Source of the DNA: Patescibacteria group bacterium UBA918
Lineage (GTDB): Bacteria > Patescibacteriota > Minisyncoccia > Phycocordibacterales > UBA918
Reading direction: 5' to 3'
Length of the DNA stretch: 64,000 nt
Assembly: GCA_002293845.1 (NCBI GenBank)
Contig: DBEA01000010.1
Coordinates: 565 to 64,564 of the forward strand
Shown: in pieces, positions 1 to 64,000 of the stretch
How positions within the stretch are numbered: position 1 is the first letter of the stretch
How the letters are laid out: each line of letters opens with the position of its first letter
Program-made: the position numbers and the translations under genes
The notes under the pieces: generated by a model
The model's input: only the letters and a program-made list of their open reading frames with translations
Told to the model about the DNA's origin: nothing
The model's database searches: none

Positions 1-1016
1 ATTAGATATTTCTATCCTGTTTTCAAAAACTGCAACCTGAGTGTAGGTTTCATTAATACTATAATCACGATGAATTACGGCATTTGCAACAATCTCTCGA
101 ATTGCATCGGGCGGATACTCGTATCTTTCAACCCTCTTTGTCCCAACTATCTTCGCGCTTAAAGATATGTTTTTAAGTATAAACGCCTGCATGCTCTCAA
201 TTTGTTCATCCAGGCTACCTTCCAATTCAATCTTATCCACGATAGGAGATGCAGAAGTATTACCTTTATACCGAATACAGCGAATAATAAAACGTTTGAA
301 ATCTTTATGCTGCTGTGGAACATTGGAAGAAAATATTAAATATCCTGCATTTGTAGGTGTAAGGACATCATCAACTGAACAGCAAATGCCCACATTTTCT
401 GTGACATGCTTTACAGATCCTACTTGACTCAAAAAACTAGTGTCACGGCCTTTTTTTGTAGCACTTTTCTTTAAGAACTCTTTAATTTTAGGTAAAGACA
501 AATCATTGAAGTTCCCACCAGTAACTGGTAAATGATCGTATTTAAAAGGTGTGGAGTTTCTGATAAACTCTCTAACTTCGTCCGCTGTTAGAACTTTATC
601 GACATTTTTAATTCTTATGCATGCACCATGATGCATTCCCTCAGATTTTCTGTAACAAGGTTTTTTCTCGTCTGCAATTGGCGAAACTATGCAAACTAAC
701 AACTTTTTTCCTTTATATTCAACAACTTCAAATCCAGGATCGGTACAATTAACCATATCTTCACGACAGTAGTTGATTAAACCTTCCTGAAAAGTAGCTA
801 TGTCTTCAATTCCCACAACTTTAAATGTCTTGTCATTATTTTCTTTAACTCCGTACACAATCAAGCCACCGTCTGGTCGATGAGAGAAAGATGAAATAGA
901 TTTCCACACCTGTTTACCAGAAAAACCACCTCTGCCGTCTTTAAATTCTACACATTCAGTTTCAACGCTATTTTGTTCGGCAGAAGCAATGAGTTCCAAT
1001 ATCCTTTCCTTTGTCA
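1..1016 (-). CDS. ATP-binding protein with AlbA_2 (Schlafen-like, divergent-AAA) DNA-binding domain. Only the N-terminal part is in the window; the gene runs off the window start.
   Basis: Reverse-strand ATG near 1016. It is absent from the ORF track because there is no in-window stop. Hand translation gives MTKERILELIASAEQNSVETECVEFKDGRGGFSGKQVWKSISSFSHRPDGGLIVYGVKENNDK..., whose E-x-LEFK block is typical of the AlbA_2 fold. The segment is visibly AT-richer than the rest of the window. Confidence 0.5.
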
Positions 1017-1174
1017 TAATCAGCAAATCATAACATTTATCACTACATCTGTTGCTCTTGTACAAAACTCGGCAAGAAATTGTACTCACTTTCTATAATA
1101 CTGGTTCTAACTTCCAGCAATCCTGTGCACAAATAAAGCACACTAAGTATCGGTAGTCAGCGCGGTCATCATGC

Positions 1175-1180
1175 TATGAT
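1175..1180 (+). promoter_or_regulatory. -10 hexamer TATGAT with a 6-nt spacer (TTTCGC) to ATG 1187, a leaderless-type promoter
   Basis: Direct read of catgcTATGATtttcgcATG. Confidence 0.4.
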
Positions 1181-1186
1181 TTTCGC

Positions 1187-1996
1187 ATGAGGTCTTATAT
1201 ATTCGCGGTCGCGATCATGATGTTCGTCTTGCCGATCGTAGCGACGGCGCAGGCCGGTGGGCTAGTGCCATGTTCAGGTCCGGATTGCACCACTGAGTCG
1301 GTGGTCGGTCTGGTCAATAATCTCATCGACTGGCTCATTTCGGCGCTGGGAGTCATCGCGGTCATCGTGATGGTCTATGCCGGTTTTAAGTTAGTGATGT
1401 CGGCCGGAAACGAGGATGAATGGGGTAAGGCGAAGGAATTGTTCCAAAATGTCATCATCGGCATCATATTGATATTGGCCGCTTGGCTCATAATCGACAC
1501 CGTGTTGAAAGGTCTGACCGGTAAAGGATTGGACGGCTGGACCAAAGAGTTGGCCGCTCCCGTTCCGAATGTGAACAATCCGTCGATCACCGGAAATTCT
1601 AATGTCGCCGGCGCAGGCCAGTATACCGACACAGAGGCACGTCAGGCTTTGGCCGCGGCCGGGATAACGGTATGGGAATCGTCTCCAGGTGCCACTAGCC
1701 TCGCCAATATCAATCAGGCCACGATAAACGAAGCCGTGAGTCTCAAACAGGCTTGTGGTTGTCAGGTGATAGTGACAGGTGGCACGGAGTCCGGAGTTCA
1801 CGCGAGCGGACAATATAGTCACTCTTCAGGTTATAAGATAGATCTCGACGATACATCCGGTCTCAATAATTACATCACGAGCAACTATACCTATGTGGGA
1901 CCACGAAGCGGTGACGGAGCTCTGATGTATCGCTCATCCGATGGCAAGAAAATATACGCTAAGGAAGGGGACCATTGGGACGTGTTGGTGCAGTAA
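1187..1996 (+). CDS. Secreted TrbC/VirB2-like pilin-domain protein with a C-terminal putative peptidase-M15-like (Zn D-Ala-D-Ala carboxypeptidase fold) domain
   Basis: Signal peptide MRSYIFAVAIMMFVLPIVATAQA, then two hydrophobic helices split by a short loop (LISALGVIAVIVMVYAGFKL...VIIGIILILAAWLIIDTVL), as in T4SS pilins. The C-terminal 150 aa carry VTGGTESGVHASGQYSHSSGYKIDLDD, resembling the M15 S-x-H-x-x-G-x-A-I-D zinc-ligand block. Confidence 0.4.
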   Translation: MRSYIFAVAIMMFVLPIVATAQAGGLVPCSGPDCTTESVVGLVNNLIDWLISALGVIAVIVMVYAGFKLVMSAGNEDEWGKAKELFQNVIIGIILILAAWLIIDTVLKGLTGKGLDGWTKELAAPVPNVNNPSITGNSNVAGAGQYTDTEARQALAAAGITVWESSPGATSLANINQATINEAVSLKQACGCQVIVTGGTESGVHASGQYSHSSGYKIDLDDTSGLNNYITSNYTYVGPRSGDGALMYRSSDGKKIYAKEGDHWDVLVQ

Positions 1997-2053
1997 ATTC
2001 GTTAAAAACGAATTTCGAAATGGTATTATGTAGCATATATTCATGCTACGAAA

Positions 2054-2713
2054 ATGAAACAGATAAAGAAGCAAGAAGCGTTTAATTTAAGAAAAAGTGG
2101 TTATTCCTTGAGAGAGATTAGTAAAATGTTAAATATCTCTCAAAGTACAGCCTCTGTCTGGCTCAGAGGTTTGAGGTTGCCCCCTTCTGCGATCAAAGAA
2201 TTGGCAAGGAAGACAGAAAATGGCAGGAGACAAGCTTCGATCGCTAGAAGGGATGAAACGCGCAAGGCCCTAGCAAGCGCAGCGACACTGGCGCAGGAAA
2301 CGAAAAAAAGGGCAAAATATGACAGGGCTGATCTGAAGATAATGTGCGCCATGATCTATCGGTGTGAAGGTTCAAAAACCATGAACGATAGCGCGCTAGT
2401 GTTTACGAATTCAGATCCAGAATTAATATCGTTTTTTCTTAGATTGTTCAGAAAAACCTTTAAAGTAAATGAGGAAAGGTTCCGGGTTTTAGTCCATTTA
2501 CATGACTATCATGACCAAGAAACACAGTTGCGTTTTTGGTCCAAAGTCACTAATATACAACGGTCGCAGTTTTTAAGGCCTTATAAGAAAAGTAATACCG
2601 GCAAGCATAAGAGGTCGAATTACGAAGGGTGTGTTTCATTGCGCTATCACGATGTGAGGATAGCCAGAGAAATACAGGCCTTGGCCAGAATTGTGATGAA
2701 ATCGGGCCTATAG
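2054..2713 (+). CDS. HTH-domain protein with a C-terminal single-motif LAGLIDADG-like endonuclease domain
   Basis: N-terminal HTH (YSLREISKMLNISQSTASVWL). C-terminal LKIMCAMIYRCEGSK resembles the LAGLIDADG motif-2 of the two other HEG ORFs (LRGLIQTDGSV, LRGLYEAEGSL). AT-rich. The TAG stop (2711-2713) lies inside tRNA-Trp. Confidence 0.45.
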   Translation: MKQIKKQEAFNLRKSGYSLREISKMLNISQSTASVWLRGLRLPPSAIKELARKTENGRRQASIARRDETRKALASAATLAQETKKRAKYDRADLKIMCAMIYRCEGSKTMNDSALVFTNSDPELISFFLRLFRKTFKVNEERFRVLVHLHDYHDQETQLRFWSKVTNIQRSQFLRPYKKSNTGKHKRSNYEGCVSLRYHDVRIAREIQALARIVMKSGL

Positions 2714-2774
2714 TTTAATGGTAAAACAGCCGCCTCCAAAGCGGCCGTTCCCTGTTCGAGTCAGGGTGGGCCCG
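2704..2774 (+). tRNA. tRNA-Trp (anticodon CCA)
   Basis: Cloverleaf read by eye: acceptor GGGCCTA/TGGGCCC, D stem GTTT/AAAC, anticodon stem GCCGC/GCGGC with loop CTCCAAA, T arm CCCTG-TTCGAGT-CAGGG, discriminator G. No encoded CCA. Confidence 0.8.
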
Positions 2775-2776
2775 CA

Positions 2777-3673
2777 CTATTTACGCTCCAGAAAAGCGCT
2801 GACTTCAACAGTGATTTTATTGTCGCCGCGATGAAACCATCTGATCTCTCGATCACGTCTCAGCCAGGACATTTGGCGTTTAGAAAACTGCCGGCTCTTT
2901 ATGGTCAGTTCTTCGATCATTTCATTCAAGGGCATGAGGCCGCGAAGATAACGAGAAAGATAACGATACTCAAGGCCAAATTTTTCAAGCCTCTCATGAG
3001 TGACCCCCTTCTTCAGTAGTCGCCTCACTTCCTCTGCCATGCCTGCGTCTAGTCGTTCCAGAATTCTAGTTTTCAATACTTCACCGTGAGTCTCCATATC
3101 TACCATTAATCCGATGGTGAGAATCGCGTATGGACATTCTTTAACCTCTGTCTCCGGGACGCGGCCGAGTGAACGAGCGATCTCAATGGCGCGGATCAGT
3201 CGGCGCGGATTTTCTTTTTCTATAGACTGGGCTCTTGCCGGATCTAGTTTTTCTAATATCTCGAACAATTCGGCGGCACTTTTTTCTTCGAGTTCGGCGC
3301 GCAGTTCCTCGTCGGGCTCAACGTCAGGTAACGACGTTTTGCCTAAGAGAGCATCGATGTAGAAAAAGGTGCCGCCGCAAATTATCGGTAATTTTCCTCG
3401 CGCGATGATGTCGTCGATGGCGAGTAGCGCATCGCGCTTGAAGTCGGCGGCGGTATACACCTCTTTCGGATCGGCGACGTCGAGCAGGTGATGCGGCACA
3501 CCGTCCGTTTCTTTCGGCGTCACTTTGGCCGAGCCGATATCGAGGCCACGATATACTTGCCTTGAGTCGGCCGATATCACCTCGCCATCGAACTTTTTCG
3601 CCAATTCGATCGCCAATCCGGTCTTTCCGGAAGCGGTCGGTCCGACGATGACTATGATCTTAGATTTGGTCAC
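2777..3673 (-). CDS. miaA: tRNA dimethylallyltransferase
   Basis: P-loop IIVIVGPTASGKTGLAIELAKKF and overall MiaA-like sequence. GTG start, with TATATT 7 nt upstream. Confidence 0.85.
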   Translation of the reverse strand: MTKSKIIVIVGPTASGKTGLAIELAKKFDGEVISADSRQVYRGLDIGSAKVTPKETDGVPHHLLDVADPKEVYTAADFKRDALLAIDDIIARGKLPIICGGTFFYIDALLGKTSLPDVEPDEELRAELEEKSAAELFEILEKLDPARAQSIEKENPRRLIRAIEIARSLGRVPETEVKECPYAILTIGLMVDMETHGEVLKTRILERLDAGMAEEVRRLLKKGVTHERLEKFGLEYRYLSRYLRGLMPLNEMIEELTIKSRQFSKRQMSWLRRDREIRWFHRGDNKITVEVSAFLERK

Positions 3674-3731
3674 AAGGGGGAATATACCCCTATGCTGACT
3701 TTTTGTATAGGCTAAGTCGATTTAATTGTAC

Positions 3732-4325
3732 TCAACATATTTGCTCGTTCTCTTTTTTCAAACTTATCTCGGCGATAAATCTATTTACGTCACGAGATAA
3801 CCTCACCGTGTATTTAGGGCGGCTGCTTTTTTGGCTCGCGCTATAAATTTTTGGTTGATAGCCGAGTATTTCCATCATACTCTTCACATCCGTGGCCAGA
3901 TCTAAAATATTATTGGTAAAATTCACCATCTTGTAACCGCGGTCTGAATAGACACTCCCATCTGTCTGTATTAATCCACGAAGGCAAGCTGAGATGTACA
4001 TATTGTCGCGAAATATCCAACCAGGTACTCTGACGTTCTGTTTAAATTTTGAGCCCTTACCCACTTTCCACGGCATATAGATATCTAGTGCGTTTGAATA
4101 CACACTAATGTTGAAATAGGTATCGCGGGGACCGTTTACTTTACTGACTTTATTTTTGGGAAATAGTAAGTTAAGGGCAATACATATATCGTTTTCTATG
4201 CCTGGATAGGCCGCGTCACATGTTATTCGAAGACGTGTGGCACGTTTATTGGGTCTGGATAAATTACCATCGCCCATAGCGACTCCAATGATATATGCCA
4301 AATTTACTTTGGCAGCCATTAGCAT
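3732..4325 (-). CDS. LAGLIDADG homing endonuclease (two-motif, free-standing)
   Basis: Motifs LAYIIGVAMGDGNL and LRGLIQTDGSV. AT-rich. TATAAT 6 nt upstream of the ATG. Lies 35 nt downstream of tRNA-Leu on the same strand. Confidence 0.8.
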   Translation of the reverse strand: MLMAAKVNLAYIIGVAMGDGNLSRPNKRATRLRITCDAAYPGIENDICIALNLLFPKNKVSKVNGPRDTYFNISVYSNALDIYMPWKVGKGSKFKQNVRVPGWIFRDNMYISACLRGLIQTDGSVYSDRGYKMVNFTNNILDLATDVKSMMEILGYQPKIYSASQKSSRPKYTVRLSRDVNRFIAEISLKKENEQIC

Positions 4326-4359
4326 GCCTAGATTATACCCTGGTTGTGCTTCAAAATTG

Positions 4360-4443
4360 TGCCGCGGGAGAGACTTGAACTCTCATGACTGTTTAGGTCG
4401 ATGGGTTTTGAATCCATTGCGTCTACCATTCCGCCACCGCGGC
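4360..4443 (-). tRNA. tRNA-Leu (anticodon CAA), type II with long variable arm
   Basis: Reverse complement GCCGCGGTGGCGGAATGGTAGACGCAATGGATTCAAAACCCATCGACCTAAACAGTCATGAGAGTTCAAGTCTCTCCCGCGGCA. Anticodon loop TTCAAAA, T arm GAGAG-TTCAAGT-CTCTC, acceptor GCCGCGG/CCGCGGC. Close to E. coli leuX. The anticodon stem has one A-C mismatch, or I misread one base. Confidence 0.7.
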
Positions 4444-4582
4444 AAGCAAGAGGAGTTTAGCAGAAATATCGCCTATCCACAAAGCCCTTTTTCCTTATGA
4501 TACAATCTAATAAATCACGAAAAAGGTGACGTTTTTGGGCGAGTGATTTTTCCATTTTGAGATTTCAATTTTAAATTTTCCT

Positions 4583-5734
4583 ATGTCTTTTCAAGGCGAT
4601 TCCATCTTCTGGGTAGAACTCGACAAGATCGTACCGAACCCGTTCCAGCCACGCCGAGAATTCGACGAGGCAAAGCTAAAAGAACTGGCCGAATCGATAC
4701 GCATGTATGGCGTCCTACAGCCTCTCACCGTCACTCGCCGCGAGCGTTCGCGTGACGACGGTACTTTTTTTAGCGAGTACGAACTTATCGCCGGCGAACG
4801 GCGTTTGCGCGCCTCCAAGATAGCAGGATTGTCTCAGGTGCCGGTCATTATCCGCCAGGGAGAACAGACCGAGCAGGAAAAACTCGAGTTAGCCATCATC
4901 GAGAACCTGCAACGCGAGGATCTCAATGCCGTCGATCGCGCGATGGCGTTCCAGCAACTGAATCAGATGTTCAATTTGAATCACGTGCAGATCGCCGCCA
5001 AGATGGGCAGGAGCCGCGAATATGTGTCGAACACACTCAGACTTTTGGCTTTGCCCGAGACCATCTTGAACTCTTTACGTCGCGGCGAGATCAGCGAAGG
5101 ACATGCCCGCGCGCTCTTGATGCTCGCCGACCGACCGCAAGAACAGGACGTCTTATATCGCGAGATCTTGCTCAAGAAGATCTCGGTGCGCGAGACCGAA
5201 CGTATCTCTCGCAAGATCGCCACCGAGAGAGTACGTAAACATCAGTGGCGCGACACGGATCCGACTTTGATCGAGATCGAAAAGAAGTTCACCGAGAGTC
5301 TGGGTACGCGCGTCCAGATCAAAAAGACCGAGTTCGGCGGCACTGTCAGCATCGACTATTTCGACCCTTCCGAATTGCAAAAGTTGCTTTCACTGCTCGA
5401 TAAGCCGTCCGGCGTCGTCGTGACCCCCGGCTCTCTCGAAACCAGCGATACCGTGAGCGACACTTTGAAGGAGGAAGCGGCCGAAGCCAACGAGGTGATC
5501 GCTAAGCTCGAGGAGAATACGCCGCTCGAAGCGGCGTCGTCGGGGCCCTTGCCGCCGGCGCTCGATACCCTGGTCACGCCTCCGGAGGTAGATACATTAG
5601 TGACACCGCCACAAGTTAGGCCTAGAGAGGATATAGTCGTTGAAACTTCGAGGGAGTTACTGAACAAGATCAGTGAGTCTAGAAAGGAGAATGACGAAAG
5701 CGACATGTATTCCATAAAAAACTTCAACGTTTAA
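4583..5734 (+). CDS. parB: ParB/Spo0J chromosome partitioning protein with a long acidic/Pro-rich C-terminal extension
   Basis: ParB box region IVPNPFQPRREFDEAKLKELAESIRMYGVLQPLTVTRR and HTH GLSQ...AAKMGRSREYVSNTLRLL. C-terminal tandem DTLVTPPEV/DTLVTPPQV repeats. No parA adjacent. Confidence 0.85.
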   Translation: MSFQGDSIFWVELDKIVPNPFQPRREFDEAKLKELAESIRMYGVLQPLTVTRRERSRDDGTFFSEYELIAGERRLRASKIAGLSQVPVIIRQGEQTEQEKLELAIIENLQREDLNAVDRAMAFQQLNQMFNLNHVQIAAKMGRSREYVSNTLRLLALPETILNSLRRGEISEGHARALLMLADRPQEQDVLYREILLKKISVRETERISRKIATERVRKHQWRDTDPTLIEIEKKFTESLGTRVQIKKTEFGGTVSIDYFDPSELQKLLSLLDKPSGVVVTPGSLETSDTVSDTLKEEAAEANEVIAKLEENTPLEAASSGPLPPALDTLVTPPEVDTLVTPPQVRPREDIVVETSRELLNKISESRKENDESDMYSIKNFNV

Positions 5735-5736
5735 GA

Positions 5737-5772
5737 GAAATGAAAAGCGGGCCCAGGCCCGCTTTTCATTTC
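5737..5772. terminator. Bidirectional intrinsic terminator (17-bp perfect stem) between convergent parB and rel
   Basis: GAAATGAAAAGCGGGCC-cag-GGCCCGCTTTTCATTTC with A/T flanks. Confidence 0.7.
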
Positions 5773-7305
5773 TCCAATTCCGCGCGGATGTGTCGTCGGG
5801 CCATGGTGGTCTTGGCCGATTCCAGCCACTTGCGCGTCGGTTTTGCGTTCTTCTTGGTCACTATCTCCACAATGTCGCCATTCTTTAGTTCGGTGTCTAG
5901 CGTGACGAGTTTGTTGTTCACTTTGGCTCCCGAGATCTGATTGCCGACCTCCGAGTGGATGGCGTAGGCGAAGTCTATCGACGTGGCTCCGACCGGCAGG
6001 TCTACCACATCACCGATCGGGGTGAATACGAAGATGCGATGCGTGAAAAAATCGTTCCGCATATCCTCGACGAACTCCGCTCCGGAATCCGGCGCGGAAT
6101 ACATTTCGCCGATCTGGCTGATCCATAGCGGGATCTTCATTTTGGCCGGCGCGTCTTTAGCTACGGCCTCGGTCTTGCCGCTACCGCGTCGGGAGAAAGG
6201 GCGGAACAGACTCGGTATGAGCTGAGCGAACCAGTTTTCCGAACGGTTCTGCGATTGGCCGCTCTGGGAGTTTTTGTAGATGATGTGCGAAGCGATGCCG
6301 TACTCCGCTTCCTGATTCATCTTTTCGGTGCGGATCTGAATCTCGAGGATGTTGCCGCTACTGGTAGCTACGGTAGTGTGGATCGATTGGTAACCGTTGG
6401 GTTTCGGGAAGGCGATGTAGTCTTTGACGCGTTGCGGCAACGGCCGCCACATGTCGTGAATCACTCCGAGCACTTTGTAACAATCCTCCATATTGCCCAA
6501 GACCACGCGCATAGCTAAGAGATCGTACACCTGGTCGATGTCCCAGCTCTTGCGCTTCAACTTTTGATAGAGGCTATATAGACCTTTGACGCGATAAGAA
6601 GTATTGAAATTACGGATACCCGCCTCGGCCAGTTTCTTTTGTAAGGCCTTCCGCTCGCGCTCTAGACGCTCCTCGTACTTGCCGATCTTGTTCTTCAAAA
6701 GCTCCAGCACTCGTTTGTGCTCCTCGGGATAGACGTAGGGGAAGGCCAAGTCTTCGAGTTCTTTGCGGATACGGCCCATGCCGAGGCGGTGAGCCACTGG
6801 CACGTATATCTCCAAGGTTTCCCTGGCGATGCGCAGACGCTTCTTCTCCGGCACATGCATGAGGGTCGTCATATTGTGGAGTCGGTCCACCAGCTTGATG
6901 ATCAACACACGAATGTCCTGGCTCGTCGCTACGAACAATTTGCGCAACGATTCGTTGTGTCGATCGCTGCCGTAGTACCTGACAGAAGAGAGTTTGGTCA
7001 CTCCCTCCACCAGGAATAAGATCTCCTCGCCGAAATCGCGACGGATATCCTCTTCGGTGATGTCCGTGTCTTCAATGGTGTCGTGAAGTAGCGCGGCGGC
7101 TACCGTGCGCGCACCCATACCCATCTCAGCGAGGCGGAGGGCCACTGCCGTGACGTGAGTCATATAGGGCTCGCCGGAATAGCGAGTATGGTCAGCGTGC
7201 GCCCTGGCGGCCACGTCGTAGGCTTTGGTGACGAGCGCCTCGTCCTCCTTGGTCGGAGAAGAAAGGTGGCCCACAATATCCTTGACGGAGATCATTCGTT
7301 CAGTA
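5766..7305 (-). CDS. rel: Bifunctional (p)ppGpp synthetase/hydrolase, RelA/SpoT family (HD + synthetase + TGS; short form)
   Basis: HD motif LLHDTIEDT, synthetase region and TGS domain (GDVVDLPVGATSIDFAYAIHSEVG). The track start is 7349. I place the start at the internal ATG 7305 (MISVKDIV...): TATACT sits 6 nt upstream, and the distance to SGEPY matches SpoT N-termini. Confidence 0.8.
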
Positions 7306-7544
7306 TAAAGCGCAAAGGCGAAAGTGGAAAGTGATTCTCGCTTTGACACGATCCGCTAATTGCTCTAGGCTATGTTTTTGGAGAGTAGAGGAGAGGGGAA
7401 TGAAAGAGCCACAGAAGCCGCCGAAACCCCAGATTTGTTCGATATGCGGGTATCGTGTCGCAGTACCTTGCGACACGGGGAAAAAAGGGTATTGCCCCCA
7501 GCTTCGTCAACCTGCACTCAAGTCGGCGAAATAAGAATGACGAA

Positions 7545-7569
7545 ACGGCGCGAGCTCTGCTCGCGCCGT
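7545..7569 (-). terminator. Intrinsic terminator downstream of topA
   Basis: ACGGCGCGAGC-tct-GCTCGCGCCGT followed on the minus strand by a U-rich tract (ttcgtcattcttatttc). Confidence 0.55.
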
Positions 7570-7575
7570 CGTTCG

Positions 7576-9960
7576 TTACTTCATGAGCGCTACAGCTTCC
7601 TCCACCGTCATTTTCTCGACGTCAGTGTCTGATGGAAGCATGATCCGTTTGAAACCGCGTTTGAAATATCGTCCCGACTTTGATTCGTATACGCTGATCA
7701 TCTTCTTGGTCTTCGGGTGCGGACCGACGTCGCGTACCAAGGTTTCCCCCTTTCGGGTGCCCTTTGGTTTTTTCAATATCTCCAGAGCGCGATCAAAAGT
7801 GATGGTGTAGGGATCGTCGCCGTCTTTAGGTTTGAGGGAACGGAAGTCGCCGGCGTGACCGATGTAAGGACCGAACCGGCCGACGTTGGCGATCACTGGT
7901 TCTCCGGTTTCCGGGTGCTGGCCCAACTCCCGCGGCAAGGTTAGATAGGTGAGCGCTTCCTCCAAGGTGACATCTTCTGGCTTTTTGCCTTTAGGTAAAG
8001 AGGCGCGCCGCGGCTTGGGCGCTTTTTTGCCTGCCCGTACCGCTTTGCCGGTTTTCGGGTCTTTCTTGTCGGGCGTCTCGCCTTGCTGAACGTAAGGCCC
8101 GAATCGACCGTTTAGAACGTAGATCGATTCTCCCGTGTCCGGATGTCGGCCGATAGGTTCTTCGGCTTTCACTTCCGAACCGTCGATCAATCTAGAGCCG
8201 GTACATTCGGGGAAGTCGACGCATGATAGGAACTTGCCGCTCTTGCCCAACTTGATCACCATCGGCTTGCCGCAGATCGGACAGGGGAATTCCGCCGGGG
8301 CCGCACCCAGGTTGGTCTGCTTTTCTATGTCTTCCTTACTGGCCAAGTCCTTGAGGAACGGTCCATAAAAATCGCTCAGAGTCTTAACGTAAGTACGTTT
8401 GCCCTCCGCGATCTCGTCGAGTTCGTCCTCCATCTCGCTGGTGAAAGTGTCGGAGATGTAGGTGGGGAAATGGGTTTCGAGGAAAGTCGAGACGACGTCG
8501 CCGGTGTCGGTCGGGATGAGAGTGCGACCTTGTTTCTCCACATAACCGCGCTGGTTCAGCGTCTCCATGATGGAGGCATAAGTGGAGGGTCGGCCGATGC
8601 CGCGCTTCTCGAGTTCTTTGATCAGTCCGGCTTCGGTGTAGCGGTTCGGCGGCTCGGTGGCTTTCTCTTCGATCTTCACTTCGGCGACTCGGGCAGTATC
8701 TCCGATCTTGACCGGCGGCACCTCGGTGTCCTCGCCGCGCGCGGCCAGGTCGACTTTGAGCCAACCGTCGAAAGTGACACGAGAGCCGTTCACCGCGAAG
8801 TCCGGTATTGTTTCTTTAGAGTCTTTCAAATTGATTGTGATCTTGGTGCGCAATACGAGAGCGTCGGCCATCTGCGAGGACATGGTTCGCCGCCAAATGA
8901 GATCGTATAACGCCTGCTCGTCACCGGTATGTCCGGCGCTTTTCACGTTGGCGTTCGTAGGGCGGATGGCTTCGTGCGCTTCCTGCGCCGACTTACTCTT
9001 GGTTTTGTAGACACGCGGTTGAACATATTTCTCGCCATGTTCTTTGTGAAGGATAGCCAAGATCTGTGACAGCGCCGCCTTGCTCATATTGGTCGAGTCG
9101 GTGCGCATGTAGGTGATGAAACCGTTTTCGTATAGTTTTTGCGCGGCCCGCATGGTGCGCGAGGGAGAAAAGCCGAGTCGTGTCGAAGCGGTCTGTTGCA
9201 GGGTCGAGGTGGTGAACGGCGCGCGAGGCGAACGTTTCTGTGACGCCTCCTTCATATCCTTCACTTCCCATGAGTTGGACTCGCCGATCTTTTTGATTCG
9301 ATCCGCTTCCGAGTGCTCCTTAGGTGTTTCGACGCAGGTAAATGGCACGTCCTTGTGGTCTCCAAGTGTTGTAGGTGCCGTCAAGACGAAATATTTCTCC
9401 GGCACGAAGGCGCGAATCTCGCGCTCGCGCTCCATGATGATGCGGAGAGCCGGCGACTGCACGCGGCCGGCCGAGAGTCCGTAACGAACCTTTTTCCAAA
9501 TAAGACCCGACAGATCGTAGCCGACCAGACGATCGAGCACACGCCGCGCCTCCTGCGCCTCTTTGAGATTCATATCGATCGCTCGCGGATGCTGCAAAGC
9601 TTCCTTTACGGCATCTTCGGTGATCTCATGAAAGACGATGCGTTTTAGTTTCTTGTTAGAGCCTTTGATGAGTTCGGCCACGTGCCAGGCGATAGCTTCT
9701 CCCTCTCGGTCGGGGTCGGAGGCGAGTAGCACGGCATCGGCCTTTTTAGCAGCGGCTTTGAGATCGCTGATCACTTTTTCCTTCCCGGGGGAGACGATAT
9801 AACGCGGCACGAAACCGCCGTCGATATCGACAGCGTCCTTGTTGGACTTCGGGAGGTCGCGCACGTGTCCGACCGAAGACTTCACCATATACCCGGAACC
9901 CAGGTATTTGGCGATGGTCTTGGCTTTCGAGGGCGACTCGACTATGACCAGAGTACTCAT
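7576..9960 (-). CDS. topA: DNA topoisomerase I
   Basis: TOPRIM N-terminus MSTLVIVESPSKAKTIAKYLG, catalytic core, C-terminal Zn ribbons (CPICGKPMV...CVDFPEC). dprA lies immediately upstream in the same orientation. Confidence 0.9.
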   Translation of the reverse strand: MSTLVIVESPSKAKTIAKYLGSGYMVKSSVGHVRDLPKSNKDAVDIDGGFVPRYIVSPGKEKVISDLKAAAKKADAVLLASDPDREGEAIAWHVAELIKGSNKKLKRIVFHEITEDAVKEALQHPRAIDMNLKEAQEARRVLDRLVGYDLSGLIWKKVRYGLSAGRVQSPALRIIMEREREIRAFVPEKYFVLTAPTTLGDHKDVPFTCVETPKEHSEADRIKKIGESNSWEVKDMKEASQKRSPRAPFTTSTLQQTASTRLGFSPSRTMRAAQKLYENGFITYMRTDSTNMSKAALSQILAILHKEHGEKYVQPRVYKTKSKSAQEAHEAIRPTNANVKSAGHTGDEQALYDLIWRRTMSSQMADALVLRTKITINLKDSKETIPDFAVNGSRVTFDGWLKVDLAARGEDTEVPPVKIGDTARVAEVKIEEKATEPPNRYTEAGLIKELEKRGIGRPSTYASIMETLNQRGYVEKQGRTLIPTDTGDVVSTFLETHFPTYISDTFTSEMEDELDEIAEGKRTYVKTLSDFYGPFLKDLASKEDIEKQTNLGAAPAEFPCPICGKPMVIKLGKSGKFLSCVDFPECTGSRLIDGSEVKAEEPIGRHPDTGESIYVLNGRFGPYVQQGETPDKKDPKTGKAVRAGKKAPKPRRASLPKGKKPEDVTLEEALTYLTLPRELGQHPETGEPVIANVGRFGPYIGHAGDFRSLKPKDGDDPYTITFDRALEILKKPKGTRKGETLVRDVGPHPKTKKMISVYESKSGRYFKRGFKRIMLPSDTDVEKMTVEEAVALMK

Positions 9961-10015
9961 ATATATAATGATCGTGCCCTACACAAATACCACAGAATCT
10001 CGGAAGGTGAAAATA

Positions 10016-10879
10016 TCAACCAAGTTTTCGGTACATCCCGCCGTCCTCTTTGATGAGGCCGTTCATCTCCATACGCATCAAAATAATAGCGACCGACTCG
10101 GTCGGAAGCTCTGAGCGGCGGATCAAAAGATCGCGTTCTTGCGGTTCGGAAAGCAGGTTGATGATGGTCTGTTCTTCGAGCGACAAAAGGGGAGTGAAAC
10201 TCGGCGCGCGGTCGTCTTTGATCTCGATCCCGAGCGTGTCGAGAATATCGGCCGCTTCGGTGACCGGCCGCGCGCCGAGTTTCATAAACTGATGCGTACC
10301 TTTGGAATTGTCCGAAAAGATGCTCCCGGGCACCACCAGGAGTTCACGATTATAGTCGACGGCGAGACGAGCGGTGATCAGGGAACCGCTTTTTTCGCCG
10401 GCTTCGATTATGAGCGTAGCTTGCGATATTCCCGCCACCAATCGGTTACGCTCCGGAAATGACCAGGTGATGGCCTTGAAATCGGGATCGTATTCGGAGA
10501 GTAGCCCGCCGCCTTCTTCGAGTATTTTGTGCGCCAATCGCAAGTGAGCGCGGGGATAGATGACGCCGTCACTTAAACCGCCGCCGGGAATGGCCAGTGT
10601 GTATAGACCGTTATCGATAGCCGTTTGATGCGCCAGCGAATCGATACCGAGTGCGAGGCCGGATACTATTCCTATATTATGTCCGCGTAGTCCGGAGATG
10701 AGGTGGTCGACGACTTGCTTGCCATAGTTGGTGTATTTGCGCGAACCGACGACCGACAACAGCTTCATTTTCGGGTCGGGCAGCACGCCGCGATAATTTA
10801 GCCGCTTCGGTGGTTGGGGAATTTCAAAAAGGGCTCGGGGAAAATCACTTTTTGCTAGTTCATCGACGGGGAAGTCCAT
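10016..10879 (-). CDS. dprA: DNA processing protein DprA (Smf)
   Basis: VVGSRKYTNYGKQVVDHLISGLRGHNIGIVSGLALGIDSLAHQTAI Rossmann-like DprA core. TAGAAT 7 nt upstream of the ATG. Confidence 0.8.
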   Translation of the reverse strand: MDFPVDELAKSDFPRALFEIPQPPKRLNYRGVLPDPKMKLLSVVGSRKYTNYGKQVVDHLISGLRGHNIGIVSGLALGIDSLAHQTAIDNGLYTLAIPGGGLSDGVIYPRAHLRLAHKILEEGGGLLSEYDPDFKAITWSFPERNRLVAGISQATLIIEAGEKSGSLITARLAVDYNRELLVVPGSIFSDNSKGTHQFMKLGARPVTEAADILDTLGIEIKDDRAPSFTPLLSLEEQTIINLLSEPQERDLLIRRSELPTESVAIILMRMEMNGLIKEDGGMYRKLG

Positions 10880-10902
10880 TCCTTACATTCTAACATCTAA
10901 TA

Positions 10903-10932
10903 CTTGACAAAAATCTTGATTTGTGTATAATA
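10903..10932 (+). promoter_or_regulatory. Near-consensus sigma70 promoter TTGACA-16nt-tgTATAAT
   Basis: cTTGACAaaaatcttgatttgtgTATAATag read directly. No protein gene follows for about 250 nt. Confidence 0.6.
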
Positions 10933-10938
10933 GAAGTT

Positions 10939-11090
10939 GTACCACACACCTACGGCATAGAGTGTGGTATGACCAGGGCGCTTGAGGCGCTCCATTGCTA
11001 GGGGTCGGTTTTTAATTTGAGGGGAGACAGTGCCGACAATGTCTCCCCGTTTCAAGTCTGCGTTAGGTAATCGCAGGCTTTTTCTTTTGT
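10939..11090 (+). ncRNA. Candidate small RNA or structured leader between the strong promoter and an intrinsic terminator (CTGCG-ttaggtaat-CGCAG + GCTTTTTCTTTT)
   Basis: Internal hairpins CCACAC/GTGTGG and GGGGAGACA-gtgccgacaa-TGTCTCCCC. No convincing ORF. The overlapping minus ORF 10897..11124 has no RBS and a low-complexity tail. Confidence 0.3.
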
Positions 11091-11127
11091 CTAAAATCTC
11101 GCTTTGCGCTATTGTATAATCCAAGTT

Positions 11128-11152
11128 AGCTGTGGGCGGCCCGTAGGGCCGC
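11128..11152. repeat. GC-rich tetraloop hairpin GTGGGCGGCCC-gtag-GGCCGCCCAC in the serS 5' region; a member of the terminator-hairpin family but without a U-tract
   Basis: Same stem as the secY terminator at 55172 (GGGCGGCCC-gcag-GGCCGCCC). Confidence 0.5.
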
Positions 11153-11187
11153 CCACCGCTACCACTTTAATTCCTATTTGTTAGCGC

Positions 11188-12489
11188 ATGCTCGACATCA
11201 AATTCATCCGCGAGAATCTGGACATCGTCAAAATGGCGGCCACTAAAAAGAAGATCAAGATCGACCTTGATCGCCTGGTCGCGGTGGACGATTCGCGTCG
11301 CGAAATTATGACGAGACTCGAATCTCGCAAGGCCGAGCAAAACATGGCCAGTAAGCGTATCGCGGCGGAGTCTGAGCCGGGCAAGCGCGCTGTTTTCATC
11401 GGCGACATGCAGAAGCTAAAGACCGAGATCCAAGCGGATGAGGAGGCGCTCAAACCGATCATGGAAGAGTGGCAGGTATTGATGCTTCAGGTGCCGCAGG
11501 TGCCCGACATGACCGTGCCAGACGGCGATAGCGACGCCGATAATGTCGAGGTGAAAAGCTGGGGCGATACCACGCACTTCGATTTCGCGCCGCAGACCCA
11601 CATCGATCTGATGCAGAAGCTCGGCATGGTGGATTTCGACCGCGGCACCAAAGTGCACGGCTTCCGTGGCTACTACCTCATTAACGACGGCGCCCTTTTG
11701 TCTTGGGCCATTTGGAATTACGCCAACGAATTCTTCCTCAAGAAGGGGTTCAGTCCGATGTTGCCGCCGACCATCGTGCGTAAGGCGAACCTATACGGCA
11801 CCGGACACTTACCGAACGACGCCGAAGACGTTTACCATACGCAAGATGACGATTATCTCATCGGTACCAGCGAGGTGTCGACCATGGGCTATTACACCGA
11901 CGACATCCTCGAGAAGTCGCAGTTGCCGATCAAGCACCTTTCTTTCTCTCCTTGCTATCGCCGCGAAGCCGGCAGTCACGGCAAAGACGTCAAAGGTCTC
12001 ATCCGCGTCCACGAATTCTACAAAGTGGAGCAGGTGGTCTTGTGCGAGGCCAGCCACGAAGAGTCGGTTAAGTGGCACGAGTGGATCAATCGCAATACCG
12101 AAGAGTTTATCGAGACTCTCGGTATCCCATATCACACCGTGCTCAACTGCGGCGGAGATATCGGTCAGGGCCAGGTCAAGAAGTACGACATCGAACTTTG
12201 GGTGCCGATGGAACAAAAGTATCGCGAGATCAGCTCGGCTTCCTACTTCCATGATTTTCAAACGCGTCGTTTCAACATCCGTTATCGTGACGAAGACCCT
12301 AACGCGCCTGAGGGCGCGCGGGCCGGAGGAAAACTGCGCTACGCTCACTCCCTAAACTGCACCGCCATTCCGACCCCACGCATCCTGGTTTCGTTGGTGG
12401 AGAATTTTCAGCAAGCCGATGGTAGCGTGAAGATCCCTGAACCGCTCCAGAAATACATGGGCAAGGCCGTTATCTCTAAGGCATCTTAG
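11188..12489 (+). CDS. serS: Seryl-tRNA synthetase
   Basis: N-terminal coiled coil MLDIKFIRENLDIVK... and class II core motifs (…FRGYYL…, GSHGKDVKGLIRVHEF). Confidence 0.9.
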   Translation: MLDIKFIRENLDIVKMAATKKKIKIDLDRLVAVDDSRREIMTRLESRKAEQNMASKRIAAESEPGKRAVFIGDMQKLKTEIQADEEALKPIMEEWQVLMLQVPQVPDMTVPDGDSDADNVEVKSWGDTTHFDFAPQTHIDLMQKLGMVDFDRGTKVHGFRGYYLINDGALLSWAIWNYANEFFLKKGFSPMLPPTIVRKANLYGTGHLPNDAEDVYHTQDDDYLIGTSEVSTMGYYTDDILEKSQLPIKHLSFSPCYRREAGSHGKDVKGLIRVHEFYKVEQVVLCEASHEESVKWHEWINRNTEEFIETLGIPYHTVLNCGGDIGQGQVKKYDIELWVPMEQKYREISSASYFHDFQTRRFNIRYRDEDPNAPEGARAGGKLRYAHSLNCTAIPTPRILVSLVENFQQADGSVKIPEPLQKYMGKAVISKAS

Positions 12490-12525
12490 GTAACCTCCGA
12501 AAACCCGATCCCCGGCCGTGATAAT

Positions 12526-13413
12526 ATGGCCATGATGTTCGGTCGCAAGAAAAGATCGAGACGCAATACTCGTAAATATCGCGGTTCTTTGCCGACGCAG
12601 TTTTGGGTAGGCATGATCTTGTGCGTCGTCTCTATCCTGATCCTTGGTACGGTGTGGTTCGTTACCAGACTCGAATCTTTGACCATCGCCGACGTGCGCG
12701 TGTTCGGCGGTGAGACGATCGATCGCGAAGCGGTCAGGAAAACTGTGACGGCAGAACTCGAAGGCGAATACTATCGTTTGGTGCCGCGGCGCTTCCTCTG
12801 GACCTATCCCGAGGAGGCAGTGCGCGCCAAGGTGAGCGCCTGGCAACGTGTGAGCGGGGTTAGCCTAGCTATTTCGGAGGACGACACACTGGACGTTTAT
12901 CTGGAAGAGTATCTGCCGTACGCGCTTTGGTGCGTTGACGAGTTGAGTGTCGTGCTCTCCCATCCTTGTGTCTTTCTGGATATTTCCGGCCGGGCTTTCT
13001 CGGTGGCGCCACCGCTTATCGGTACCGCCTTGTTGCGCTATCACAACGGTAAGACACCAACGCTCGGGGAGACGCCGTTTTTGGCCGAACTACTAAGAGA
13101 TACCGATCGTTTCGTGTCGGAGCTAAGAGCGCGTTTCGGTTTCGACGTGGCGGTGGTGGAATCGGTCGGCCAAGACGAAGTGTCTTACTATTTGCGCGGC
13201 GGCGGTATCTTAAAGACGACTCTGCGTCGATCGGTCGAAGACACTCTAGACGACCTCACCGTCATTTTGGCCTCTAAACAATTCGAACATATCCGTCCTG
13301 GTAACTTCGCTTACGTCGATCTGCGTTTCGGCGACAAAGTGTTCGTCAACGAACAGGGAGGTCTGGAGGACGAACAGTTAAACGCCGCCTCGGAAGGTGA
13401 GGCGGCGTTCTAG
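12526..13413 (+). CDS. ftsQ: Cell division protein FtsQ/DivIB-like (POTRA domain)
   Basis: Basic N-terminus, one TM helix, POTRA-like VRVFGGETIDREAVRKTV, C-terminal FAYVDLRFGDKVFV matching the FtsQ ISYVDLRY block. The extended -10 TGaTAATAT overlaps the first ATG, so the true start may be Met3/Met4. Confidence 0.65.
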   Translation: MAMMFGRKKRSRRNTRKYRGSLPTQFWVGMILCVVSILILGTVWFVTRLESLTIADVRVFGGETIDREAVRKTVTAELEGEYYRLVPRRFLWTYPEEAVRAKVSAWQRVSGVSLAISEDDTLDVYLEEYLPYALWCVDELSVVLSHPCVFLDISGRAFSVAPPLIGTALLRYHNGKTPTLGETPFLAELLRDTDRFVSELRARFGFDVAVVESVGQDEVSYYLRGGGILKTTLRRSVEDTLDDLTVILASKQFEHIRPGNFAYVDLRFGDKVFVNEQGGLEDEQLNAASEGEAAF

Positions 13414-13429
13414 ATACAGGGCCAGCAAA

Positions 13430-13600
13430 TCATTTGCTGACCAGGGTTTGCTCGACCTTGGCGATCTGGTTCTTCTTGATGGTTTCGGCCACGTCGCGAC
13501 CGGAACTCCAGGCAAAGAACCAGATGAAGGCTATGAGTAGTACCCAGTCGATCAGGTTCACCTGATCTTTGTCGTAACTGTCTTTTGACTCGTTTGCCAT
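13430..13600 (-). CDS. Small membrane protein (56 aa), hypothetical; below the ORF-track size cutoff
   Basis: Perfect SD AAAGGAGGT 6 nt before the ATG. MANESKDSYDKDQVNLIDWVLLIAFIWFFAWSSGRDVAETIKKNQIAKVEQTLVSK, with one TM helix. Confidence 0.55.
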   Translation of the reverse strand: MANESKDSYDKDQVNLIDWVLLIAFIWFFAWSSGRDVAETIKKNQIAKVEQTLVSK

Positions 13601-13673
13601 CGGAACCTCCTTTGGTGGCTATATAATTTAGCCATTATTTTCAACATTTTGCAAGTCGTGTTAGTCTGAGCCG

Positions 13674-14696
13674 GTGAATTTTTGGAAAGACCTGCCAAAA
13701 CCCATATTCGTTTTAGCGCCGATGGCGGACGTCACTGACGCGGCTTTTCGACGGATGATCGCCAAGTATTCCAGACACGCGCGGGCTGACGGCAGCGCAG
13801 GCGGACCGGATGTTTTTTGGACCGAGTTCGTCTCCGCCGACGGCTTGGCCCGGGCGACCGACGAAGGAAAAGCCAAACTCATGGCCGACCTTATCTATAG
13901 TGAAGAAGAGCGGCCGATAGTGGCGCAGTTATTCAGTTCGAACGAAGAATATATGGAGCAAGCCGCCGCACTGTGTCGCGAACTAGGCTTCGACGGCATC
14001 GATATCAACATGGGCTGTCCGGACCGTTCGATCGAAAAGCAGGGTTGTGGCGCGGCCATGATCAAGAATCCGGCGAAAGCTCGTGCCATCATTCGAGCCG
14101 CGAAGCGCGGCGCCGGTCCTTTGCCGGTGTCGGTCAAAACTCGCGTCGGTTACAACAAGGACGAACTTGAAACATGGTTGCCGGAGATCTTGGCCGAGAA
14201 TCCGGCCGTGGTCACGGTGCACGCGCGTACTCGGAAAGACATGTCAAAAGTGCCGGCCAGGTGGGAGAGAGTGACACGCGCGGCCCTGATCCGTAATGAA
14301 CTCAAGAGTGATACTTTAATTTTTGGCAACGGCGACGCCTTGTCGCTTGAAGACGCGAAACAGAAAGCGGAGCTTGCCGGCGCCGACGGCGTGATGTTGG
14401 GAAGGGCCATTTTCGGCAATCCTTGGCTTTTCCATCCACACAAGGACCTGTCGAACGTGTCTCTGGAAGAGAGGTTCAGTGTTCTTGTCGAGCATACCAA
14501 GCTCTTCGAGGAGCTACTGCCGCACAAGAGTTTCGCTATCATGAAGAAGCATTACAAGGCGTACGTGCACGGCTTTCCCGGCGCGGCCGAGCTCCGGGCC
14601 GAGCTGATGGAAGCCAAGGATGCGCGCGAGGTGGAGGTCATCGTTACTGAATATCTTCACCCCAGTGTTAATAAGTGGTGGAGGTTTTGGCGTTAG
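13674..14696 (+). CDS. dus: tRNA-dihydrouridine synthase
   Basis: FVLAPMADVTDAAFRRM FMN-binding signature and TIM-barrel Dus core. GTG start. Confidence 0.85.
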   Translation: MNFWKDLPKPIFVLAPMADVTDAAFRRMIAKYSRHARADGSAGGPDVFWTEFVSADGLARATDEGKAKLMADLIYSEEERPIVAQLFSSNEEYMEQAAALCRELGFDGIDINMGCPDRSIEKQGCGAAMIKNPAKARAIIRAAKRGAGPLPVSVKTRVGYNKDELETWLPEILAENPAVVTVHARTRKDMSKVPARWERVTRAALIRNELKSDTLIFGNGDALSLEDAKQKAELAGADGVMLGRAIFGNPWLFHPHKDLSNVSLEERFSVLVEHTKLFEELLPHKSFAIMKKHYKAYVHGFPGAAELRAELMEAKDAREVEVIVTEYLHPSVNKWWRFWR

Positions 14697-14712
14697 GCCT
14701 TATACTTAAAGC

Positions 14713-14991
14713 ATGACCGAAATTTTGCAAGCGAACGTTTTCTTCTTCATCACGGCCATGTCTGTGGTGGTGTTCACGATCTTCTTATGCGTGGCGATGT
14801 ATCTCGTCATCAGGATATTGCGTTCCGTGCGTAATATCACCGAGCGGATCGAGTCTGGAAGTGAGACCATCGCCGAGGACATCAAGCAGCTTCGTGCCTA
14901 CGTGGCTCAGGGCAGTTTGATATCGCAGATCGTCGGTCTCTTCGTTAAAAGTAAGCGCTCGCGCACACGTGAGTCAGCAGACGAACAGTAA
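14713..14991 (+). CDS. Hypothetical membrane protein (N-terminal TM + coiled coil)
   Basis: ORF with TATACT 6 nt upstream of the ATG. No family recognised. Confidence 0.5.
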   Translation: MTEILQANVFFFITAMSVVVFTIFLCVAMYLVIRILRSVRNITERIESGSETIAEDIKQLRAYVAQGSLISQIVGLFVKSKRSRTRESADEQ

Positions 14992-15208
14992 TAACCAGAG
15001 TTCTGTTCAAAACTACCGCTAGTCTAAAGATTGGCAAAATTTGAGTAGAAATTTTCGAAAACTATTAAGCCATAGACTGCTCTGGTGAAATAGTTTTTGT
15101 AAATTTATGCCGAATTTTGGCAATCGACGACAGCGGAACTACCTATAGATGAATATGTTAGAATTAAATTATTAATTAGTGTTAGTTTTGAACTGAACTC
15201 TACTTCAT

Positions 15209-15625
15209 ATGGCTAAGAATAATTCCAAGAACGACGGCTTGTCAGGTGGCGAGAAGGTAGGCATCGGCGTGGCGCTCACCGCCGCCGCGGTGGCCGCGGC
15301 CGGCTCTTACTTCCTGTACGCCAGTCCGAACGCCGCCAAGAACCGCAAGAAGGTCAAAGGCTGGACCTTGAAGGCTAAGGGCGAAGTGCTCGAAGCTCTC
15401 GAGAAGGCCGGCAAAATGACCGCCGAAGAATATCAGACGCTTTTGGATGGCGTTGTTGCCGGTTACTCGCAGATGAAGAGTGCGTCGAAGGCAGACGTGA
15501 ACGAGTTCAAGAAGGAGATGATGGCCAATTGGCAGAAGATCGCTAAGCAGGCCATGGGAGTCAAGAAGGCCGCCAAGAAATCGGCCAAGAAGGCCGCGTC
15601 AGCCGCTAAGAAAGCCGCTAAGTAG
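15209..15625 (+). CDS. Membrane-anchored protein with a histone-H1-like Lys/Ala-rich C-terminal tail
   Basis: TM segment VGIGVALTAAAVAAAGSYFLY and tail AKKAAKKSAKKAASAAKKAAK. Preceded by a 215-bp AT-rich intergenic region. Confidence 0.55.
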   Translation: MAKNNSKNDGLSGGEKVGIGVALTAAAVAAAGSYFLYASPNAAKNRKKVKGWTLKAKGEVLEALEKAGKMTAEEYQTLLDGVVAGYSQMKSASKADVNEFKKEMMANWQKIAKQAMGVKKAAKKSAKKAASAAKKAAK

Positions 15626-15640
15626 TCGAGTGTTACGTAA

Positions 15641-15671
15641 AACGGCCGGCACTGAAAGTGCCGGCCGTTTT
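15641..15671 (+). terminator. Intrinsic terminator
   Basis: AAAACGGCCGGCAC-tgaaa-GTGCCGGCCGTTTTCG. Confidence 0.7.
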
Positions 15672-15704
15672 CGATTGTCCTGGTAGATTCTAGTTTCCGG
15701 ATTC

Positions 15705-15712
15705 TGTATACT
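15705..15712 (+). promoter_or_regulatory. Extended -10 TGTATACT, 6 nt upstream of the dnaX ATG (leaderless type)
   Basis: attcTGTATACTaacccgATG. Confidence 0.45.
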
Positions 15713-15718
15713 AACCCG

Positions 15719-16756
15719 ATGTCAGACACTTTGGCTCTCTATCGTAAGTATCGCCCCGTTTCGTTTGCCGAAGTGCGCGATCAAGAACATATAGTCTCCG
15801 TACTCGAAGGAGCCGTGAAAAAGCAGGTCTATCCGCACGCGCTCCTATTTTGTGGCTCGCGTGGGACCGGCAAGACCACGCTAGCGCGCATCTTCGCGCG
15901 CGCCATCGGCACGCATGAGACCGACATTTACGAAATAGACGCAGCCTCTAATCGTAAGATCGAACACGTGCGCGATTTGCGCGAGGCGGTGCATACCTTG
16001 CCGTATCAATCTGAAAAGAAGGTCTACATCATCGACGAGGTGCACATGCTCACCACCGAGGCCTTCAACGCGCTTTTGAAAACCCTCGAAGAACCACCGG
16101 CTCATGTGGTGTTCATTCTAGCCACGACCGAAGAAGACAAGTTGCCGGACACCATCAAATCTCGTTGTCAGATCTTCCGTTTCCGAGCTCCCTCGCGCGC
16201 CGTCCTTAAGGAAACGGTTTTAGATATCGCCAAAAAGGAAAAGTTCAAGCTCGATGCCGATGCGGCCGAACTCGTGGCCATCGCCGCGGACGGTTCCTTC
16301 CGCGACGCACTCGGCGTCTTACAGAAAGTCATGATCGCATCCGGAGACGCTAAGGTCACGGCCGACGAGGTGGCGGTCATCATCGGCGCGCCAAAAAAGG
16401 ATCTTTTGATGAAGCTCCTCTTTGCACTGAACGCGAAGAAGGCGGACGATGCCTTGTCCGCGGTGGCCACGGCTTTAAGCTCCTCGGTCGACATGAAGAT
16501 ATTTATGCGTCTTATTTTGGAACGCGTGCGTGCCGTCATGTTGTTGCGCAACCTGCCGGCGCGCCGTGAGGAGATCCTCTCGGCGTTCGGCGAAGACGAT
16601 GGTGTTCGACTTGAAGAGTTCGCTAAAATAGCCGGGTCGCCGATAAACTCCCGCTTGCTCCTGCGCCTTCTTGAGGCCGCGGACATGTCATCGCGTTCGG
16701 AGTTTCCGCATATCGCGCTCGAGATCGCCATCGTCGATCTATGCGAGGAGAAATAG
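15719..16756 (+). CDS. dnaX: DNA polymerase III subunit gamma/tau (short form)
   Basis: Walker A GSRGTGKTT, DEVH box IIDEVHMLT, sensor region ATTEEDKLPDTIKSRCQ. Confidence 0.8.
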   Translation: MSDTLALYRKYRPVSFAEVRDQEHIVSVLEGAVKKQVYPHALLFCGSRGTGKTTLARIFARAIGTHETDIYEIDAASNRKIEHVRDLREAVHTLPYQSEKKVYIIDEVHMLTTEAFNALLKTLEEPPAHVVFILATTEEDKLPDTIKSRCQIFRFRAPSRAVLKETVLDIAKKEKFKLDADAAELVAIAADGSFRDALGVLQKVMIASGDAKVTADEVAVIIGAPKKDLLMKLLFALNAKKADDALSAVATALSSSVDMKIFMRLILERVRAVMLLRNLPARREEILSAFGEDDGVRLEEFAKIAGSPINSRLLLRLLEAADMSSRSEFPHIALEIAIVDLCEEK

Positions 16757-17418
16757 GAGAAAAGACGGTGTTCTTGATCCGCCATGGTGAGACGCGGGCT
16801 AACAAAAGCTACCGTCATCAAGGGCCGATGGAACCTTTGACGGAACGCGGGCGCGAGCAGGTGCGCGCCCTGATCGCTTATTTAAGATCGCAAAACATAG
16901 ACACTCTGATAGCCAGCGACTTCGATCGCGCTCGCGAGACCGCCGATCTGATCGGAAGGGAATTAGGACTCACGTACTCGATCGAGCCGTCGGTCCGCGA
17001 ATTCATTCGGCCGACGTCGCTTTACGGTCGACATTACTTCTCGCCCTCTTCTCTCCGGTACATCCTCGATCTCTATCAAAATCGTTTGAATCTGTTATGG
17101 AACCGCGAAGGAGCGGAGAATCTCGCTCATGTGCGGGGGCGCGTGCGCGACGCCCGGATCATGATCGAATCTTTGCCGGGGAAGCGGGTGGCCGTGGTGT
17201 CGCACCGCATCTTCATGACCATGTTCACGGAGACCGTCTGTTACGACCGGCCATTATCGCTATGGAAGTTCTTCTGGGGTTTTGTAGGGCGAAAGAAACT
17301 GCCGAACTGCGCCGTACTAGAATTCACTTGTTCGTCGTCCGATAGGGGTGACGTGTGCACCTGGCGACTCGAAAAAACCCTCGTTCCGCCGTATAATGTC
17401 ACTCGTACTAAAATATAG
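16741..17418 (+). CDS. Histidine phosphatase family protein (phosphoglycerate-mutase-like)
   Basis: RHG motif FLIRHGETRAN and a second catalytic region. The true start is probably the GTG near 16777, after GGAG. Confidence 0.65.
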   Translation: MRGEIGEKTVFLIRHGETRANKSYRHQGPMEPLTERGREQVRALIAYLRSQNIDTLIASDFDRARETADLIGRELGLTYSIEPSVREFIRPTSLYGRHYFSPSSLRYILDLYQNRLNLLWNREGAENLAHVRGRVRDARIMIESLPGKRVAVVSHRIFMTMFTETVCYDRPLSLWKFFWGFVGRKKLPNCAVLEFTCSSSDRGDVCTWRLEKTLVPPYNVTRTKI

Positions 17419-17442
17419 ACCCCTAATCCTTAAACAAAAAAC

Positions 17443-17718
17443 ATGCATCAAGGAAATTGGAAGTGTAGCGGTTGCGGCGCCACCATCACCGAATTGCCGT
17501 TCGAACCGAGAAGTACCGAAGGATTGAAGTGCCGCGACTGCCACTCCAAGTCTCGCGGCAACGCGCCGCGTCAGAACTCCGACCGTGGCGATCGGCAAAT
17601 GTTCGAAGGAAACTGGACGTGCGCTGGTTGCGGCGCGGCCATCACCAAGCTGCCGTTTATGCCGAGGGATACCACTAACCTCAAGTGTATCGACTGCTTC
17701 AAATCAAGCCGGACATAA
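17443..17718 (+). CDS. Small protein with two tandem CxxC-x17-CxxC zinc-ribbon repeats
   Basis: Internal duplication GNWKCSGCGATITELPFEPRSTEGLKCRDC / GNWTCAGCGAAITKLPFMPRDTTNLKCIDC. Confidence 0.5.
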   Translation: MHQGNWKCSGCGATITELPFEPRSTEGLKCRDCHSKSRGNAPRQNSDRGDRQMFEGNWTCAGCGAAITKLPFMPRDTTNLKCIDCFKSSRT

Positions 17719-17776
17719 GGAAGGGGCGTGCAGGCGCAAGTCATCTAATGGTAGAAAATTTTGCTATTATTAGTGA

Positions 17777-18481
17777 ATGGCGCATATCTCGTGGAGCAAG
17801 GGTCACACAAAGGATACTCACCCCTCGGTTCGGAAAATTTCCGAGACGATGAAGAAGAGGAAGGTGGATAATTTTGCCGCATGGCGTGAGCAAGCCAAGA
17901 AAAAAGGAAAGTTTAAGTCAGTTTACAAGGCTTTGCCGGAGGGCGGCGACTTAGCCGAGTTGATCGGTGTGATTTTGGGTGACGGTCATATTCAAAAGTT
18001 TCCTCGCACCGAAAGGTTGCTGATCTTTTCAAACGCCAACAACCCGGGCTTTGTAAAGCGTTATGCTGATATAGTGGAAAGGTTGTTTGAAAAGAAGCCT
18101 TACGTGTACAAGCAAACATCGAAGAACTGTATACGTATTAGTCTGTACGAAAAACATATCAGTCAGCGATTAAAGATCCCTACAGGTGCGAGAGGTAAGT
18201 TATATTTCTCGGTTCCGCGTTGGGTTATGCGCGATAAAACCTATGTAAAGCGTTACCTTCGAGGTTTGTATGAGGCAGAAGGAAGTCTATCGTTTCATTC
18301 CGCCACGTACACGCATAAATTCATCTTTTCCAATAGAAACGTGTCGCTATTGAAAAATGTCGAAAGATTGCTTAAAGTACTAGGGTTTTCACCCCACTCA
18401 AACAAAGAGAGTGTCCAACTGTCCAGAAAGGACGAGGTGAAGAAAGCCGCCCAGTTGCTACGGTTCAGAGTCTACAAATAA
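17777..18481 (+). CDS. LAGLIDADG homing endonuclease (two-motif, free-standing)
   Basis: LAELIGVILGDGHI and LRGLYEAEGSL. TATTAT 6 nt upstream of the ATG. The stop lies 6 nt before tRNA-Gln. Confidence 0.8.
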   Translation: MAHISWSKGHTKDTHPSVRKISETMKKRKVDNFAAWREQAKKKGKFKSVYKALPEGGDLAELIGVILGDGHIQKFPRTERLLIFSNANNPGFVKRYADIVERLFEKKPYVYKQTSKNCIRISLYEKHISQRLKIPTGARGKLYFSVPRWVMRDKTYVKRYLRGLYEAEGSLSFHSATYTHKFIFSNRNVSLLKNVERLLKVLGFSPHSNKESVQLSRKDEVKKAAQLLRFRVYK

Positions 18482-18487
18482 ATATAT

Positions 18488-18558
18488 TGCCCGGTGGTGT
18501 AAAGGTAGCACGCATGGTTCTGGCCCATGAAATCGAGGTTCGATCCCTTGCCGGGCAG
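18488..18558 (+). tRNA. tRNA-Gln (anticodon CTG), with U1-A72 as in bacterial tRNA-Gln
   Basis: TGCCCGG...CCGGGCA acceptor, anticodon stem CATGG/CCATG with loop TTCTGGC, T arm CGAGG-TTCGATC-CCTTG. Confidence 0.75.
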
Positions 18559-18613
18559 CAAATTTGAGCGACGCTTGAAGAGCATCGCTGTAACATCCGG
18601 TTGTTTCAAAAAA

Positions 18614-18637
18614 GTCCCAACTTCGTCCTAGACGGCC
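18614..18637. repeat. Copy A of a 24-nt direct repeat CCAACTTCGTCCyAGACGGCC flanking dgkA
   Basis: gtcccaacttcgtcctagacggcc; the second copy is at 19009..19033. Confidence 0.5.
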
Positions 18638-18658
18638 AATCGAAGGTATAATGTTCTC

Positions 18659-19000
18659 ATGAAGTACTGGATTAGAAGGTTGTCACATCCATTTCGTGGA
18701 TTGAAGTATGCGTTTGTCCATGATGACGCTACTCAAATAGAATTTGTCTTCGGCCTAATTGGTTTACCAATTGTCTATCGTCTGTTCGACATATCGGTTA
18801 GCGAAATACTGCTACTTACATTTTGCTGGTTTTTTGTGATGGTCACCGAACTACAAAATACGGCCATGGAAATAGCACTGACCAAGATTCATCCAGAACA
18901 TGACAAGGAAATTGGGCTTAGTAAAGACCTAGCTTCTGGGGCTGTGATATGGGCATCAGTATTTGGGTTGGTCTGTCTCGGTTTCGTGATCCTGAACTAG
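18659..19000 (+). CDS. dgkA: Diacylglycerol/undecaprenol kinase (prokaryotic DgkA family)
   Basis: TELQNTAMEIAL and SKDLASGAVIW match the E. coli DgkA EILNSAIE and SGRAKDMGSAAV blocks. TATAAT 6 nt upstream of the ATG. Confidence 0.8.
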   Translation: MKYWIRRLSHPFRGLKYAFVHDDATQIEFVFGLIGLPIVYRLFDISVSEILLLTFCWFFVMVTELQNTAMEIALTKIHPEHDKEIGLSKDLASGAVIWASVFGLVCLGFVILN

Positions 19001-19008
19001 TTAATCAT

Positions 19009-19033
19009 GGTTCCAACTTCGTCCCAGACGGCC
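19009..19033. repeat. Copy B of the dgkA-flanking direct repeat
   Basis: ggttccaacttcgtcccagacggcc, followed by hairpin CCAGAC-n10-GTCTGG. Confidence 0.5.
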
Positions 19034-19359
19034 CCCTAGTCTGGACTATGTTTAACCCATACTGTACAGTCTTTTTAGATACGTATTCCGGCCACGGGAA
19101 TCGTGGTGCTGTAAAGTGAGAGATCTGATGAACATTCTAAGGCGACGGGGAATCGAGAACCCATCTGACCATCTCGTTTCCCCTGTAGGGAAGCGACTGC
19201 GCGCTCCGGAAAGCGAGATATTCCGCGCCGCCGATGAGGTGGAGGCCGGGTTTGCCACGCTTCGCTATCTATGAATCCCGAAACGGGCGGTCTGGAAAGG
19301 CCGCCCTTTCACTTTATACAAAATCCTCCTTCATCCCGGACGGCCAAGGAGAAACACTG

Positions 19360-19686
19360 CTATTGCAAAGTTGCGAGGGTGAGTACTATCGCCGTCACTA
19401 TGCCGAAGAGGCCGATGGTCTTGAAAAAGTAAGACACGGCTTCCGCTCGTTTATTATCGACGAGTAAGGATACTGGTTGGTAAAAGAACAAGAACGCCAT
19501 CACGGCCGCGGAAAAAACGAATAACGACATAAAGCCGACGCCGTCGATCCAGGTGTCAGGGGTGTCGTGACGGATCGACTCGATAAAGCGCAAAAACACG
19601 GACACGGCGCCGATGTAAGCGACCGCCAAACCGGCGTTTAAAAACGGATGCCATTTCATACGCTCATTATAACTCCGTAGAGCCAT
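19360..19686 (-). CDS. Hypothetical membrane protein (3-4 TM)
   Basis: ORF with hydrophobic segments; divergent from the putative copper module. Confidence 0.45.
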   Translation of the reverse strand: MALRSYNERMKWHPFLNAGLAVAYIGAVSVFLRFIESIRHDTPDTWIDGVGFMSLFVFSAAVMAFLFFYQPVSLLVDNKRAEAVSYFFKTIGLFGIVTAIVLTLATLQ

Positions 19687-19740
19687 CGAAGGTTATTGGT
19701 CGGGTTGTAATGACAGCCCCAGGAACGCTATAATGGAATT

Positions 19741-20109
19741 ATGAGAGTTTTTGTGTCGGTCGCCCTCGTGGCCCTCCTCGCTTTCTTGACCGTAGCGACG
19801 CTCGGTGTCTATCTTTCTTCCGCCGCGCCCGATCACCATGACGCGGGCTGTCCCCTCATGGTCGGACAGGCGACGATCTGTGTCGGCTCGCCGCTAGCGC
19901 ACCTCGATCACTGGCAGGATGTCTTTGTCGCGGTGATCGTGAATACGTTCGCGCTCTTCGCGATGGTGATTTTGGTGGTTACCGTCTTGCCGTTCAGGCT
20001 TCCGGACAAGAGACGCGCGCGCGTCGATTCGCGTCCGCCCGAACCTGACCGTCCGCCTCTCTTTCAAGAACTTTTTTCACAAGGAATACTTCATCCTAAA
20101 GCGCCGTAG
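19741..20109 (+). CDS. Membrane protein with His/Cys cluster (putative metal-binding)
   Basis: Two TM segments flank PDHHDAGCPLMVGQATICVGSPLAHLDHWQD. TATAAT 6 nt upstream of the ATG. Confidence 0.45.
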   Translation: MRVFVSVALVALLAFLTVATLGVYLSSAAPDHHDAGCPLMVGQATICVGSPLAHLDHWQDVFVAVIVNTFALFAMVILVVTVLPFRLPDKRRARVDSRPPEPDRPPLFQELFSQGILHPKAP

Positions 20110-20150
20110 TGTCGCCGCCGATCTATTATCGATTAACTAATTCTAAATTC

Positions 20151-20741
20151 ATGGAAAGAAACACTATCGTCGTCGGCTTAGTCGCTCTGCTTCTCGGTTT
20201 GGGCACCGGTTACCTCGTTTGGAGCACTAGCGTGCCCGCCGAGGATGGCTTCGGACATCGGATGTCCGATGGTTCAATGATGGATCAAGACATCGATCGG
20301 CACTTTATCGTTCAGATGATCCCGCATCATGAAGGCGCGATCGCGATGGCCAAGATCGCGCTCGAGCGTTCGAAGCGGCCGGAGATCTTGTCCTTAGCAA
20401 ACGGCATCATCGAAGCGCAGGAAAAAGAGAACGGCGACATGCGCGCTTGGTACCGCTCTTGGTTCGGTGCCACTCCTCCGGAGGGAGGCATGGGGATGAT
20501 GCATATGGGCGGGATGGAAGGAGACACGAACGTGCTACAAAACGTGTCTGAAGCGCATTTCGACCGCGAATTCATCGAACAAATGATCCCGCATCATGAG
20601 ATGGCCATAATGATGGCCGAGATGCTTCGGGCTTCCACCGTCCGCGACGAGATGAAGGAATTGGCGAACAACATCATCACGTCGCAGTCGCGAGAGATCG
20701 AGATGATGCGCGGTTGGCTCACTAGTTGGTACGGCCAATAA
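20151..20741 (+). CDS. DUF305 (CopM-like) periplasmic metal-binding protein with a Met-rich segment
   Basis: Two copies of FIxQMIPHHExAIxMA and MGMMHMGGMEG. The start is moved to ATG 20151 (MERNTIVVGLV signal peptide). Confidence 0.7.
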   Translation: MERNTIVVGLVALLLGLGTGYLVWSTSVPAEDGFGHRMSDGSMMDQDIDRHFIVQMIPHHEGAIAMAKIALERSKRPEILSLANGIIEAQEKENGDMRAWYRSWFGATPPEGGMGMMHMGGMEGDTNVLQNVSEAHFDREFIEQMIPHHEMAIMMAEMLRASTVRDEMKELANNIITSQSREIEMMRGWLTSWYGQ

Positions 20742-20753
20742 TCTCCTTGGTAT

Positions 20754-22268
20754 ATGAAAAATTCATATCTGCTCGTGGGAGCAGGGCTGGCATTCGTGAT
20801 CGTCATAACGGGCGTCATGCTTTACCTAGAGCCCAAGAAAGATTCTTCAGTCTCAGAGAAAATCTACGTGGCCCTAGAGGGAGATGGCGCGGTCGGTGTG
20901 ATCGATGGGAATAAAAGCAAGCTCGTGAAGACAATTTCGCTCACCGACGAACGAACCGGCACCATGTACATGCCGCACAACGTGCAGGTATCACTCGACG
21001 GGAGTGTCGTATGGGTGACCGCGAATGCGATGGCCGAAATGGAGCACCAAAGCTTCAGATTCCTCAAGACGGCGCAGGCGGACGGAGGTCACGAAGATTC
21101 CGAGACGGAAAGCGATCAGCTTATCGCGATAGATCCGAGCACGGATATGATCGTCCGGAGAATCCCGATAGCGATCGGACAGCATCTCGCTCATGTGGTG
21201 CAGTCTGCCACCGACTCGGCGGTTTTTGTAGCGGCGCAGGAGACCGACATGATCTACGTGGTCGATGCGGATTCTATGACGCTAGAACGAAGCATTAAGT
21301 TGCCGGAAGGTAGCGGCCCGCACGGAATGCGCCTTTCGCCAGATGATCAGACTCTCTACGTCGCCCTCATGAGCGGAGAGGCGCTTGGTATGGTCGACAT
21401 CAATTCGGGGACAGTCGATAGTCAACCGCTTAATGGCGGTGCCGTGCAAACGGCGGTTACGCCAGACGGTTCGCGAGTCGCCGTTTCGGTGTATGACTCC
21501 TTGAGTATTGGAGTATACGATACGGGGAAGAGGTCACTCTCGTATGTAAAGCTCCCCGAGGGATCGCAAGGTCCAGTGCAACTGTACCCGACTAAGGATT
21601 CGCGCTTCGTGTACGTGGCCGACCAGGGGACGCTGAATGGGCGCCGTGCGAACGATAAGCTTTTCAAGATCGACCTTGAGACGCTGGCGGTCGCCGAAAC
21701 GATCGAGGTCGGAAGAGCTCCTCATGGTGTCGCCCTCAATAGAGGCGGTGATAGGGTTTATGTGACCAACCTCGAAGACGGTTCGGTTTCCGTGGTCGAC
21801 ACCGGGGCGGCGCAGGAGATCGCGAGAGTCAAGGTAGGTAAAGAACCGAACGGGGTGAGCGTGTGGAACGGGAGAGAGGATCGATCTTCCGTCGGAGCGC
21901 TCGAAGGCGTAAAGATCACCGTATACAAATCGCCGACCTGCGGATGTTGCGGGAACTACGTCGCCGAACTTAGACGACAGGGCGCGGAAATCACCGTGGA
22001 GGAGATCTCGGAGGCTGCTCTTACGGAGAAGAAAGCCGCGCTCGGCGTGCGCCCCGAACTGGAAAGTTGTCACACTTCGGTTATGGACGGCTATGTGATC
22101 GAGGGGCATGTCCCTGTGGAAGCGATAGCAAAACTACGCGCTGAACGGCCCCCGCTCGCAGGTATCGCATTGCCCGGTATGCCGGCAGGAAGTCCGGGCA
22201 TGTCCGGAATCAAATCTGAACCCTTTGCCGTGCAAACGCTCGAAGGAGATCTATTCGGGAACTTCTGA
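20754..22268 (+). CDS. Fusion protein: YVTN-type beta-propeller repeats plus C-terminal DUF411 (CopG-like CxCC copper-resistance domain)
   Basis: Repeated YV.D/YVTN blocks. The C-terminus VYKSPTCGCCGNYVAELRRQG...ESCHTSVMDGYVIEGHVPVEAIAKL...GIALPGMPAGSPGM matches the DUF411 pattern YKSP.CGCC...SCHT...GY.IEGHVP...P.MP.GSPGM. Confidence 0.7.
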   Translation: MKNSYLLVGAGLAFVIVITGVMLYLEPKKDSSVSEKIYVALEGDGAVGVIDGNKSKLVKTISLTDERTGTMYMPHNVQVSLDGSVVWVTANAMAEMEHQSFRFLKTAQADGGHEDSETESDQLIAIDPSTDMIVRRIPIAIGQHLAHVVQSATDSAVFVAAQETDMIYVVDADSMTLERSIKLPEGSGPHGMRLSPDDQTLYVALMSGEALGMVDINSGTVDSQPLNGGAVQTAVTPDGSRVAVSVYDSLSIGVYDTGKRSLSYVKLPEGSQGPVQLYPTKDSRFVYVADQGTLNGRRANDKLFKIDLETLAVAETIEVGRAPHGVALNRGGDRVYVTNLEDGSVSVVDTGAAQEIARVKVGKEPNGVSVWNGREDRSSVGALEGVKITVYKSPTCGCCGNYVAELRRQGAEITVEEISEAALTEKKAALGVRPELESCHTSVMDGYVIEGHVPVEAIAKLRAERPPLAGIALPGMPAGSPGMSGIKSEPFAVQTLEGDLFGNF

Positions 22269-22288
22269 CTGTTTCGCTGTGTACCAAA

Positions 22289-22315
22289 AGGCCGCCCGCA
22301 GGGCGGCCTTTTGGC
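22289..22315. terminator. Bidirectional intrinsic terminator AAAAGGCCGCCC-gcag-GGCGGCCTTTT
   Basis: Perfect stem with A-run and T-run flanks. Confidence 0.75.
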
Positions 22316-22349
22316 GACCATAGCAATCGAAAAATGCTATGATGTCCGT

Positions 22350-22880
22350 GTGAAGACGATAATTATAATTTTCGCGCTAGTACTTTTGGCTGCCGGCTCT
22401 TTCTTTTTGAGTAAAAACGACATAGAAGATATTCCGAGCGAGAACGCCGATCAAAAAGCCGACCAAAAGACGGAAGAATCACCGACCTCTTCTACGGCAA
22501 CGTCGGTGACTCTCGATCTAAGTGGCCAGAATCTGACCAAGGTTCCTGATTCCGTATTCAAACGAACCGATGTCGAGGAGTTGGATCTTTCACATAATGC
22601 TCTCAGTGGAGCTTTGCCGGCCGAAGTGCGCCAGCTGCGAAACTTGCGCGTTCTTGATCTTAGCGACAACGATTTGACCGGCGTGCCGGCCGAGGTCGGA
22701 CAACTCGCTCGTTTGGAGGTGCTAGATCTGTCGAATAACCCGATTACGGGTCTACCGTACGAGATCGGTAACTTGAAAAACCTGCGCGTGCTCGACCTGC
22801 GCGGTACGGATTACGCCGCCGCGGATCTGGAGGTGATCAAAAAAGGTCTGTCGGAAGAAGTAGAGATCAGGACCGACTAA
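22350..22880 (+). CDS. Secreted leucine-rich-repeat (LRR) protein
   Basis: LxxLxLSxNxLxG repeats (LDLSHNALSGALP, LDLSDNDLTGVP, LDLSNNPITGLP). The track start 22311 is a TTG inside the terminator T-run. I prefer GTG 22350, with TATGAT 6 nt upstream. Confidence 0.65.
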   Translation: MKTIIIIFALVLLAAGSFFLSKNDIEDIPSENADQKADQKTEESPTSSTATSVTLDLSGQNLTKVPDSVFKRTDVEELDLSHNALSGALPAEVRQLRNLRVLDLSDNDLTGVPAEVGQLARLEVLDLSNNPITGLPYEIGNLKNLRVLDLRGTDYAAADLEVIKKGLSEEVEIRTD

Positions 22881-22952
22881 ACGGTCGGGACCTCTTCGAT
22901 CGCGCTGTTTTTATCAGTTCGCGATCGAAGAACTATGCGGTAGAATGTCCAC

Positions 22953-23258
22953 ATGAAAACAACATTGATCGCGCTTGTGGCGCTCGTACTAATCGCCGGA
23001 GGATATTATTGGTACTCGCAAAACATGATAGGCGAGGAGGTGAAGATAGAAGAGGAAGAGACTCAGATCGAGGACAACTCTCCGACGCAAGGCAAGCTCG
23101 ATATCAATGCGGTATGCGAAGGCGCGTTGGCTTACATGACTTTCCCGGACGGCGAGAGCGCCGAAGCGTTCGTGGAGGAATGCAAAGCAGGCGAACATCC
23201 GGAAGTGATCGAACGCTACAAGGCGGAGATGAATATAGGTAACGATAAGGCTATATAA
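22953..23258 (+). CDS. Small secreted hypothetical protein
   Basis: Signal peptide MKTTLIALVALVLIAGG. TAGAAT 6 nt upstream of the ATG. Confidence 0.5.
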   Translation: MKTTLIALVALVLIAGGYYWYSQNMIGEEVKIEEEETQIEDNSPTQGKLDINAVCEGALAYMTFPDGESAEAFVEECKAGEHPEVIERYKAEMNIGNDKAI

Positions 23259-23488
23259 AGAAAGCTCGGAAACACCGTTCGGCAAAACCAGGCGGTGTTT
23301 TGTCGATCGTCCGAACGTCCTACCGGTACCCTGCGAGTAGCGGAAGGCGATGTGGCTATTTTCAAAGACGTACTTTTATGGTCAAGAGATCGTCGGGCGG
23401 GGTTTCGGGTGAGGTATTTGTTATACTAGCTTTACTGTGTACGATCGGGGAAATTCGTATGCGCGATTACAGTTTAACGATCATTCCT

Positions 23489-24400
23489 ATGAATAAAATA
23501 TCCATCACTTCTTACAAAACCGCCGTGTTGGCGTTCGCGACGATCGCTCTTTTCGGGGCGTCTTACGTGTTCGCGGCGAGCACGGTCGTCGTCACCGGCG
23601 ATACTTCCGCCGGCGAGAATCAGCCGGGCTGGATGTTCAATCGTGACGTCAGTACCGCCACCCCTTACGAGTTCAACGAGAATGCGGCCAGCATCGGCAG
23701 CGGCAGCGTCTATGTGCTTCCGATCGGCGCCAATCCGTCTGACAAGTTCATCGCTGAAAACTTCATCAACACGCCGATATCGAACGTCAATTCGATATCG
23801 TACGACTTCTTGATCGGCAGCGGCGGCGACGCTTCCGACGAGAACGAATTCTACATGAACGTCTACGCCAACTTCGGCGTTTCGGCGGACGACAAGTTCT
23901 ATGATTGTCGTTACAACATCGTGCCGACTACGGGCTCGACCGGAGCGTTCACGACCGTCACTTTCGACCCTAATCAGTCGTATCCGGTGACGACCCGCGG
24001 CGGCGCCAGCGCTTCGCCATTTCCTTGTCCGGCCAAACCGGCCGATATGGACCTATCGAGCCCCGGCTCGAACATCCGAGCGTTCGCTCTTAACTTAGGC
24101 GACACGACCGCGAACGATCAGGGACTCGATGGACACTTCGATAACGTGGTGGTCGACCTCGACGGCGGGGTGACCATCTACGATTTCGAGGCACCGGTCC
24201 CCAACCCTGAATCGTTGTCTGATTGCAAGAAGAACGGCTGGAAGAAGTATAAGTTCAAGAATCAGGGACAATGCATCGTGTACGTGACGACCGGCAAAGA
24301 CAGCCGTAATCCTAATTTTGGCATCAGCTTCGAGCTTTTCGGCAAGACCTACAACGTGAATCCTCTCGGCACGAACATCAAAGAGATCATTTATCGGTAA
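23489..24400 (+). CDS. Secreted hypothetical protein (Gly/Ser/Asp-rich; no recognised domain)
   Basis: The start is moved to the internal ATG 23489 (MNKISITSYKTAVLAFATIALFGASYVFAAS signal peptide). The track start is 23300. Confidence 0.5.
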   Translation: MNKISITSYKTAVLAFATIALFGASYVFAASTVVVTGDTSAGENQPGWMFNRDVSTATPYEFNENAASIGSGSVYVLPIGANPSDKFIAENFINTPISNVNSISYDFLIGSGGDASDENEFYMNVYANFGVSADDKFYDCRYNIVPTTGSTGAFTTVTFDPNQSYPVTTRGGASASPFPCPAKPADMDLSSPGSNIRAFALNLGDTTANDQGLDGHFDNVVVDLDGGVTIYDFEAPVPNPESLSDCKKNGWKKYKFKNQGQCIVYVTTGKDSRNPNFGISFELFGKTYNVNPLGTNIKEIIYR

Positions 24401-24417
24401 GCAGACGATGGTAGCGA

Positions 24418-24450
24418 AAAACCGCCCGGCTTTGCCGGGCGGTTTTTCTC
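24418..24450. terminator. Intrinsic terminator GAAAAACCGCCCGGC-tttg-CCGGGCGGTTTTTC
   Basis: Perfect hairpin with A/T flanks between convergent genes. Confidence 0.75.
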
Positions 24451-24459
24451 GATGGGGTG

Positions 24460-24666
24460 CTATTGCTTCGATAGCTTCATCGAAGTGGCGGCCATATAGA
24501 TGGCAGACAAACCGACCAAAGCGTACACGACTCGTGAGATAGTGGACATGTCGCCGAAGAGGGTAGCTACCAGATCGAGATCCAGTACGCCCACCAATCC
24601 CCAGTTCAAGCCTCCTACCACCACTAGGACCAGAGCGACCCAGTCCACGGCGTTGAGCTTATTCAT
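24460..24666 (-). CDS. DUF378 family small membrane protein
   Basis: VVVGGLNWGLVGV signature of DUF378. Confidence 0.7.
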   Translation of the reverse strand: MNKLNAVDWVALVLVVVGGLNWGLVGVLDLDLVATLFGDMSTISRVVYALVGLSAIYMAATSMKLSKQ

Positions 24667-24925
24667 GATTTGTGTGATTTTTCATGTGTAAAAGCGCCTC
24701 GACCTTGACACATATGCGCATATACAGTCTATCACCAATGCACATGTTGTGGGTAGCTGAGGGTGTATAAAACTTACAAAGATGTGACACCGGTTAGTTA
24801 TAGTTATATCAGCGAGTGTCACACAGGTATGATATAGACGACTTGTGTCGCAGTTTGTGGTGGTGTGGCCGTCGACGAGCTTCGGTTGTAAAATATCATC
24901 ATTGTCCGATGTAGTAACATAGAAT

Positions 24926-25252
24926 ATGAAAAACGATATTTTGATGACCACCACTTTCGATGTTCCTGGTCGTGAGATCGCGGAGATTTTGGGTGTGGTC
25001 CGAGGCAACACTATCCGCGCGCGTCATATCGGCAGCGACATCGGCGCGGGTCTTAAAAGCCTCGTCGGTGGCGAGATCAAGGGCTACGTCAAAGCTATGA
25101 CCGAAGCGCGAGAAGAAGCGATGCAAAGGATGGTCGCAGAGGCGGAATCGCTCGGCGCCGATGCTGTGGTGGGGGTACGCCTCACTGGTTCTCAGATAAT
25201 GGCCGGTGCGGCCGAGATATTGGCGTACGGGACGGCGGTCAAGCTACGCTGA
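24926..25252 (+). CDS. YbjQ/UPF0145 family protein
   Basis: MKNDILMTTTFDVPGREI...DAVVGVRL... typical of UPF0145. Confidence 0.75.
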   Translation: MKNDILMTTTFDVPGREIAEILGVVRGNTIRARHIGSDIGAGLKSLVGGEIKGYVKAMTEAREEAMQRMVAEAESLGADAVVGVRLTGSQIMAGAAEILAYGTAVKLR

Positions 25253-25253
25253 T

Positions 25254-25856
25254 ATGAATGATTCGAAATCGGATAAGCGACCGGTTTCGACCTACTTACC
25301 TTTTGTCGGACTGGCACTGGGTTTCTTGGCGGTGTCGGTATTCTTTTGGTTCTTTCCTCCCGAGGAGGCGATCGAAATCGTAGGGGTCGAGAATTCCTAC
25401 TTGGTCCTTTTCCTGTTGGCGTTTTTCTCGGGACTGTTGGCCTTTAGCGGCATACCGTATCATTGGGTACTGATAGCTTTCGCGGTCGGTGGCCTCGAAC
25501 CCTGGCTTCTCGGTCTGGCGGCTGCGACCGGCGTCATTATCGGTGATTCGACTTCGTATCTGGTCGGCTACTACGGACATCACGTGGTACCCGATAAATT
25601 GCGCGGGTCGATAAACAGACTGTCGTCGTTCATGCATCGTCATCCTCGACTGGTGCCCGCATTCTTTTTCGTCTACGGTTCGATCGCTCCGTTTTCTAAC
25701 GATCTCGTAGGCATCACCACTGGCGTGGCTCGTTATCCTTTCTGGCGGGTGATGTTGCCGCTCGGTTTAGGTAATTTGGTCTTTAATACGACCTTGGCTT
25801 ATTTCGCCGTCAATGCTTACAGCGTCATCGAAACCTTTTCGGGATGGTTGCCGTAG
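25254..25856 (+). CDS. DedA/VTT-family membrane protein (paralog 1)
   Basis: IIGDSTSYLVGYYG and the downstream RLVPAFFFVYGSIAPF... align to the DedA core. The start is moved to ATG 25254, just after the ybjQ stop. Confidence 0.6.
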   Translation: MNDSKSDKRPVSTYLPFVGLALGFLAVSVFFWFFPPEEAIEIVGVENSYLVLFLLAFFSGLLAFSGIPYHWVLIAFAVGGLEPWLLGLAAATGVIIGDSTSYLVGYYGHHVVPDKLRGSINRLSSFMHRHPRLVPAFFFVYGSIAPFSNDLVGITTGVARYPFWRVMLPLGLGNLVFNTTLAYFAVNAYSVIETFSGWLP

Positions 25857-25909
25857 ATTCTGACAGTTGTATACTTGATATCGGTACCTGAAACTAACCA
25901 CAAATAATC

Positions 25910-26404
25910 ATGAAGACATACTTGATCGGAGCAGGCATCTTAGCAGTCGTGGCAGTAGGCGCATTGGTGTTTTGGTACATCGGCGACGACAAGGAGCTGC
26001 CAGTTCCTGCCGAGACCGAGGAAAAAGCATCACCGGACGTCATGGGGGCCACCGATACGTCGCTCGTCGGTACTTCGTGGACCTGGCTCTATACCGAATT
26101 AGAAGGTGGAGATAGGATCACCGCCCCTTCCGGTGATCGTTTCGTGCTCGGTTTCGAGTCCGATGGACGCATGTCGAGCATCACCGATTGTAATACCGTC
26201 AGTGGCAGTTATGTCGTCGACGGTGATCAAATCTCTTTTGCGCAAATGAGCATGACCAAGATGTTCTGCCAAAACTCCATGGAAAGTGACTATATCGATC
26301 AATTGTCATCCGTGGCGTCTTATGTCATTGAGGGTAGCCTCCTCGAGATGAGTCTCAAGGAAGATGGTGGGGTGATGGTCTTTATAAAAGTGCAAGGGAA
26401 GTAA
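25910..26404 (+). CDS. META/HslJ-like domain (DUF306) secreted protein
   Basis: LVGTSWTWLYTE...DRFVLGFESDGRMSSITDCNTVSGSY pattern. Confidence 0.6.
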   Translation: MKTYLIGAGILAVVAVGALVFWYIGDDKELPVPAETEEKASPDVMGATDTSLVGTSWTWLYTELEGGDRITAPSGDRFVLGFESDGRMSSITDCNTVSGSYVVDGDQISFAQMSMTKMFCQNSMESDYIDQLSSVASYVIEGSLLEMSLKEDGGVMVFIKVQGK

Positions 26405-26417
26405 GAAGAAGCGTCGT

Positions 26418-27008
26418 ATGAAGAACACCGTCGTCATCGTAGGTTTGACAGCGGCCGCCATCGCTTTGCTGTGGTTTTTGTCGACCAATCCTCTTTCTTC
26501 GCTCTTACCGGCCAACATGGATAATGGACGCCCGGCCGATATTTCCAGTATCAAATCGTTTAGAGATTGCGAGCAGGCTGGTTTTCCGGTTCGGGAAAGC
26601 TATCCGCGACAGTGCGCCTTGCCCGATGGCCGCGTTTACGCAGAAGAGATCGTGGTCGAGCCGACTTACAAGAATGCCAGCGCGGACATGATCAGGATCG
26701 ACAACCCGCACCCAGGAGGCGTGGTCGGAAAGGAGTTCGTCGTTACCGGGGACGCGCGTGGTAGTTGGTTTTTCGAGGCCTCTTTCCCTATCGATATAGT
26801 CGGGGAGAACGGCAACATCATCGGGGGTTCTTTCGCGACGGCGGAGGGGGAGTGGATGACCACCGATTTCGTGTCTTTTAAATCCGAGATCATCGACTTG
26901 CCGTCGGCCTATACCGGACCGGCTTGGTTGGTGCTCAAAAAGGACAATCCATCCGGCCTTCCCGAAAACGACGCCTCCGTGTGGGTGCCGATAGTAGTGG
27001 AATACTAG
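26418..27008 (+). CDS. Secreted protein with Gmad2-like immunoglobulin-like domain
   Basis: Signal peptide plus a beta-rich C-terminal region. Weak family assignment. Confidence 0.4.
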   Translation: MKNTVVIVGLTAAAIALLWFLSTNPLSSLLPANMDNGRPADISSIKSFRDCEQAGFPVRESYPRQCALPDGRVYAEEIVVEPTYKNASADMIRIDNPHPGGVVGKEFVVTGDARGSWFFEASFPIDIVGENGNIIGGSFATAEGEWMTTDFVSFKSEIIDLPSAYTGPAWLVLKKDNPSGLPENDASVWVPIVVEY

Positions 27009-27029
27009 TCGATTCCATAGATTGAAGTC

Positions 27030-27344
27030 ATGAAAGGAAAAACTTTTGGTGCCAGAGTAGTTGAACTGGCCCTAACTATCCCGTGCGGCCGGGTGACGAC
27101 TTACGGGGATCTGGCTCGTGCCGCCGGCGGCACGCCGATGACCGCACAAAGCGTCTCGGGCATATTGTGGCGCGCCGAAGAAAATGGTGTCAAAGGTATC
27201 CCATGGCATCGCATCGTCTACAGTGACGGCCGGGCTTGGTTTGACGAAACGCATCGCGAAGCGCGTTTGGAGTTATACAAAAAAGAGAAAATCAAGATCG
27301 ACGAAAATGGCAAAGTGGTCGATTTTGACGAGATCCGCTTCTGA
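27030..27344 (+). CDS. MGMT-family DNA-binding protein (alkyltransferase-like; PCGR instead of PCHR)
   Basis: TIPCGRVTTYGDLARAAG with the Cys retained and His replaced by Gly. TAGATT 6 nt upstream of the ATG. Confidence 0.65.
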   Translation: MKGKTFGARVVELALTIPCGRVTTYGDLARAAGGTPMTAQSVSGILWRAEENGVKGIPWHRIVYSDGRAWFDETHREARLELYKKEKIKIDENGKVVDFDEIRF

Positions 27345-27384
27345 TATTTTGATCAGTTCGAGACTTTGCCTCGAAATTCCGGTT

Positions 27385-27414
27385 TTAAAACTACCTGTTA
27401 ACAGGTAGTTTTAA
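27385..27414. repeat. 30-bp perfect AT-rich palindrome TTAAAACTACCTGTTAACAGGTAGTTTTAA (family P, copy 1)
   Basis: Direct read; GTTAAC centre. Confidence 0.8.
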
Positions 27415-27443
27415 TTTCTACACATAATTAAAACAGGGCCAAA

Positions 27444-27481
27444 CGAACGAAAACATACGGTTAACCGTATGTTTTCGTTCG
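27444..27481. repeat. 38-bp perfect palindrome CGAACGAAAACATACGGTTAACCGTATGTTTTCGTTCG (family P, copy 2)
   Basis: Direct read; GGTTAACC centre; shares AAAAC-TAC..GTTAAC..GTA-GTTTT with copy 1. Confidence 0.8.
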
Positions 27482-27541
27482 GATCCGAAATGACAGCGGT
27501 ATCGTCAGTTGTTTCGAAATTGAAAGTTCGAATCCGTCTTT

Positions 27542-28279
27542 TTATTTGTAAGGGTCCTTTTGAGCGTAGATGGAGACCGTGCGGCGCTTTCGAGCCTTAC
27601 CGTGCGAGCGGTGTTTGTGGGAGCGATAGATCTTGTGTACTAGAAATTTATCCGTCAAAAAATCGACGAGCTCTTCTTCGCCATAGGCATGTTCATACAC
27701 CCCGATCACCGGGTGAATGTAACTACCAGGTTCGTCCGCCGGGTGGTCCTTGATGAGTCGTTCGGTATGTAGGTCGTCATCGCGAAGGAAGGTTTTCAAA
27801 AACAGCCATCCGCCCGGGCGCAAGACTCGGTGAATCTCGTCGCGAAGGTGCTCGCGCTCGGCGGCTTTAAGGAAGTGTGAGGTCATCATATCGAGGACGA
27901 GGTCCTTGGAAGAGTCGTCGAGCGGAAGATCGCCAGCTATGCTTCTGGCTTCGAAGGAGAGGGGAAGGCCATCTGCGGCTCTCTTGGCCTCGGCGATGGC
28001 CGCCGTGGAAATATCAAAACCATTGCCGCGGGCTCCGAGTTCGCGCGCCAAAAAAACGAGATTGCGACCGTTGCCACACCCGAGATCTAACATCTCGGTC
28101 TTCTGACCCAGAGGGAACTCGGTTTTTTGCCGTGCCTGCCAGCGCACGAACTTGGCGAGGTCTTCGCTTTCTTCGCTCGAGAGCGCTAAATGCTCGCCGC
28201 CGGAAGCGTACTCACTGTCCCAAAAAGCCACGCCGTGGCGCTTCCTTTTCTGCTTTCTGATGAATGGTCTTTTGGCCAT
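27542..28279 (-). CDS. Class I SAM-dependent methyltransferase
   Basis: Motif I LDLGCGNGRN; acidic motif II. Confidence 0.75.
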   Translation of the reverse strand: MAKRPFIRKQKRKRHGVAFWDSEYASGGEHLALSSEESEDLAKFVRWQARQKTEFPLGQKTEMLDLGCGNGRNLVFLARELGARGNGFDISTAAIAEAKRAADGLPLSFEARSIAGDLPLDDSSKDLVLDMMTSHFLKAAEREHLRDEIHRVLRPGGWLFLKTFLRDDDLHTERLIKDHPADEPGSYIHPVIGVYEHAYGEEELVDFLTDKFLVHKIYRSHKHRSHGKARKRRTVSIYAQKDPYK

Positions 28280-28312
28280 ATTAGATGGTACAATAGCATG
28301 CGTATGCGAATC

Positions 28313-28425
28313 CCGTTAGAGACCGCGGTCGCGGCTGTGACGGCGCATTAGGGAAGGAATATCCTAATCTTAACAATTTATAATCTTAAGCGGGAAGCGG
28401 GCGACCGCGACCTGTCTCTAACGGG
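28313..28425. promoter_or_regulatory. ~22-bp inverted repeat (CCCGTTAGAGACCGCGGTCGC ... GCGACCGCGACCTGTCTCTAACGGG) bracketing a 60-bp AT-rich core with TATAAT, in a divergent promoter region
   Basis: Direct read; the right arm ends at the DsbA-like start codon. Confidence 0.5.
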
Positions 28426-29055
28426 ATGAAAAAACACTTTTGGAAGGTCGTCGCTTTCGTGGCTCTACTACTCATTGCTGGGTCCTTTATTTATTCACAA
28501 AAGGCGAGCGAGCAGGCCAACGAAGGCGTGATTCTAGAGGCTAGGATCAAGGGAAACCCTGAGGCCAAGACGGTTTTGGTGGAGTATAGCGACTTCCAAT
28601 GTCCGGCTTGTGCCCAGTTCTATCCTGTGGTCAAGGAAATCATCGGGGAACACGGCGACGATCTTAAAGTTGAGTATCGTCACTTTCCGCTCATAAACAT
28701 CCATCCCCAGGCGGTACCGGCGGCCAAAGCCGCCGAAGCTGCGGGCGTCCAGGGAAAATTCTGGGAAATGCACGACAAGTTGTTTGACAACCAGGCGACT
28801 TGGAGTCGTGCTTCTAACCCATCCGCCTACTTCAACCAGTACGCCGAGGAGATCGGCCTCGACGTCGACCAGTTCAAGCGTCATAAGGATTCTTCCATGA
28901 TAGCCGACGCCATTAATGATAGCTTCAATGAGGCTCGCGATCTGGGATTTACGGGTACCCCCACCTTCATGTTGAACGGGGAGGTGATGGAATTCGACAC
29001 TTTCGAGGAGTTTAAGAGTCAGATCGAGGCGGCGATCGCGGCCGACCCTTCCTGA
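28426..29055 (+). CDS. DsbA-family thiol:disulfide oxidoreductase (CPAC active site)
   Basis: Signal/TM anchor plus thioredoxin fold with FQCPAC. Confidence 0.8.
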   Translation: MKKHFWKVVAFVALLLIAGSFIYSQKASEQANEGVILEARIKGNPEAKTVLVEYSDFQCPACAQFYPVVKEIIGEHGDDLKVEYRHFPLINIHPQAVPAAKAAEAAGVQGKFWEMHDKLFDNQATWSRASNPSAYFNQYAEEIGLDVDQFKRHKDSSMIADAINDSFNEARDLGFTGTPTFMLNGEVMEFDTFEEFKSQIEAAIAADPS

Positions 29056-29130
29056 TTTTCAAAAAGAGCGAATTCGTGGCCTAATGAGCGTCGAGGCCGA
29101 TAACGTGCTAGCATTTTCGCTTCCAAAGCT

Positions 29131-30414
29131 ATGCCAAAGAAACAACGGAACATCATCGCCTATGTCTCTAAGGTGTCTCCCGACATCATTGCCGACATCC
29201 GGACGTGGGAAAAAGAGACCGGTGAGAGGTATCGGATCATGTTGATCGAGAACTCCGCACGGAAGATGACCAAAAGACAGTCTGGTGCTACCTTGGACGG
29301 GGTCAATATCGTGCTCTCGGTCGATTTTACCAGCGACTCTGCTCTTCAAGAGGCGCTGGCTCCATACCAAGATCAGCTGTGCGCCATCACTAGCCGTGTG
29401 GAATCGTATTTGGCCGATTTCATCAAGATCATACCGTTCGTTCCGTATCTACATACGCCCACGCCTGAATCGCTCCAATGGGCTAGCGACAAGCGCTTGA
29501 TGCGTCGACATTTTCGAGTGGCAGATTCCTCTATTACTCCTAAATACGCTTTGGTCAAGGATGCTAGCGATACAGAACTCGAACGTGTGGTCGGCCAGAT
29601 CGGTTTTCCGTTGATACTCAAGCCTACCAACTTAGCCCAGAGTCTGTTGGTGAACGTTTGTCATCATCAGGATGAATTGCGTAAGGTGGCGAAAGAGGTA
29701 TTCAGAGAGATAGAAAAGATCTACGCTGAAAATGGCCGGACCGAGCGCCCGCGCGTGCTAGCCGAGCAATACATGGAAGGTTTGCAGTATTCGATCGATG
29801 CCTATGTGTCCGCTCGCGGCAAAGTGACCTGTTGTCCTTTAGTTCGCCAGAAGACCGGACACGACATCGGCCGCGACGATTTTTTCGGATATCTGCAGTC
29901 GACTCCGACCGCGCTATCGTCGGCCACGGTGAAAAAAGCCGAGGAGGTGGTTAAGCGCGGAGTCCATGCCCTAGGTCTTCGTAACACTACTGTCCACGTC
30001 GAATTGATGCGCATCGACAATACTTGGAAGATCATTGAGATCGGCGCGCGCATCGGAGGATTCCGACCGCAGCTCCACCGTCTTTCTTGTGGCATCAATC
30101 ACGGCATGAACGATGTGCTGGTCCGTATGGGACGCCAACCGGTCGTGCCGCGCCGCTGCCGCCGCTTCGCGGCGGCGATGAAATACTATGCCAAGGAAGA
30201 GGGTGAGATCGTCAGTATTTTGGGACTTAAGAAGATCGAGAAACTAACTTCCTTCCACAAGATAGAGATGCGCAAGAAGCGCGGCGACCGGAGCGTTTTC
30301 GCTAAAAACGGCGGCGGCGCTATTTTCGTGCTGTATTTAGTGAACGATTCTCGTTCGGACTTGTTGGCAGATATTAGACGAGTTGAGGAGGCGGTACGGG
30401 TAAGAGTGGCATGA
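29131..30414 (+). CDS. ATP-grasp domain ligase (large, with N-terminal extra domain)
   Basis: GFPLILKP, EQYMEG, IEIGARIGG ATP-grasp blocks. Confidence 0.65.
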   Translation: MPKKQRNIIAYVSKVSPDIIADIRTWEKETGERYRIMLIENSARKMTKRQSGATLDGVNIVLSVDFTSDSALQEALAPYQDQLCAITSRVESYLADFIKIIPFVPYLHTPTPESLQWASDKRLMRRHFRVADSSITPKYALVKDASDTELERVVGQIGFPLILKPTNLAQSLLVNVCHHQDELRKVAKEVFREIEKIYAENGRTERPRVLAEQYMEGLQYSIDAYVSARGKVTCCPLVRQKTGHDIGRDDFFGYLQSTPTALSSATVKKAEEVVKRGVHALGLRNTTVHVELMRIDNTWKIIEIGARIGGFRPQLHRLSCGINHGMNDVLVRMGRQPVVPRRCRRFAAAMKYYAKEEGEIVSILGLKKIEKLTSFHKIEMRKKRGDRSVFAKNGGGAIFVLYLVNDSRSDLLADIRRVEEAVRVRVA

Positions 30415-30421
30415 TGTCAGT

Positions 30422-31294
30422 ATGAAGATCGCGATAATGACCTCACGTGTGATAGAGGAGATCAAGGGACTCACTGAAGAGTTGCGGACCCGCGGACACG
30501 AGGTAACGCTTTGGCCGCTTGATCAAATCAAACCAGAAATGTTCGTCGACGGATCGCTAGCTACTGAGCTGTCTCGGTTCGATCTTGTTTATTATCGTTC
30601 AGGATTTTCCGATGCCGGAGCCTTCGAACTGGGTCGGTTACTAGAAAAGACGCCGGGTCGTCTGATCAATAGAGCCGTCTTTAGACCGCTCACATCCAAC
30701 AAGATCCATCAAGCCATCGCTTCCATCAAATGCGGCATCGCCATTCCGCCGACTTTTATAGGTCGAAATGTTTCCTTTGATACTTTAAATAAAGAGTTCG
30801 GTCTACCTTTTATATTAAAGGCCGCGCACGGTATCCAGGGCGATAAAGTATTTTTGATCCACGATAAAGACACTTATAATAAGCGACTGGATGAGGTATC
30901 GAGTGAAGTGATGTTTCAGAAATTCATCCCTAACGGCGGCGACTACAGGGTTTTTGTATTGGGAGGCGAGGTTCATGACATCTTCAAGCGCGTGGCCGCC
31001 GAAGGTAATTTCAAAAACAACATGGCCCTTGGCGCACGAGGAGTACGAGTGACCGATGTGACGATGCGTAAGAGGTTGGCGGCGATCGGTACTACCATAG
31101 CAAAAAGCATGGAAATCGAGATTGGAGGCATTGATGTCATAGAATCGTCTGAGGATGGACAGTTGTATTTTCTAGAAGTGAATGTCAATCCAGGATGGAG
31201 AGGACTCGATTCTACTTTAGGCGGAAACACCGCTGCTACCGTGGCGGATTATTTTGAACGTCTGCTCAAATCATCCAGCACCACATTGCTATAA
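30422..31294 (+). CDS. RimK-like ATP-grasp ligase
   Basis: GLPFILKAAHGIQGDKVFLI, YRVFVLGGEV, YFLEVNVNPGW. Confidence 0.7.
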   Translation: MKIAIMTSRVIEEIKGLTEELRTRGHEVTLWPLDQIKPEMFVDGSLATELSRFDLVYYRSGFSDAGAFELGRLLEKTPGRLINRAVFRPLTSNKIHQAIASIKCGIAIPPTFIGRNVSFDTLNKEFGLPFILKAAHGIQGDKVFLIHDKDTYNKRLDEVSSEVMFQKFIPNGGDYRVFVLGGEVHDIFKRVAAEGNFKNNMALGARGVRVTDVTMRKRLAAIGTTIAKSMEIEIGGIDVIESSEDGQLYFLEVNVNPGWRGLDSTLGGNTAATVADYFERLLKSSSTTLL

Positions 31295-32142
31295 ACTCTC
31301 TCCACGTCGAAACCTGCCGCCGGACTAAAAATGTCCATTTGTGGCGCTTTATTGACCTCAAAGACAAGAGGTCCTCTTTCTGTTCTTACTAGATCAACGC
31401 CAGCTACCCGCAGTTCGGCCTTCTCGGCAGCCCCGATGCATATCGATTCCTCTTCGGCGGATATGGGTATCTTTTCCGGTTTGCCTCCTTGCGATACGTT
31501 GTTGTAAAACCCGTCGGAGCTAGATCGTTTGATAGCCGCGATGATCTTACCATCAAACACGAACACTCGAATATCATGGTCGTTCGGTATATATTCTTGT
31601 ATGAGCGTAAGCTCCGAGTCTTGTTTTATGTGTGTCTCTAAGCTAGCTTTGTCTTCCACTTTCCACACGTTTTTTCCCTTTGAACCGGTTTTTTTGACTA
31701 CGACCGGAAATTGCAATCGCTGTTCAATGTAGGTTTTATTTTTTTCGTATGAATGAGGTGTCACGATAAGAGTGTTAGGTACCTTGATGCCATTTAGAGG
31801 TAAAGATACCATCATTGTGATCTTGTCTGCCGTCTTATCAGAGACCAGGTTCGCTCCATCGATGAAGATCGGCACCTTCTCTTGTAGTATCCGACCGATC
31901 AGATAGGTTCGATAAGTATCTTTGTTGGTTCTCTTTATTAGGTAGGCCGTGTCATTGGTCGGCAAGGGCGCGTTATCATGTATCACGCATACAACAGAGT
32001 CCGATTCGTACCCGATCGAAATGATACAATCTCTAGTCAAAACGTTTTCTGTAGATATTTCTTGTTCAGCCGCTAAAGTGCGAAATAGTTCAAAGAAATG
32101 AATCGGATCATCGCCATTCATCACAATTATATGCTTGATCAT
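31249..32142 (-). CDS. RimK-like ATP-grasp ligase (AT-rich; convergent, overlapping the previous gene by 46 nt)
   Basis: QFPVVVKKTGSKGKNVWKV, IRVFVFDGKII, VFEVNKAPQ. Confidence 0.65.
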   Translation of the reverse strand: MIKHIIVMNGDDPIHFFELFRTLAAEQEISTENVLTRDCIISIGYESDSVVCVIHDNAPLPTNDTAYLIKRTNKDTYRTYLIGRILQEKVPIFIDGANLVSDKTADKITMMVSLPLNGIKVPNTLIVTPHSYEKNKTYIEQRLQFPVVVKKTGSKGKNVWKVEDKASLETHIKQDSELTLIQEYIPNDHDIRVFVFDGKIIAAIKRSSSDGFYNNVSQGGKPEKIPISAEEESICIGAAEKAELRVAGVDLVRTERGPLVFEVNKAPQMDIFSPAAGFDVERVYSNVVLDDLSRRSK

Positions 32143-32198
32143 ACTTGCGGATTATACCCTCGATTCATTAACAGGCATAATATTGTTATAATACTCAA

Positions 32199-32759
32199 AT
32201 GATCCGTACTCGTGATTTCGCCGTGTTTTCGGTCGCGCTGGTGTTTCTACTTTCCGTATTGACGGCCACGGTGGCTTATGATCTTTGGGGAACGTCCGGA
32301 CAGGTAGCCGCCGTTGTCAAATTCGCCGATAATGCGCCGGTCGAAGGGGCGGTGGCCGACAATAAAGACATCGATCGAGAGGGTAACATCGAAAGGTTGA
32401 GATCCAAGATCGCGGCCGGGGAGGGTGACAGCCGAGCCGGGGCGCCGGTATTTACTTCGGTCGACGATATTCCCGCGAATGATACGGTCACGTCGACCGA
32501 CGACTCTCCGGCCGAATCGGTGATGATCGGCAATACCATGGATGGCGGAGCGCTTTTCAGTGATGGGTTATGGCGCTTCATCGGATTCGGGTCTTATGAA
32601 CAGATCGGTATGGCCCTAAACGGCACGCCGATCTTCGGCGCGCGCGCTGACAGCATGTCCCTCGACGCTTGCGGAGGTGTCGACGATGGTTCGGGCTATA
32701 AACTTTACTTGCAGACGAACAGGGAAGTGGATGCGGCATGCTTCACGCAAGTTCGGTGA
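32199..32759 (+). CDS. Secreted hypothetical protein
   Basis: TM/signal segment AVFSVALVFLLSVLTATVAY. TATAAT 6 nt upstream of the ATG. Confidence 0.5.
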   Translation: MIRTRDFAVFSVALVFLLSVLTATVAYDLWGTSGQVAAVVKFADNAPVEGAVADNKDIDREGNIERLRSKIAAGEGDSRAGAPVFTSVDDIPANDTVTSTDDSPAESVMIGNTMDGGALFSDGLWRFIGFGSYEQIGMALNGTPIFGARADSMSLDACGGVDDGSGYKLYLQTNREVDAACFTQVR

Positions 32760-32762
32760 TGT

Positions 32763-32791
32763 TTGCAAAAGTGTATAATTTGTGATATAAT
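32763..32791 (+). promoter_or_regulatory. sigma70 promoter TTGCAA-17nt-tgaTATAAT
   Basis: tTTGCAAaagtgtataatttgtgaTATAATtat. Confidence 0.5.
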
Positions 32792-32829
32792 TATAGAAGC
32801 AGTTTTGTTTAAAAACCAGGGAGGCGGGA

Positions 32830-33327
32830 TTGAAAAATCGAATCAAATTCCGGCCTCTAGGGCCGGTGGCGAAGGCCGCCGATTCTGCCATGTATCCGTT
32901 CATGCGGATATCGATGGAGTTGAATGGCACGGCCGACGAATCACCACAGATGACTCATTGGTGGAATAATCAAAAACTATCCACCAGCGATGTCGGCCAT
33001 CTCGACCAGGATCTGGTCGCAAAGGTCAATGGTGACCCTACGGCTTGGAGGTTGCCCGGTGGACTCAGGCATTTCCCCTGGATCGGCTGGCAACGGTATG
33101 TGGTGCTGCGGCCGAGAACCTGGGTATACACGTGGTACGTAGGCTGGGTCACGCACGACGTTATCGGTATATCGCGGATCCCCATCGTGGGTCCGGTGAA
33201 AACCCTGCGCGGCCCGGAGGAGACGATTTTCTTTGCCGTCGATGCCGCCGGGCAGCAGTTGGCCATCGAAGTGGTCGGTCGAGGGAAGCTCGGAGACGGT
33301 AAGTTTCCGACAGTGCCGCTTCATTAA
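32830..33327 (+). CDS. Hypothetical Trp-rich protein
   Basis: GGGAGG upstream and a terminator downstream (33335-33363). Competing antisense ORFs exist. Confidence 0.4.
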   Translation: MKNRIKFRPLGPVAKAADSAMYPFMRISMELNGTADESPQMTHWWNNQKLSTSDVGHLDQDLVAKVNGDPTAWRLPGGLRHFPWIGWQRYVVLRPRTWVYTWYVGWVTHDVIGISRIPIVGPVKTLRGPEETIFFAVDAAGQQLAIEVVGRGKLGDGKFPTVPLH

Positions 33328-33382
33328 GTTTGGGGGGGCGCGAGCGATCGCGCCCTTTTTGCGTCTGTTATAATTCAGATCA

Positions 33383-34612
33383 ATGTCAGACAAAAAATTT
33401 CCGAACGGATTTTATTGGGGTGCCGCCACGGCCAGTTACCAAGTCGAAGGTGGCATAGAGAATACCGATTGGGCCAAGGCGGCCAGAGAAGGTCGGGTGC
33501 CGGCCTGTGGACGCGCTTGCGATCATTATCATCGCTACGAGGCTGATTTCGATATTGCCAAGGAACTAGGCCACAATGCACATCGGCTTTCGGTCGAGTG
33601 GGCGCGCATCGAGCCGGAAGAAGGTAGGTTCGATGAGGTGGCGATAGAACACTATCGAGAGGTACTCAATGCCCTACACACACGTGGTATCACGCCGTTC
33701 ATCACCATCTGGCACTTCACTTTGCCACTATGGTTTTCGGAAACCGGCGGTTTCGAGCGTAAAGATTCACCGGAGATATTCGCCCGCTACTCTGCTTATG
33801 TGGTAGAGAAATTAGGTGATTTGTGTGTCAGCTACTCAACTATCAACGAAGCCCTACCGTTTACTTCCAATGGTTGGCGACGTGGTACCTGGCCTCCTTT
33901 CAAGAAGTGGCCGGGAATAGATAGAGTAGGCGTACCTACTTACAGTAACTTTCACAAGATGGAAGAAAAAGTGGGTATTGTAAATATATTCAAGTACTTC
34001 CGGGTACTTCGCAATTTAGCCAAAGCCCACAATAGGGCCTATGACGCTATCAAGAGGGTTCGTCCAGAGGTGGAAGTTGGTATCGTTCACCACGTGATAC
34101 TCTTTCATTCCAACGGAAGCTGGTTGAATGATCTGAAGGCTAAGTTTATGAATTGGCACTGGACACACCAGCACTTAGGAAGAGTTTACAAGAGATGTGA
34201 CAATCTGGGACTTAATTATTATCTACATAAGAAGTTCGGTGACACCCGTACATATCGAAAGACCGATATGGACTGGGACGTCTACCCAGAAGGAATTTAC
34301 GAAGCATTGAAAATGCTGTGGCGTTACAAAAAACCGATATACATCACCGAGGCGGGAGTTGCCGACGACGATGATGATATTCGCGCCGATTATATAAAAA
34401 CACAAGTGGAAGCTACTCGTCGCGCACTCCAAGAAGGTGTCGACGTCCGTGGACACATGTATTGGTCCCTTCTCGATAATTATGAATGGGCGCTCGGATT
34501 CGACAAGCGTTTCGGCTTGGTCGAGATCGATTATGACACCTTGGAGCGAAAGATCCGCCCTTCCGCTTATGTGTACAAGAAAATTATCGAGCAGAACGGC
34601 ATAGTAGAATGA
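33383..34612 (+). CDS. Glycoside hydrolase family 1 (beta-glucosidase-like)
   Basis: N-terminal signature FPNGFYWGAATASYQVEGG and ITENG-like region YITEAGVA. Confidence 0.85.
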   Translation: MSDKKFPNGFYWGAATASYQVEGGIENTDWAKAAREGRVPACGRACDHYHRYEADFDIAKELGHNAHRLSVEWARIEPEEGRFDEVAIEHYREVLNALHTRGITPFITIWHFTLPLWFSETGGFERKDSPEIFARYSAYVVEKLGDLCVSYSTINEALPFTSNGWRRGTWPPFKKWPGIDRVGVPTYSNFHKMEEKVGIVNIFKYFRVLRNLAKAHNRAYDAIKRVRPEVEVGIVHHVILFHSNGSWLNDLKAKFMNWHWTHQHLGRVYKRCDNLGLNYYLHKKFGDTRTYRKTDMDWDVYPEGIYEALKMLWRYKKPIYITEAGVADDDDDIRADYIKTQVEATRRALQEGVDVRGHMYWSLLDNYEWALGFDKRFGLVEIDYDTLERKIRPSAYVYKKIIEQNGIVE

Positions 34613-34716
34613 GTTGACAGTTGTCAGTGATGAGTGGCACTTATAGTGTGTCCGCCGAAACAGCGAAGCTGTTTCGGCCAACTAAAACCTATAACCTGAA
34701 ACCTATAAACTAAATT

Positions 34717-35649
34717 ATGACTTGGATATTCCTGGTGGTCGGAGCACAGGTAGTGAACGCGGTGGTAGCGATCGCCGACAAATACTTAGTGACCGACAAG
34801 AAGCAGTTGTCGAGTCCTTTCGTCTACGCCTACTACACTTCCCTTGTCACCGCCTTTTGGCTCCTGGTGTATTTCTTGGGATTCATTCCATTTTTTCAAG
34901 ACTACGGCTTGCCTAGCCTCTACAATATCCAAATACCCACTTTGGAAGTGGTCGCGCTGGCCTTCTTCTCGGCCTATACTTTCTTCATGGCACTGGTGTC
35001 TCTCTACGGCACCCTGAAGCGCGCCGATACCTCCGACGTGATGCCGGTCGTCGGCGCCGTGTCGGCCATTAGTACGTTCGGTCTCTCGTTTCTGTTCCTA
35101 GGGACGCATCATTCTCCCGACTTCGTCTGGGGCATCGCACTGCTAGCTATCGGTACTTTTCTGGTGTCGCATCTACGTTTCTCGAGCAATATCGCGCTCG
35201 CCGCGGTCCATAGCGGTCTTTTCTTCGCCCTCCACTACATCGCTATGAAGGGTATGTTCATCGCCACCAACTTTGACGACGCTTTCTTCTGGTCGCGGAT
35301 CGCACTCGTGCTGTTCGCGTTGTCGTGGCTCTTAGTACCGAACTACCTCACTCTCATCAAACAGGAGAACAAGCGGACCAGTCGCCGCACCGGTTTCTTG
35401 GTCTTCGGCAACAAGATCATGGCCGGCGTCGCGTCGTTCTTGATCCTCAAAGCCACCGATTGGGGCGACGTGGCCGTGGTACAAGCCTTAGACGGACTCA
35501 AGTTCGTGTTCATTCTCATCATCGGTCTCATATTCGCCCGTTTCTTGCCGGACGCAGTGAGAGAAAAGGATCGTAGTTTCAAAACGGTCATGCGCAAATT
35601 CATTTACGTCACCGTCATCCTGGTAGGTTTCATCCTACTGTTCCGTTAG
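34717..35649 (+). CDS. Polytopic membrane protein, EamA/DMT-like transporter (putative)
   Basis: About 10 TM helices in two halves. Confidence 0.45.
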   Translation: MTWIFLVVGAQVVNAVVAIADKYLVTDKKQLSSPFVYAYYTSLVTAFWLLVYFLGFIPFFQDYGLPSLYNIQIPTLEVVALAFFSAYTFFMALVSLYGTLKRADTSDVMPVVGAVSAISTFGLSFLFLGTHHSPDFVWGIALLAIGTFLVSHLRFSSNIALAAVHSGLFFALHYIAMKGMFIATNFDDAFFWSRIALVLFALSWLLVPNYLTLIKQENKRTSRRTGFLVFGNKIMAGVASFLILKATDWGDVAVVQALDGLKFVFILIIGLIFARFLPDAVREKDRSFKTVMRKFIYVTVILVGFILLFR

Positions 35650-35690
35650 AGAGGCGATCGGTCGCTGATCGGCATCGTTCATAAAATCAC

Positions 35691-36746
35691 ATGTCAGGAA
35701 AAAGACCAGTTAAAAAACGTTCAAACCGCTCGTTCTTTTCGACCGGGTCTTTGTGGATGAAGATCGTGCTGATTTCGATTTTAATCATCGCTTCTCTAAC
35801 TGCGACCGTCTCTTGGTTGGCCGCAAAACCGGTGCCGGAAAGAATCGTGTACGGTATGTCTTTCAATACCCCTTACGCTCATGAACTCGGCCTACCATGG
35901 AAAGACGTTTATGACGCTGTTATCGACGATCTTGGCGTCCGTCATTTGCGTTTGGCCGCTCATTGGCCGATGGTAGAACCTGCTGACGGCGTGTATAACT
36001 TCGAAGAAATGGATTATCAGGTGCGCCGGGCCGAAGAGGTAGGAGCGGATGTCATCTTCGCGCTCGGCCGCCGTTTACCCCGCTGGCCAGAGTGTCACGT
36101 GCCCGAATGGGGAGCGTCCTTGCCGTGGGAACGACAGAAAGACGAGATCAGGGATTATTTGAGAGTGGTAGTCGACAGGTACAAAGATAGTCCGGCCATA
36201 ATCTATTGGCAGGTGGAGAACGAACCTTACCTGGAAGTCTTCGCCAAAGAGCACTGCAACGAGCTGGATGAAGAGTTCTTGATCGAGGAGATCGAGTTGG
36301 TGCGCTCGCTTGATCCCACTCGGCCGATCATGGTGACCGACAGCGGCAACTTGGGCTTATGGGCCGATGCTTATAAGCACGGCGACGCCTTCGGCACCAG
36401 CGTCTATGTGTATTTCTGGAATCCGGAGTTGGGGCAATTCAAAACAGTTCTGCCGCCATGGTTTTATCGCGTGAAAGAGAATTTGATCTCATTGTTTTAT
36501 GGTGACAAACCCACTTATTTGATCGAGTTGTCGGCCGAGCCGTGGCTGTTGGAGCCGGTCGTGAACGTCGATATCGAGACCCAGTACTCTCGGATGAATC
36601 TCGAAAAGGTGGATGAGATCATTGCTTATGCGCGGGAAACCCGCTACGATAAGCAATACTTATGGGGTGCCGAATGGTGGTACTGGCTCAAAGAAAAGGG
36701 GCATCCGGAGATATGGGAAAGAGGCAGGGAGTTGTTTAAAAAATAA
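35691..36746 (+). CDS. Glycoside hydrolase, clan GH-A (GH42/GH35-like), membrane-anchored
   Basis: HWPMVEPADGVYNFEEMD and WQVENEP catalytic acid region. Confidence 0.6.
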   Translation: MSGKRPVKKRSNRSFFSTGSLWMKIVLISILIIASLTATVSWLAAKPVPERIVYGMSFNTPYAHELGLPWKDVYDAVIDDLGVRHLRLAAHWPMVEPADGVYNFEEMDYQVRRAEEVGADVIFALGRRLPRWPECHVPEWGASLPWERQKDEIRDYLRVVVDRYKDSPAIIYWQVENEPYLEVFAKEHCNELDEEFLIEEIELVRSLDPTRPIMVTDSGNLGLWADAYKHGDAFGTSVYVYFWNPELGQFKTVLPPWFYRVKENLISLFYGDKPTYLIELSAEPWLLEPVVNVDIETQYSRMNLEKVDEIIAYARETRYDKQYLWGAEWWYWLKEKGHPEIWERGRELFKK

Positions 36747-36756
36747 TAGTTAGATC

Positions 36757-37893
36757 ATGAATACCTATTTGAATTCTATCATGCGTCGGTTGGCCGGCGC
36801 CGCAGGCGCCGGCCTTCTCGTGGCCTTTTTACCATTTTCGGTCTCCGCAGAGACCGTAGTGCGTACCGGTAATTCGGTTTCGGTAGAGGTGGATCAAATG
36901 GTCGAAAACGATTTTTATGCCGCGGGCGGTAGTGTGAGTAATTCCGGACAGATCAAAGCCGACATGAGCGCCGTCGCCGGCTCGCTCACCGTGAACGGTC
37001 AGATCGGCGCGGACCTGTTGGCGGTGGGAGGTACGGTGCAGGTACATGCTCCGGTCAAGGACGATGTCAGAGTGGTGGCTGGCGAAACGGTCATTGCGAG
37101 CGATATCGGCGGCGACGTGTTCGTCATCGGCGGAACTTTGAAAGTATTGTCTTCCGCCAAGATCGCGGGTGACGTCTACTTTTACGGCGGTGACGTCGAG
37201 ATCGCCGGTATCGTCAAAGGCCGGGTCATGGGCCGGGCAGAGTCGTTCACTATAAGTAGCGCTGTGGGAGGAGTCGACGTCGGCGCGGTCAAAGTGGAGC
37301 TCCTGGAAGGAGCGGCGATCGCGGGTGACGTTTCTTACTCCTCGCCCCGCGACCTCTATCGCGCTCCAGGAGTGTCGATCGGCGGGGAGATAGTGAAAGG
37401 TGCAATGCCGGTTTCAGATACGGAAGCTAACGGCAGTTTCCCAGTGGTCTTTTTTGCCATCTGGCTGTTCACCACTTTTTGCTTCTTCTTACTCTTCCGC
37501 ACGGCCATCGAAAGCGTCTTAGCGGCGGTCAAGAAAGAGACGCTCAAAATGGGCCTGGTAGGGGCCGTCGCGGCCGTCGCCGGGCCGGTTATCGGTATCG
37601 TGTTGATGGCCACCGTTCTAGGTATTTGGTTGGGTGTCTTGAAGATTCTTTTATCTCTAATTTTGTTCATAGTCACCATGACCTTACTCCCGATCATGGC
37701 AGGCGGCTATGCTCTTTCATGGTGGAAGCCCAATCGTCGTTTGGATGCCGTCACTGTGGTCACCGGCATGGCGATCGTTATGGTAGCGACGGTGATTCCT
37801 GTCGTGGGCGGTTTGTTGATCTTCGTTGGTTATGCGGTCACGCTTGGCGCTATATTGTATCTGGCATATCAGAAGGGTAGAGGGTTGATTTGA
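36757..37893 (+). CDS. Bactofilin-like (polymer-forming cytoskeletal) repeat protein with a C-terminal multi-TM domain
   Basis: Repeated G-D-V..IGG beta-helix-like blocks, then about 5 TM helices. Confidence 0.5.
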   Translation: MNTYLNSIMRRLAGAAGAGLLVAFLPFSVSAETVVRTGNSVSVEVDQMVENDFYAAGGSVSNSGQIKADMSAVAGSLTVNGQIGADLLAVGGTVQVHAPVKDDVRVVAGETVIASDIGGDVFVIGGTLKVLSSAKIAGDVYFYGGDVEIAGIVKGRVMGRAESFTISSAVGGVDVGAVKVELLEGAAIAGDVSYSSPRDLYRAPGVSIGGEIVKGAMPVSDTEANGSFPVVFFAIWLFTTFCFFLLFRTAIESVLAAVKKETLKMGLVGAVAAVAGPVIGIVLMATVLGIWLGVLKILLSLILFIVTMTLLPIMAGGYALSWWKPNRRLDAVTVVTGMAIVMVATVIPVVGGLLIFVGYAVTLGAILYLAYQKGRGLI

Positions 37894-38102
37894 CAAACCC
37901 ATCGATTTCATTTAATCTGCGAACAGCCTGCGCTCCTCGAAAAGTCGGGTGGCTCGCGTCATCGGGGAAGTCGACTGGAGGGGCTGTTGCGAACTCCCCG
38001 GTTCCTGAAGTCCCTTTCGACTTATGACGTATCACCAAAGGTCACCCAGACAATCAAGGTCCAGGTCAGGCCGATGCGCGAGCATCGGCCTTTTTCTTTG
38101 CT
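37894..38102 (+). ncRNA. Structured GC-rich leader ending in an intrinsic terminator (GGCCGATGC-gcga-GCATCGGCC TTTTTCTTT) 12 nt before the HAD gene. Candidate riboswitch or attenuator.
   Basis: Nested stems CGTCAT..ATGACG and AAGTCGA..TCGACTT, GNRA loop, no ORF. TACAAT 6 nt before ATG 38114. Confidence 0.3.
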
Positions 38103-38113
38103 ACAATACTCTT

Positions 38114-38800
38114 ATGCAGAAACCGGTGGCTTTTTTCGATATCGACGGCACGGTGTTTCGTTCCAGCTTGCTCATCGAGTTGGTCGATGAACTTATAAAT
38201 CGGGGAATTTTTCCGGCGAGCGCGCGCGAGATCTATGCCGATCGCAGGCAGGCCTGGCAGGACCGAGAAGGTAGTTACGAGAATTATATCGACGGAGTCA
38301 TCGAGGCTTTCCGAACGCACATCAAAGGAGTTTTTTACGGCGATCTGGCCGATGCCGGCCGCGAGGTGGTCGCCGTTCAAAGCAAACGTGTCTATCGTTA
38401 TACCCGCGATCTTATCAAAGAACTAAAAGCCGACGGGTATCATCTGGTAGCCATCTCACAGTCGCCGAAATCGATGTTGGACGATTTTTGCCGGCAGTAC
38501 GGATTCGATAAAGTTTACGGTCGTATCTATGACATCGGCCCGCAAGATCGTTTTCTAGGCACCGTTACCGATGAGCATTTGATAGCCAACAAGGCCAATA
38601 TAGTAGCGCGCGTGTTCGAGGACTCCAGCCTCACTCGTCTCGGTTCCGTGGGCGTCGGTGATACCGAAGGTGATATACCGCTTTTGGAAGCCGTAGAAAG
38701 GCCGATATGTTTCAATCCGAACAAGAGACTTTTCGATCACGCTAAGCGCATGGACTGGCCAGTGGTGGTGGAAAGAAAGGATGTCATCTACGAGCTCTAA
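38114..38800 (+). CDS. HAD-IB family hydrolase (phosphoserine-phosphatase-like)
   Basis: Motif I FFDIDGTV, motif IV GVGDTEGDIPLL. The start is moved from 38024 to ATG 38114. Confidence 0.7.
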   Translation: MQKPVAFFDIDGTVFRSSLLIELVDELINRGIFPASAREIYADRRQAWQDREGSYENYIDGVIEAFRTHIKGVFYGDLADAGREVVAVQSKRVYRYTRDLIKELKADGYHLVAISQSPKSMLDDFCRQYGFDKVYGRIYDIGPQDRFLGTVTDEHLIANKANIVARVFEDSSLTRLGSVGVGDTEGDIPLLEAVERPICFNPNKRLFDHAKRMDWPVVVERKDVIYEL

Positions 38801-38817
38801 ATGTTACGATAAGCAGT

Positions 38818-39036
38818 ATGTCAAGCAAAAAGCTTTATCGAAGTCGTGAAAACGTCATCGTCGCCGGAGTGATGAGTGGCTTCGCTGAGTATTTTCATCA
38901 TGATCCGACCTGGTGGCGGTTGGGCTTCGCGGCTTTCCTCATCGCTACCGGCTTCATGCCGGGCGTGTTGATATACATTGTCGCCTGGATACTGATGCCG
39001 CTTCGGCCCACGGCTTCTTTTGACTACGAACAGTGA
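38818..39036 (+). CDS. PspC-domain membrane protein
   Basis: KLYRSRENVIVAGVMSGFAEYFHHDPTWWRLGF matches the PspC domain consensus. Confidence 0.75.
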   Translation: MSSKKLYRSRENVIVAGVMSGFAEYFHHDPTWWRLGFAAFLIATGFMPGVLIYIVAWILMPLRPTASFDYEQ

Positions 39037-39046
39037 CTATATAATT

Positions 39047-39679
39047 ATGGAACTTGAAAGGAACGAACATGCCACCGCCGACTTGTCTGCGATCTCGAAG
39101 CGTTCGCAGGTCGTGCGTACTTTGACCGCGAACGATGTCATCTTTTGGGGCTCGGACGCGTTCATTTCGGTGGCGTTGGCGCTCTTTGTGGTCACTTTCA
39201 TCGAAGGTGCGACCATCTTGAACGTAGGTATCGCGCTCATGATCCATCGGGTGGTCGGAGCGCTATCCGCCGTGCCGATAGGGAGATGGTTCGACACTCA
39301 TCGTGGCTACATCGACGAAGTGCGGGGACTGTCTTTTGCCTGCCTGGCGGCGGGTTTTTGCTACATTTCGCTCAGTTTCGCCACGGCGATATGGCAACTT
39401 TATCTCGCCATGCTGTTTTTGGGATTTTTCTCCACCGTCAATTTGGCGGCGTGGCGCATTCTTTTTTACAACAACGTCGGCAAGAAGAATTTCGGACAGA
39501 CAATCGGCGTCTACCAGATGCTCTTCTCTTTAGGTATCGGCCTTTTCTTGGCTGTCGGCGGCTTCACCGGCGATCGCTATGGATACGATACGGTCCTCAT
39601 GCTCGGCGGTTTCATGATGATCTTCGGCAGTCTGCTCCCGTTGTTGATTCGCGGATACTTCGAGCCTAAAGGTAAATAG
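39047..39679 (+). CDS. Half-size MFS-like membrane protein (6 TM)
   Basis: Hydrophobic profile; the start is moved to ATG 39047. Confidence 0.4.
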   Translation: MELERNEHATADLSAISKRSQVVRTLTANDVIFWGSDAFISVALALFVVTFIEGATILNVGIALMIHRVVGALSAVPIGRWFDTHRGYIDEVRGLSFACLAAGFCYISLSFATAIWQLYLAMLFLGFFSTVNLAAWRILFYNNVGKKNFGQTIGVYQMLFSLGIGLFLAVGGFTGDRYGYDTVLMLGGFMMIFGSLLPLLIRGYFEPKGK

Positions 39680-39715
39680 TTAGAGGTTTATAATTCTAGT
39701 TCGTCTTCGGCACGC

Positions 39716-39745
39716 TAAAGGCCGGCCCGTAGGGCCGGCCTTTAT
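39716..39745. terminator. Bidirectional intrinsic terminator AAAGGCCGGCCC-gtag-GGCCGGCCTTTA
   Basis: Perfect hairpin between convergent genes. Confidence 0.75.
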
Positions 39746-39767
39746 CATTCGTGCCTGCATCTACTAA

Positions 39768-41783
39768 CTAGATACCGATCAGCACCGGAATGACCATTGG
39801 GGTCTTGTTGGTGCGCTGCATCAAGAAGCCGGAGACGGTATTGGTCAGCTCGTCCTTGACGTAGTCGAGGTCCAAAGGATGCATGTTCTCAGTCTGCTTC
39901 TCCACTGTGCGCTTGATGAGGGTGCGCGCCTCGGACAATAACTGCTGGTTTTCGCGCAGATACACGAAACCACGAGAGATGATGTCGGGGGATTTGCGGA
40001 GTTTTCCGGTCTTGGTGTTCACTGTGGCAATGATGACGAACATGCCGTCCTCGGCCAAAGTCTGACGGTCGCGCAATACCACCTCTTGGCGGGTACCGAC
40101 GGTGAAGCCGTCGACCAACACCATTTCGGTCGGGGCCTTTTCCTTATGGACGATGAGTTCATCGCCGTTTCTGATGTCGATGATCGAGCCGTTGTCCGGG
40201 ACGACGATATTCTCGCGCGGAAAGCCGTTTTGGATGGCGGCATACATGTGGCTCTTCAAGTGGTAGTGGTGTCCATGGACCGGGATCAAGAATTTAGGCT
40301 TGACGGCGTGATGCACCCACACGAGTTCTCCGGCATTGCCGTGACCTGACGAGTGAACGGCGGTAGTGCGATAGTTGATGACACGGACGTTGCGGCGATA
40401 AATGTTGTCCTTGAGTTTCTGGACAGCGATCTCATTACCGGGAATCACGGAGGAGGACAGCACCACGGTGTCGCGCTCGGTCAAAGTGATGAACTTATGC
40501 TTGTCGGTGGCGATGCGCATCAAAGCGGCGAATTCCTCGCCCTGCGCGCCGGTCGACAGAATGACGATGCGATCGGAAGGATAATCGCCCATATCGCCGG
40601 CGTTGATGAATATCTTATCGTCAACGTCGATAAGCTTGGCTAGGCGCGCGATATCGATGTTGGTCTTGATACTGCGTCCCTCCAGCACCACTTTTTTGCC
40701 GTATTTTTCGCACGACTTAATGACGGCGGTTAGACGCTCGAATTGCGAGGCAAAGGTACCGATGATAAGGCGGCCGGTGGCGTCCTTTATGATCCTGTCG
40801 AGTGTCGCCAACACTTCGCCCTCGGGCGCAGAGAAACCTTCACGATCGGCGTTCGTGGAATCGCAGATCAGAACCAGGTTGTTGTTCTGACCGACCTTTT
40901 CCCAATCAGCCTTTTCATCGGCCGCCACATCTCCGTTTTCGTGGGTGAGGCGGATGTCACCGGTTAAGACCACGTCGCCGTACTTGGTCTCGACCGATAC
41001 GCCCATGGCGTCAGGAATCGAGTGGGTGACCGGGAAAGTTTTGATCTTGGTTTTACCGATGGTAAAAGAGTCGCCTTCTTTAATCACGTGGATATCTACT
41101 GGGTCGAGATGAGGAAACTCTTCCTGTCTCTTCTTGATCATTAGCGACGTGAGGTATTGGGTGTAGATCGGCGGATTGCCGATGCGTTCCATGACGAAAG
41201 GGATGCCGCCGATGTGGTCGAGGTGGCCGTGAGTGACGACCAAAGCGCGGATCTTGTGTTTGCGCTCCTCGACGTATTGAGTGTTCGGCAGTATGTAATT
41301 GATGCCCGGAGCGTTCGACTCTTCGGAAACGAATTGGAAACCGATGTCGAAGATAATAAGATCGTCCTTGGTCTCGACGACCGTCATGTTGCGGCCGATC
41401 TCTTCCACGCCCGATATCGGGATGATGCGGACAGTGTCGTCGTCCATGATCTCCGGTAGTTTGGGCGCGCGTTCGTCGGTCACCGTGATGCGATGTTGCA
41501 ATGCCGGGGCTTTAGTGGCGCGGCGCTTGTGAGCAAAGCGAGAGGGTCGTTTGCCATTGCCGCGAGAGCTGTCGCGTCCGGATCGTGGCGAAGAACCGGG
41601 CGATCTGGCTGGAGCGCCCGGTGCAGCGCCGTTGCCTGCGCCCGTAGGCGAAGCTGGCGATCGTCCGCCGCGCGCACCGGTGGTGCCGCTGAAGCGGCGG
41701 CCGCCGCGGCCACGAAAGCCGAAACTGCGTCGGCGGTTCCCGCCTCCTTGCGGTTTGTTGTTGGTATTGTTGGTGTCGTTCAT
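39768..41783 (-). CDS. rnj: Ribonuclease J (MBL + beta-CASP) with Arg/Gly-rich N-terminal extension
   Basis: HxHxDH motif VTHGHLDHIGG, beta-CASP region, low-complexity RGG N-terminus. Confidence 0.85.
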   Translation of the reverse strand: MNDTNNTNNKPQGGGNRRRSFGFRGRGGRRFSGTTGARGGRSPASPTGAGNGAAPGAPARSPGSSPRSGRDSSRGNGKRPSRFAHKRRATKAPALQHRITVTDERAPKLPEIMDDDTVRIIPISGVEEIGRNMTVVETKDDLIIFDIGFQFVSEESNAPGINYILPNTQYVEERKHKIRALVVTHGHLDHIGGIPFVMERIGNPPIYTQYLTSLMIKKRQEEFPHLDPVDIHVIKEGDSFTIGKTKIKTFPVTHSIPDAMGVSVETKYGDVVLTGDIRLTHENGDVAADEKADWEKVGQNNNLVLICDSTNADREGFSAPEGEVLATLDRIIKDATGRLIIGTFASQFERLTAVIKSCEKYGKKVVLEGRSIKTNIDIARLAKLIDVDDKIFINAGDMGDYPSDRIVILSTGAQGEEFAALMRIATDKHKFITLTERDTVVLSSSVIPGNEIAVQKLKDNIYRRNVRVINYRTTAVHSSGHGNAGELVWVHHAVKPKFLIPVHGHHYHLKSHMYAAIQNGFPRENIVVPDNGSIIDIRNGDELIVHKEKAPTEMVLVDGFTVGTRQEVVLRDRQTLAEDGMFVIIATVNTKTGKLRKSPDIISRGFVYLRENQQLLSEARTLIKRTVEKQTENMHPLDLDYVKDELTNTVSGFLMQRTNKTPMVIPVLIGI

Positions 41784-41808
41784 TTTAGTTTTCTTAAAGG
41801 TGATAACT

Positions 41809-43530
41809 TCATTTCGTAAATATGGGCCAGACTCCGCTCTTGTACATGTACCACTCGGCGATGTTGCTCCAGCGTTCGCTCGGTCTTTGTATCTTTTCGA
41901 ACTCGGCCGTCTTTACCTCTTCGGCTACGGCGTATGAAAACGAGGGCGAGAAGAGGAAGATAGCCGGCATGTCGTGCTCCACTTCGTCCACGAACTGATC
42001 GATGAGTCTGTCGCGTTCGTCCGTCGAGGTGGCCACGCGCATTTTGGTGACCAAACTATCGACATTGATGTTGGCGTATAAAGAAACGTTGAGCCCTGGA
42101 TCTTCGCGACTGGACGAGTGCCAGAAAGGATACAGGTCGAGAGAACGTCCGACGTCCATACCGAATAGCAACGCCTGGTAATCTCTCGGTCTGATGATCG
42201 TTTGTACCAGATCGCTTTGCTCGTAGAATTCGAAAGAAACATCTGCACCCAGCGCGCGCCAGGTAGCAGTCAGGTTTTCCGCGGCCTTTTCGAACAAAGA
42301 GCCGTTGGCCGAACGCACGGTGAATTTAAGAGGAGTTTCTTGGCCGTCGATGGTTTTTTTATAAACTCCATCCGGTCCTAAAGACCATCCGGCTGTTTCC
42401 AGTATCTCTCGTGCTCGTGTCAGCCTCTCTTCCGGAGCGAGTTCTTCCGGCTCCTCCTCGTTTAAGCCGGCCGGCAAAGGCGATAAATCCGGCTCGCCAT
42501 AACCCCCGACAGCGGCCTCGATCAAGGTGCGGCGATCGAGGGCGGTCGACAAGGCTCGTCTGACGGATAAGTCGCGCAATACCGGGTTGCGATTTTGATT
42601 CAAGAAGATGGCGAAGATGCGCGGCAAGGTCTCAGAAACCAGGTAGTGGCGGTCGCTGTCGACGGCCGATAACGATTCCTCACTCAAGGCAGCGGTCGCC
42701 GTTATCTCATCGTTGTGTAAAGCATCGGCCACAGCCTGTTCGTTTTGATAGAAGCGTACGATTATCCTGTCGATATGAGGTTCAGGACCGTAGTTATCGG
42801 CGGCTCGGAGGTCGTATTCGGAGACCAATCCGGCCTCGTTTCTTTTTACCGCCTTGATGTAATAAGGACCACTGCCTACAGGTTCGATATTATGCTGGCT
42901 GAACGGCAATTCTTCCTCGGTGAGCGAACTCCAAATATGGCGCGGTAGAATGCCCACGGTGAGATTGTCCTTGAACGGCGTGTATGGATTTTCTAGAACG
43001 AGATTTAGTTCGTATGGACCGATCACTTCGACCGTGACACCGCTCCAGTTGCCTCGGAGTGGCGACTTTAGTTCTGGATTTTGTATCAACCCGATAGTGA
43101 AAGCCACGTCGTCGGCCGTTACCGAAATGCCGTCGTGAAAACGAGCGTCCTGCCGCAAGATTATATTGTAGACTCGGCCGTCATCGGAGATGGTGAGAGA
43201 CTCTGCGAGGTCGTTCTCGAGGTCACCCGCCGGAGTGAGTTTCATGAGTCCGCTATAAGTGAGCGCGACCAGGTCATGGTCGGCACGCGTGATCGCCAGG
43301 ACCGGATTTATGAATCGCGGACTGCCGACGACACCTTCGGTCAGGGTACCTCCCTCCACAGGCACTTCCACCAAAAATGAGCGTCCCCAAGAGTATATGA
43401 ATAGGCTGAGGCTGACCAAGAAAAGGGCCAGTAAGCTGAAAAACACAGCTCGGTCTGAAGCTTTCAACGAATCGATATAACCGAACAGACGATCAAAAGT
43501 TCCGAAACGCTTCGGAGGATGTGGGTTCAT
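41809..43530 (-). CDS. ABC transporter substrate-binding protein, family 5 (peptide/nickel type), orphan
   Basis: SBP_bac_5-like sequence with an N-terminal TM anchor. No adjacent permease genes. Confidence 0.65.
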   Translation of the reverse strand: MNPHPPKRFGTFDRLFGYIDSLKASDRAVFFSLLALFLVSLSLFIYSWGRSFLVEVPVEGGTLTEGVVGSPRFINPVLAITRADHDLVALTYSGLMKLTPAGDLENDLAESLTISDDGRVYNIILRQDARFHDGISVTADDVAFTIGLIQNPELKSPLRGNWSGVTVEVIGPYELNLVLENPYTPFKDNLTVGILPRHIWSSLTEEELPFSQHNIEPVGSGPYYIKAVKRNEAGLVSEYDLRAADNYGPEPHIDRIIVRFYQNEQAVADALHNDEITATAALSEESLSAVDSDRHYLVSETLPRIFAIFLNQNRNPVLRDLSVRRALSTALDRRTLIEAAVGGYGEPDLSPLPAGLNEEEPEELAPEERLTRAREILETAGWSLGPDGVYKKTIDGQETPLKFTVRSANGSLFEKAAENLTATWRALGADVSFEFYEQSDLVQTIIRPRDYQALLFGMDVGRSLDLYPFWHSSSREDPGLNVSLYANINVDSLVTKMRVATSTDERDRLIDQFVDEVEHDMPAIFLFSPSFSYAVAEEVKTAEFEKIQRPSERWSNIAEWYMYKSGVWPIFTK

Positions 43531-43587
43531 GGGTATAGATGGTAATGGTAAGCCCTGGAATTCGACCGCGAGGTCGCGGCGTCTAGA

Positions 43588-43830
43588 CTAAGCGACGACG
43601 TTCAAGATGGCAGAGAGTACGAAAAGTATCGCCAACACGATGGAAAGACGAAATAGGAAAAGCTCACCGCCACGGCGCTTGTGAAAGGCCGCGCTGAAAT
43701 TGTCACCTCCGAAGGCTCCGCCGAGACTCGATCCGCGCTGCTGGAGAAGGATGGCCGCTACCAGAAGGACGGAGAGAATTATCTGAATGTAAGGCAGGAT
43801 CGGAACTACGACTGTTCGGACGAATTCCAT
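43588..43830 (-). CDS. secG: Preprotein translocase subunit SecG
   Basis: ILLQQRGSSLGGAFGG motif; two TM helices. Confidence 0.7.
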   Translation of the reverse strand: MEFVRTVVVPILPYIQIILSVLLVAAILLQQRGSSLGGAFGGDNFSAAFHKRRGGELFLFRLSIVLAILFVLSAILNVVA

Positions 43831-43940
43831 GTCGGACATAGAATAACACAAGCTCTTGAAAAGGCAAAGTATCGCTCTTATAATGGACGCGCCCTAAGAG
43901 AAGGGCGTTGTTAACAAATAATTTCGGAGCTTTTTTATCT

Positions 43941-44249
43941 ATGTCAGAAATAAACCTGAAACCCCTCGCCGATCGCGTCGTGGTGCGTCCACTGACCGAT
44001 GAAGAAGCGGGTAACGTATCGAACTCGGGCATTATCATCCCGGACACCGCCAAGAAAGACAAACCGGAACAAGGAATCGTGGTCGCCGTCGGTGCCGGGA
44101 AGTGGGACGAGGACGGAGAGAAGCGCATACCGCTCGAAGTCAAAGAAGGAGATAAAGTCATCTTTCGAACTTGGGGCGAGGCGACCAAATTGAACGACAA
44201 GGAGTATTGGATACTTTCGGAAAGCGACATTTTAGCAGTTGTCAGTTGA
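43941..44249 (+). CDS. groES: Co-chaperonin GroES
   Basis: MSEINLKPLADRVVVRP...GIIIPDTAKKDKPEQGIVVAVG. Confidence 0.9.
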   Translation: MSEINLKPLADRVVVRPLTDEEAGNVSNSGIIIPDTAKKDKPEQGIVVAVGAGKWDEDGEKRIPLEVKEGDKVIFRTWGEATKLNDKEYWILSESDILAVVS

Positions 44250-44344
44250 TAGTTTTTAGTTGTCAGTAACGCTTCGCGTTTATGATGACGGTCAAGCCGT
44301 CGCCGTCACTAAAACCTATCATCTATAAACTAAAACCTAGATTT

Positions 44345-45988
44345 ATGGCCAAACAAGTGATTTTCGACGAAGAGGTGAAGAAGAAATTGAAAAAAGGCGT
44401 CGACACGGTCGCGAACGCGGTCAAGGTCACGCTCGGCCCCCGCGGTCGTAACGTCATCCTGGATAAAGGCTACGGCGGACCGACGATAACGAACGATGGT
44501 GTTTCCATCGCCAAAGAGATCACCCTGAAGGACAAGTTCGAGAATATGGGAGCCGAGATCGTCAAAGAGGTGGCGACTAAGACCAACGAACTCGCTGGCG
44601 ACGGTACCACCACCGCTACGGTACTCACTCAGGCATTGATCCACGAGGGCTTGCGACAGACTTCGATGGGACTCAACTCAATGGCCGTCCGTGCCGGTAT
44701 GGAACATGCCGCTGTCGACGTGGTCGAGGCTTTGAAGGCGATGGCAACTAAGATCAAATCGGGAGACGAGATCAAACAGGTAGCGACCATTTCGGCCGAG
44801 AGCGCCGAAATCGGTGAGAAGATCGCTGAGACCATCGAAAAGGTAGGCAAAGACGGCGTGGTGACGGTCGAGGAAGGTCAGTCCTTCGGTATCGAAACCG
44901 AGTTCACTGAAGGCATGGAGTTCGATAAGGGTTACGTGTCGCCATATATGGTGACCAACTCCGAACGCATGGAGGCAGAGCACAAAGACGCGCAGATTCT
45001 CATCACTGATCAGAAGGTGTCGTCAGTCAAAGCGATCTTGCCTCTCTTAGAAAAGGTGGCTCAGAGCGGTCGCAAAGAACTGGTCATTATCGCGGACGAT
45101 ATCGATGGTGAGGCTTTGACCACCTTCGTCATCAACAAGTTGAAAGGCGGGTTCTCCGTGCTGGGCATCAAAGCCCCGGGATTCGGCGATCGCAAAAAAG
45201 AAGTGCTTCAGGACATCGCCATCATGACCGGTGGACAGGTAGTGACCGAAGATCTCGGTATCAAACTCGAGAACGCCGAACTGTCGCACCTCGGCAAGGC
45301 GGAACGAGTCGTTTCCACCAAAGACGACACGATCATAGTCGGCGGCGGTGGCGATAAGAAGACGATCGACGACCGTGTGTCCGCGTTGCGCACTCAATTA
45401 GAAAACACCACTTCCAAGTACGATAAGGAGAAGCTCGAAGAGCGCATCGCCAAGCTCTCGGGCGGAGTGGCCGTTTTGCGAGTCGGTGCCGCTACCGAGA
45501 CCGAGATGAAATATTTGAAGCTCAAGATCGAGGACGCGGTAAATGCCACTAAGGCCGCCATCGAAGAGGGTATCGTGCCGGGCGGCGGCACCGCGCTCAC
45601 TCGCGCCGCCGCCAAGGTGGAGAAAGAGATCCTTGGTAAGAAAGATCTCGGCCGCGAAGAGATGGTCGGTTACAACATCGTCCTCAAGGCTCTCGAAGTG
45701 CCGCTCAAGCAGATCGCCGACAATACCGGCAAGATCGACGGTGCGGTCGTCGTCGATAAGGTGAAGAATTCGAACGGCAACGCCGGATTCGACGCTTATA
45801 AGGGCGAGTTCGTGGACGACATGATCAAGGCCGGCATCATCGACCCGGTCAAGGTCGAGCGAGCCGGTGTCCAACACGCCGTGTCCGCCGCCGCCATTCT
45901 CCTCACTTCCGAGGCGGCCATCGCCGATGAGCCTGAGGAATCGAAGCCGCAGATGCCGGATATGGGAGGTATGGGCGGAATGTACTAA
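44345..45988 (+). CDS. groEL: Chaperonin GroEL
   Basis: [11 protein letters not shown]...[10 protein letters not shown]... and C-terminal GGM repeats. The start is moved to ATG 44345. Confidence 0.95.
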
Positions 45989-46126
45989 AACTCCCAAAAT
46001 GAGCGAATTTACATTCGCTTCGGCCGGGCCGCTCGTCACCGTATATTAAATACGGCTCCATCGCGGCCCAACCTCCAGCGAACTCAACTTCATCTCATTT
46101 AGAAAGTTTCAAACACCTACGACAAG

Positions 46127-46158
46127 AAAATCCGCGGGCCGAAGGCCCGCGGGTTTTC
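46127..46158 (+). terminator. Intrinsic terminator CCGCGGGCC-gaa-GGCCCGCGG TTTT
   Basis: Follows groEL. Confidence 0.75.
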
Positions 46159-46184
46159 CGTATTAACTTTGTTATACTTCGGCT

Positions 46185-46622
46185 ATGAAAACACGTTTCC
46201 CGTACGTTTGCGCCGTCTTTTTGCTACTGATTGAAGACGGAAAGATATTGTTGCAGAGACGGTTTCAAACAGGTCATGAAGATGGCAATTATGGAGTGCC
46301 TTCTGGACACATGGATGGTGGCGAAACTCCAAGAGAGGCTTGCGCCCGAGAGTGTGCCGAAGAAATTGGCATCAAAATCCGACCTGAAGATTTAACTATG
46401 GTTCATACAATGTATCGATCTAGCGAGAACGAACGCGTTGATTTCTGTATGACCGCCAGTCGTTATGAAGGCGAGGTACAGAACATGGAAACACACAAAT
46501 GTGACGACTTACAGTGGTTTCCGCTCGACGCATTGCCAGACAATACGATTGATTACGTACGTCAAGCGATTACGGCCTATCAGAAGGGCGTGACATATTC
46601 GGAATATAAACCAGCTGACTAG
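46185..46622 (+). CDS. NUDIX hydrolase
   Basis: Nudix box GETPREACARECAEEIG. TATACT 6 nt upstream of the ATG. Confidence 0.8.
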   Translation: MKTRFPYVCAVFLLLIEDGKILLQRRFQTGHEDGNYGVPSGHMDGGETPREACARECAEEIGIKIRPEDLTMVHTMYRSSENERVDFCMTASRYEGEVQNMETHKCDDLQWFPLDALPDNTIDYVRQAITAYQKGVTYSEYKPAD

Positions 46623-46851
46623 CTGAAAGGTGTGACGGTTGACATTTTCTCCCGTTTCCCGTAGTATGGCCCCGTTCCGAACTGTTGCCCGAAAGCCCCT
46701 GGCAGGGCCTTCGGCGCGGTACACTCTCTCGTCGGGAACCTGTGCGGGGTAGGCCGTTACCTTCTTCCACACAGGGTTCTGACAAAGACCCTATATAAGT
46801 CACCGCCTGCACCAATTTTTGCGGATTTGGATGCAGAACGCGGCGGACGAG

Positions 46852-46900
46852 GAAAATATGGCGAGCCGTATACCCATACGGTGAGCCATATTTTACCGAA
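46852..46900. repeat. Long imperfect hairpin X (GAAAATATGG-cgag-CCGTATaccCATACGG-tgag-CCATATTTTAC), 45 nt upstream of rpsS
   Basis: Shares the inner stem and internal loop with hairpin Y at 60864..60915; the outer stems differ but stay complementary. Confidence 0.6.
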
Positions 46901-46938
46901 GTCTAACAAAGTTATGTGCCAAATCCGCGTAAATTGAT

Positions 46939-47283
46939 ATGTCACGATCTATATATAAAGGCCCATACGTAGACGAGCGCCTGCTCAAAAAGATCGCCGG
47001 CAAGAAGCCGGGATCGGTCGGCGCCATCAAGACTTGGTCGCGCGACGCTATGATCTCTCCGGAAATGGTGGGATTCACCTTCGGCGTGCACAACGGAAAG
47101 ACCCACGTCGAGGTCTTGGCCACCGAGGAAATGGTGGGCCATCGACTCGGAGAGTTCTCACCGACCACCAAGTTCCTCCGCCACGGAGGTAAGATGCAGA
47201 AGGAGATGGACGTGAAGAAGAAGGAGGCTGAGATCCAGGCCGCCAAAGCCGCCAAGGAACCGGCCGCTGCCGCTAAGAAGTAA
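46939..47283 (+). CDS. rpsS: 30S ribosomal protein S19 (with Lys/Ala-rich C-terminal extension)
   Basis: GHRLGEFSPTTKFLRHG block. Confidence 0.9.
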   Translation: MSRSIYKGPYVDERLLKKIAGKKPGSVGAIKTWSRDAMISPEMVGFTFGVHNGKTHVEVLATEEMVGHRLGEFSPTTKFLRHGGKMQKEMDVKKKEAEIQAAKAAKEPAAAAKK

Positions 47284-47609
47284 TGGACACCATGAAAGCA
47301 ATTCTCAAAAACTATCGCCAATCTCCCCGCAAGGTTCGCTTGCTGGCCGACTTGGTGCGCGGCAAGAAAGTGACCGACGCCTTGCGTACGCTCAGTTTCG
47401 TCGATAAGCGCGCCTCGGGGCCTTTCATCAAGGTGATCAACTCCGCGGTCGCTAACGCCAAGACCACCGGTCGTGCAGTCGAGACTTTGAAGATCGCCAA
47501 GGTCGCGGTCGATAAGGGCATGACCTATACTCGTTTCATGCCTCGCGCCCGCGGTTCGGCCTCGCCGATCAATCGTCGCAGTTCGCACATCACGATCGAA
47601 CTCAAGTAA
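47283..47609 (+). CDS. rplV: 50S ribosomal protein L22
   Basis: Sequence and operon position. Confidence 0.9.
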   Translation: MDTMKAILKNYRQSPRKVRLLADLVRGKKVTDALRTLSFVDKRASGPFIKVINSAVANAKTTGRAVETLKIAKVAVDKGMTYTRFMPRARGSASPINRRSSHITIELK

Positions 47610-47646
47610 TTTCTAAATCCTAGATTCTAGCTTCTAAATTCTAATT

Positions 47647-48417
47647 ATGACTCACGTCGCTCATCCATTCATACAACGCATCGGTGTCAACCGCGATTGG
47701 CGCAGTCGTTGGTTCGCTACCGATCCGAAGCGTTTTCGTGAATATCTGCGCACCGACGCGGCGATCCGCAAGTACCTCGGCAAGAAGCTCAAAGGTATGT
47801 CGGTAGACTTCGTGGAGATCGAGCGCGACAAGAAGACCATCCGAGTTATCATCAAGAGTTCTCGCCCCGGGTTGGTTATCGGTCGTTCCGGTGAAGGCGC
47901 GACCAAAATCAATAAGGAGATCGATCAGTTGCTTCGTACCTTGAAGCTGACCGAGAAGCCGGAGATCAAGATCGACATCGAGGAGATCCGCTCGCCGGAG
48001 CTATCTGCCGAAATTACCGGTCAGATGGTCGCTGAAGGCCTGGAAAAGCGCATGCAGTTCCGTCGCGTCCTCAAGCAGACCATTGAGAAAGTGATGGCCA
48101 ATCGCGACGTGAAGGGAGTGCGCATCATGATGTCTGGTCGCTTGGGCGGCGCTGATATGTCGCGTGTCGAGGAGCTCAAGAAGGGACGTATTCCTCTTCA
48201 GACTTTGCGCGCCGACATCGACTTTGCTCGCGTGCGCGCCAACCTTCCTTACGGAGTGATCGGTATCAAGGTATGGATCTATCGTGGCGACATCTTCGAG
48301 GACCGCAAGGCCGGTCAGGCCGCGGCGCCAGCTCGTGATTCGCGTTCTACCGAGCGTGCCCCACGCGAATCTTCCGACCGACGTCCGCGCGCACCTCGTA
48401 GCGGTGCTAGAAGCTAG
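47647..48417 (+). CDS. rpsC: 30S ribosomal protein S3
   Basis: KH domain and operon position. Confidence 0.9.
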   Translation: MTHVAHPFIQRIGVNRDWRSRWFATDPKRFREYLRTDAAIRKYLGKKLKGMSVDFVEIERDKKTIRVIIKSSRPGLVIGRSGEGATKINKEIDQLLRTLKLTEKPEIKIDIEEIRSPELSAEITGQMVAEGLEKRMQFRRVLKQTIEKVMANRDVKGVRIMMSGRLGGADMSRVEELKKGRIPLQTLRADIDFARVRANLPYGVIGIKVWIYRGDIFEDRKAGQAAAPARDSRSTERAPRESSDRRPRAPRSGARS

Positions 48418-48441
48418 AACCATAAACTTAGAACCTAAATT

Positions 48442-48870
48442 ATGTTGTTTCCTAAGAAAGTAAAACACCGAAAGTGGCAAGTAGGCCGCAAGAACGAGGC
48501 CAAGTTGTCTCGTCCCGACACTCGCGGCATCACCGTGGCTTTCGGTTCGTATGGTCTAAAGGCCACTGCCCCGGCGCGCGTGAAGTCCAATCAGATCGAG
48601 GCGGCTCGCCGCGTGATCTCGCGCACGCTCGGCAAGACCGGCCGCGTGTGGATTCGCATTTTCCCGGATCGCCCGGTCACTAAGAAGGCCGCCGAGACTC
48701 CGATGGGTAAGGGAAAGGGCGATCCCGATCACTTCGTATTCGAAGTGGCTCCTGGTCGAGTTTTATTCGAAGTGGACGGCGTCTCCGAAGACATCGCCCG
48801 CGAAGCGATGCGTAAGGCGACCGCCAAGCTACCTCTTAAGGGTCGCTTCGTAGCTCGCGACTCCGAGTAA
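48442..48870 (+). CDS. rplP: 50S ribosomal protein L16
   Basis: Sequence and operon position. Confidence 0.9.
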   Translation: MLFPKKVKHRKWQVGRKNEAKLSRPDTRGITVAFGSYGLKATAPARVKSNQIEAARRVISRTLGKTGRVWIRIFPDRPVTKKAAETPMGKGKGDPDHFVFEVAPGRVLFEVDGVSEDIAREAMRKATAKLPLKGRFVARDSE

Positions 48871-48890
48871 TAAAGCTAAGCATTTCCATT

Positions 48891-49091
48891 ATGACCAAGA
48901 TGAATGACATCAAGAAAATGAAGGACGCCGAGCTCGCCTCGTTCGTGGCCGAGAAGCGAGAAGCGATCCGTTCTTTCCGGTTCGGCACCGGCGGTCAAAA
49001 CGTGAGTGCCGCCCGTACCGCCCGAAAGGACGTCGCCCGCGCGCTTACCGAGCTTAAGTCTCGCGCTACCTCTAAGACCGTGACCGAGTAA
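48891..49091 (+). CDS. rpmC: 50S ribosomal protein L29
   Basis: Sequence and operon position. Confidence 0.85.
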   Translation: MTKMNDIKKMKDAELASFVAEKREAIRSFRFGTGGQNVSAARTARKDVARALTELKSRATSKTVTE

Positions 49092-49102
49092 ACATATTCC
49101 AT

Positions 49103-49360
49103 ATGGCAAAAGATATTAAAACTGAAAACATCAAAGGTCGCGTGCTTCAGGGCACGGTGGTGGCATCGAAGATGCAGGACACCTGCACGGTGGCAGTCGA
49201 ACGTTACGTCAAGCACCCCAAGTACAAGAAGTTCGTCCGTTTGACGAAGAAGTTCTTGGTGCACGATCAGGGTAACACCGCGGTCGTTGGCGAAAAGGTC
49301 TCCATCGTCGAGACTCGTCCGATCTCGAAGCGCAAGCGTTTCGCCCTCCTAAGTAAATAA
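49103..49360 (+). CDS. rpsQ: 30S ribosomal protein S17
   Basis: Sequence and operon position. Confidence 0.9.
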   Translation: MAKDIKTENIKGRVLQGTVVASKMQDTCTVAVERYVKHPKYKKFVRLTKKFLVHDQGNTAVVGEKVSIVETRPISKRKRFALLSK

Positions 49361-49366
49361 AGGCTT

Positions 49367-49738
49367 ATGATTCAACCTCAAACTCTCGTAAAGATCACAG
49401 ATAACTCCGGCGGTAAGATCGGCCGCGTGTTCAAGGTGCTCGGAGGTTCCAAGAAGCGCTATGCCGAGCTGGGCGAGATGGTCGTGCTTTCCGTGCAGAC
49501 CGCCGAACCGCGCAAGCTCGTTAAGAAGAAGGACGTGGTTTACGGAGTGGTCGTCCGTCAGCAGAAACCTTTCCGCCGCGTCGACGGTTCGTACGTATCT
49601 TTCGATGACAACGCGGTGGTCTTGGTCGACAAGGAGAAGAAGGAACCAAAGGCCAACCGTGTGTTCGGCCCGATTCCACGCGAACTCGCCGAGGCCGGTT
49701 ATCAGAAGATCGTTTCCCTCGCTCCGGAGGTCGTCTAA
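49367..49738 (+). CDS. rplN: 50S ribosomal protein L14
   Basis: MIQPQTLVKITDNSGGK. Confidence 0.95.
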   Translation: MIQPQTLVKITDNSGGKIGRVFKVLGGSKKRYAELGEMVVLSVQTAEPRKLVKKKDVVYGVVVRQQKPFRRVDGSYVSFDDNAVVLVDKEKKEPKANRVFGPIPRELAEAGYQKIVSLAPEVV

Positions 49739-49756
49739 TCTTGTAACTATCGTCAT

Positions 49757-50056
49757 ATGAAAATCAAGAAAGGAGACAAGGTGGTGGTGCTGTCCGGTAA
49801 GGACAAAGGCAAGACCGGTAATGTGGAGAAAGTTTTTCCGAAGACCGGCATGGTATTGGTCGAAGGCGTTAATGTCGCCACCAAGCACCAGAAGAATCGC
49901 CGTGTCCGCTCTCAAGGACAGGTGATCAAGAAGTCCGTACCGGTCAATGCTTCCAACTTGGCTTTGGTCGAGGGCGATAAGGCCGTTAAGGTCGGCTATA
50001 AGATCGAAGAAGGCAAGAAGGTTCGCGTCAATCGCAAGACCGGCAAGGCGATCTAG
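49757..50056 (+). CDS. rplX: 50S ribosomal protein L24
   Basis: KOW motif KIKKGDKVVVLSGKDKGK. Confidence 0.9.
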   Translation: MKIKKGDKVVVLSGKDKGKTGNVEKVFPKTGMVLVEGVNVATKHQKNRRVRSQGQVIKKSVPVNASNLALVEGDKAVKVGYKIEEGKKVRVNRKTGKAI

Positions 50057-50083
50057 GTGTCTCGATAAAATAATTTTATAAAC

Positions 50084-50632
50084 ATGAAAACTCTAAAAGA
50101 AAAACTCAGCGGTGCCTTCGAGGCCTTGAAGTCGGATTTGGGCTATACCAATGTCATGCAGGCTCCTCGCTTGGAGAAGGTCGTCGTCTCGGTCGGCGTC
50201 GGCAAGATCGACGATAAGGCGAAGAAGGAAGCGATCTTCGAACGCTTGTCCCGTATCACCGGCCAGAAACCTTCCCCTCGACCGGCCAAGCAGTCGATCG
50301 CGTCCTTCAAGCTTCGTCAGGGCGACATCATCGGCTATCAGGTGACGCTTCGAGGCGAGCGCATGCATCACTTCCTCGACAAGCTGATCCACATCGCTCT
50401 CCCGCAGACTCGCGACTTCCGCGGACTCAAGACCACCGCCATCGATGAAATGGGTAACATCTCGCTGGGCATCAAGGAACATACCATTTTCCCGGAGACC
50501 GCCGACGAGGACATTCGCGACGTTTTCTCCCTCGCTATCACTTTGGTCACTACCGCCAAGAACAAGAAAGAGGCTGAGGCTTTTCTCCGCCACATCGGAC
50601 TTCCATTGCAGAAGGAGGAGGCTACTGTCTAA
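50084..50632 (+). CDS. rplE: 50S ribosomal protein L5
   Basis: Sequence and operon position. Confidence 0.9.
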   Translation: MKTLKEKLSGAFEALKSDLGYTNVMQAPRLEKVVVSVGVGKIDDKAKKEAIFERLSRITGQKPSPRPAKQSIASFKLRQGDIIGYQVTLRGERMHHFLDKLIHIALPQTRDFRGLKTTAIDEMGNISLGIKEHTIFPETADEDIRDVFSLAITLVTTAKNKKEAEAFLRHIGLPLQKEEATV

Positions 50633-50640
50633 ATTTTTTA

Positions 50641-50690
50641 CAGCAAAAGTAAAGCCGCCGGCCTATGGCCGGCGGCTTTACTTTTTGCTG
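50641..50690 (+). terminator. Strong intrinsic terminator inside the spc operon (AAAGTAAAGCCGCCGGCC-tat-GGCCGGCGGCTTTACTTTTT)
   Basis: 17-bp perfect stem plus T-run immediately after rplE. Confidence 0.75.
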
Positions 50691-50907
50691 AAATCTGGTA
50701 ATGTTGGCCTCGTTGTGGAGTGCTGTTAGATGCCTAAAAAGGCGGCGTTCCATAGGCCCGAAAGGGCTGTTTATAAGCAAAGCAGGTCGGCACATCTAGC
50801 CGATACCACTTTGAACCAGTTTACAGTTACAAGTTTTTAGTTTTCAGTGTCGTCGTTGGCGACCGTTTACTAAAAACTAAAAACTGACAACTAATAACCT
50901 AAACTGA

Positions 50908-51093
50908 ATGGCTCGAACATCGATCAAGGTTCGTGCTACTCGGACTCCGAAATATAAGAGTCGAGTGGTGCGTCGTTGCGTCCAGTGTGGCCGCAAACAC
51001 GGATACATGCGAGATTTCGATCTCTGCCGTATCTGTTTCCGCGAACATGCCCATGAGGGTTTGATACCGGGCGTTAAGAAGAGCAGCTGGTAA
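50908..51093 (+). CDS. rpsZ: 30S ribosomal protein S14 type Z (zinc-binding, 61 aa)
   Basis: [23 protein letters not shown]. Confidence 0.9.
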
Positions 51094-51099
51094 TAGAAA

Positions 51100-51215
51100 T
51101 CCCAAAATTGGCGCATATGCACGGGTTTCAGAAATTTCTCTCAGTCGCCGTAGGTTAGTCTACGTCTTCCTCGCGAAATTCCTTCCAACCCGCACATCTG
51201 CATTCAATTTTGAAA
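51100..51215 (+). repeat. Spc-operon intergenic repeat, copy 1 (~115 nt, about 90% identical to copy 2)
   Basis: ttggcgcatatgcacgggtttcagaaatttctctcagtcgccgtaggttagtctacgtcttcctcgcgaaattccttccaacccgcacatctgcattcaattttg. Confidence 0.8.
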
Positions 51216-51233
51216 TTCCTAATCAATTAATGT

Positions 51234-51620
51234 ATGGATACAATTGGAGATTTCATCATCCGGCTTAAGAACGCCGGGGCAGTGGGACACGAAGAAGTGT
51301 CGTTGCCGCACTCGAAGATCAAAGAAGCGATCGCCGAAAAGCTCGTCGCCGCCGGCTACCTGGCCTCAGCCCGAGTAGAAGGCAAGGACGTCAAAAAGAC
51401 GTTAGTGGTGTCCTTGCGTTACGACGCCGGCCGACACGCTATCGCCGACGTACAGCGCGTTTCAAAGCCCGGTCGAAGGCTTTATGCAAAGGTAGAGGAG
51501 ATTTATCCGGTAAAGTTCGGCAAGGGTCACCTGATCCTCTCGACTCCTAAAGGTATTTTGACCGACAAGGAGGCGAAGGCGGAAAAGGTGGGCGGCGAAC
51601 AGTTGTTTAAGATCTGGTAG
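51234..51620 (+). CDS. rpsH: 30S ribosomal protein S8
   Basis: MDTIGDFIIRLKNAG. Confidence 0.9.
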   Translation: MDTIGDFIIRLKNAGAVGHEEVSLPHSKIKEAIAEKLVAAGYLASARVEGKDVKKTLVVSLRYDAGRHAIADVQRVSKPGRRLYAKVEEIYPVKFGKGHLILSTPKGILTDKEAKAEKVGGEQLFKIW

Positions 51621-51624
51621 GCTT

Positions 51625-52158
51625 ATGTCACGACTTGGAAAACAACCGATCACTTTGCCCGCGGGCGTCGAGGCGACCTTTGTCGATGGAGTTTTGACCA
51701 TCAAGAAGGGTAACAACGTCCTCACTCGCGAGATGAAGGATGATGTGGAGGTTAAGGTGGATGGCACTACCATTACCTTGGCACCGCAGGCTGGTAGCGA
51801 ACTCGCCGCCGCTTTGTGGGGCACTTACGCCGCTCACGTTCGTAACATGATCGCGGGGGTGACCGAGGGCTTTAAGAAGATTCTCGAGATCGAGGGCGTC
51901 GGCTATCGCGCCGAACTGAAAGGCAACAAGCTCGTCTTGTTGATGGGTTACTCGCATCCGGTGGAGATGGAAGTGCCGACCGGCATCACCGTCGTCGTCG
52001 AGAAGGGAGTCGTCACTATTAGCGGCATCGACAAAGAGGCGGTCGGACAGTTCGCCGCCAACGTGCGCAAGGTGAAGGAACCGGAGCCTTACAAGGGCAA
52101 AGGTATTCGATATCAGGGCGAGTATATTATCAGAAAGCAGGGCAAGAAAGCCGTTTAA
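51625..52158 (+). CDS. rplF: 50S ribosomal protein L6
   Basis: MSRLGKQPITLPAGVE. Confidence 0.9.
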   Translation: MSRLGKQPITLPAGVEATFVDGVLTIKKGNNVLTREMKDDVEVKVDGTTITLAPQAGSELAAALWGTYAAHVRNMIAGVTEGFKKILEIEGVGYRAELKGNKLVLLMGYSHPVEMEVPTGITVVVEKGVVTISGIDKEAVGQFAANVRKVKEPEPYKGKGIRYQGEYIIRKQGKKAV

Positions 52159-52164
52159 AAATCC

Positions 52165-52281
52165 AAAAGTTGACGCATATGCACGGGTTTCAAAAATTTC
52201 TCTCGGTCGCCGTAGGTCAATCTACGTCTTCCTCGCGAAATTTCTTCCAACCCGTACATCTGCATTCAATTTTGTCTTTTT
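52165..52281 (+). repeat. Spc-operon intergenic repeat, copy 2
   Basis: ttgacgcatatgcacgggtttcaaaaatttctctcggtcgccgtaggtcaatctacgtcttcctcgcgaaatttcttccaacccgtacatctgcattcaattttg. Confidence 0.8.
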
Positions 52282-52304
52282 AAATCACTGTCTTAAACAA
52301 AGTT

Positions 52305-52661
52305 ATGGCAACTACAAAAACCCAACTCAAAAAGGCTCGCCGCACTTCGCGACACGATCGCATCCGCGCGCGCGTGATCGGGACGGCCGAAAAACCTCGC
52401 TTGGCGGTGTTCAAGAGCAATGTCGCTCTTTATGCTCAGCTCATAGATGATGCCTCCGGAAACACTCTGGCAGCAGCGGACACTCGTAAACAAAAAGGGG
52501 CTAACCTGATCGAACGAGCGACGGCGTTAGGTGCGGAAATGGCCAAAGAAGCCAAAAGTAAAGGAATCGAGGCGATCGTGTTCGATCGCGGAGGTTTCCG
52601 TTATCAGGGCGCCGTAGCCGCTTTGGCCGATGGCGCCCGCGAAGGAGGGCTCAAATTTTAA
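52305..52661 (+). CDS. rplR: 50S ribosomal protein L18
   Basis: Sequence and operon position. Confidence 0.9.
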   Translation: MATTKTQLKKARRTSRHDRIRARVIGTAEKPRLAVFKSNVALYAQLIDDASGNTLAAADTRKQKGANLIERATALGAEMAKEAKSKGIEAIVFDRGGFRYQGAVAALADGAREGGLKF

Positions 52662-52711
52662 CTCCGGTTAAAGTTCGTAACACTACTTACTAATTTCTAT
52701 TCACTAAAAAC

Positions 52712-53341
52712 ATGCAGGAAGCTAAAACAGTCGAAGAGACAAATGAGACGGTAGCTACCGTCGCCGATGCACCTGCTGGCGAAACTCCGACGAGCGACGC
52801 TGGCACTAAAGGTAACGAACGCGGGTTCGGTAATCGTCGAGGAGGAGATAGGAACGATCGTCGCAACCCGCGTCGTCCTCGTCGTGGAGGCGGGCGTGAG
52901 GCGCGCGTGCGTCCGGAGTTCGACCAGAAGATAATTTCTATTCGTCGCGTGACCCGCGTGATGGCCGGCGGACGTCGTTTCTCGTTCTCGGTCGCTATGG
53001 TCATCGGTGACAAAAAAGGTCGCGTCGGTGTCGGCATCGGTAAGGCCGGCGACACCCAGCTCGCCATCGAGAAGGCGGTACGCGATGCCAAGAAGCACAT
53101 GATCACCGTACCGATGGACGAGCATAGCCGTATCGCTCACGATGTGGAGAAGAAGCTATCCGCCAGCCGCGTGATGATCATGCCGGCTCCCGGGCGCGGT
53201 CTCGTAGCTGGTAGTTCCGCTCGAACGGTACTCGAAATGGCCGGCGTCAAGGACGTCACCGCCAAGCTCTTGTCGCGCAGTAAGAACAAACTTAACAATG
53301 CTCGCGCTACCATTGAGGCGCTGAAATTACTAAAAGCTTAA
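52712..53341 (+). CDS. rpsE: 30S ribosomal protein S5 (with Arg/Gly-rich N-terminal extension)
   Basis: S5 dsRBD and C-domain. Confidence 0.9.
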   Translation: MQEAKTVEETNETVATVADAPAGETPTSDAGTKGNERGFGNRRGGDRNDRRNPRRPRRGGGREARVRPEFDQKIISIRRVTRVMAGGRRFSFSVAMVIGDKKGRVGVGIGKAGDTQLAIEKAVRDAKKHMITVPMDEHSRIAHDVEKKLSASRVMIMPAPGRGLVAGSSARTVLEMAGVKDVTAKLLSRSKNKLNNARATIEALKLLKA

Positions 53342-53351
53342 ATAGACCACC

Positions 53352-53795
53352 ATGCAGTTAAATCAACTAAAATCAGCTTCGGCTAAAAAGACCGCCCGTC
53401 GCATCGGTCGTGGTGGTAAGCGCGGTAAGATGTCCGGTCGCGGACATAAGGGCCAGACCGCTCGTGCCGGTAATTCCACTCGTCCCGAGATGCGCGAGCA
53501 GATCAAGAAGATCCCTAAATTGCGCGGACATGGCGTCAATCGCGCCGAGGCCGTCAATGCCGAGCGCGTGCGCCCGATCGTGGTCAACCTTTCGGCCTTG
53601 GCCGTATTGGAAGCCGGTGCGGTCGATCCTAAGATTCTAGTGGCCGCCGGTATAGTCTCCTCTAAAGGCAAAAAGACCCCGCTAGTGAAGATCTTGGGCA
53701 CTGGCGAAGTTACTAAGAAATTCACGATCACCGGCTGTCTAGTGTCGGCTTCGGCTAAAGAGAAGATAGAGAAGGCCGGCGGTGAAGTGAAGTAG
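53352..53795 (+). CDS. rplO: 50S ribosomal protein L15
   Basis: GRGGKRGKMSGRGHKGQ. Confidence 0.9.
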   Translation: MQLNQLKSASAKKTARRIGRGGKRGKMSGRGHKGQTARAGNSTRPEMREQIKKIPKLRGHGVNRAEAVNAERVRPIVVNLSALAVLEAGAVDPKILVAAGIVSSKGKKTPLVKILGTGEVTKKFTITGCLVSASAKEKIEKAGGEVK

Positions 53796-53869
53796 GTTAC
53801 AGGGTGTAGGGTTTAGGGTATAGTAGTACCGTTTAGACCCTGAACCCTAATCCCTGAATCCTAATCATT

Positions 53870-55141
53870 ATGTCAACATTCCTACACAAACTGAAAGTGG
53901 CTTTTACGGACGAAGCGATCCGTAGGCGATTGTTGTTCGTTCTGGGCGCTCTGTTCGTCTTTAGGGCCTTGTCGACGATTCCGATTCCGGGAGTCGACCA
54001 TCTCGTATTGGAGCAGTTTTTCGCCAATAACCAATTTCTCGGTCTCTTGAACATTTTTTCCGGCGGCGGCCTAGCGAACCTGTCGATCATCATGCTCGGC
54101 GTCGGTCCGTTCATCACCGCTTCCATCATCATGCAGTTGTTGACAGTGATGTCTCCCAAGATGAAGAGCCTATATACCGAAGAGGGAGACGCAGGTCGCG
54201 CTCGGTTCACCCAATACTCCCGTATGTTGACCGTACCGCTCTCCGTCCTCCAAGGCTACGGCTTTTTGACCCTGTTACAGAGCCAAGGCGTCATTTCCGG
54301 CCTGAGTTTGTTCGCTTTCGCCACAAACGTGGTCTTAATCGCGGCCGGCTCCATACTCCTCATGTGGATCGGAGAGTTGGTGACGGAATATGGCATCGGA
54401 AACGGCGTTTCGATCATTATCTTCGCCGGTATCGTCGCCGGTCTCCCGGCGACCGTAAGCCAGTTGGCTTTTGCCTATAGTCCGTCGCAATTGCCGCTTT
54501 ACATCGGTTTCGGCCTCTTGGCTCTGGCAGTCATCTATGCTGTCGTGATTATGACCGAGGCGGAACGTCCTGTCCCTATTACGTACGCTAAGCAGAGTCG
54601 CGGCGGTATGACCTACGGCGGCACTTCTTCTTACATCCCACTGCGCCTCAATCAGGCCGGCGTCATCCCGATCATCTTCGCCATGTCGATCCTATTGTTC
54701 CCGCAGATGTTGATCAACGTGCTCGCCACTTTCGACATAGGCGGTCTCGATCGAGTTTCCGGAGCGATCACCTCGTTTTTGAACAATCAGCCGGTATACG
54801 CCGCCGTCTATTTCGTCTTGGTGATACTGTTCGCTTTCTTCTACACCGCGGTCACCTTCGACCCGGACTCCATGGCCAAGAACTTGCAACGTAACGGCGC
54901 ATTCGTTCCCGGTCTTCGCCCCGGTGCCGCTACGGCCGAGTATTTTGGCGGCCTCATCACCCGGTTGACTTTAGTAGGCGCGGTCTTTCTGGGCCTCGTG
55001 GCCGTACTGCCTCTTGGTATGCAGATGGCGACCGGTATCGCGGCTCTGGCCATTGGCGGTACCGCGCTCCTCATCGTAGTGAACGTGGTTTTGGACCTCT
55101 TGCGAAGGGTTGATGCCCAGGTGGCAATGAGGGAATATTAG
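53870..55141 (+). CDS. secY: Preprotein translocase subunit SecY
   Basis: 10-TM SecY sequence and operon position. Confidence 0.95.
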   Translation: MSTFLHKLKVAFTDEAIRRRLLFVLGALFVFRALSTIPIPGVDHLVLEQFFANNQFLGLLNIFSGGGLANLSIIMLGVGPFITASIIMQLLTVMSPKMKSLYTEEGDAGRARFTQYSRMLTVPLSVLQGYGFLTLLQSQGVISGLSLFAFATNVVLIAAGSILLMWIGELVTEYGIGNGVSIIIFAGIVAGLPATVSQLAFAYSPSQLPLYIGFGLLALAVIYAVVIMTEAERPVPITYAKQSRGGMTYGGTSSYIPLRLNQAGVIPIIFAMSILLFPQMLINVLATFDIGGLDRVSGAITSFLNNQPVYAAVYFVLVILFAFFYTAVTFDPDSMAKNLQRNGAFVPGLRPGAATAEYFGGLITRLTLVGAVFLGLVAVLPLGMQMATGIAALAIGGTALLIVVNVVLDLLRRVDAQVAMREY

Positions 55142-55164
55142 AACTTCCAGACTCAGGAAAAAAC

Positions 55165-55200
55165 AGGGCGGCCCGCAGGGCCGCCCTGTTTTTTCCTCTA
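55165..55200 (+). terminator. Intrinsic terminator AACAGGGCGGCCC-gcag-GGCCGCCCTGTTTTTTCC
   Basis: Perfect stem plus T-run after secY. Confidence 0.8.
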
Positions 55201-55215
55201 AAAATCTGTTAATCT

Positions 55216-55794
55216 GTGGATGTGAAAAACGCTGACACGCGGTATCAAAGCATCATCTTCATGGGAAAGACCGGGTGCGGAAAAGGTACTCAAGCACACC
55301 GCTTGGCGGCAGACTTCGGCTACGATCTTTTCTCTACCGGCGACCGCGTGCGCGCGTTAAGCAACGAGGACACTTCCCTCGGTCGCCATATCAGGGATAT
55401 CCACATGAGCGGCTGGGTGCCTGAATGGCTGGCTAGTTATCTTTTTGCCAAGGCAATTTTAGAGGAGGACATCGATCATGGTTTGGTCTTCGAGAGCGTG
55501 GCCAGGAAGCCGGAAGAGGCTAAGAAACTCCATGAGATGCATCACATGCTCAATCGTTCCTACGTGGTTCTGCACTTGGATGCCGCGGACGAGGTGGTGA
55601 TCGATCGAATGCGCAAACGCCAGCGCGACGCTTCCGATTCTGAAGAGAACATCAAGAAACGGTTACAGGCTTTTTATGACGAAACCGTCCGTTCACTCGA
55701 GTTTTTCCGAGAGCAGGGCAAGGTCGTCGATATCGATGCCACCAGATCACCGGACGAAGTGTATCAAGAAGTGTTAAAAGCTATCGCCAAGTAA
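55216..55794 (+). CDS. Adenylate-kinase-family NMP kinase, divergent paralog (LID/NMP-binding motifs altered)
   Basis: P-loop GKTGCGKGTQ, STGDRVR. ESVARKP replaces the canonical DGFPRT. Confidence 0.65.
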   Translation: MDVKNADTRYQSIIFMGKTGCGKGTQAHRLAADFGYDLFSTGDRVRALSNEDTSLGRHIRDIHMSGWVPEWLASYLFAKAILEEDIDHGLVFESVARKPEEAKKLHEMHHMLNRSYVVLHLDAADEVVIDRMRKRQRDASDSEENIKKRLQAFYDETVRSLEFFREQGKVVDIDATRSPDEVYQEVLKAIAK

Positions 55795-55795
55795 C

Positions 55796-56392
55796 ATGCG
55801 ACCTACGACAGTCATATTCATCGGTCCCCAAGGAAGCGGTAAGGGGACTCAGATTGAGAAACTCGATCAAGTACTGCGCGGAAAGGACCCCACTAGACGC
55901 GTGGTCGACATCCAGACCGGTCGACGCTTTAGGGCCATGGCCGCTTCCGGCGAGGGTTACACGGAAAAACACGTGCAAGCGACACTGAACACCGGTGTGC
56001 TACAGCCCCTGTTTCTTTCGACCGTGCTGTGGGGCGATGCTATGCGCACTCATCTCGACAACGAGTGTCACTTGCTCATCGACGGTTTCCCGCGGGTTAT
56101 AGACGAAGCCAAGGTTTTGGAGTCGGCCCTGAGGTTCTACGACCGCAATCCGGTCGACATCATTTACCTTGATACCCCGGAGGAGGTGGTGCGTGGTCGT
56201 ATGACGAGCCGCGCTCGACCCGATGACACCAAAGAGTCCATAGAAGAACGACTTAGATGGTACCGTGAGGAGACCTTGCCGGTAGTGGAGTATTACCGCG
56301 TCAGACCGAACGCGCATGTTCATGATATAGACGGCACCGTCTCCATAGACGATGTGCACCGTGCTATTTTGAACGCTCTTAATTTGGCTTAA
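55796..56392 (+). CDS. adk: Adenylate kinase (short-LID type)
   Basis: GPQGSGKGTQ, LIDGFPR, classic position after secY. Confidence 0.85.
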   Translation: MRPTTVIFIGPQGSGKGTQIEKLDQVLRGKDPTRRVVDIQTGRRFRAMAASGEGYTEKHVQATLNTGVLQPLFLSTVLWGDAMRTHLDNECHLLIDGFPRVIDEAKVLESALRFYDRNPVDIIYLDTPEEVVRGRMTSRARPDDTKESIEERLRWYREETLPVVEYYRVRPNAHVHDIDGTVSIDDVHRAILNALNLA

Positions 56393-57166
56393 ATGGCTAT
56401 CACTATCAAGACCAAAGAAGACATCGCTAAGTTGCGAAAGGGTGGAAAGATCCTCGCAGGTATTTTGGACGAACTGGAAAAGGAGGTGGTCCCTGGGAAC
56501 ACCACCCTAGACGTCGACGATCGCGCCATGGAACTGATCGAGGCGGCCGGTCTTGAACCCATGCTCCTCGGTTATCAGCCTAGTTTCGCCCCTAGGCCGT
56601 ATCCGGCGGCCACATGCGTCTCGGTCAACGATGTCGTCGTTCACGGTATTCCTAACGAAAAACCCCGCACTTTCAAGGATGGCGATGTTGTCAGTGTCGA
56701 CTTGGTGATCGGCTATGACGGTATGGTGTTGGATTCTTGCCGCACTGTTATTTGTGGAAACGGCGACAGCGAGGCCGAGGAGTTGCTCGAGGTGACCAGG
56801 AAGGCCCTCAAGGCCGGCATCGCCGCCGTTCGTCCGGGTCGCCATGTCTCCGATATCGGGGCCGCCATCGAGAAGGTCGTACCGGCAGGTTACGGTATCG
56901 TCGAGGCTTTGTGCGGACATGGCCTCGGTTATTCTCTTCACGAAGAGCCGCAGATTCCGAATTACGTCATCAGAGGCTACAAAGGCGCGCTCTTGAAGCC
57001 GGGAATGGTGTTGGCGATCGAACCGATGATCATCCACGGCGACAAGGACGTGGTCTTCGATGAACGAGATGGCTATGCCGTGCGCTCGGCAGATGGCCAT
57101 GTGGCCGCGCATATGGAGCATACGGTCCTAGTGACCGAAAAAGGCGCGGAGGTCCTAACTCGCTAA
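56393..57166 (+). CDS. map: Methionine aminopeptidase type I
   Basis: Pita-bread fold motifs; classic position. Confidence 0.9.
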   Translation: MAITIKTKEDIAKLRKGGKILAGILDELEKEVVPGNTTLDVDDRAMELIEAAGLEPMLLGYQPSFAPRPYPAATCVSVNDVVVHGIPNEKPRTFKDGDVVSVDLVIGYDGMVLDSCRTVICGNGDSEAEELLEVTRKALKAGIAAVRPGRHVSDIGAAIEKVVPAGYGIVEALCGHGLGYSLHEEPQIPNYVIRGYKGALLKPGMVLAIEPMIIHGDKDVVFDERDGYAVRSADGHVAAHMEHTVLVTEKGAEVLTR

Positions 57167-57227
57167 ATATCGTTTTGTCTTTTGGTTTTTTCGTGCTATC
57201 CTCACGTGACTTTAGAAACCAAACGTT

Positions 57228-57833
57228 ATGAATAAATTGCCACATCAAGAAAGATCCCTCGTGCTCTTGAAGCCGGACGCCGTACAGCGTAGCCTTATCG
57301 GCGAGGTTGTCGGCCGTTTCGAGCGCGTCGGCCTCAAGGTGGCCGCCATGAAAATGGTCATGGCCACAGAGGAACAACTCATCACTCATTATAATAAGAC
57401 CGACGAGTGGTATGAAAGAAAGGGCAAGGGTATCGTGGCCGATATGGAGGCCCATAAGATCCCGGTCACCAAGGAACCGATCGAGTACGGCAAAGATATC
57501 ATTCGCAACATGGTGAAGTACATGACCGCCGCGCCGGTCGTCGCCATTGTGCTCGAAGGCAATCAGTCGGTGGCGGTAGTGACCAAGCTGGTCGGTACGA
57601 CCGAACCCTCCACTTCGGACGTGGGCACCATTCGCGGCGATTACACGCTCGATTCGTACTCTCACGCCACCATCGAGAATCGCGGCGTGCGCAATTTGAT
57701 CCACTGTTCCGAATCCCCGGCCGAGGCCGAACGCGAGATGGCCATTTGGTTCACGGACGGCGAGATGATGAAGTACGCTACGGCTCAGGAACGCATCATG
57801 TACGACGTCAACCTGGATGGATCGAACGAATAA
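57228..57833 (+). CDS. ndk: Nucleoside diphosphate kinase (long form with ~60-aa insertion)
   Basis: LVLLKPDAVQRSLIGEVV...NLIHCSESPAEAEREMAIWF. Confidence 0.8.
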   Translation: MNKLPHQERSLVLLKPDAVQRSLIGEVVGRFERVGLKVAAMKMVMATEEQLITHYNKTDEWYERKGKGIVADMEAHKIPVTKEPIEYGKDIIRNMVKYMTAAPVVAIVLEGNQSVAVVTKLVGTTEPSTSDVGTIRGDYTLDSYSHATIENRGVRNLIHCSESPAEAEREMAIWFTDGEMMKYATAQERIMYDVNLDGSNE

Positions 57834-57856
57834 TTGAAATTTCATTAAGAAACAAA

Positions 57857-57890
57857 AAGCGGCGGGCCGAAAGGCCCGCCGCTTTTTGCC
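57857..57890 (+). terminator. Intrinsic terminator AAAAGCGGCGGGCC-gaaa-GGCCCGCCGCTTTTTGCC
   Basis: After ndk. Confidence 0.8.
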
Positions 57891-57899
57891 CGTGTTATG

Positions 57900-58145
57900 A
57901 TTTTCAGAGGACTGATAAAGCATGTTCCGAGTTATGCAACATTTAGGGCTGCCTTTAGACTCGGTTTCCTATGAGAATCCCTCGGGACTTTCAGACAGTT
58001 ACCGGTACGGGTGCCCACCTGGCACAGCGCCGGGGACATGCTCAGTCCGACGAATTCGCCTCCATTCTCGCCGTAAAGACGACGTTGTGGTGAGAGTGGA
58101 GGCGGATTCTGAAAGCTCCGTCTGTTGACGGAGCTTTTGTATTTT
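57900..58145 (+). ncRNA. Terminator-bounded ~220-nt segment ending in hairpin AAAGCTCCGTC-tgttg-ACGGAGCTTT TGTATTTTT. Candidate sRNA or attenuator, or a 68-aa ORF (57922..58128).
   Basis: No conserved protein features in the ORF. The second terminator is 20 nt before the next gene. Confidence 0.3.
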
Positions 58146-58166
58146 TCGACGTGATAAAATCGATAC

Positions 58167-58553
58167 ATGATAAAGCCGGTCACTACAATCTTCGTCATAT
58201 CCGCTTCGATACTGGCCACCACTAATTATTTGGCCATCGAGTTCTATCTATATTGGTATTATCCGTGGATCGATCTGGTCACTCATTTTCTCGGCGGAGC
58301 GGTGGCCGCCTTAGGGGCGTTTTCTTTGAAGGACTTTTGGCCGCGATTTCCAGGACGAGCACTTCGTTTATCTATAATCATCACTTTCGTGTTCCTGGTG
58401 GCCGTAGCTTGGGAGGCCTTCGAGGTTTGGGCCGGCATTTCTATGAACGAACCGGGGTATGCTTTAGACACGGTGCTGGATCTCATCATGGGTCTATCGG
58501 GCGGTGGCGTCGGGTATTTTGTCGGCCGTAACGTGAGAGATTTAGACCTATGA
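58167..58553 (+). CDS. Hypothetical membrane protein (4 TM)
   Basis: tgATAAAAT 6 nt upstream of the ATG. Not CrcB-like or SMR-like by motif. Confidence 0.5.
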   Translation: MIKPVTTIFVISASILATTNYLAIEFYLYWYYPWIDLVTHFLGGAVAALGAFSLKDFWPRFPGRALRLSIIITFVFLVAVAWEAFEVWAGISMNEPGYALDTVLDLIMGLSGGGVGYFVGRNVRDLDL

Positions 58554-59911
58554 CCTCGAAACTAGGTTTCTACGGAGGAGTGGGAAGCGTCACCGGCGCC
58601 AATTTCTGGCTCGATACCGGCGGCTCCCAGATCGTGGTCGACTGCGGCCTGGTGCAGGGCGACCGGTTCGACATGGAGGTTAACGCCGAGGATTTCGCCT
58701 TCGACCCTAAGGCCGTGAACACCCTTCTTGTCACTCATGCCCATGCCGACCACATCGGCCGCGTGCCCAAGCTCGTTCGCGACGGTTTTTCGGGCAAGAT
58801 ATATTCGACCGAACCCACTCGGGCACTGGCCGATGTGATGTTGCGCGACGCATACAGAGTGATGGTCTATGAGTCTGAACGTTATGGCTCGCCGGTTCTT
58901 TACGACGAGGCGGACATCGACCAGGCCTTGGCACTCTGGAACTCGGTCGAGTACGAAGAACCTTTAAGTTTGCCCGACGGCGTGACGGCCAAGTTTAAAG
59001 ACGTCGGCCACATTTTGGGTTCCGCTTCGATCACGCTCAGTCGCGATGATCGGTCGATCGTGTTCAGCGGGGACATCGGCAACGTGCCCCAGCCTTTACT
59101 CGATGCCCCGGTCGTCCCTGTCGGCTATGATTATTTGGTCATGGAGAGCGTATACGGCGATCGGCGCCATGAGGAGGTAAAAGAACGGTCCGATCTATTG
59201 CGTCACCACATCGAGGACACTATTAAAAAGCGGGGTACTCTGATCATTCCGGCGTTTTCCCTGGAGCGCACTCAAGGCATGCTGTTCGAGATCAACAATC
59301 TGGTGGAATCGGGGGCGATCGCTCCGATACCGACTTTCCTCGATTCGCCATTGGCGATTGCCGTCACTGAGATATATCGTGATCGCACCAATTACTTGCG
59401 TCGCGAGGTCAGAGAGCAGATCGCCAACGGCGACGACATCTTCGACTTTCCTAAACTCAAGTTCACGCGTAGCGCCGCTGATTCGGCTCTGATCGGAAAA
59501 GAGAAGGGAGCGAAGATCGTCATCGCCGGCAGTGGCATGTCGCACGGTGGGCGTATTTTAGGCCATGAACAGCGATATCTCGAGGACCCGTCCACCACGC
59601 TCCTCTTGGTCGGCTACCAGGCCGTCGGGTCGGTCGGCCGCCGGCTACAAGACGGCGCCAAGAGCCTCAAGATCGACGGCATCAAAGTGAAGGTAAAAGC
59701 CAAGATCGCGGTGATCCGCGGCTGGTCCGGCCATGCCGACCGCGATCAGCTCGTCGACTTCGTCGCCCAAGGCGGCGGGAAGGCTAAGCAGGTTTTCGTG
59801 ACTATGGGCGAAGAGCGCTCCTCGTTGTTCTTGGTCCAGCGTCTCCGCGATTATTTAGGCGTCAACGCCGTGGCTCCGAGCGCGGGGGAGGTGGTAGAGA
59901 TCGAGTTTTAG
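58550..59911 (+). CDS. MBL-fold beta-CASP family nuclease (RNA-metabolising metallo-beta-lactamase, RNase J/CPSF-like)
   Basis: HAHADHIGR motif plus beta-CASP region. Confidence 0.7.
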
Positions 59912-59924
59912 TAAAATATCAACA

Positions 59925-60416
59925 TTGACCATGGCTCATAATAACTATTATCTTGATTTTTGTGTCGATACTTATGTAGTCAATGGAGACTCGGTTTTGC
60001 TTCGGTTGCACGAAAAATACAATTACTGGGGTTCTCCCGGCGGTCACATCGACCCGGGAGAAGATGCTAATGAGGCTGCTGTGCGCGAAGTTTGGGAAGA
60101 AGTGGGTCTTAAGATTAGTTTGGTAGGTCCTGCTGATTGGGTTAAAACGGATACTGAGACTAATAAAGATCTTGTACCACCCCTTTTTATCAATAGGCAC
60201 TCAATAAGTGCGACCCATGACCACACGGCCTTGGTTTTTATTGCTGAGTCCGAATCAAGAGATATAAATCCTCAGACTGAGGAAGATAAAAACAAAGCCG
60301 CTGCATGTCGCTGGGTGACTCAGTCTGAACTTGACGATTTACTCAAGGACGACCCGAGAATGCGTCCGGAGATCCACCGCTACGCTTCCACTGCTTTACG
60401 GCTCGTTAATAAATAA
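59925..60416 (+). CDS. NUDIX hydrolase
   Basis: [23 protein letters not shown]. Confidence 0.8.
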
Positions 60417-60450
60417 CAAAGCCCCGCGCCGAAGGCGCGGGGTTTTGTAT
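60417..60450. terminator. Bidirectional terminator AAAGCCCCGCGCC-gaa-GGCGCGGGGTTTTGT
   Basis: Perfect hairpin between convergent genes. Confidence 0.75.
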
Positions 60451-60474
60451 ACTGCGAGTCGAGTCACTGCGCGA

Positions 60475-60819
60475 CTATTTGACCTGATCCACGATTCTCT
60501 GGAACGCTTCCGGACGATCCTTGGCCAAGGTGGCGAGGATCTTGCGATCGACAGCGATACCCTTATCTTTCATCGTCTTCATGAAAGTGCTGTATTTGAG
60601 GCCTTGGGCCTTTAGGGCCGCATTGATGCGGGTGATCCAAAGTGCGCGGAAATCGGCCTTCTTGTCCTTGCGGTGCGCGAAGGCGTAGGTCTGCGCGTGA
60701 TGAATGGCCTCGATCGCTTGGCGTTTCTTCTTGGAGCGGCCGAAGCGGTAACCTTTGACTTGTTCGAGGATGTTGCGACGGCGCTTCTGGGCCATCAATC
60801 CTCCTTTGACACGGGACAT
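60475..60819 (-). CDS. rplT: 50S ribosomal protein L20
   Basis: MSRVKGGLMAQKRRRNILEQVKGYRFG. Confidence 0.9.
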   Translation of the reverse strand: MSRVKGGLMAQKRRRNILEQVKGYRFGRSKKKRQAIEAIHHAQTYAFAHRKDKKADFRALWITRINAALKAQGLKYSTFMKTMKDKGIAVDRKILATLAKDRPEAFQRIVDQVK

Positions 60820-60863
60820 AAATTAGTAAGTAGAAATTAGAAAGTAGTAAGTATGGGCAAAAC

Positions 60864-60915
60864 TTTCACAGTTATGGAAATTCGTAGGGTTGGAGGAAAG
60901 TTTGTGAGCGAGCCG
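60864..60915. repeat. Long imperfect hairpin Y (GGAAAGTTTGT-gagcgag-CCGTATacagaCATACGG-tgacga-ACAAAATTTCC) in the rpmI-rplT spacer
   Basis: Paralog of hairpin X at 46852..46900. Confidence 0.6.
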
Positions 60916-60960
60916 TATACAGACATACGGTGACGAACAAAATTTCCGAAACCCAAGAAT

Positions 60961-61158
60961 TTACTTAGCTGTGGGAGTTTTGGGAAGGAAACGACGGGTA
61001 ATGCGCTTGCTGTAATTCAATACCTGAGTGCGCTTGCGACGAAGACGTTGCTGGCCGCTCTGGCGGGCGTTGAAGTGGTTCTGTCCGGGCTTCCTGGCCA
61101 CCAGCTTACCGTTCTTCGTCACCTTGATTCTCTTGGTATAACTTTTATTTGTCTTCAT
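60961..61158 (-). CDS. rpmI: 50S ribosomal protein L35
   Basis: MKTNKSYTKRIKVTKNGKLVARKPGQNHF. The start is moved to the internal Met; the track start is 61200. Confidence 0.8.
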   Translation of the reverse strand: MKTNKSYTKRIKVTKNGKLVARKPGQNHFNARQSGQQRLRRKRTQVLNYSKRITRRFLPKTPTAK

Positions 61159-61231
61159 AATGTTTTCGATTTTCGGGGTATTCTGTCGGAGAAGCGACAA
61201 AAGTGCCTAGAAATATACCGCAAAAAAACCT

Positions 61232-61831
61232 TTAAATCAACCCCCCTTCGATGAGCTCGTCCAAGGACTTCTTTTTGGCCCTCTTGGCCTCCTCGGCGGC
61301 GGTTTCGGTCGGTTTAGGGTACGTTTTCACCACGTCGATCTCGCGACCCTTTTCGAATTTGGCTTTACCTTCGCGTTCCAAGGTGACGGTGTAGCCCTTA
61401 GGGCTTTTTTTGATCGGATCGGCGATCTTGTATTCGATCGGGATGATCTTGAGGAAGCGCTCCAGACGATCGGTGAGGAAGGCCGGTTCCATGTACTTGT
61501 AGCGTCCCGACAAGAACAGGTCCACTTTGACGCGATGTCCCTCCGAGAGCCATTCGGCCGCACGGCGAGCCTTGAGTTGCTGATCGTGGTCGCCGGTGAT
61601 CACCTTGACCTGTACCGACTTGGTCTCGGTGACGTGGGACTTGCTCTTTACCTCGCTGGCCTTCCTTTTGGTCTCATATCGGTACTGACCGAAGTCCATG
61701 ATCTTGGCGACCGGGGGATTGGCGTTCGGACTGATCTCGATGAGGTCGAGTCCGGCCTCGTCGGCCGCCTTTAATGCCTCATCTAGTAGCAACACCCCCA
61801 GATTTTCGCCTTTGGCGCCGATCACGCGCAA
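61232..61831 (-). CDS. infC: Translation initiation factor IF-3. The track ORF begins at a TTG; the true N-terminus extends upstream with a probable non-AUG start.
   Basis: In-frame upstream codons encode ...DRTRINRAIRAKE-LRVIGAKGENLGVL, matching the IF3 N-domain (E. coli RINGEIRAQEVRL). Classic infC-rpmI-rplT order. Confidence 0.85.
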   Translation of the reverse strand: MRVIGAKGENLGVLLLDEALKAADEAGLDLIEISPNANPPVAKIMDFGQYRYETKRKASEVKSKSHVTETKSVQVKVITGDHDQQLKARRAAEWLSEGHRVKVDLFLSGRYKYMEPAFLTDRLERFLKIIPIEYKIADPIKKSPKGYTVTLEREGKAKFEKGREIDVVKTYPKPTETAAEEAKRAKKKSLDELIEGGLI

Positions 61832-62032
61832 CTCCTTCGCCCTGATGGCGCGATTGATGCGAGTACGATCCTTTTGGTTGTAGCTTGGTCGCGGATTGTT
61901 CAGATTTTTTTCTCTTAATGACTAAAAGGCGGAGCGCTTATTAGTGCATGGAATATAACACAAAATAGGGAATAGTGAATAGGGTTTTGGTGATGCCCTT
62001 AATATAGGCTGTTCCCAATCATAAAAATGACT

Positions 62033-62069
62033 ACGGTAAAATGTACCTGTAAACAGGTACATTTTACGT
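62033..62069. repeat. AT-rich palindrome ACGGTAAAATGTACCTGT-a-AACAGGTACATTTTACCGT (family P, copy 3)
   Basis: Shares TAAAA..TACCTGTwAACAGGTA..TTTTA with the copy at 27385. Confidence 0.75.
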
Positions 62070-62079
62070 CGGACTTTGA

Positions 62080-62472
62080 CTAGGTTCTGCCATGATGTCC
62101 GCACTTGCATCCGTACGGTTTAATGTATTCGTCGAAGTAGACCTTTCCATAGTCATAAGTGAGCTCTTCGCCGGCCTTGATCTTCCGCTTGGCCTCTATC
62201 CCGATCTCGTTCGCGTCGGTATAGTGCACGGCTTCGCAATTGGGGCGGCAGGAATGATTAATGTAGCGGGCCAGATTGGACCTTCCCGATCCGTCGATGG
62301 TCCATTTCTCGTCCAGGTCGAACTGATAGCGGTTCGGCTTCCTGTCCGCTTCCGCGTGGCTGATCTTTTTGCCGGTATATTCGATGATCAGATCGCCCTT
62401 GTCCCAGTCGCGCAACGTCTTGAGGCCGAGACCGGCGCTCGATTTGAATACTTTGAAATCCTTCTTCGACAT
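62080..62472 (-). CDS. SET-domain protein (putative protein-lysine methyltransferase) with Cys-rich post-SET
   Basis: NHSCRPN, ELTYDY, CKCGHHG. Confidence 0.7.
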   Translation of the reverse strand: MSKKDFKVFKSSAGLGLKTLRDWDKGDLIIEYTGKKISHAEADRKPNRYQFDLDEKWTIDGSGRSNLARYINHSCRPNCEAVHYTDANEIGIEAKRKIKAGEELTYDYGKVYFDEYIKPYGCKCGHHGRT

Positions 62473-62520
62473 AATAGCGACGATACTAACATGCTTTGAT
62501 CGTCTGTTAAAATAAAGCGC

Positions 62521-63117
62521 ATGTTCGAATGGATACTACACGTCATCGAGGTCGGAGGATATGGCGGCATCTTCACGTTGATGGTGCTTGAAAACGTCTT
62601 TCCTCCCATTCCGTCGGAGGTGATCCTGCCGCTCGCCGGTTATTCAGTGGCCACTGACGGCATGAGTCTCTTATCGGTGATCATGGTCGCGACTTTGGGT
62701 ACGGTGGTCGGCACTATGCCCTGGTATATAGCCGGACGGGTTTTCGGCGCTCGTCGGCTGAAGGCTTTGTCCGTGCGCTATGGTCGGTGGCTAACGCTTT
62801 CTCCTAGCGATATCGAGGCGGCCGAGGCTTGGTTTCAAACGCATGGAAAGAGGGCGGTCTTGTTCGGTCGTCTCATTCCGACCGTGCGCACGCTCATCTC
62901 GGTACCGGCCGGAATCGCGCATTTGCCGCTCCCGACCTTCCTCCTGTACTCCTTCGTCGGTAGCTTGCTGTGGACGTCGTTGCTGACTTATCTCGGTTTC
63001 ATACTTGGCAATCAACACGAGCGCGTGGCGGAATACCTGAATCCGGTTTCCGACCTCGTCATTTTGGTGATCGTGGCGGTCTATCTCTATCGCGTCGTCA
63101 CTTTCAAGGTTAAGTGA
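62521..63117 (+). CDS. DedA/VTT-family membrane protein (paralog 2)
   Basis: DedA core; TAAAAT 7 nt upstream of the ATG. Confidence 0.7.
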   Translation: MFEWILHVIEVGGYGGIFTLMVLENVFPPIPSEVILPLAGYSVATDGMSLLSVIMVATLGTVVGTMPWYIAGRVFGARRLKALSVRYGRWLTLSPSDIEAAEAWFQTHGKRAVLFGRLIPTVRTLISVPAGIAHLPLPTFLLYSFVGSLLWTSLLTYLGFILGNQHERVAEYLNPVSDLVILVIVAVYLYRVVTFKVK

Positions 63118-63150
63118 AAAAGCGTGAAAGGCCGAAGGCCTTTCACGCTT
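63117..63150. terminator. Bidirectional terminator AAAAAGCGTGAAAGGCC-gaa-GGCCTTTCACGCTTG
   Basis: Perfect hairpin between convergent genes. Confidence 0.7.
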
Positions 63151-63766
63151 GCTCGATGTTCGTCTCTACCCAATCGACGATGTCCGACCAGGAATGGACA
63201 CGCGTCACCCCCGCCGGCGTATGGGTGCGATTCCAAGGCCGGTCGGGGAGGAGGACGGGAATAGCGTGACCGGCTACTTCGGTCGCATGCCGGAGCGCGT
63301 CATCGATGAGTACGACGGCACCGATCTCACGACAGACCTCAGATTTTGAGCGAGGTTTTGTGCCAGCATCGGCCGCGTAGATGTTGGTGAAATGAAAGTC
63401 GTGGAAGAGTTCCGGGAAGTGGCGGTCGAGCCATTCGAGAGTGTGTTCGCGGACCGAGGTTGGTCGACTGGTGACGATCTGGAGCGAGTGCGAGCGCGAT
63501 AGTTTTTCGATGGCGTTGACGGCTCCCGCAACCGGTTCCACTAGCTGATGTTCGGCAGATACGTAGAAGCTCTTGGCCCGAGTGGTCATCGTGTCTTTAT
63601 CACAGCCGTACACCACCTCCCAGTTGTCGTAGTTGATGAGCTGGTCGAAGGTGAGGGTGGTACCGTGGACACTGTTGTGAAAATCCAGAAAGCCGGCGTT
63701 GAACTCCATCAGCACGTCGTCGAAATCGACAGCGATGACTTTCTTGTTGTTGGAGCGGTCTTTCAT
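63143..63766 (-). CDS. 5'(3')-deoxyribonucleotidase (HAD superfamily, NT5C-like)
   Basis: IAVDFDDVL motif I and overall NT5C-like sequence. Confidence 0.7.
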   Translation of the reverse strand: MKDRSNNKKVIAVDFDDVLMEFNAGFLDFHNSVHGTTLTFDQLINYDNWEVVYGCDKDTMTTRAKSFYVSAEHQLVEPVAGAVNAIEKLSRSHSLQIVTSRPTSVREHTLEWLDRHFPELFHDFHFTNIYAADAGTKPRSKSEVCREIGAVVLIDDALRHATEVAGHAIPVLLPDRPWNRTHTPAGVTRVHSWSDIVDWVETNIEQA

Positions 63767-63812
63767 GGCGGTGATGGAAGAAAATATATCATGAGAAGGG
63801 TGGGGTATAGAA

Positions 63813-63845
63813 AGGCCCGGCGCGCAAGCGCGCCGGGCCTCGATT
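63813..63845. repeat. GC-rich hairpin GGCCCGGCGCG-caa-GCGCGCCGGGCC
   Basis: Direct read. Probably the terminator of a minus-strand gene whose 3' end (…TIETPDSDD*) lies at about 63853 and continues past the window end. Confidence 0.4.
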
Positions 63846-64000
63846 CGAACGGTCAGTCGTCCGAGTCTGGAGTCTCGATCGTCTGCTGAACCGGGAAGTG
63901 CGTCCCCGGAGCCACGGACGTTGTGCGGCGGGGGATGGTCTTCGTGTGATGGACAGGCTTACCCTCCCGCGGTAAGGCGCTGTCATACAGCCCCGGTCGG

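Follow-up and report, generated by a model that had tools for sequence, protein, structure and literature searches.

Putative leaderless genes with start-proximal -10 boxes in a Patescibacteria genome

Our analysis of a 64-kb stretch of contig DBEA01000010.1 (the window) from Patescibacteria group bacterium UBA918, an ultra-small CPR organism of a Parcubacteria-like lineage, revealed TANNNT hexamers that lie 6 to 7 nt upstream of many start codons. These hexamers are predicted to be the -10 boxes of leaderless genes of the type termed group C by GeneMarkS-2, with transcription presumably starting at or beside the start codon. The predicted leaderless class comprises approximately 20 to 26 of ~80 genes in the window (about a third), and would include roughly half of the genes predicted to lead transcription units.

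A preliminary description of this DNA had proposed that the hexamers are -10 boxes and that transcripts begin at or next to the AUG, and every indirect test that was run supports this proposal. The peak in spacing, the TGnTATAAT profile, the location of the genes first in operons or behind terminators, divergent gene pairs, the starts of Pfam domains, and conservation in distant relatives all argue for promoters and leaderless transcripts. Leaderless initiation itself is an already known mode, whereas its apparent occurrence in CPR/Patescibacteria, a large uncultured lineage for which our literature search found no report of such initiation, would be new.

We consider it probable that the hexamers are housekeeping sigma-70-type -10 elements that yield mRNAs without 5' UTRs. 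RNA polymerase usually starts transcription ~7 nt beyond the -10 hexamer; thus, a hexamer located 6 nt from a start codon would direct transcription from that codon. In the proposed mechanism, a -10 box that mostly resembles TGnTATAAT and lacks a recognizable -35 element would end 6 (sometimes 7 to 8) nt 5' of the start codon, and RNA polymerase would begin at the A or G of AUG or GUG, or 1 to 2 nt earlier. The resulting mRNA would carry neither a 5' UTR nor a ribosome-binding site. The 8-nt spacers in the window, and spacers of 8 to 9 nt in several orthologues, would give leaders of 1 to 3 nt, such that these mRNAs would not be strictly leaderless.

Spacing of hexamers relative to start codons

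An enrichment check proposed in the preliminary description was run within the window, and showed a TANNNT peak at 6 to 7 nt (p ~ 1e-8). For this motif-blind test, the start of the longest ORF was used for each of 80 window ORFs. A 6-nt spacer was found in 14 genes and a 7-nt spacer in seven, and other spacers had a mean of ~2.2 genes each (Poisson p = 1.2e-8 for spacers 6 and 7 jointly, and 1e-7 for 6 alone). Gene calls were dispensed with entirely in a count that took each TANNNT-Nk-ATG/GTG at the head of an ORF of 60 aa or more without an upstream in-frame ATG. This count produced 18 instances in the window for k = 6 and 12 for k = 7, compared with ~4 elsewhere. Internal in-frame ATG and GTG codons of the window exhibit no TANNNT peak at 6 to 7 nt.

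On re-reading, 18 of the 20 hexamers and spacings listed previously are as given (14 with 6 nt and four with 7 nt). Six further sites were found, at 19659 (-), 13674 (GTG), 55222 (GTG), 62472 (-), 32142 (-), and 33383, the last two with 8-nt spacers. Chance is expected to account for ~4 to 5 of the ~21 to 26 sites, and the weakest candidates are parB, the MGMT-like gene, the SET-domain gene, and adk.

Sequence profile of the hexamers

When 26 sites were aligned on TANNNT and only the unselected positions were read, the hexamer positions favored T (16 sites), A (19), and A (16), which corresponds to TATAAT. G is present at -14 in 20 of 26 sites (77%), and TG occupies -15/-14 in 13 of 26, versus a background of 7.4% (p = 8e-9). 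By sequence, most of the hexamers are of the extended -10 class, TGnTATAAT, of sigma-70 type, and they are predicted to have promoter activity. A two-hexamer scan for a -35 element gave 23, 17, and 12 matches, versus 17.1, 17.0, and 12.1 in shuffles, and no column at -38 to -28 of the 26-site alignment is informative. Because a -35 element is not detectable, the strength of these promoters would derive solely from the -10 box and TGn.

The 26 sites have 22 ATG, four GTG, and no TTG start codons, with spacers of 5 to 8 nt, and the only SD-like 4-mer is the AGGA that abuts the ATG of dprA. The four GTG starts are less certain than the ATG starts. GUG at the 5' terminus functions poorly in E. coli and is functional in mycobacteria. 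It is also functional at this position in Deinococcus (PMC4007540).

Individual sites and start codons

The first site, tgcTATGAT-N6-ATG (1172..1189, + strand), contains TGn and precedes the first start codon of the ORF of a T4SS-pilin-like gene (1187-1996). The miaA gene (2777-3673) follows TATATT-N7-GTG (3671..3689, -), and its product matches IPT from residue 5 and IPPT from residue 39. A LAGLIDADG gene (3732-4325) situated 33 nt below tRNA-Leu has TATAAT-N6-ATG (4323..4340, -). For parB (4583-5734), the TAAATT hexamer reported earlier, without a spacing, is present with a 5-nt spacer and lacks TGn (TAAATT-N5-ATG; 4569..4585, +); this is a weak candidate. The site of dprA (10016-10879) is tgtTAGAAT-N7-ATG (10877..10895, -), and that of dus (13674-14696), whose Dus domain starts from residue 14, is tgtTAGTCT-N6-GTG (13659..13676, +). 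TATACT-N6-ATG is found upstream of both a 92-aa gene at 14713 (14698..14715, +), the putative promoter of which is within the 3' end of dus, and dnaX (15719-16756; 15704..15721, +).

A LAGLIDADG-like gene (17777-18481) carries tgcTATTAT-N6-ATG (17762..17779, +). TATAAT-N6-ATG precedes dgkA (18659-19000; 18644..18661, +), with its domain from residue 11, and also the divergent 99-aa gene at 19659 (19657..19674, -) and 122-aa gene at 19741 (19726..19743, +). Source calls for the gene at 19659 disagree, giving 99 or 108 aa. Next are a 101-aa gene at 22953 with TAGAAT-N6-ATG (22938..22955, +) and an MGMT-like DNA_binding_1 gene at 27030 with TAGATT-N6-ATG (27015..27032, +), a weaker candidate located 21 nt past the upstream gene, with its domain from residue 6. 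The RimK-like ATP-grasp gene at 32142 (TATAAT-N8-ATG; 32140..32159, -) is expected to have a leader of 1 to 2 nt, and its divergent partner is a 186-aa gene at 32199 (tgtTATAAT-N6-ATG; 32184..32201, +). A glycosyl hydrolase family 1 (GH1) gene at 33383, with its domain from residue 4, has tgtTATAAT-N8-ATG (33366..33385, +).

In the remainder of the window, a PspC-domain gene at 38818 (domain from residue 4) has tgtTACGAT-N7-ATG (38802..38820, +), and a NUDIX gene at 46185 has tgtTATACT-N6-ATG (46170..46187, +) with a 9/9 GC hairpin just 5' at 46132-46152. The candidate site of adk at 55222 is tgtTAATCT-N6-GTG (55207..55224, +). A 128-aa gene at 58167, annotated as DUF2238 in the source, carries tgaTAAAAT-N6-ATG (58152..58169, +). 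Finally, the SET-domain gene at 62472 has TATCGT-N7-ATG, or alternatively tgtTAGTAT-N10 (62470..62488, -), and is divergent from a DedA/VTT gene at 62521 with tgtTAAAAT-N7-ATG (62505..62523, +).

The preliminary description had also moved several start codons, and the shifts hold for rel and LRR, and for HAD as well; the one claimed for ftsQ was not located. For rel, the TATACT hexamer (7307-7302) and its 6-nt spacing stand (TATACT-N6-ATG; 7293..7310, -), but the ATG is at 7295, and not at 7305 or 7349; one source call, on a near-identical contig (L083), gives the same 509-aa product. The LRR protein starts at GTG 22350 (tgcTATGAT-N6-GTG; 22335..22352, +) instead of TTG 22311, as a GC-rich hairpin lies directly 5' of 22311 and the extension begins right after it. 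The HAD hydrolase starts at 38114 (tgcTACAAT-N6-ATG; 38099..38116, +) instead of 38024, and the extension from 38024 contains a terminator. From 38114, the source call is 228 aa, and the HAD domain begins 6 residues past this start. Overall, Pfam domains begin 4 to 14 residues past the proposed starts of the PspC, GH1, MGMT, HAD, miaA, dprA, dgkA, parB, NUDIX, dus, and SET genes.

Conservation in relatives

Distantly related Parcubacteria-like loci (208 kb) contain 52 sites with k = 6, versus a background of 12.8 (p = 1.5e-16), and TGn is found at 45% of their k = 6/7 sites versus 6% at other spacings. The same analysis applied to ~1 Mb of non-CPR loci gave a flat profile, with no 6-nt peak. 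Among 19 CPR dnaX orthologues, a -10 box is located 6 to 7 nt from the ATG in 11 and 8 to 9 nt away in six more. The orthologues compared share 46 to 53% protein identity, and the box sits in otherwise unalignable upstream DNA. In a syntenic relative (L087; 68% nucleotide identity), the layout is retained for dprA (tgaTATGAT-N7-ATG) and the 92-aa gene (TACACT-N7-ATG), with different spacer sequences, and the N-terminus of Dus from GTG 13674 lines up with the ATG start of the orthologue in L087. Rather than being specific to the UBA918 genome, the start-proximal layout of predicted -10 boxes is shared by Parcubacteria/Paceibacterota-like CPR bacteria as a trait of the lineage.

Terminators and operon position

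The genome has a mid-range GC content (0.52) and is very compact. Putative promoters often reside within the preceding gene or overlap the T-runs of terminators.

Most of the site genes come first in their predicted transcription units. At 19 of the 26 sites, the upstream gene is either divergent or 60 nt or more away, versus 19 of 52 other genes (p = 0.004), and co-directional gaps of <25 nt are found at three of 26 sites versus 20 of 52 other genes. Terminator hairpins with T-runs that end 22 to 50 nt before the start codon precede six site genes, versus two of 52 others; this distance leaves space only for a -10 box. All on the + strand, these include hairpins upstream of dnaX (15642..15668; -23.7 kcal/mol, 50 nt from the ATG), GH1 (33335..33356; -17.8 kcal/mol, 26 nt), and adk (55161..55191, following secY; -28 kcal/mol, 30 nt from the GTG), a 13-pair hairpin 28 nt from 58167 (58110..58139), and the strong intrinsic terminator of HAD (38068..38091; 10 pairs, -19.7 kcal/mol, TTTTTCTTT tail), which is 22 nt from the ATG. 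The start codons of the divergent pairs 62472/62521, 32142/32199, and 19659/19741 are 48, 56, and 81 nt apart, respectively, which is insufficient for two promoters and two leaders.

The hexamers might be real promoters that are secondary or internal, or that produce leaders of 1 to 5 nt, in which case longer transcripts, leadered or read-through, would be the source of most of the protein. The three sites with gaps of <25 nt (14713, 27030, and 38818, located 16 to 21 nt past a co-directional gene) fit this explanation, and these genes could be translated from read-through transcripts as well; the spacers of 8 to 9 nt found in the window, as well as in a number of dnaX orthologues, also fit. 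However, we regard it as unlikely, because most sites are divergent or bounded by terminators and thus beyond the reach of upstream co-directional transcripts, no alternative ribosome-binding site lies between promoter and ATG, and a sharp 6-nt spacing across distant lineages would not be expected if a 5'-terminal AUG were irrelevant. Moreover, by convention an mRNA with a leader of 5 nt or less still counts as leaderless (PMC4007540).

Leadered genes

Besides leaderless mRNAs, the preliminary description recognized genes with a classic SD and genes with G-poor leaders. GGAGG occurs twice in the window versus 0.78 expected (p = 0.18), and SD-like 4-mers precede 2% of window ORF starts versus 36% in non-CPR loci. 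SD motifs are thus at chance level, and the classic SD mode lacks support. Leadered genes, including ribosomal-protein operons, have CTAA-rich, G-poor leaders without SD. CTAA is present in 17 of 54 non-leaderless genes, versus 1.9 expected, is placed loosely at -5 to -23, and is absent from the predicted leaderless class. The enriched leader words are CTAA, CCTAA, and CTAAT, often in tandem, and T is at -1 in 56% of genes.

A genome without SD motifs needs some non-SD signal, and leadered genes do have A/T-rich CTAA/TAAA motifs near the start. TANNNT might therefore be an A/T-rich translation signal within longer 5' UTRs, as in Bacteroidota (GeneMarkS-2 group B), and not a promoter. This seems improbable, since the element has a specific sigma-70 extended -10 profile beyond general A/T richness, is largely missing from tightly packed operon-internal genes, which use the CTAA-type motif, and lies 3' of terminators that, 22 to 30 nt from four starts, leave no space for an upstream promoter and leader. 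Group B motifs, by comparison, precede first and internal genes alike (PMC6028130). An artefact of chance TANNNT in A/T-richer intergenic DNA and of start codons picked to fit the motif is suggested by an intergenic TANNNT density of twice the genome average and by the earlier shifting of rel, LRR, and HAD starts to the motif, but can be dismissed almost entirely, because the peak persists with motif-blind starts and without any gene calls, adjacent spacers upstream of the same genes do not rise above background, both TGn and the inner hexamer positions are enriched independently, and non-CPR DNA subjected to the identical analysis lacks the peak.

Comparison with known systems

According to Tsurumaki et al. 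(2022, PMC9297842), approximately half of the 16S rRNAs of Parcubacteria have lost the anti-SD motif. This loss agrees with SD motifs being nearly absent from the window and its relatives; that study addressed the rRNA side only, and left the initiation mechanism open. A tentative scenario, to which we give somewhat less than even weight, is that the Parcubacteria/Paceibacterota-like clade dropped SD pairing. In about half of all transcription units, the first gene would then be translated from an AUG that an extended -10 promoter places at the 5' terminus of the mRNA. Genes inside operons, and those with high expression, would depend on a new leader signal, a G-poor CTAA repeat, and this might be recognized by a remodeled 16S 3' tail or by the shortened bS1. 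If this is true, CPR would be a third large bacterial group, beside Actinobacteria and Deinococcus-Thermus, in which leaderless initiation is a main pathway, and this pathway would be tied to the reduced CPR ribosome.

The hexamers resemble extended -10 (TGn) sigma-70 promoters, as judged from sequence, in that half of the sites have TG, the consensus is TATAAT, and a -35 element is not needed.

Leaderless-rich genomes of group C include Actinobacteria such as Mycobacterium tuberculosis and Deinococcus-Thermus such as Deinococcus deserti, with an estimated 25-60% of transcripts affected, and the signal corrects gene starts (PMC6028130; PMC4007540). A start-proximal -10 signature is the one that defines this group (PMC6028130), and dRNA-seq has confirmed its validity in D. 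deserti (PMC4007540). As in UBA918, a Pribnow/TANNNT element is found 6 to 8 nt before the ATG or GTG of operon-first genes, which are those without SD (PMC6028130; PMC4007540). However, CPR/Patescibacteria are not among the clades named for group C in the portion of the GeneMarkS-2 description drawn on here (PMC6028130), and the remaining genes of group C use SD, whereas in UBA918 SD motifs are at chance level and leaders are CTAA-rich and G-poor. The leadered genes of UBA918 are instead like those of group B (Bacteroidota/Cyanobacteria) in being without SD, A/T-rich, and G-depleted just before the start, but differ in their words (CTAA/CCTAA/CTAAT) and in coexisting with a large predicted leaderless class. 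Thus, with a putative leaderless class and non-SD remaining genes, the UBA918 genome appears to be a hybrid of groups C and B.

Spacing of TANNNT hexamers relative to start codons

As the preliminary description had proposed, TANNNT hexamers are enriched 6 to 7 nt before the start codons of genes in the window. Of 80 genes predicted by a simple, motif-blind codon-usage caller that assigns the longest-ORF start, 14 carry the hexamer with its 3' end at a distance of 6 nt from the start codon and seven at 7 nt, against a mean of 2.2 at other spacings (Poisson p=1.2e-8 for 6 and 7 nt combined). A count that uses no gene calls gives 18 sites with a spacer (k) of 6 nt, 12 with k=7 and ~4 at other values of k, and internal in-frame ATG and GTG codons show no spacing peak.

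Hexamer and spacing were as reported for 18 of the 20 sites originally listed. The parB spacer is 5 nt long, and the rel start had been misplaced at 7305: the hexamer occupies 7307-7302, and the ATG lies at 7295. Six further sites are of the same type, four of them at 19659(-), 13674, 55222 and 62472(-), and two with 8-nt spacers at 32142(-) and 33383. The resulting 26 sites have spacers of 5 to 8 nt.

The hexamers resemble extended -10 promoters

When the 26 sites are aligned on the three fixed bases of TANNNT, the unselected positions are most often T (16/26), A (19/26) and A (16/26), which yields TATAAT. G occupies position -14 in 20 sites, and the dinucleotide TG is present at -15/-14 in 13 of 26, compared with 7.4% of all TANNNT occurrences in the window (p=8e-9). 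Judged by sequence, the aligned profile is that of a putative extended -10 sigma-70 promoter. Canonical -35/-10 promoters were dropped from consideration, because a two-hexamer scan for a -35 element gave about as many hits as shuffled sequence, and no upstream column of the alignment is informative.

Some TAAATT and TAATTT hexamers are located 6 to 7 nt before starts in the ribosomal-protein operon (47647, 50084 and 56393). These were rejected as promoters: they lie in short co-directional gaps, lack the extended -10 dinucleotide (TGn), and belong to the CTAA-type leaders discussed below.

Assignment of start codons

The 26 genes begin with ATG (22) or GTG (four), never with TTG, and most of the proposed starts are the earliest possible in their ORFs. 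Pfam domains begin 4 to 14 residues past the proposed start in PspC, GH1, MGMT-like, HAD, miaA, dprA, dgkA, parB, NUDIX, dus and SET proteins; thus, the true starts cannot be much further downstream. For HAD, the source gene call coincides with 38114, and a longer ORF would take in a terminator. The N-terminus encoded from the dus GTG at 13674 aligns exactly with the ATG of the orthologue in L087, a syntenic relative. For adk, the first beta-strand before the P-loop is retained only with GTG 55216 or 55222.

Public start calls conflict even for identical DNA from different samples, namely for dus (13674; 324 versus 340 aa), the 99/108-aa gene (19659/19686), LRR (22311/22350; 164, 181 or 189 aa) and adk (55216/55222/55261; 177 aa). 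Such disagreement among near-identical contigs demonstrates that the usual gene callers misplace starts in this lineage, and the -10-to-ATG rule settles all four cases. Start shifts had also been suggested for rel, LRR and ftsQ. The rel shift is borne out by one source call at 7295 on a near-identical contig, but no gene in the window is identified by Pfam as ftsQ.

Genomic context

The upstream neighbor is divergent or at least 60 nt away for 19 of the 26 genes, versus 19 of 52 other genes (p=0.004), and co-directional gaps shorter than 25 nt precede only three of 26, versus 20 of 52. A GC-rich hairpin with a T-run ends 22 to 50 nt before the start of six of the 26 genes (dnaX, GH1, HAD, adk, 58167 and, more weakly, dus), versus two of 52. 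Only 22 nt separate the end of the HAD terminator from the ATG, a gap taken up by the -10 box. The HAD start codon could be carried only by a transcript beginning at the ATG or by read-through. In three divergent pairs the start codons are separated by 48, 56 and 81 nt, and two back-to-back promoters fit into such gaps only if both mRNAs are leaderless.

Terminator hairpin, T-run, extended -10 box and start codon are packed into ~45 to 60 nt at 38068-38116, 58110-58169, 55161-55224 and 33335-33385, where the T-run overlaps the would-be location of a -35 element. Accommodating a terminator, a promoter and a start codon in ~45 nt, or two divergent promoters in 48 nt, illustrates extreme genome compaction.

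Other initiation signals

The G-poor CTAAA/CCTAA leaders noted previously are well substantiated. In 17 of 54 genes outside the 26-site class, CTAA lies no more than 20 nt from the start, with 1.9 such genes expected (p=3e-12). The words are often tandem and loosely placed between -5 and -23, and upstream stop codons do not explain them. T is found at -1 in 30 of these 54 genes (56%; p=5e-7). In leadered genes, most conspicuously in ribosomal-protein operons, the leaders are G-poor with tandem CTAA, CCTAA or CTAAT, as in 'ccctaatccctgaatcctaatcatt ATG'; examples are at 34680-34716, 47610-47646, 48405-48441, 52680-52711, 53835-53869 and 60820-60860(-). Such leaders may constitute a non-SD initiation signal.

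By contrast, classic Shine-Dalgarno (SD) sequences, claimed as a third initiation mode, occur at chance level: GGAGG is found twice, with 0.78 expected (p=0.18). The only well-spaced examples in the window are AAAGGAGG-N5-ATG before a 56-aa gene (13601-13618(-); start at 13600), GGGAGG-N5-TTG (32812-32829; start at 32830) and AAGGAG-N6-GTG before infC, which encodes IF3 (61826-61840(-)). These are no more than chance would produce, although individual genes may still use SD. An SD-like 4-mer stands ahead of 2% of the window's ORF starts, compared with 5% in Parcubacteria-like loci and 36% in non-CPR loci. No rRNA was found in the window, in loci of seven relatives or in the DNA just past either window end; the search yielded only tmRNA and smpB. 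The anti-SD motif is missing from about half of the 16S rRNAs of Parcubacteria, and the report of this loss left open how translation starts (PMC9297842). The near absence of SD sequences in the window fits this observation.

Conservation in relatives

In 15 Parcubacteria-like loci (208 kb; GC 0.32-0.50), the count without gene calls finds 52 sites at k=6, where the background predicts 12.8 (p=1.5e-16). TATAAT and TATACT are the commonest hexamers, and TGn accompanies 45% of sites with k=6 or 7 versus 6% at other spacings. In five loci that we classed as Saccharibacteria-like the signal is weak (p=0.04), and ~1 Mb of non-CPR loci retrieved with the same query has no peak (41 sites at k=6 versus ~40).

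Among 19 informative CPR dnaX orthologues, the -10 box lies 6 to 7 nt 5' of the ATG in 11 and 8 to 9 nt in six. The chance of at least 11 at 6 to 7 nt is 2e-8, and the flanking upstream DNA is unalignable. At 68% nucleotide identity, L087 is the only syntenic relative at an intermediate distance; it keeps TGnTATGAT-N7-ATG at dprA and TACACT-N7-ATG at a 92-aa gene, both with different spacer sequences; its dnaX spacer is 9 nt. Strain contigs L081-L086 and L167-L169, 99.7-100% identical to the window, are uninformative on polymorphism avoidance of the -10 box.

Features of the window

The window is compact, of intermediate GC content (0.52), with ~80 protein genes and three tRNAs, the only Rfam matches. 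The best dnaX matches are Paceibacterota/Parcubacteria MAGs (48-53% identity), and MAGs labelled Saccharibacteria rank next, which assigns the window to a CPR/Patescibacteria bacterium lacking a close sequenced species. Contigs 99.7-100% identical to the window are present in several public metagenomes; environments containing this genome are covered by JGI 3300005690 and 3300038816, ENA ERZ761600, SRR5325116 and SRR2119805/6. Positions 1-4000 have a GC content of 0.44, versus 0.50-0.55 elsewhere, and hold a T4SS-pilin-like gene and an HTH gene. This segment may be variable or acquired, because the pilin gene is in only one other public contig, versus 7-10 for genes further in.

Within 3732-4443 and 17777-18559, two free-standing LAGLIDADG-domain genes adjoin tRNA-Leu (4359-4443) and tRNA-Gln (18488-18559), respectively. 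Several distant CPR loci also have tRNA-Gln just 3' of dnaX (tRNA matches at ~11.1 kb in L004, L014, L092 and L095). Two tandem adenylate-kinase-like genes, both with an ADK Pfam match in the source annotation, follow secY within the ribosomal-protein cluster (55222-56392). A 130-aa SET-domain protein (62080-62472(-); Pfam SET, E=4e-25) is encoded divergently to a DedA/VTT gene. The contig L171 carries smpB and a tmRNA gene (804-2363; Rfam RF00023, 114.7 bits) ~3.4-5 kb past the right end of the window.

Predicted leaderless transcripts and known systems

In established promoter geometry, transcription begins ~7 nt past a -10 hexamer; with a 6-nt spacer, +1 would therefore coincide with the first base of the ATG. 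From this geometry we infer that the transcripts would be leaderless, or would carry leaders of 1-2 nt with 7- to 8-nt spacers, and that they would be translated by ribosomes binding the 5'-terminal start codon directly.

Much of bacterial diversity belongs to the CPR/Patescibacteria, for which MAGs are almost the sole source of knowledge, and the gene starts in these MAGs are set by SD-oriented callers. For the genetic systems now emerging in Patescibacteria, TGnTATAAT-N6-ATG may serve as a minimal expression signal.

Leaderless genes are a well-known feature type, but their prevalence in CPR, combined with an SD-free genome, seems not to have been described before. In open-access full-text literature we found no description of leaderless genes or initiation signals in CPR, Patescibacteria, Parcubacteria or Saccharibacteria, and the sole related report is the anti-SD observation (PMC9297842). 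The leaderless layout offers a concrete answer to how Parcubacteria without an anti-SD might start translation. In Deinococcus deserti, 60% of mRNAs are leaderless, and direct binding to the 5'-terminal start has been shown (PMC4007540). The sites in the window have the same signature, a Pribnow box near the start, as that which defines the group C genomes of GeneMarkS-2, where the box lies 6-8 nt from the start (PMC6028130).

Follow-up and report, generated by a model that had tools for sequence, protein, structure and literature searches.

LAGLIDADG-type genes joined to tRNA genes in a Patescibacteria genome: probable homing elements that carry replacement tRNA sequence

The 64,000-nt stretch of DNA analysed here (contig DBEA01000010.1 of Patescibacteria group bacterium UBA918, hereafter the window) holds three tRNA genes and no more, as judged by ARAGORN over the whole window and by Rfam over positions 1-20,000 (E ≤ 0.1), and each of the three directly adjoins a LAGLIDADG-type gene (Table 1). 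The two programs agree on these tRNAs at the places where they had been predicted from the letters alone, with RF00005 scores of 54-64 bits, and all three genes are continuous. No Rfam intron matched at the tRNAs (positions 1-20,000, E ≤ 0.1) and the ORFs stand alone, so ORF1, ORF2 and ORF3 are free-standing, as had been proposed, and an intron-encoded endonuclease within a tRNA gene was rejected. No further ORF within the window matches the family profiles of these three. Gene packing is dense across the window; the stop codon of miaA, for example, lies 1 nt from tRNA-Trp.

Table 1. Features of the three tRNA-linked loci in the window.
Feature	Position	Strand	Remarks
Spacer, pilin gene to ORF1 promoter	1997..2023	+	Window/L001/L169 alignment; site of the older tRNA-Trp remnant in L001
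Extended -10-like element TGgTATTAT, ORF1 promoter	2021..2029	+	Promoter scan: TTAAAA-16-TATTAT, TG in front; kept in L001
Inverted repeat GTAGCAT-ATATTC-ATGCTAC, ORF1 leader	2030..2049	+	Read from the sequence; 4 nt upstream of the ATG
ORF1	2054..2713	+	219 aa; N-terminal helix-turn-helix and single LAGLIDADG domain
tRNA-Trp(CCA)	2704-2775	+	ARAGORN, Rfam
ORF2	3732..4325	-	197 aa; monomeric two-domain LAGLIDADG protein, I-DmoI type; motifs GVAMGDGN, LIQTDGS
TATAAT box, between tRNA-Leu and ORF2	4332..4337	-	Read from the sequence; 6 nt upstream of the ORF2 ATG
tRNA-Leu(CAA)	4359-4443	-	ARAGORN, Rfam
TCTAATGGTAGAAAAT, tRNA-Gln D-arm copy (about tRNA positions 10-24), upstream of ORF3	17744..17759	+	Unique in the 64-kb window, 0 expected by chance
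Extended -10-like element TGcTATTAT	17762..17770	+	Read from the sequence; 6 nt upstream of the ORF3 ATG
ORF3	17777..18481	+	Two-motif LAGLIDADG protein; motifs VILGDGH, LYEAEGS
tRNA-Gln(CUG)	18488-18559	+	ARAGORN, Rfam

The original prediction placed the stop codon of ORF1 inside tRNA-Trp, and both the coordinates and the end codons (...AAA TCG GGC CTA TAG) bear this out: the TAG forms nucleotides 8-10 of the tRNA, an overlap of 10 nt, which is a lineage-specific outcome of a 4-nt difference and not a designed feature. ORF2 does lie beside tRNA-Leu(CAA) on the same strand, its start being 33 nt and not 35 nt past the tRNA 3' end, and the third gene does adjoin tRNA-Gln, with its stop 6 nt upstream of the tRNA and not at 18,558, the end first given for it.

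ORF1 and ORF2 do have the LAGLIDADG fold on which the prediction depended, and for ORF3 there is a match in Pfam. The single motif of ORF1 (...MIYRCEGSK...) contains residues C104-E105-G106, invariant in its family. The expected two-motif enzyme with its TATAAT-6-ATG arrangement is indeed found in ORF2, which matches Pfam LAGLIDADG_3 (E 1.4e-12) and whose AlphaFold model (pLDDT 94.3) aligns in Foldseek with I-DmoI over its full length (about 195 columns; E 7e-10, TM 0.65-0.75). ORF3 falls in the same Pfam family (E 3.5e-8) and is 29% identical to ORF2 (E 1e-17), and its family profile reaches I-DmoI with an E value of 0.0067. The acidic residues D19 and D122 are invariant in the ORF2 family, as are D69 and E168 in the ORF3 family. 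The AT-richness noticed for the first two genes was likewise reproduced, with GC contents of 0.418 (ORF1) and 0.406 (ORF2), together with 0.445 for ORF3, against 0.507 for miaA, 0.542 for parB and 0.525 for the whole window. In relatives ORF GC tracks host GC (r 0.86 and 0.81); the low GC is a family-wide offset and does not point to a recent arrival.

More than 150 related genomes were compared with the window (individual relatives are cited by L numbers). The hosts of the three families are Paceibacteria (Parcubacteria, candidate phyla radiation), and each family keeps to a single tRNA isoacceptor and to a single side of it: the ORF1 family lies 5' of tRNA-Trp(CCA), the ORF2 family 3' of tRNA-Leu(CAA) and the ORF3 family 5' of tRNA-Gln(CUG). 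The junctions seen in the window recur in these relatives. Thus, tRNA-Gln(CUG) comes after the ORF3-family gene in 74/74 complete loci, at -15 to +39 nt past the stop (mode 3-4 nt), in a sample chosen via the ORF and hence holding no ORF-free tRNA-Gln(CUG) locus; tRNA-Leu(CAA) precedes the ORF2-family gene in 69 of the 80 loci, at a distance of 5 nt or less in 34; and tRNA-Trp stands 3' of the ORF1-family gene in 7/7 lineages sampled. Some ORF2-family loci without the upstream tRNA-Leu are contig ends, or have tRNA-derived sequence adjoining the ORF (L166, possibly L130). Such a linkage excludes chance adjacency. Homologues were not found at unrelated positions, with the one exception of a distant ORF1-like ORF in L063 (E 2e-25), where no adjoining tRNA was detected. 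In L002 and L106, moreover, a gene of a fourth family overlaps tRNA-Tyr, and in L170 a 36-nt tRNA-Tyr sequence is repeated without an intervening ORF.

A host tree built from miaA, parB and relA has the form (L002,(L170,(window,(L001,L169)))). Besides the window, ORF1 is carried by L001 and L002, but not by L169 and L170, both of which have tRNA-Trp; ORF2, in turn, is carried by L169 and L170 as well as the window, but not by L001 and L002, and L001 has tRNA-Leu(CAA). Empty or alternative sites, which the original prediction proposed to look for, do therefore exist at both loci, and L001 and L169, whose parB genes are 95% identical, differ at the two of them; there has been gain, loss or replacement among close relatives. 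Among these close relatives the tRNA alleles co-segregate with the presence of the ORF. In this regard, the tRNA-Trp of the window is 100% identical to that of L001, which carries ORF1, and 69% identical to those of L169 and L170, which do not, whereas its tRNA-Leu is 95-96% identical to those of the ORF2 carriers L169 and L170 and 67% identical to that of L001, which lacks ORF2. Divergence of the tRNA-Leu allele from those of close relatives, as expected of a foreign copy, is clear at the L001 locus. The partial tRNA duplications described below and the co-segregating alleles indicate that insertion involves the tRNA gene itself. The idea of tRNA genes as homing or landing sites is thus upheld by the linkage in relatives and by the empty or alternative sites, neither of the two outcomes named beforehand as refuting it having been obtained, but the duplications and the co-segregation speak against genes simply parked beside a tRNA.

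The clearest trace of recent movement among the three families is that of ORF1. About 765 nt in L001, comprising promoter, ORF1 and a new tRNA-Trp, stand in place of 98 nt in L169, and positions 206-228 of L001, between the pilin gene and the ORF1 promoter, match 23/23 nt of the 3' end of an L169-type tRNA-Trp in opposite orientation. A fuzzy search for this 23-nt remnant finds it in L001 only; it has decayed in the window. The tRNA-Trp of ORF1 carriers is inverted relative to that of ORF1-free relatives, and the two differ at eight stem pairs changed on both sides, with an identical acceptor stem. The ORF1-linked copy also shows clearly the divergence expected of a foreign copy: against one relative, tRNA-Trp identity is 69% and miaA identity 81%. 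The divergence of ORF1 itself tracks that of miaA (76 vs 80%, 48 vs 53%), a pattern expected from vertical descent. The stem of the inverted repeat in the ORF1 leader is also present in L001 (GTAGCA...TGCTAC); the repeat may act as a hairpin in the RNA or as a palindromic operator. In two other relatives, L175 and L176, a recombinase gene overlaps the tRNA-Trp 3' end.

Duplicates of one part of the target gene on both sides of the ORF, one functional and one a remnant, were found in 57/81 loci of the ORF3 family, in 6/67 of the ORF2 family and, for ORF1, in L001 only. The six ORF2-family cases have a copy of the tRNA-Leu 3' end past the stop codon with at least 16/22 matches (controls, 0.15%), the one in L131 matching at 27/27 positions; more remnants are seen by eye below this strict threshold, and none is recognisable in the window. 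The TATAAT-then-ATG layout also occurs in L169, L170, L090, L097 and L148. In the ORF3 family the remnant is the tRNA-Gln D-arm copy, found at the same position with at most 3 mismatches; the acceptor strand is kept beside it in 17 of the 55 loci compared. This upstream copy is kept at the sequence level, whereas the functional D-stem covaries, and it is more conserved than a neutral scar would be; it is a native 5' fragment that insertion left behind or else a conserved candidate binding site. Throughout the family, TGnTATAAT-like boxes lie 5 or about 15 nt past the motif. In many but not all loci the functional D-stem differs from the upstream copy, and in L039 both have the same D-arm. If the cut site spanned that junction such a carrier would cut itself, which counts against homing.

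Altogether, ORF1, ORF2 and ORF3 are probably homing-endonuclease elements that target tRNA genes and carry with them a replacement for part of the tRNA or a whole tRNA. The three proteins are predicted to cut DNA, at a site that would lie within the ORF-free tRNA allele, and the carried alleles may escape this putative cutting through compensatory stem changes. The element would have no self-splicing intron and would keep the tRNA gene working at the DNA level. It would enter at the edge of a cloverleaf arm, past the D-arm in tRNA-Gln and tRNA-Tyr and in front of or inside the T-arm in tRNA-Leu and tRNA-Trp, bringing a substitute copy of the displaced tRNA part, or the whole tRNA in the case of the ORF1 cassette, so the ORF would come to lie between an intact tRNA and a dead tRNA fragment. 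ORF and tRNA, lying within a few nucleotides of each other, would form a single transcript, to be separated by normal tRNA end-processing; leaderless mRNAs are predicted where the -10 box lies 6 nt before the ATG or where the ATG directly adjoins the tRNA discriminator base. Upstream of ORF3, the conserved D-arm copy would then be a putative protein-binding site or homology arm.

The nearest known parallel is the mobile ORF (mORF) of fungal mitochondria, a free-standing LAGLIDADG or GIY-YIG endonuclease gene that carries a foreign copy of the C-terminus of its target gene and leaves the native one downstream, so that the target is a working hybrid whose inserted and native ends differ in sequence (PMC3630166). 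Examples are known for atp6 of Allomyces macrogynus and for atp6, atp9, cox2 and nad3 of Glomus (PMC3630166). The layouts [tRNA-Leu]-ORF2-[tRNA 3' fragment] and [tRNA-Gln 5' fragment]-ORF3-[tRNA-Gln] resemble this arrangement, but on a bacterial chromosome and with a tRNA gene as target in place of a mitochondrial protein gene. A tRNA target offers no escape through synonymous codons of the mORF kind, and compensatory stem changes would be required. Unlike mORFs, the tRNA-linked families use both 5' and 3' target ends, one of them (ORF1) carries a whole, inverted tRNA, and the elements are fixed throughout an entire class of bacteria.

The likeness to the seg genes of phage T4 that had been pointed out holds for lifestyle and fails for enzyme class. 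The seg and mob genes of T-even phages are intergenic endonuclease genes that home without introns and co-convert flanking markers, their expression being damped by promoters and by hairpins near the start codon; SegB, located between T4 tRNA genes, drives inheritance of the tRNA region (PMC2988022). The window ORFs are likewise intergenic and next to tRNAs, with co-segregating tRNA alleles for ORF1 and ORF2, but SegB is a phage GIY-YIG enzyme, whereas they are of LAGLIDADG type in cellular genomes, and no phage homologue of ORF3 was found. We know of no partial tRNA duplication, nor of any rule of one family per isoacceptor, among seg genes. Closer to the host, LAGLIDADG genes of CPR/Patescibacteria have been described in group I introns of rRNA genes and of a few tRNA genes (PMC11270868; PMC13011429). 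The ORFs of rRNA insertions in the CPR survey are mostly LAGLIDADG_1, with LAGLIDADG_3 in 16S insertions only (PMC11270868), and the survey of Patescibacteria tRNA introns reports HNH and not LAGLIDADG genes, with no mention of flanking ORFs (PMC13011429). Host group, enzyme superfamily and conserved RNA-gene targets are thus shared, but those ORFs reside inside self-splicing introns, whereas the window has continuous, intronless tRNAs and LAGLIDADG_3 in ORF2 and ORF3.

A serious alternative, which we nevertheless consider unlikely, is that the ORF2 and ORF3 families, and perhaps ORF1, are domesticated host genes, WhiA-like regulators of the ORF-tRNA operon that bind a tRNA-derived motif at their own promoter, vertically inherited and no longer mobile. 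In WhiA the two LAGLIDADG domains are degenerate and lack the catalytic acids, and the HTH is C-terminal. WhiA appears among the structural matches, ORF2 is annotated as WhiA by one source, and the combination of LAGLIDADG and HTH is shared with ORF1, which moreover has a leader palindrome. The ORF2 and ORF3 families do look old, long fixed and mostly vertically inherited. Mean pairwise identity in the ORF3 family is 57%, a housekeeping level (FtsX 42%, PrfB 53%, PyrG 60%), its distances correlate with those of FtsX and PrfB (Mantel r 0.52-0.54, p 0.001), the synteny prfB-ftsE-ftsX-ORF-tRNA-Gln is widespread, and more than 93% of copies are intact (78/80 in the ORF3 family, 75/80 in the ORF2 family). 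Together with the host-tracking GC, these data are equally compatible with a domesticated gene and with a fixed selfish one; the conserved D-arm motif, whose two spacings from the -10 box differ by one helical turn, would suit an operator. Unlike in WhiA, however, the catalytic acids show no variation in either motif; ORF1 has a single domain with its invariant Glu (E105) and an N-terminal HTH, ORF2 and ORF3 have no HTH, and the Pfam LAGLIDADG_WhiA match to ORF2 stays below the cut-off (20.8 vs 23.2 bits), so a regulator of the WhiA type proper was rejected. Against domestication stand also the presence or absence of the ORFs between close relatives with swapped tRNA alleles, the recent scars 100% identical to the tRNA in L001 and L131, the disrupted copies (L068, L087, L098, L100 and L136) and ten other Parcubacteria tRNA-Trp loci without ORF1, which make this gene dispensable; the pairing of one family with one tRNA would be left unexplained.

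Far less probable is that these genes are leftover edges of larger integrase-borne islands, with the tRNA fragments being att duplications made by a recombinase and not by endonuclease-driven repair. Integrase islands and prophages also land at tRNA genes, which stay whole because the far end of the insert bears a duplicate of a tRNA segment, and ORF2 matches their classic order of intact tRNA, element and 3' fragment; large serine recombinase genes lie just past tRNA-Gln in 12/80 ORF3-family loci, a recombinase gene overlaps the end of tRNA-Trp in the two relatives mentioned above, and many contigs break at the tRNA. But the repeat-bounded unit is the endonuclease ORF alone, about 0.6-0.75 kb in dozens of lineages, with no integrase or other recombinase inside it, for which an integrase-mediated island was rejected; it is directly flanked by the housekeeping genes ftsX, pyrG and miaA, and ORF1 and ORF3 sit on the 5' side of a tRNA whose 5' part is duplicated (in two families), whereas the recombinases are on the 3' side and the other strand. 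Finally, mere coincidence, with ORF and tRNA crowded together in a small, gene-dense genome but unconnected in function or history, fits the gene density of the window but is ruled out by the comparative data, since the isoacceptor- and side-specific linkage holds despite differing outer neighbours, and tRNA-derived repeats, among them the unique D-arm motif, lie beside the ORFs.

Returning to homing into tRNA genes, a full-text literature search found no earlier description of such tRNA-linked elements. It is conceivable, and we put it forward only tentatively and with some doubt, that they are active members of an undescribed class of bacterial mobile elements, in which a homing-endonuclease gene in the leader or trailer of a tRNA would cut ORF-free alleles and supply an arm plus acceptor strand or a whole tRNA, with tRNA end-processing taking the place of splicing and compensatory stem changes that of synonymous-codon immunity. 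If this were true, the conserved D-arm copy would serve both as a homology arm and as a site of autoregulation, and endonuclease pressure would be one of the forces shaping tRNA stem sequences and the turnover of tRNA loci in bacteria of the candidate phyla radiation.

Every one of the three tRNA genes that ARAGORN found in the 64 kb of the window, and that Rfam confirmed within bases 1-20000, is adjoined by an ORF on its own strand (Table). The profiles of the three ORF families gave no further match among the other ORFs of the window. The neighbouring genes are those of a type IV secretion pilin, miaA, parB, relA/spoT and dnaX, together with a histidine phosphatase, a zinc-finger protein and a diacylglycerol kinase, and by homologue names the host belongs to the Parcubacteria/Paceibacteria within the candidate phyla radiation. 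The ATG of ORF2 is preceded, at 6 nt, by a TATAAT box. A scan for consensus promoters and terminators, which misses promoters consisting of a -10 box only, barely exceeded its shuffles.

Table. Positions of the tRNA genes, the adjoining ORFs and the upstream tRNA copy in the window
Feature	Position	Strand	Remarks
tRNA-Trp(CCA)	2704-2775	+	ARAGORN, Rfam
tRNA-Leu(CAA)	4359-4443	-	ARAGORN, Rfam
tRNA-Gln(CUG)	18488-18559	+	ARAGORN, Rfam
ORF1	2054-2713	+	ends ...AAA TCG GGC CTA TAG; stop is nt 8-10 of tRNA-Trp
ORF2	3732-4325	-	starts 33 nt past the tRNA-Leu 3' end
ORF3	17777-18481	+	stops 6 nt ahead of tRNA-Gln
D-arm copy TCTAATGGTAGAAAAT	17744-17759	+	unique within the window, 0 expected by chance

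Other features of the window deserve mention. Between the ORF1 promoter and its ATG there is a perfect 7-bp inverted repeat (GTAGCAT...ATGCTAC, 2030-2049), whose stem is retained in the related locus L001 and which recalls the translation-damping hairpins of phage homing endonucleases. Directly upstream of the ORF3 unit, a 91-aa protein (17443-17718) carries two tandem treble-clef zinc-finger repeats (Pfam zf_Tbcl_2, E 5.8e-15); many relatives have ftsX or pyrG in its place. The stretch 1-1150, upstream of the pilin gene, has a very low GC content (0.35-0.38) and looks like a strain-variable island, contigs of the same species having there either a 407-aa gene with no Pfam match (L005) or a 479-aa AlbA_2/HATPase_c_4 gene (L006 and L007). 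In a second low-GC patch (14700-15650; 0.42-0.46) there are two ORFs, one membrane-like (92 aa) and one rich in Lys and Ala (138 aa); neither matched the three endonuclease family profiles.

The original prediction had taken ORF2 for a two-motif LAGLIDADG enzyme and ORF1 for a helix-turn-helix (HTH) protein with a single motif, and both assignments hold. ORF2 matches Pfam LAGLIDADG_3 (E 1.4e-12), and its AlphaFold model (pLDDT 94.3, pTM 0.91) covers the whole of I-DmoI (Foldseek E 7e-10, TM 0.65-0.75, about 22% identity), with further matches to I-Tsp061I, PI-SceI and the LAGLIDADG-derived transcription factor WhiA. ORF3 shares 29% identity with ORF2 and likewise matches LAGLIDADG_3 (E 3.5e-8), and its family profile matches I-DmoI. 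Moreover, family alignments reveal an invariant acidic residue closing each LAGLIDADG helix (D19/D122 in ORF2, D69/E168 in ORF3, E105 in ORF1). ORF2 and ORF3 are thus predicted to be monomeric two-domain enzymes with cutting activity, while ORF1 combines an HTH with one LAGLIDADG domain and would require dimerisation. The ORF1 family aligns weakly by hhalign with the families of ORF3 (E 0.0078, probability 5%) and ORF2 (E 0.13), its CEG motif being paired with the second LAGLIDADG motif; BLASTP gave no match between ORF1 and ORF3, and a sequence search of the PDB gave none of use for ORF1. Weak matches of the ORF2-family profile to BamA among PDB sequences were taken as chance, NCBIfam returned only sub-threshold intein or transposase HTH matches, and no phage homologue of ORF3 was found.

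The adjacency of ORF and tRNA, already pointed out for the window, is the rule across relatives. For the ORF3 family, 113 relatives came up in a scan limited to one genome per species; among the 80 loci fetched (49-67% identity) a same-strand tRNA-Gln(CUG) follows the ORF in 74, the contig ending less than 65 nt past the ORF in the other six; the gap from stop codon to tRNA ranges from -15 to +39 nt and is 3-4 nt in 33 loci. In a sample of 80 metagenome loci of the ORF2 family, tRNA-Leu(CAA) lies ahead of the ORF in 69, at 5 nt or less in 34 and at 6-40 nt, mostly with a TATAAT box, in 23; in L100, L107, L114, L124 and L128 (L numbers denote loci fetched from related genomes) the ATG immediately follows the discriminator base. 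Several of the eleven loci with no detected tRNA-Leu (e.g., L104, L111, L129 and L140) are too near the contig start to judge, and L130, in the same group, keeps a weaker T-arm-like stretch. L166 (1850-1965) shows a tRNA-Leu-like 3' end (GGTTCGACTCCGACCTCGGGCACCA) directly upstream of its ORF2 homologue but no ARAGORN call, and its tRNA may be interrupted, for instance by an intron, or decayed. In the ORF1 family, the ORF ends from 15 nt inside to 26 nt before tRNA-Trp(CCA) in all seven lineages whose DNA was read. A word-indexed search had made this family look rare (12 relatives), a view overturned by a full profile search, which recovered 371 cluster representatives at E<=1e-30; among the best 150, a length of about 220 aa and a match to nearly the whole profile prevail; word-indexed homologue counts thus strongly understate its size. 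One distant member (L063, 4021-4665; profile E 2e-25), about 250 nt downstream of a tRNA-Gln(CUG) and with no tRNA called by ARAGORN at its own 3' end, was the only one seen away from tRNA-Trp. In L002-L004 and L106, tRNA-Tyr has an overlapping ORF that belongs to a fourth LAGLIDADG_3 group. Some tRNAs lack a partner ORF: ten tRNA-Trp genes in loci selected for ORF2 have none adjoining, and none was seen at ten tRNA-Thr genes in the fetched loci, most of them too near the locus edge to judge.

The insertion seems to affect the tRNA gene itself. When each locus was searched for partial copies of its own tRNA, fragments appeared at the far side of the ORFs. In the ORF3 family, 57 of 81 loci (up to 3 mismatches) have, 13-33 nt ahead of the start codon, the motif TCTAATGGTAGGAAAA, which represents positions 10-24 or so of tRNA-Gln and an A-run; past it, at 5 or about 15 nt, comes a TGnTATAAT-like box. 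The acceptor strand of tRNA-Gln (TGCGGGATC) is also retained upstream in 17 of the 55 loci compared. Forms of the tRNA-Gln D-arm include GTCTAATGGTAGGAC, as against GGTGTAAAGGTAGCAC in the window allele, and the functional D-stem often reads GGC/GCC, TGC/GCA or GGTG/CAC in loci whose upstream copy retains GTC...GGA. The sequence conservation of this copy across proteins just 50% identical argues for selection, for example as an operator or homology arm, rather than for a neutral scar; gene conversion between the D-arm copies was discarded as its cause, since the motif is constant where the functional D-stem differs. In the ORF2 family, a copy of the T-arm and 3' acceptor strand of tRNA-Leu follows the stop codon in L131 (27 of 27 nt, the TGA stop lying inside GTGAGGGTTC), L158, L133, L119/L120 and L150 and, by eye, in L108, L111, L132, L138/L139, L146 and L161. 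With at least 16 of 22 matches, such 3' copies occur in 6 of 67 loci compared to 0.15% of control windows; past ORF2 of the window no tRNA-Leu remnant was found. Upstream of tRNA-Tyr in L170 (7792-7960, minus strand) there is a 36-nt direct repeat, made of 10 nt of the tRNA leader and positions 1-26. No ORF lies in the 143 nt that separate its copies, and the arrangement may be either a miniature element or what a deleted endonuclease gene left behind. The break points coincide with boundaries of cloverleaf arms: in tRNA-Gln and tRNA-Tyr they follow the D-arm, in tRNA-Leu and tRNA-Trp they precede the T-arm or fall inside it.

Close relatives offer a view of this process. Five syntenic loci (window, L001, L002, L169 and L170) share the order parB, tRNA-Leu, miaA, tRNA-Trp, pilin, and identities of miaA, parB and relA give the host tree (L002,(L170,(window,(L001,L169)))), ParB being 95% identical between L001 and L169 and 83% between L001 and the window. 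The window carries ORF1 and ORF2, L001 carries ORF1, L169 and L170 only ORF2, and L002 only ORF1. ORF and tRNA allele go together: tRNA-Trp of the window is 100% identical to that of L001 and 69% to those of L169 and L170, which are the same, whereas its tRNA-Leu is 95-96% identical to those of L169/L170 and 67% to that of L001. In the latter, the entire tRNA-Leu side of the locus has been replaced. In tRNA-Trp, eight pairs of the anticodon and T stems differ on both sides between the ORF1-linked and the ORF-free alleles, which have the same acceptor stem. The orientation of tRNA-Trp relative to miaA is also reversed in ORF1-bearing loci. The comparison of filled and empty sites proposed with the original prediction could thus be made between L001/window and L169, and it locates the cassette at the resident tRNA-Trp. 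About 765 nt (promoter, ORF1 and new tRNA-Trp) stand in place of 98 nt of L169, made up of nt 1-49 of its tRNA-Trp gene and the 49 nt from there to miaA. The last 23 nt of the L169-type gene persist in L001 in reverse complement, with 23/23 identity, flanked by the pilin gene and the ORF1 promoter (206-228, GCGGGCCCACGAGGAATCGAACC); their counterpart in the window has decayed. To judge from these sequences, the cassette destroyed the resident tRNA-Trp and brought its own copy. At the other side of miaA, L001 has pyrF-pyrE (1953-3435) at the place of ORF2, between tRNA-Leu(CAA) and miaA.

This layout matches that of fungal mitochondrial mobile ORFs (mORFs), in which the end of atp6, atp9, cox2 or nad3 travels with an endonuclease gene as a foreign copy, its native counterpart being left downstream (PMC3630166). 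We consider it reasonably likely that the tRNA-linked ORFs are homing elements of this kind directed at tRNA genes. The enzyme would cut the ORF-free tRNA allele, and repair, with the tRNA halves as homology arms, would bring in the ORF and either a replacement arm with its acceptor strand or a whole tRNA. Resistance of the carrier could come from paired stem changes like those of the ORF1-linked tRNA-Trp and the ORF3-family D-stems; self-immunity is unexplained in L039, L029, L067 and L079, because their functional tRNA-Gln D-arm is the same as the upstream copy. The gap between ORF and tRNA, usually just 0-6 nt, suggests one transcript separated by tRNA end-processing, and -10 boxes 6 nt ahead of the ATG predict leaderless mRNAs. 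For ORF1, a cut at the 5' end of the tRNA would strip the stop codon from the message. The location of this stop inside tRNA-Trp was correctly described in the original prediction and is a local accident: the L002 homologue has a TAA just ahead of tRNA-Trp nt 1, and a 4-nt difference in the window/L001 lineage carries the frame into the tRNA, where by chance U8-A9-G10 forms a stop codon, so that a designed coupling was rejected.

Several signs speak for age and vertical descent of the families. The AT-richness that had been noticed in the ORFs is real (GC 0.41-0.45 vs 0.525 for the window), but it does not mark a recent horizontal arrival, since the GC content follows that of the host flanks at a constant offset in the families of ORF3 (r 0.86, slope 0.74, offset -0.064) and ORF2 (r 0.81, offset -0.089) and is therefore a family trait. 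Copies are full-length in 78 of 80 ORF3-family and 75 of 80 ORF2-family loci, and prfB-ftsE-ftsX or pyrG precede the ORF3-family gene in many lineages. Mean pairwise identity is 57% for ORF3-family proteins compared to 42% for FtsX, 53% for PrfB and 60% for PyrG; their distances correlate with those of FtsX and PrfB (Mantel r 0.52-0.54, p 0.001) and weakly with those of FtsE and PyrG. ORF1 and miaA identities also go in step (76 vs 80%; 48 vs 53%). Such conservation, intactness and synteny would fit equally well a domesticated gene instead of a homing element, an alternative that we regard as possible, if on the unlikely side. An origin of the ORFs as island edges has a slim chance, and coincidence is hardly credible with the adjacency repeated in 74/74 complete loci, 69/80 loci and 7/7 lineages. 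The region past tRNA-Gln is variable across ORF3-family loci, with a large serine recombinase in 12 of them (among others L009, L029, L030, L033, L045, L047, L052, L053, L066, L082 and L088). These recombinases lie on the opposite strand just past, or overlapping, the 3' end of tRNA-Gln(CUG) and also of tRNA-Trp (L175, 3170-4690; L176, 2009-3535), so that the same tRNAs are integration sites for other mobile elements too. Many contigs end at or just past these two tRNAs.

Homing endonucleases are thought to persist in essential genes because self-splicing introns or inteins conceal them. If the ORFs are homing elements, bacteria appear to have another solution, with the element placed in the part of the tRNA transcript that is trimmed anyway and provided with a spare piece of tRNA. 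LAGLIDADG genes are known in rRNA insertions of candidate-phyla-radiation bacteria (PMC11270868), whose tRNA genes have group I introns with HNH, not LAGLIDADG, genes (PMC13011429), and SegB of phage T4, whose seg genes had been offered as a parallel, is a GIY-YIG gene between phage tRNA genes (PMC2988022). Our full-text literature searches retrieved no description of LAGLIDADG genes that are free-standing, linked to bacterial tRNA genes and accompanied by partial tRNA duplications; a new class-wide family of LAGLIDADG regulators tied to particular tRNAs, as would follow from domestication, is likewise undescribed. As homing elements, the ORFs would provide natural LAGLIDADG enzymes that can be tested as a set, since their targets of about 20 bp in tRNA genes are predictable; with several hundred to thousands of sequence variants and a candidate target beside each, they would be of use for the study and engineering of meganuclease specificity. 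They would also offer a bacterial case of tRNA processing setting mRNA ends, with predicted leaderless messages, and may account for odd tRNA loci in candidate-phyla-radiation genomes, such as allele swaps between close relatives, pseudo-tRNA fragments and assembly breaks.

Follow-up and report, generated by a model that had tools for sequence, protein, structure and literature searches.

A 308-nt gap separates the genes dprA and serS in the 64,000-nucleotide stretch of DNA analysed here (the window), and the unit that we studied lies inside this gap. Its divergent left neighbour, dprA (DNA processing protein A; 10016-10879, minus strand), is identified by the Pfam families DNA_processg_A (1.5e-63) and DprA_WH, and serS, on its right (seryl-tRNA synthetase; 11188-12489, plus strand), by Seryl_tRNA_N and tRNA-synt_2b. 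The window stems from an uncultured, Kaiserbacteria-like member of the Patescibacteria (CPR), and its SerS is 85-87% identical to that of MAGs labelled Kaiserbacteria, Paceibacteria or Parcubacteria when scored by the best tblastn segment, and 86-89% identical over the full length. Most genes in this genome have no Shine-Dalgarno (SD) sequence, and many genes in the window have a TATAAT 6-8 nt before their ATG, which suggests that many mRNAs are leaderless and that the genome is largely SD-less. The mRNA of dprA would be of this kind: its probable -10 box, TAGAAT (10887-10892, minus strand; read from the sequence), lies 7 nt before the dprA ATG and implies a leaderless message, and relatives have TATAAT, TACAGT or TAnAAT at the equivalent position. 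A literature search on non-coding RNAs and leaderless genes of the CPR found nothing specific. Across the whole 64-kb window, ARAGORN and Rfam at its gathering score returned three tRNAs only.

Back-to-back with the dprA box, its -35 box 11 nt away on the other strand, is a sigma70-type promoter, P1 (10904-10931, plus strand), in which TTGACA (10904-10909) and TATAAT (10926-10931) are separated by a 16-nt spacer. By its sequence, P1 has the two hexamers of a sigma70 promoter in full and within the usual distance of 16-18 nt. In a scan of both strands of the window it was the sole match at 12 of 12 positions (the next best had 11), and about 0.015 such matches would be expected by chance from the base composition. 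Transcription is predicted to start near 10938. A homologous distal promoter, CTTGACAAA...TGTATAAT, occupies the position of P1 in four of the related loci to which we return below (L001, L004, L011 and L027). The first-pass annotation had called this the best promoter match in the window, with no protein gene behind it, and both parts of that statement are borne out, P1 being unique and neither strand holding a credible open reading frame (ORF).

From about 10938, the plus strand is predicted to fold into four independent stem-loops (10939-10970, 10971-11006, 11021-11048 and 11054-11080). Hairpin 1 (10939-10970) has a predicted folding energy of -11.8 kcal/mol. Hairpin 2, a feature of 10971-11012, consists of GACC..GGUC round a 7-bp stem in which two pairs are G-U (-11.3 kcal/mol) and then UUUUU, and in the modelled fold this is a possible early termination point that would leave an RNA of about 75 nt. 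Hairpin 3 (11021-11048) has a perfect 9-bp stem, GGGGAGACA/UGUCUCCCC (-16.8 kcal/mol), and buries the sole SD-like motif together with the GTG and the ATG of a 26-29 codon ORF. The fourth stem-loop begins an intrinsic terminator (11054-11089, plus strand), in which a 9-bp stem with one G-U pair, AAGUCUGCG/CGCAGGCUU, encloses a 9-nt loop (11054-11080, -11.7 kcal/mol) and is followed by UUUUCUUUU, the U-tract being UUUUUCUUUU; by sequence, this is a GC-containing stem-loop directly before a U-run, as intrinsic terminators are defined. An automatic terminator scan with a loop limit of 8 nt passes over it on account of its 9-nt loop. Both the strong hairpins, with a perfect 9-bp stem among them, and the terminator downstream of P1 had been noted in the first reading of the sequence and are confirmed.

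Taken as a whole, 10938-11092 folds at -55.9 kcal/mol (z = -2.5; 2 of 200 shuffles were as good), which makes it more structured than chance to a real but moderate, far from dramatic, degree. The opposite strand of the body folds comparably (z = -3.8). The plus strand is favoured, since hairpin 2 and the terminator have between them three G-U pairs, which would become A-C mismatches if the minus strand were transcribed, and since promoter and terminator are present on the plus strand only. When the sequence was read by eye, no alternative antiterminator pairing was seen, and the terminator stem is present in the minimum-free-energy fold of short and long transcripts alike.

Overlapping the end of this terminator is a conserved block, GGCTTTTTCTTTTGTCTAAAATC...TATTGTATAAT (P2; 11076-11120, plus strand), with a -10 box at 11115-11120 and a T-rich upstream element at 11079-11089. 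The second TATAAT of the first-pass annotation is thus present, at 11115-11120 and not at 11112. Together with the hairpin that follows it, the P2 block is 76-86% identical in L001, L004 and L081, in which the body is unalignable; and TATTGTATAAT is identical in six genomes, including that of L003, whose 110-nt gap holds the T-tract and P2 with neither cassette nor terminator stem. That P2 is kept even where the cassette is absent argues, on this sequence comparison, that P2 is the true, conserved promoter of serS. In five loci (L001, L002, L004, L008 and L081) a non-homologous hairpin directly adjoins the same conserved T-tract, and the alignments indicate that this tract is primarily the upstream element of P2 and secondarily the U-tract of whichever hairpin precedes it.

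Eight nucleotides after the -10 box of P2 begins a stem-loop (11129-11159, plus strand) whose stem is 12-14 bp long, whose loop is GUA and which lacks a U-tract, the GC hairpin at 11132-11156 being exact in sequence. In other samples of the organism position 11131 is G rather than T, and the stem then pairs perfectly over 14 bp, at -33.7 kcal/mol. Between the window, L001, L004 and L081, 7 of the 12 pairs show changes in both partners, and pairing holds in 96.7% of cells; shifting the register drops it to 33-64%, and none of 500 shuffles reaches the covariation score, statistics that, resting on four species, are indicative rather than conclusive. The G-U pairs of L001 and L004 are valid only on the plus (mRNA) strand, and in all four species 8-10 nt separate the P2 -10 box from the start of the stem, the loop is GNA or AAA, and a T-run is absent. 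Among the related loci the stem-loop is restricted to L001, L004 and L081, in addition to the window. Compensatory substitutions of this kind, here in four species only, are the mark of a structured mRNA leader, and the earlier proposal of such a leader for serS is upheld. With the transcription start predicted, the position of the stem is consistent with a 5'-terminal element, and we think it most likely that the stem-loop stands at the extreme 5' end of the P2 mRNA and, by analogy, that it stabilises the message. The remainder of the leader (11160-11187, plus strand) is unstructured, SD-less and rich in A, U and C.

The same hairpin affects how the locus is seen in public data. Contigs from five samples (four assemblies and one Logan read-run set) end or degrade in its loop, so that the locus appears fragmented there. 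Strain hypervariability was considered as a source of these breaks and rejected: adapter sequence, N runs and errors start in the loop, and the breaks are an artefact of the GC hairpin. The core of the leader hairpin has 20 of 21 bases in common with a hairpin that lies behind secY at 55164-55188 and precedes a T-run (SecY identified by Pfam). It had been described as the stem of the secY terminator without the T-run, and the likeness holds, but the notion of a specific repeat does not: the window contains 16 perfect GC hairpins whose loops are GNA or GNRA, this one included, most of them terminators between A- and T-tracts, and the resemblance is that of a generic class of this genome.

An Rfam null result and a lack of conservation were two of the three outcomes set beforehand as telling against the candidate RNA, and both came about. 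Rfam at E<=10 on 10780-11300 gave no T-box, 6S, SRP or riboswitch, and three matches that are spurious (to a miRNA, a frameshift element and Xist). The T-box model (RF00230) did not match the locus at its gathering score or at E<=10, and nothing, T-box included, reached the gathering score in 20 related loci. ARAGORN detected no tmRNA or tRNA-like gene at the locus. Nor did the unit match the models of 6S RNA, SRP RNA, tmRNA, RNase P RNA or other Rfam families, and its predicted fold is four local hairpins and not the rod with a central bubble that marks 6S RNA. For the relatives, tmRNA and RNase P were considered because L011 has a T-arm-like motif and L027 has 'AAGUCC' motifs, and were rejected when the models gave no support; the cassettes of L011 and L027 produced weak sub-threshold matches only in Rfam at E<=10, which we take as chance.

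The loci around SerS relatives that we examined numbered 160, 80 from genomes and 80 from metagenomes, and in these the 150-nt body has no homolog by blastn or by nhmmer at E<=100; across them it does not form a family as a conserved sRNA would. Lacking homologs there, it offers no covariation support for any of its four hairpins. A covariance model built from its sequence and fold found no homolog in 707 kb of related loci; the match of this model at 48665-48839 in the window lies inside the L16 gene and is hence chance. Smith-Waterman comparisons of the body with the nearest relatives' cassettes scored at or below shuffled controls. In a metagenome scan the closest SerS was 86% identical, and exact-protein look-ups returned clonal copies only: the contigs of the same species, which come from 4-5 samples, share at least 99.7% identity, and population data are thus uninformative. 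A phage collection yielded no match, and a phage or mobile origin was rejected, the viral-contig matches being to the palindrome alone. The body is not repeated elsewhere in the 64-kb window, and crude duplex folding against 54 translation-initiation regions of the window gave no target better than did shuffled RNA.

The spacer itself varies widely among relatives. In 133 related loci a divergent dprA lies upstream of serS, at a distance of 14-2700 nt (quartiles 98, 227 and 566 nt); in a quarter of related loci the gap is below 100 nt. In about 30 loci with long gaps, a TTGACA promoter close to consensus lies at a distance of 17-95 nt from the start of dprA and is directed towards serS, and at least 15 of these loci also have a hairpin and T-tract 35-150 nt before serS. 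At least 15 loci have a layout in common: distal promoter, a body of 110-380 nt, hairpin with T-tract, and serS promoter. The enclosed bodies share no motif except T-runs, and most are without an SD-led ORF and fold with z-scores of -1.4 to -6.8; the body in the window is the second shortest among the measured cassettes that lack such an ORF. In the closest relatives with a filled slot, the occupant is a small protein gene, not an RNA. The genes in L001, L008 and L081 have a strong SD and specify a family of small proteins with the pattern RxxFGW[YF]W ... PRPxxRxPPKL, and the slot DNA of these three loci retains residual mutual homology (z = 5.5-9.9); a profile search of a protein database for this family returned L001's own protein only. 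The slot of L002 holds a different TM peptide, and longer gaps hold whole genes, which encode a beta-barrel-like protein of 220-265 aa in 11 loci and MscS-like and pilin-like proteins elsewhere.

Differences of this sort also occur between genomes that are otherwise nearly identical. L002 (353 nt) and L003 (110 nt), whose SerS proteins are 95.7% identical, are set apart by one cleanly bounded module of about 250 nt, which begins immediately past the -10 box of dprA and ends immediately ahead of the T-tract; L081 (381 nt) is 95% identical to L005 and L006, each with a 17-nt gap; and L060 and L138, with 94% identical serS DNA, differ by a 1.46-kb insertion. Judged from these alignments, the dprA-serS junction is a hotspot at which complete promoter-cargo-terminator modules come and go between near-identical genomes.

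Several explanations of the unit in the window have to be weighed against this background. With SD-led small hydrophobic peptides in the same slot of L001, L002, L008 and L081, one possibility is that the cassette encodes a micropeptide, either from the plus-strand ORF of 26-29 aa (11030 or 11039 to 11120) or from a minus-strand ORF of 75 aa; we consider this highly improbable. The first (11030-11120, from a GTG; 26 codons if read from the ATG at 11039 and 29 in full) is the sole plus-strand ORF behind an SD-like motif, with GAGG 7 nt before the GTG, but this motif and both starts are locked in the -16.8 kcal/mol stem of hairpin 3, and the stop, a TAA inside the TATAAT of P2, lies beyond the terminator, so that an RNA ending at the terminator would have no stop codon. 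The peptide, which has four Ser codons, contains no TM-length hydrophobic segment and matches no Pfam family, and an apparent likeness to relatives ('FLLSKI..AIV') was discarded as promoter DNA that happens to be in frame, the substitutions there being non-synonymous. The second (75 codons; 10897-11124, minus strand) was predicted by a gene caller on one contig, but it starts with a TTG inside the -10 box of P2, no promoter or terminator was found for its strand at the locus, no Pfam family matches it, and a search of 5.8 billion proteins yielded no homolog. Its dismissal in the first-pass annotation stands on these grounds and not on the one given, the want of a ribosome-binding site, which does not discriminate in a genome where most genes are SD-less and many look leaderless. 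We judge both to be non-genes, neither having an accessible start, a stop within the unit and homologs, and Pfam, the homolog search and the buried starts agree with the earlier statement that no credible ORF lies between P1 and the terminator. A decayed small-protein gene was also considered and rejected, as tblastn with the relatives' peptides and larger slot genes matched promoter DNA only.

That the unit lies immediately upstream of serS and in the same orientation raises the further possibility that P1 is an upstream serS promoter and 11054-11089 a conditional attenuator, whether T-box-like, riboswitch-like or controlled by a leader peptide, that tunes read-through. In Firmicutes, serS is regulated by T-boxes, whose leaders form the family RF00230; in some distant relatives the terminator is 35-75 nt from the serS ATG; and the 29-codon ORF, with its four Ser codons, extends across the terminator. 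Nevertheless, strong conservation is typical of sensor RNAs, but this body cannot be aligned even where SerS is 87% identical, and the searches described above yielded neither T-box nor riboswitch at E<=10, none in the 20 related loci, and by eye no antiterminator alternative. Moreover, serS has an invariant P2 of its own beyond the terminator, which genomes that lack the cassette also retain, and a leader is missing altogether from relatives whose SerS is 95% identical. We regard an attenuator as improbable: a cis-leader of serS is unlikely in the absence of a model match, a visible antiterminator or a conserved body, and also since serS keeps its own promoter and near-identical relatives are without the leader. 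On sequence grounds, the stretch from P1 to the terminator is best read as something other than a serS leader or riboswitch. It could also be a vestigial or emptied slot, in which P1 and the terminator have outlasted a lost or degraded cargo and the 150-nt transcript is a functionless by-product; any role of P1 would then be exerted at the DNA level, through RNA polymerase beside the overlapping dprA promoter or through divergent supercoiling, as the 11 nt between its -35 box and the dprA -10 box on the opposite strand would allow. Consistent with such an origin are the body's lack of conservation and its small size (second shortest of the SD-less cassettes measured), the real cargo that relatives carry behind the equivalent promoter (peptides in L001, L002, L008 and L081, larger genes elsewhere), and the gain or loss of whole modules between 95%-identical genomes. 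However, the body has no residual DNA or protein likeness to the relatives' cargo, although L001, L008 and L081 recognise each other; a decaying remnant is unlikely to retain a promoter with 12 of 12 matches, a terminator that is still intact and a 9-bp stem free of mismatches; and close relatives readily delete useless spacer. An emptied slot is in our view unlikely, if far from negligible.

We tentatively prefer, at a little less than an even chance, the reading that the stretch from P1 to the terminator specifies a functional, or at least discretely expressed, species-specific sRNA. That a perfect promoter, a terminator and four intact stems are kept in a streamlined genome argues against pure junk. 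Under the sRNA reading, the 308-nt dprA-serS spacer would contain two separate transcription units on the plus strand. The first would be transcribed from P1, which stands back-to-back with the promoter of the leaderless dprA, beginning near 10938; RNA polymerase would pass four stem-loops and be released at the 11054-11089 terminator, with an earlier stop possible at 11012. The product, a series of independent hairpins, would be non-coding and about 145-150 nt long, or about 75 nt with the earlier stop. P1, the body and the terminator stem would together be a lineage-specific occupant of an insertion slot with fast turnover, which in other Kaiserbacteria and Paceibacteria is empty or contains unrelated structured RNAs, small membrane peptides or accessory genes. 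The RNA would accordingly be young and species-specific and would most plausibly act in trans, through its exposed linker and loops, with no cis-control of serS.

The second unit would be serS itself, transcribed from its own P2. The T-rich element of P2 doubles as the U-tract of the first unit's terminator, and in this way the first unit would be insulated from serS. The P2 transcript would begin with the 12-14 bp GC stem-loop, which most likely shields an SD-less mRNA from 5'-end-dependent decay. From the features described we infer the start and stop sites of the RNAs, the stability and function of the sRNA candidate, and the stabilising role of the leader hairpin. The first-pass annotation had proposed an sRNA and a structured serS leader as a regulatory element; what survives of this is the autonomous, ORF-poor unit and the leader hairpin, and what finds no support is a conserved sRNA or a regulator of serS.

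A bolder proposal, to which we assign a low probability, is that the dprA-serS junction of Kaiserbacteria and Paceibacteria acts as an 'expression socket' that swaps unrelated short cargoes as discrete modules. The near-consensus promoter beside dprA, a natural-transformation gene, and the fixed T-tract and serS promoter would frame the site, and the 150-nt RNA in the window would be a recently acquired functional cargo. Such a junction would resemble an integron-like cassette site without an integrase.

The CPR/Patescibacteria have tiny genomes, little known regulation and no genetics, and the RNA, if expressed, would be among the very few candidate trans-acting small RNAs proposed in this group. 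The firmer gains are descriptive: serS has a conserved promoter of its own and, at the predicted 5' end of its mRNA, a covarying stem-loop; the genes of this genome largely lack both SD sequences and leaders; and the dprA-serS junction is a hotspot. The individual parts (an sRNA candidate, a terminator, a promoter and a 5' stem-loop) are of ordinary kinds and do not overturn current understanding; the modular promoter-cargo-terminator indels beside dprA are, as a locus-level pattern, mildly of note.

Each part of the locus has counterparts in known systems. In its relatives, the slot resembles small hydrophobic peptide loci and type I toxin-like loci in that it contains SD-led, probably strongly expressed peptides of 48-79 aa with an N-terminal hydrophobic segment, and it resembles flexible islets in that its presence or absence differs between near-identical genomes. 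The cassette in the window, unlike peptide cassettes and type I toxin-like loci, has no such ORF, and it showed neither an antisense partner nor an integrase, repeats or a target-site duplication. Compared with the genome's own terminators, such as that after secY (55164-55194), hairpin 4 with its U-tract fits the class, and the serS leader hairpin has the same core (20 of 21 bases) and the same loop type; however, in none of the four species is the leader hairpin accompanied by a U-tract, whichever strand is considered, and its place is behind a promoter; on these two counts it is not a terminator.

As in a T-box leader, a structured RNA and a terminator lie upstream of a synthetase gene on the same strand. 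In contrast to T-box leaders, the unit has no recognised specifier loop, T-box sequence or antiterminator and no Rfam match at E<=10; it is also unconserved, and a separate conserved promoter stands between its terminator and serS. Stabilising 5'-terminal stem-loops are known from the ompA 5' UTR of E. coli and from B. subtilis, in which they block 5'-end-dependent decay. The very stable serS stem-loop agrees with these in lying about 1-4 nt from the predicted 5' end, in being followed by an unstructured leader and then the start codon, and in the conservation of its structure and not its sequence, and it differs in having an unusually long, GC-rich stem (up to 14 bp, -34 kcal/mol) and in being restricted to a four-genome clade.

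The unit between P1 and its terminator compares most directly with the lineage-specific intergenic sRNA genes of bacteria, for example those of the enterobacterial trans-acting sRNAs, which have their own sigma70 promoter, an intrinsic terminator, a length of 50-300 nt and several stem-loops. Unlike those genes, this candidate showed no conserved seed, no homolog in any of the collections searched and no identified target. Like them, it is an autonomous promoter-to-terminator unit of about 150 nt without an ORF, with single-stranded linkers between its stem-loops and a 3' end formed by a hairpin and a U-tract.

Across the whole window, most gene starts (examples lie at 3732-4325, 31249-32142, 32199 and 33383, and at 10879 for dprA, the gene divergent from serS) have no Shine-Dalgarno sequence, and many genes carry a TATAAT only 6-8 nt upstream of the ATG. 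This spacing suggests that many of the mRNAs, including that of dprA, are leaderless. Other genes are preceded by G-poor, C/A-rich leaders made of CTAAAMC-like repeats, among them the members of repeat family D2 at 34681, 44308, 48406 and 50869 and the leader of secY; repeats of the same kind, CTAAACCC, also occur in the serS leaders of relatives.

Perfect GC-rich hairpins with stems of 8-12 bp and GNA or GNRA loops occur at 16 sites between 7546 and 63840 (e.g., 15643, 22289, 24421, 39719, 50653, 55164 and 57858). Because most of them have an A-tract on one side and a T-tract on the other, they have the appearance of bidirectional terminators. The window also contains a direct repeat of 132 nt, whose two copies (51094-51225 and 52156-52287) are 88% identical and lie 1062 nt apart.

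The GC hairpin of the serS leader (11129-11159) is where contigs of the same organism fail: in five samples (loci L161-L167) they end, run into adapter or N runs, or accumulate errors, in every case inside the hairpin loop. These breaks and errors are artefacts that arose in sequencing and assembly because the hairpin is extremely stable. Position 11131 is a T in the window and a G in the organism's other contigs.

Downstream of a NUDIX-like ORF, the plus-strand stretch 46639-46940 contains a second strong promoter (TTGACA-17-TAGTAT, 10/12), which is separated from an S19-like gene at 46939 by about 270 nt free of ORFs. The folding z-score of this stretch is -5.4, and Rfam gave no match to it; it could be either the structured leader of a ribosomal-protein gene or an RNA missing from the annotation. 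In the gap past the gene downstream of serS, the minus strand carries a 56-aa ORF (13430-13600) with a hydrophobic core (LIDWVLLIAFIWFFAW); it is called as a gene on further contigs of the organism, and it belongs to no Pfam family.

Among the relatives, two Campbellbacteria-like genomes (L060 2774-3000 and L138 815-2500) share 94% DNA identity in serS but only 75% in dprA, and their dprA-serS gaps differ by a 1.46-kb insertion that encodes two proteins, one a Cys-rich mini-protein and the other a membrane protein of 325 aa. The junction looks like a recombination boundary. In three other relatives (L001 2679-2918, L008 2750-2896 and L081 2081-2311), the gap is filled by a family of small proteins of 48-79 aa with a strong Shine-Dalgarno sequence, a hydrophobic N-terminal RxxFGW[YF]W segment and a PRPxxRxPPKL tail; this family has almost no members in the protein database.

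In eleven relatives (L018, L019, L021, L043, L062, L070, L076, L078, L084, L096 and L098), the gap holds a gene for a protein that is homologous among them and 142-266 aa long, in most cases 220-265 aa. Several of these proteins, though not all (e.g., not that of L070), combine a signal-peptide-like N-terminus with an aromatic C-terminal residue, features that make the protein look like a candidate beta-barrel outer-membrane protein. If true, such a protein would be odd for CPR bacteria.
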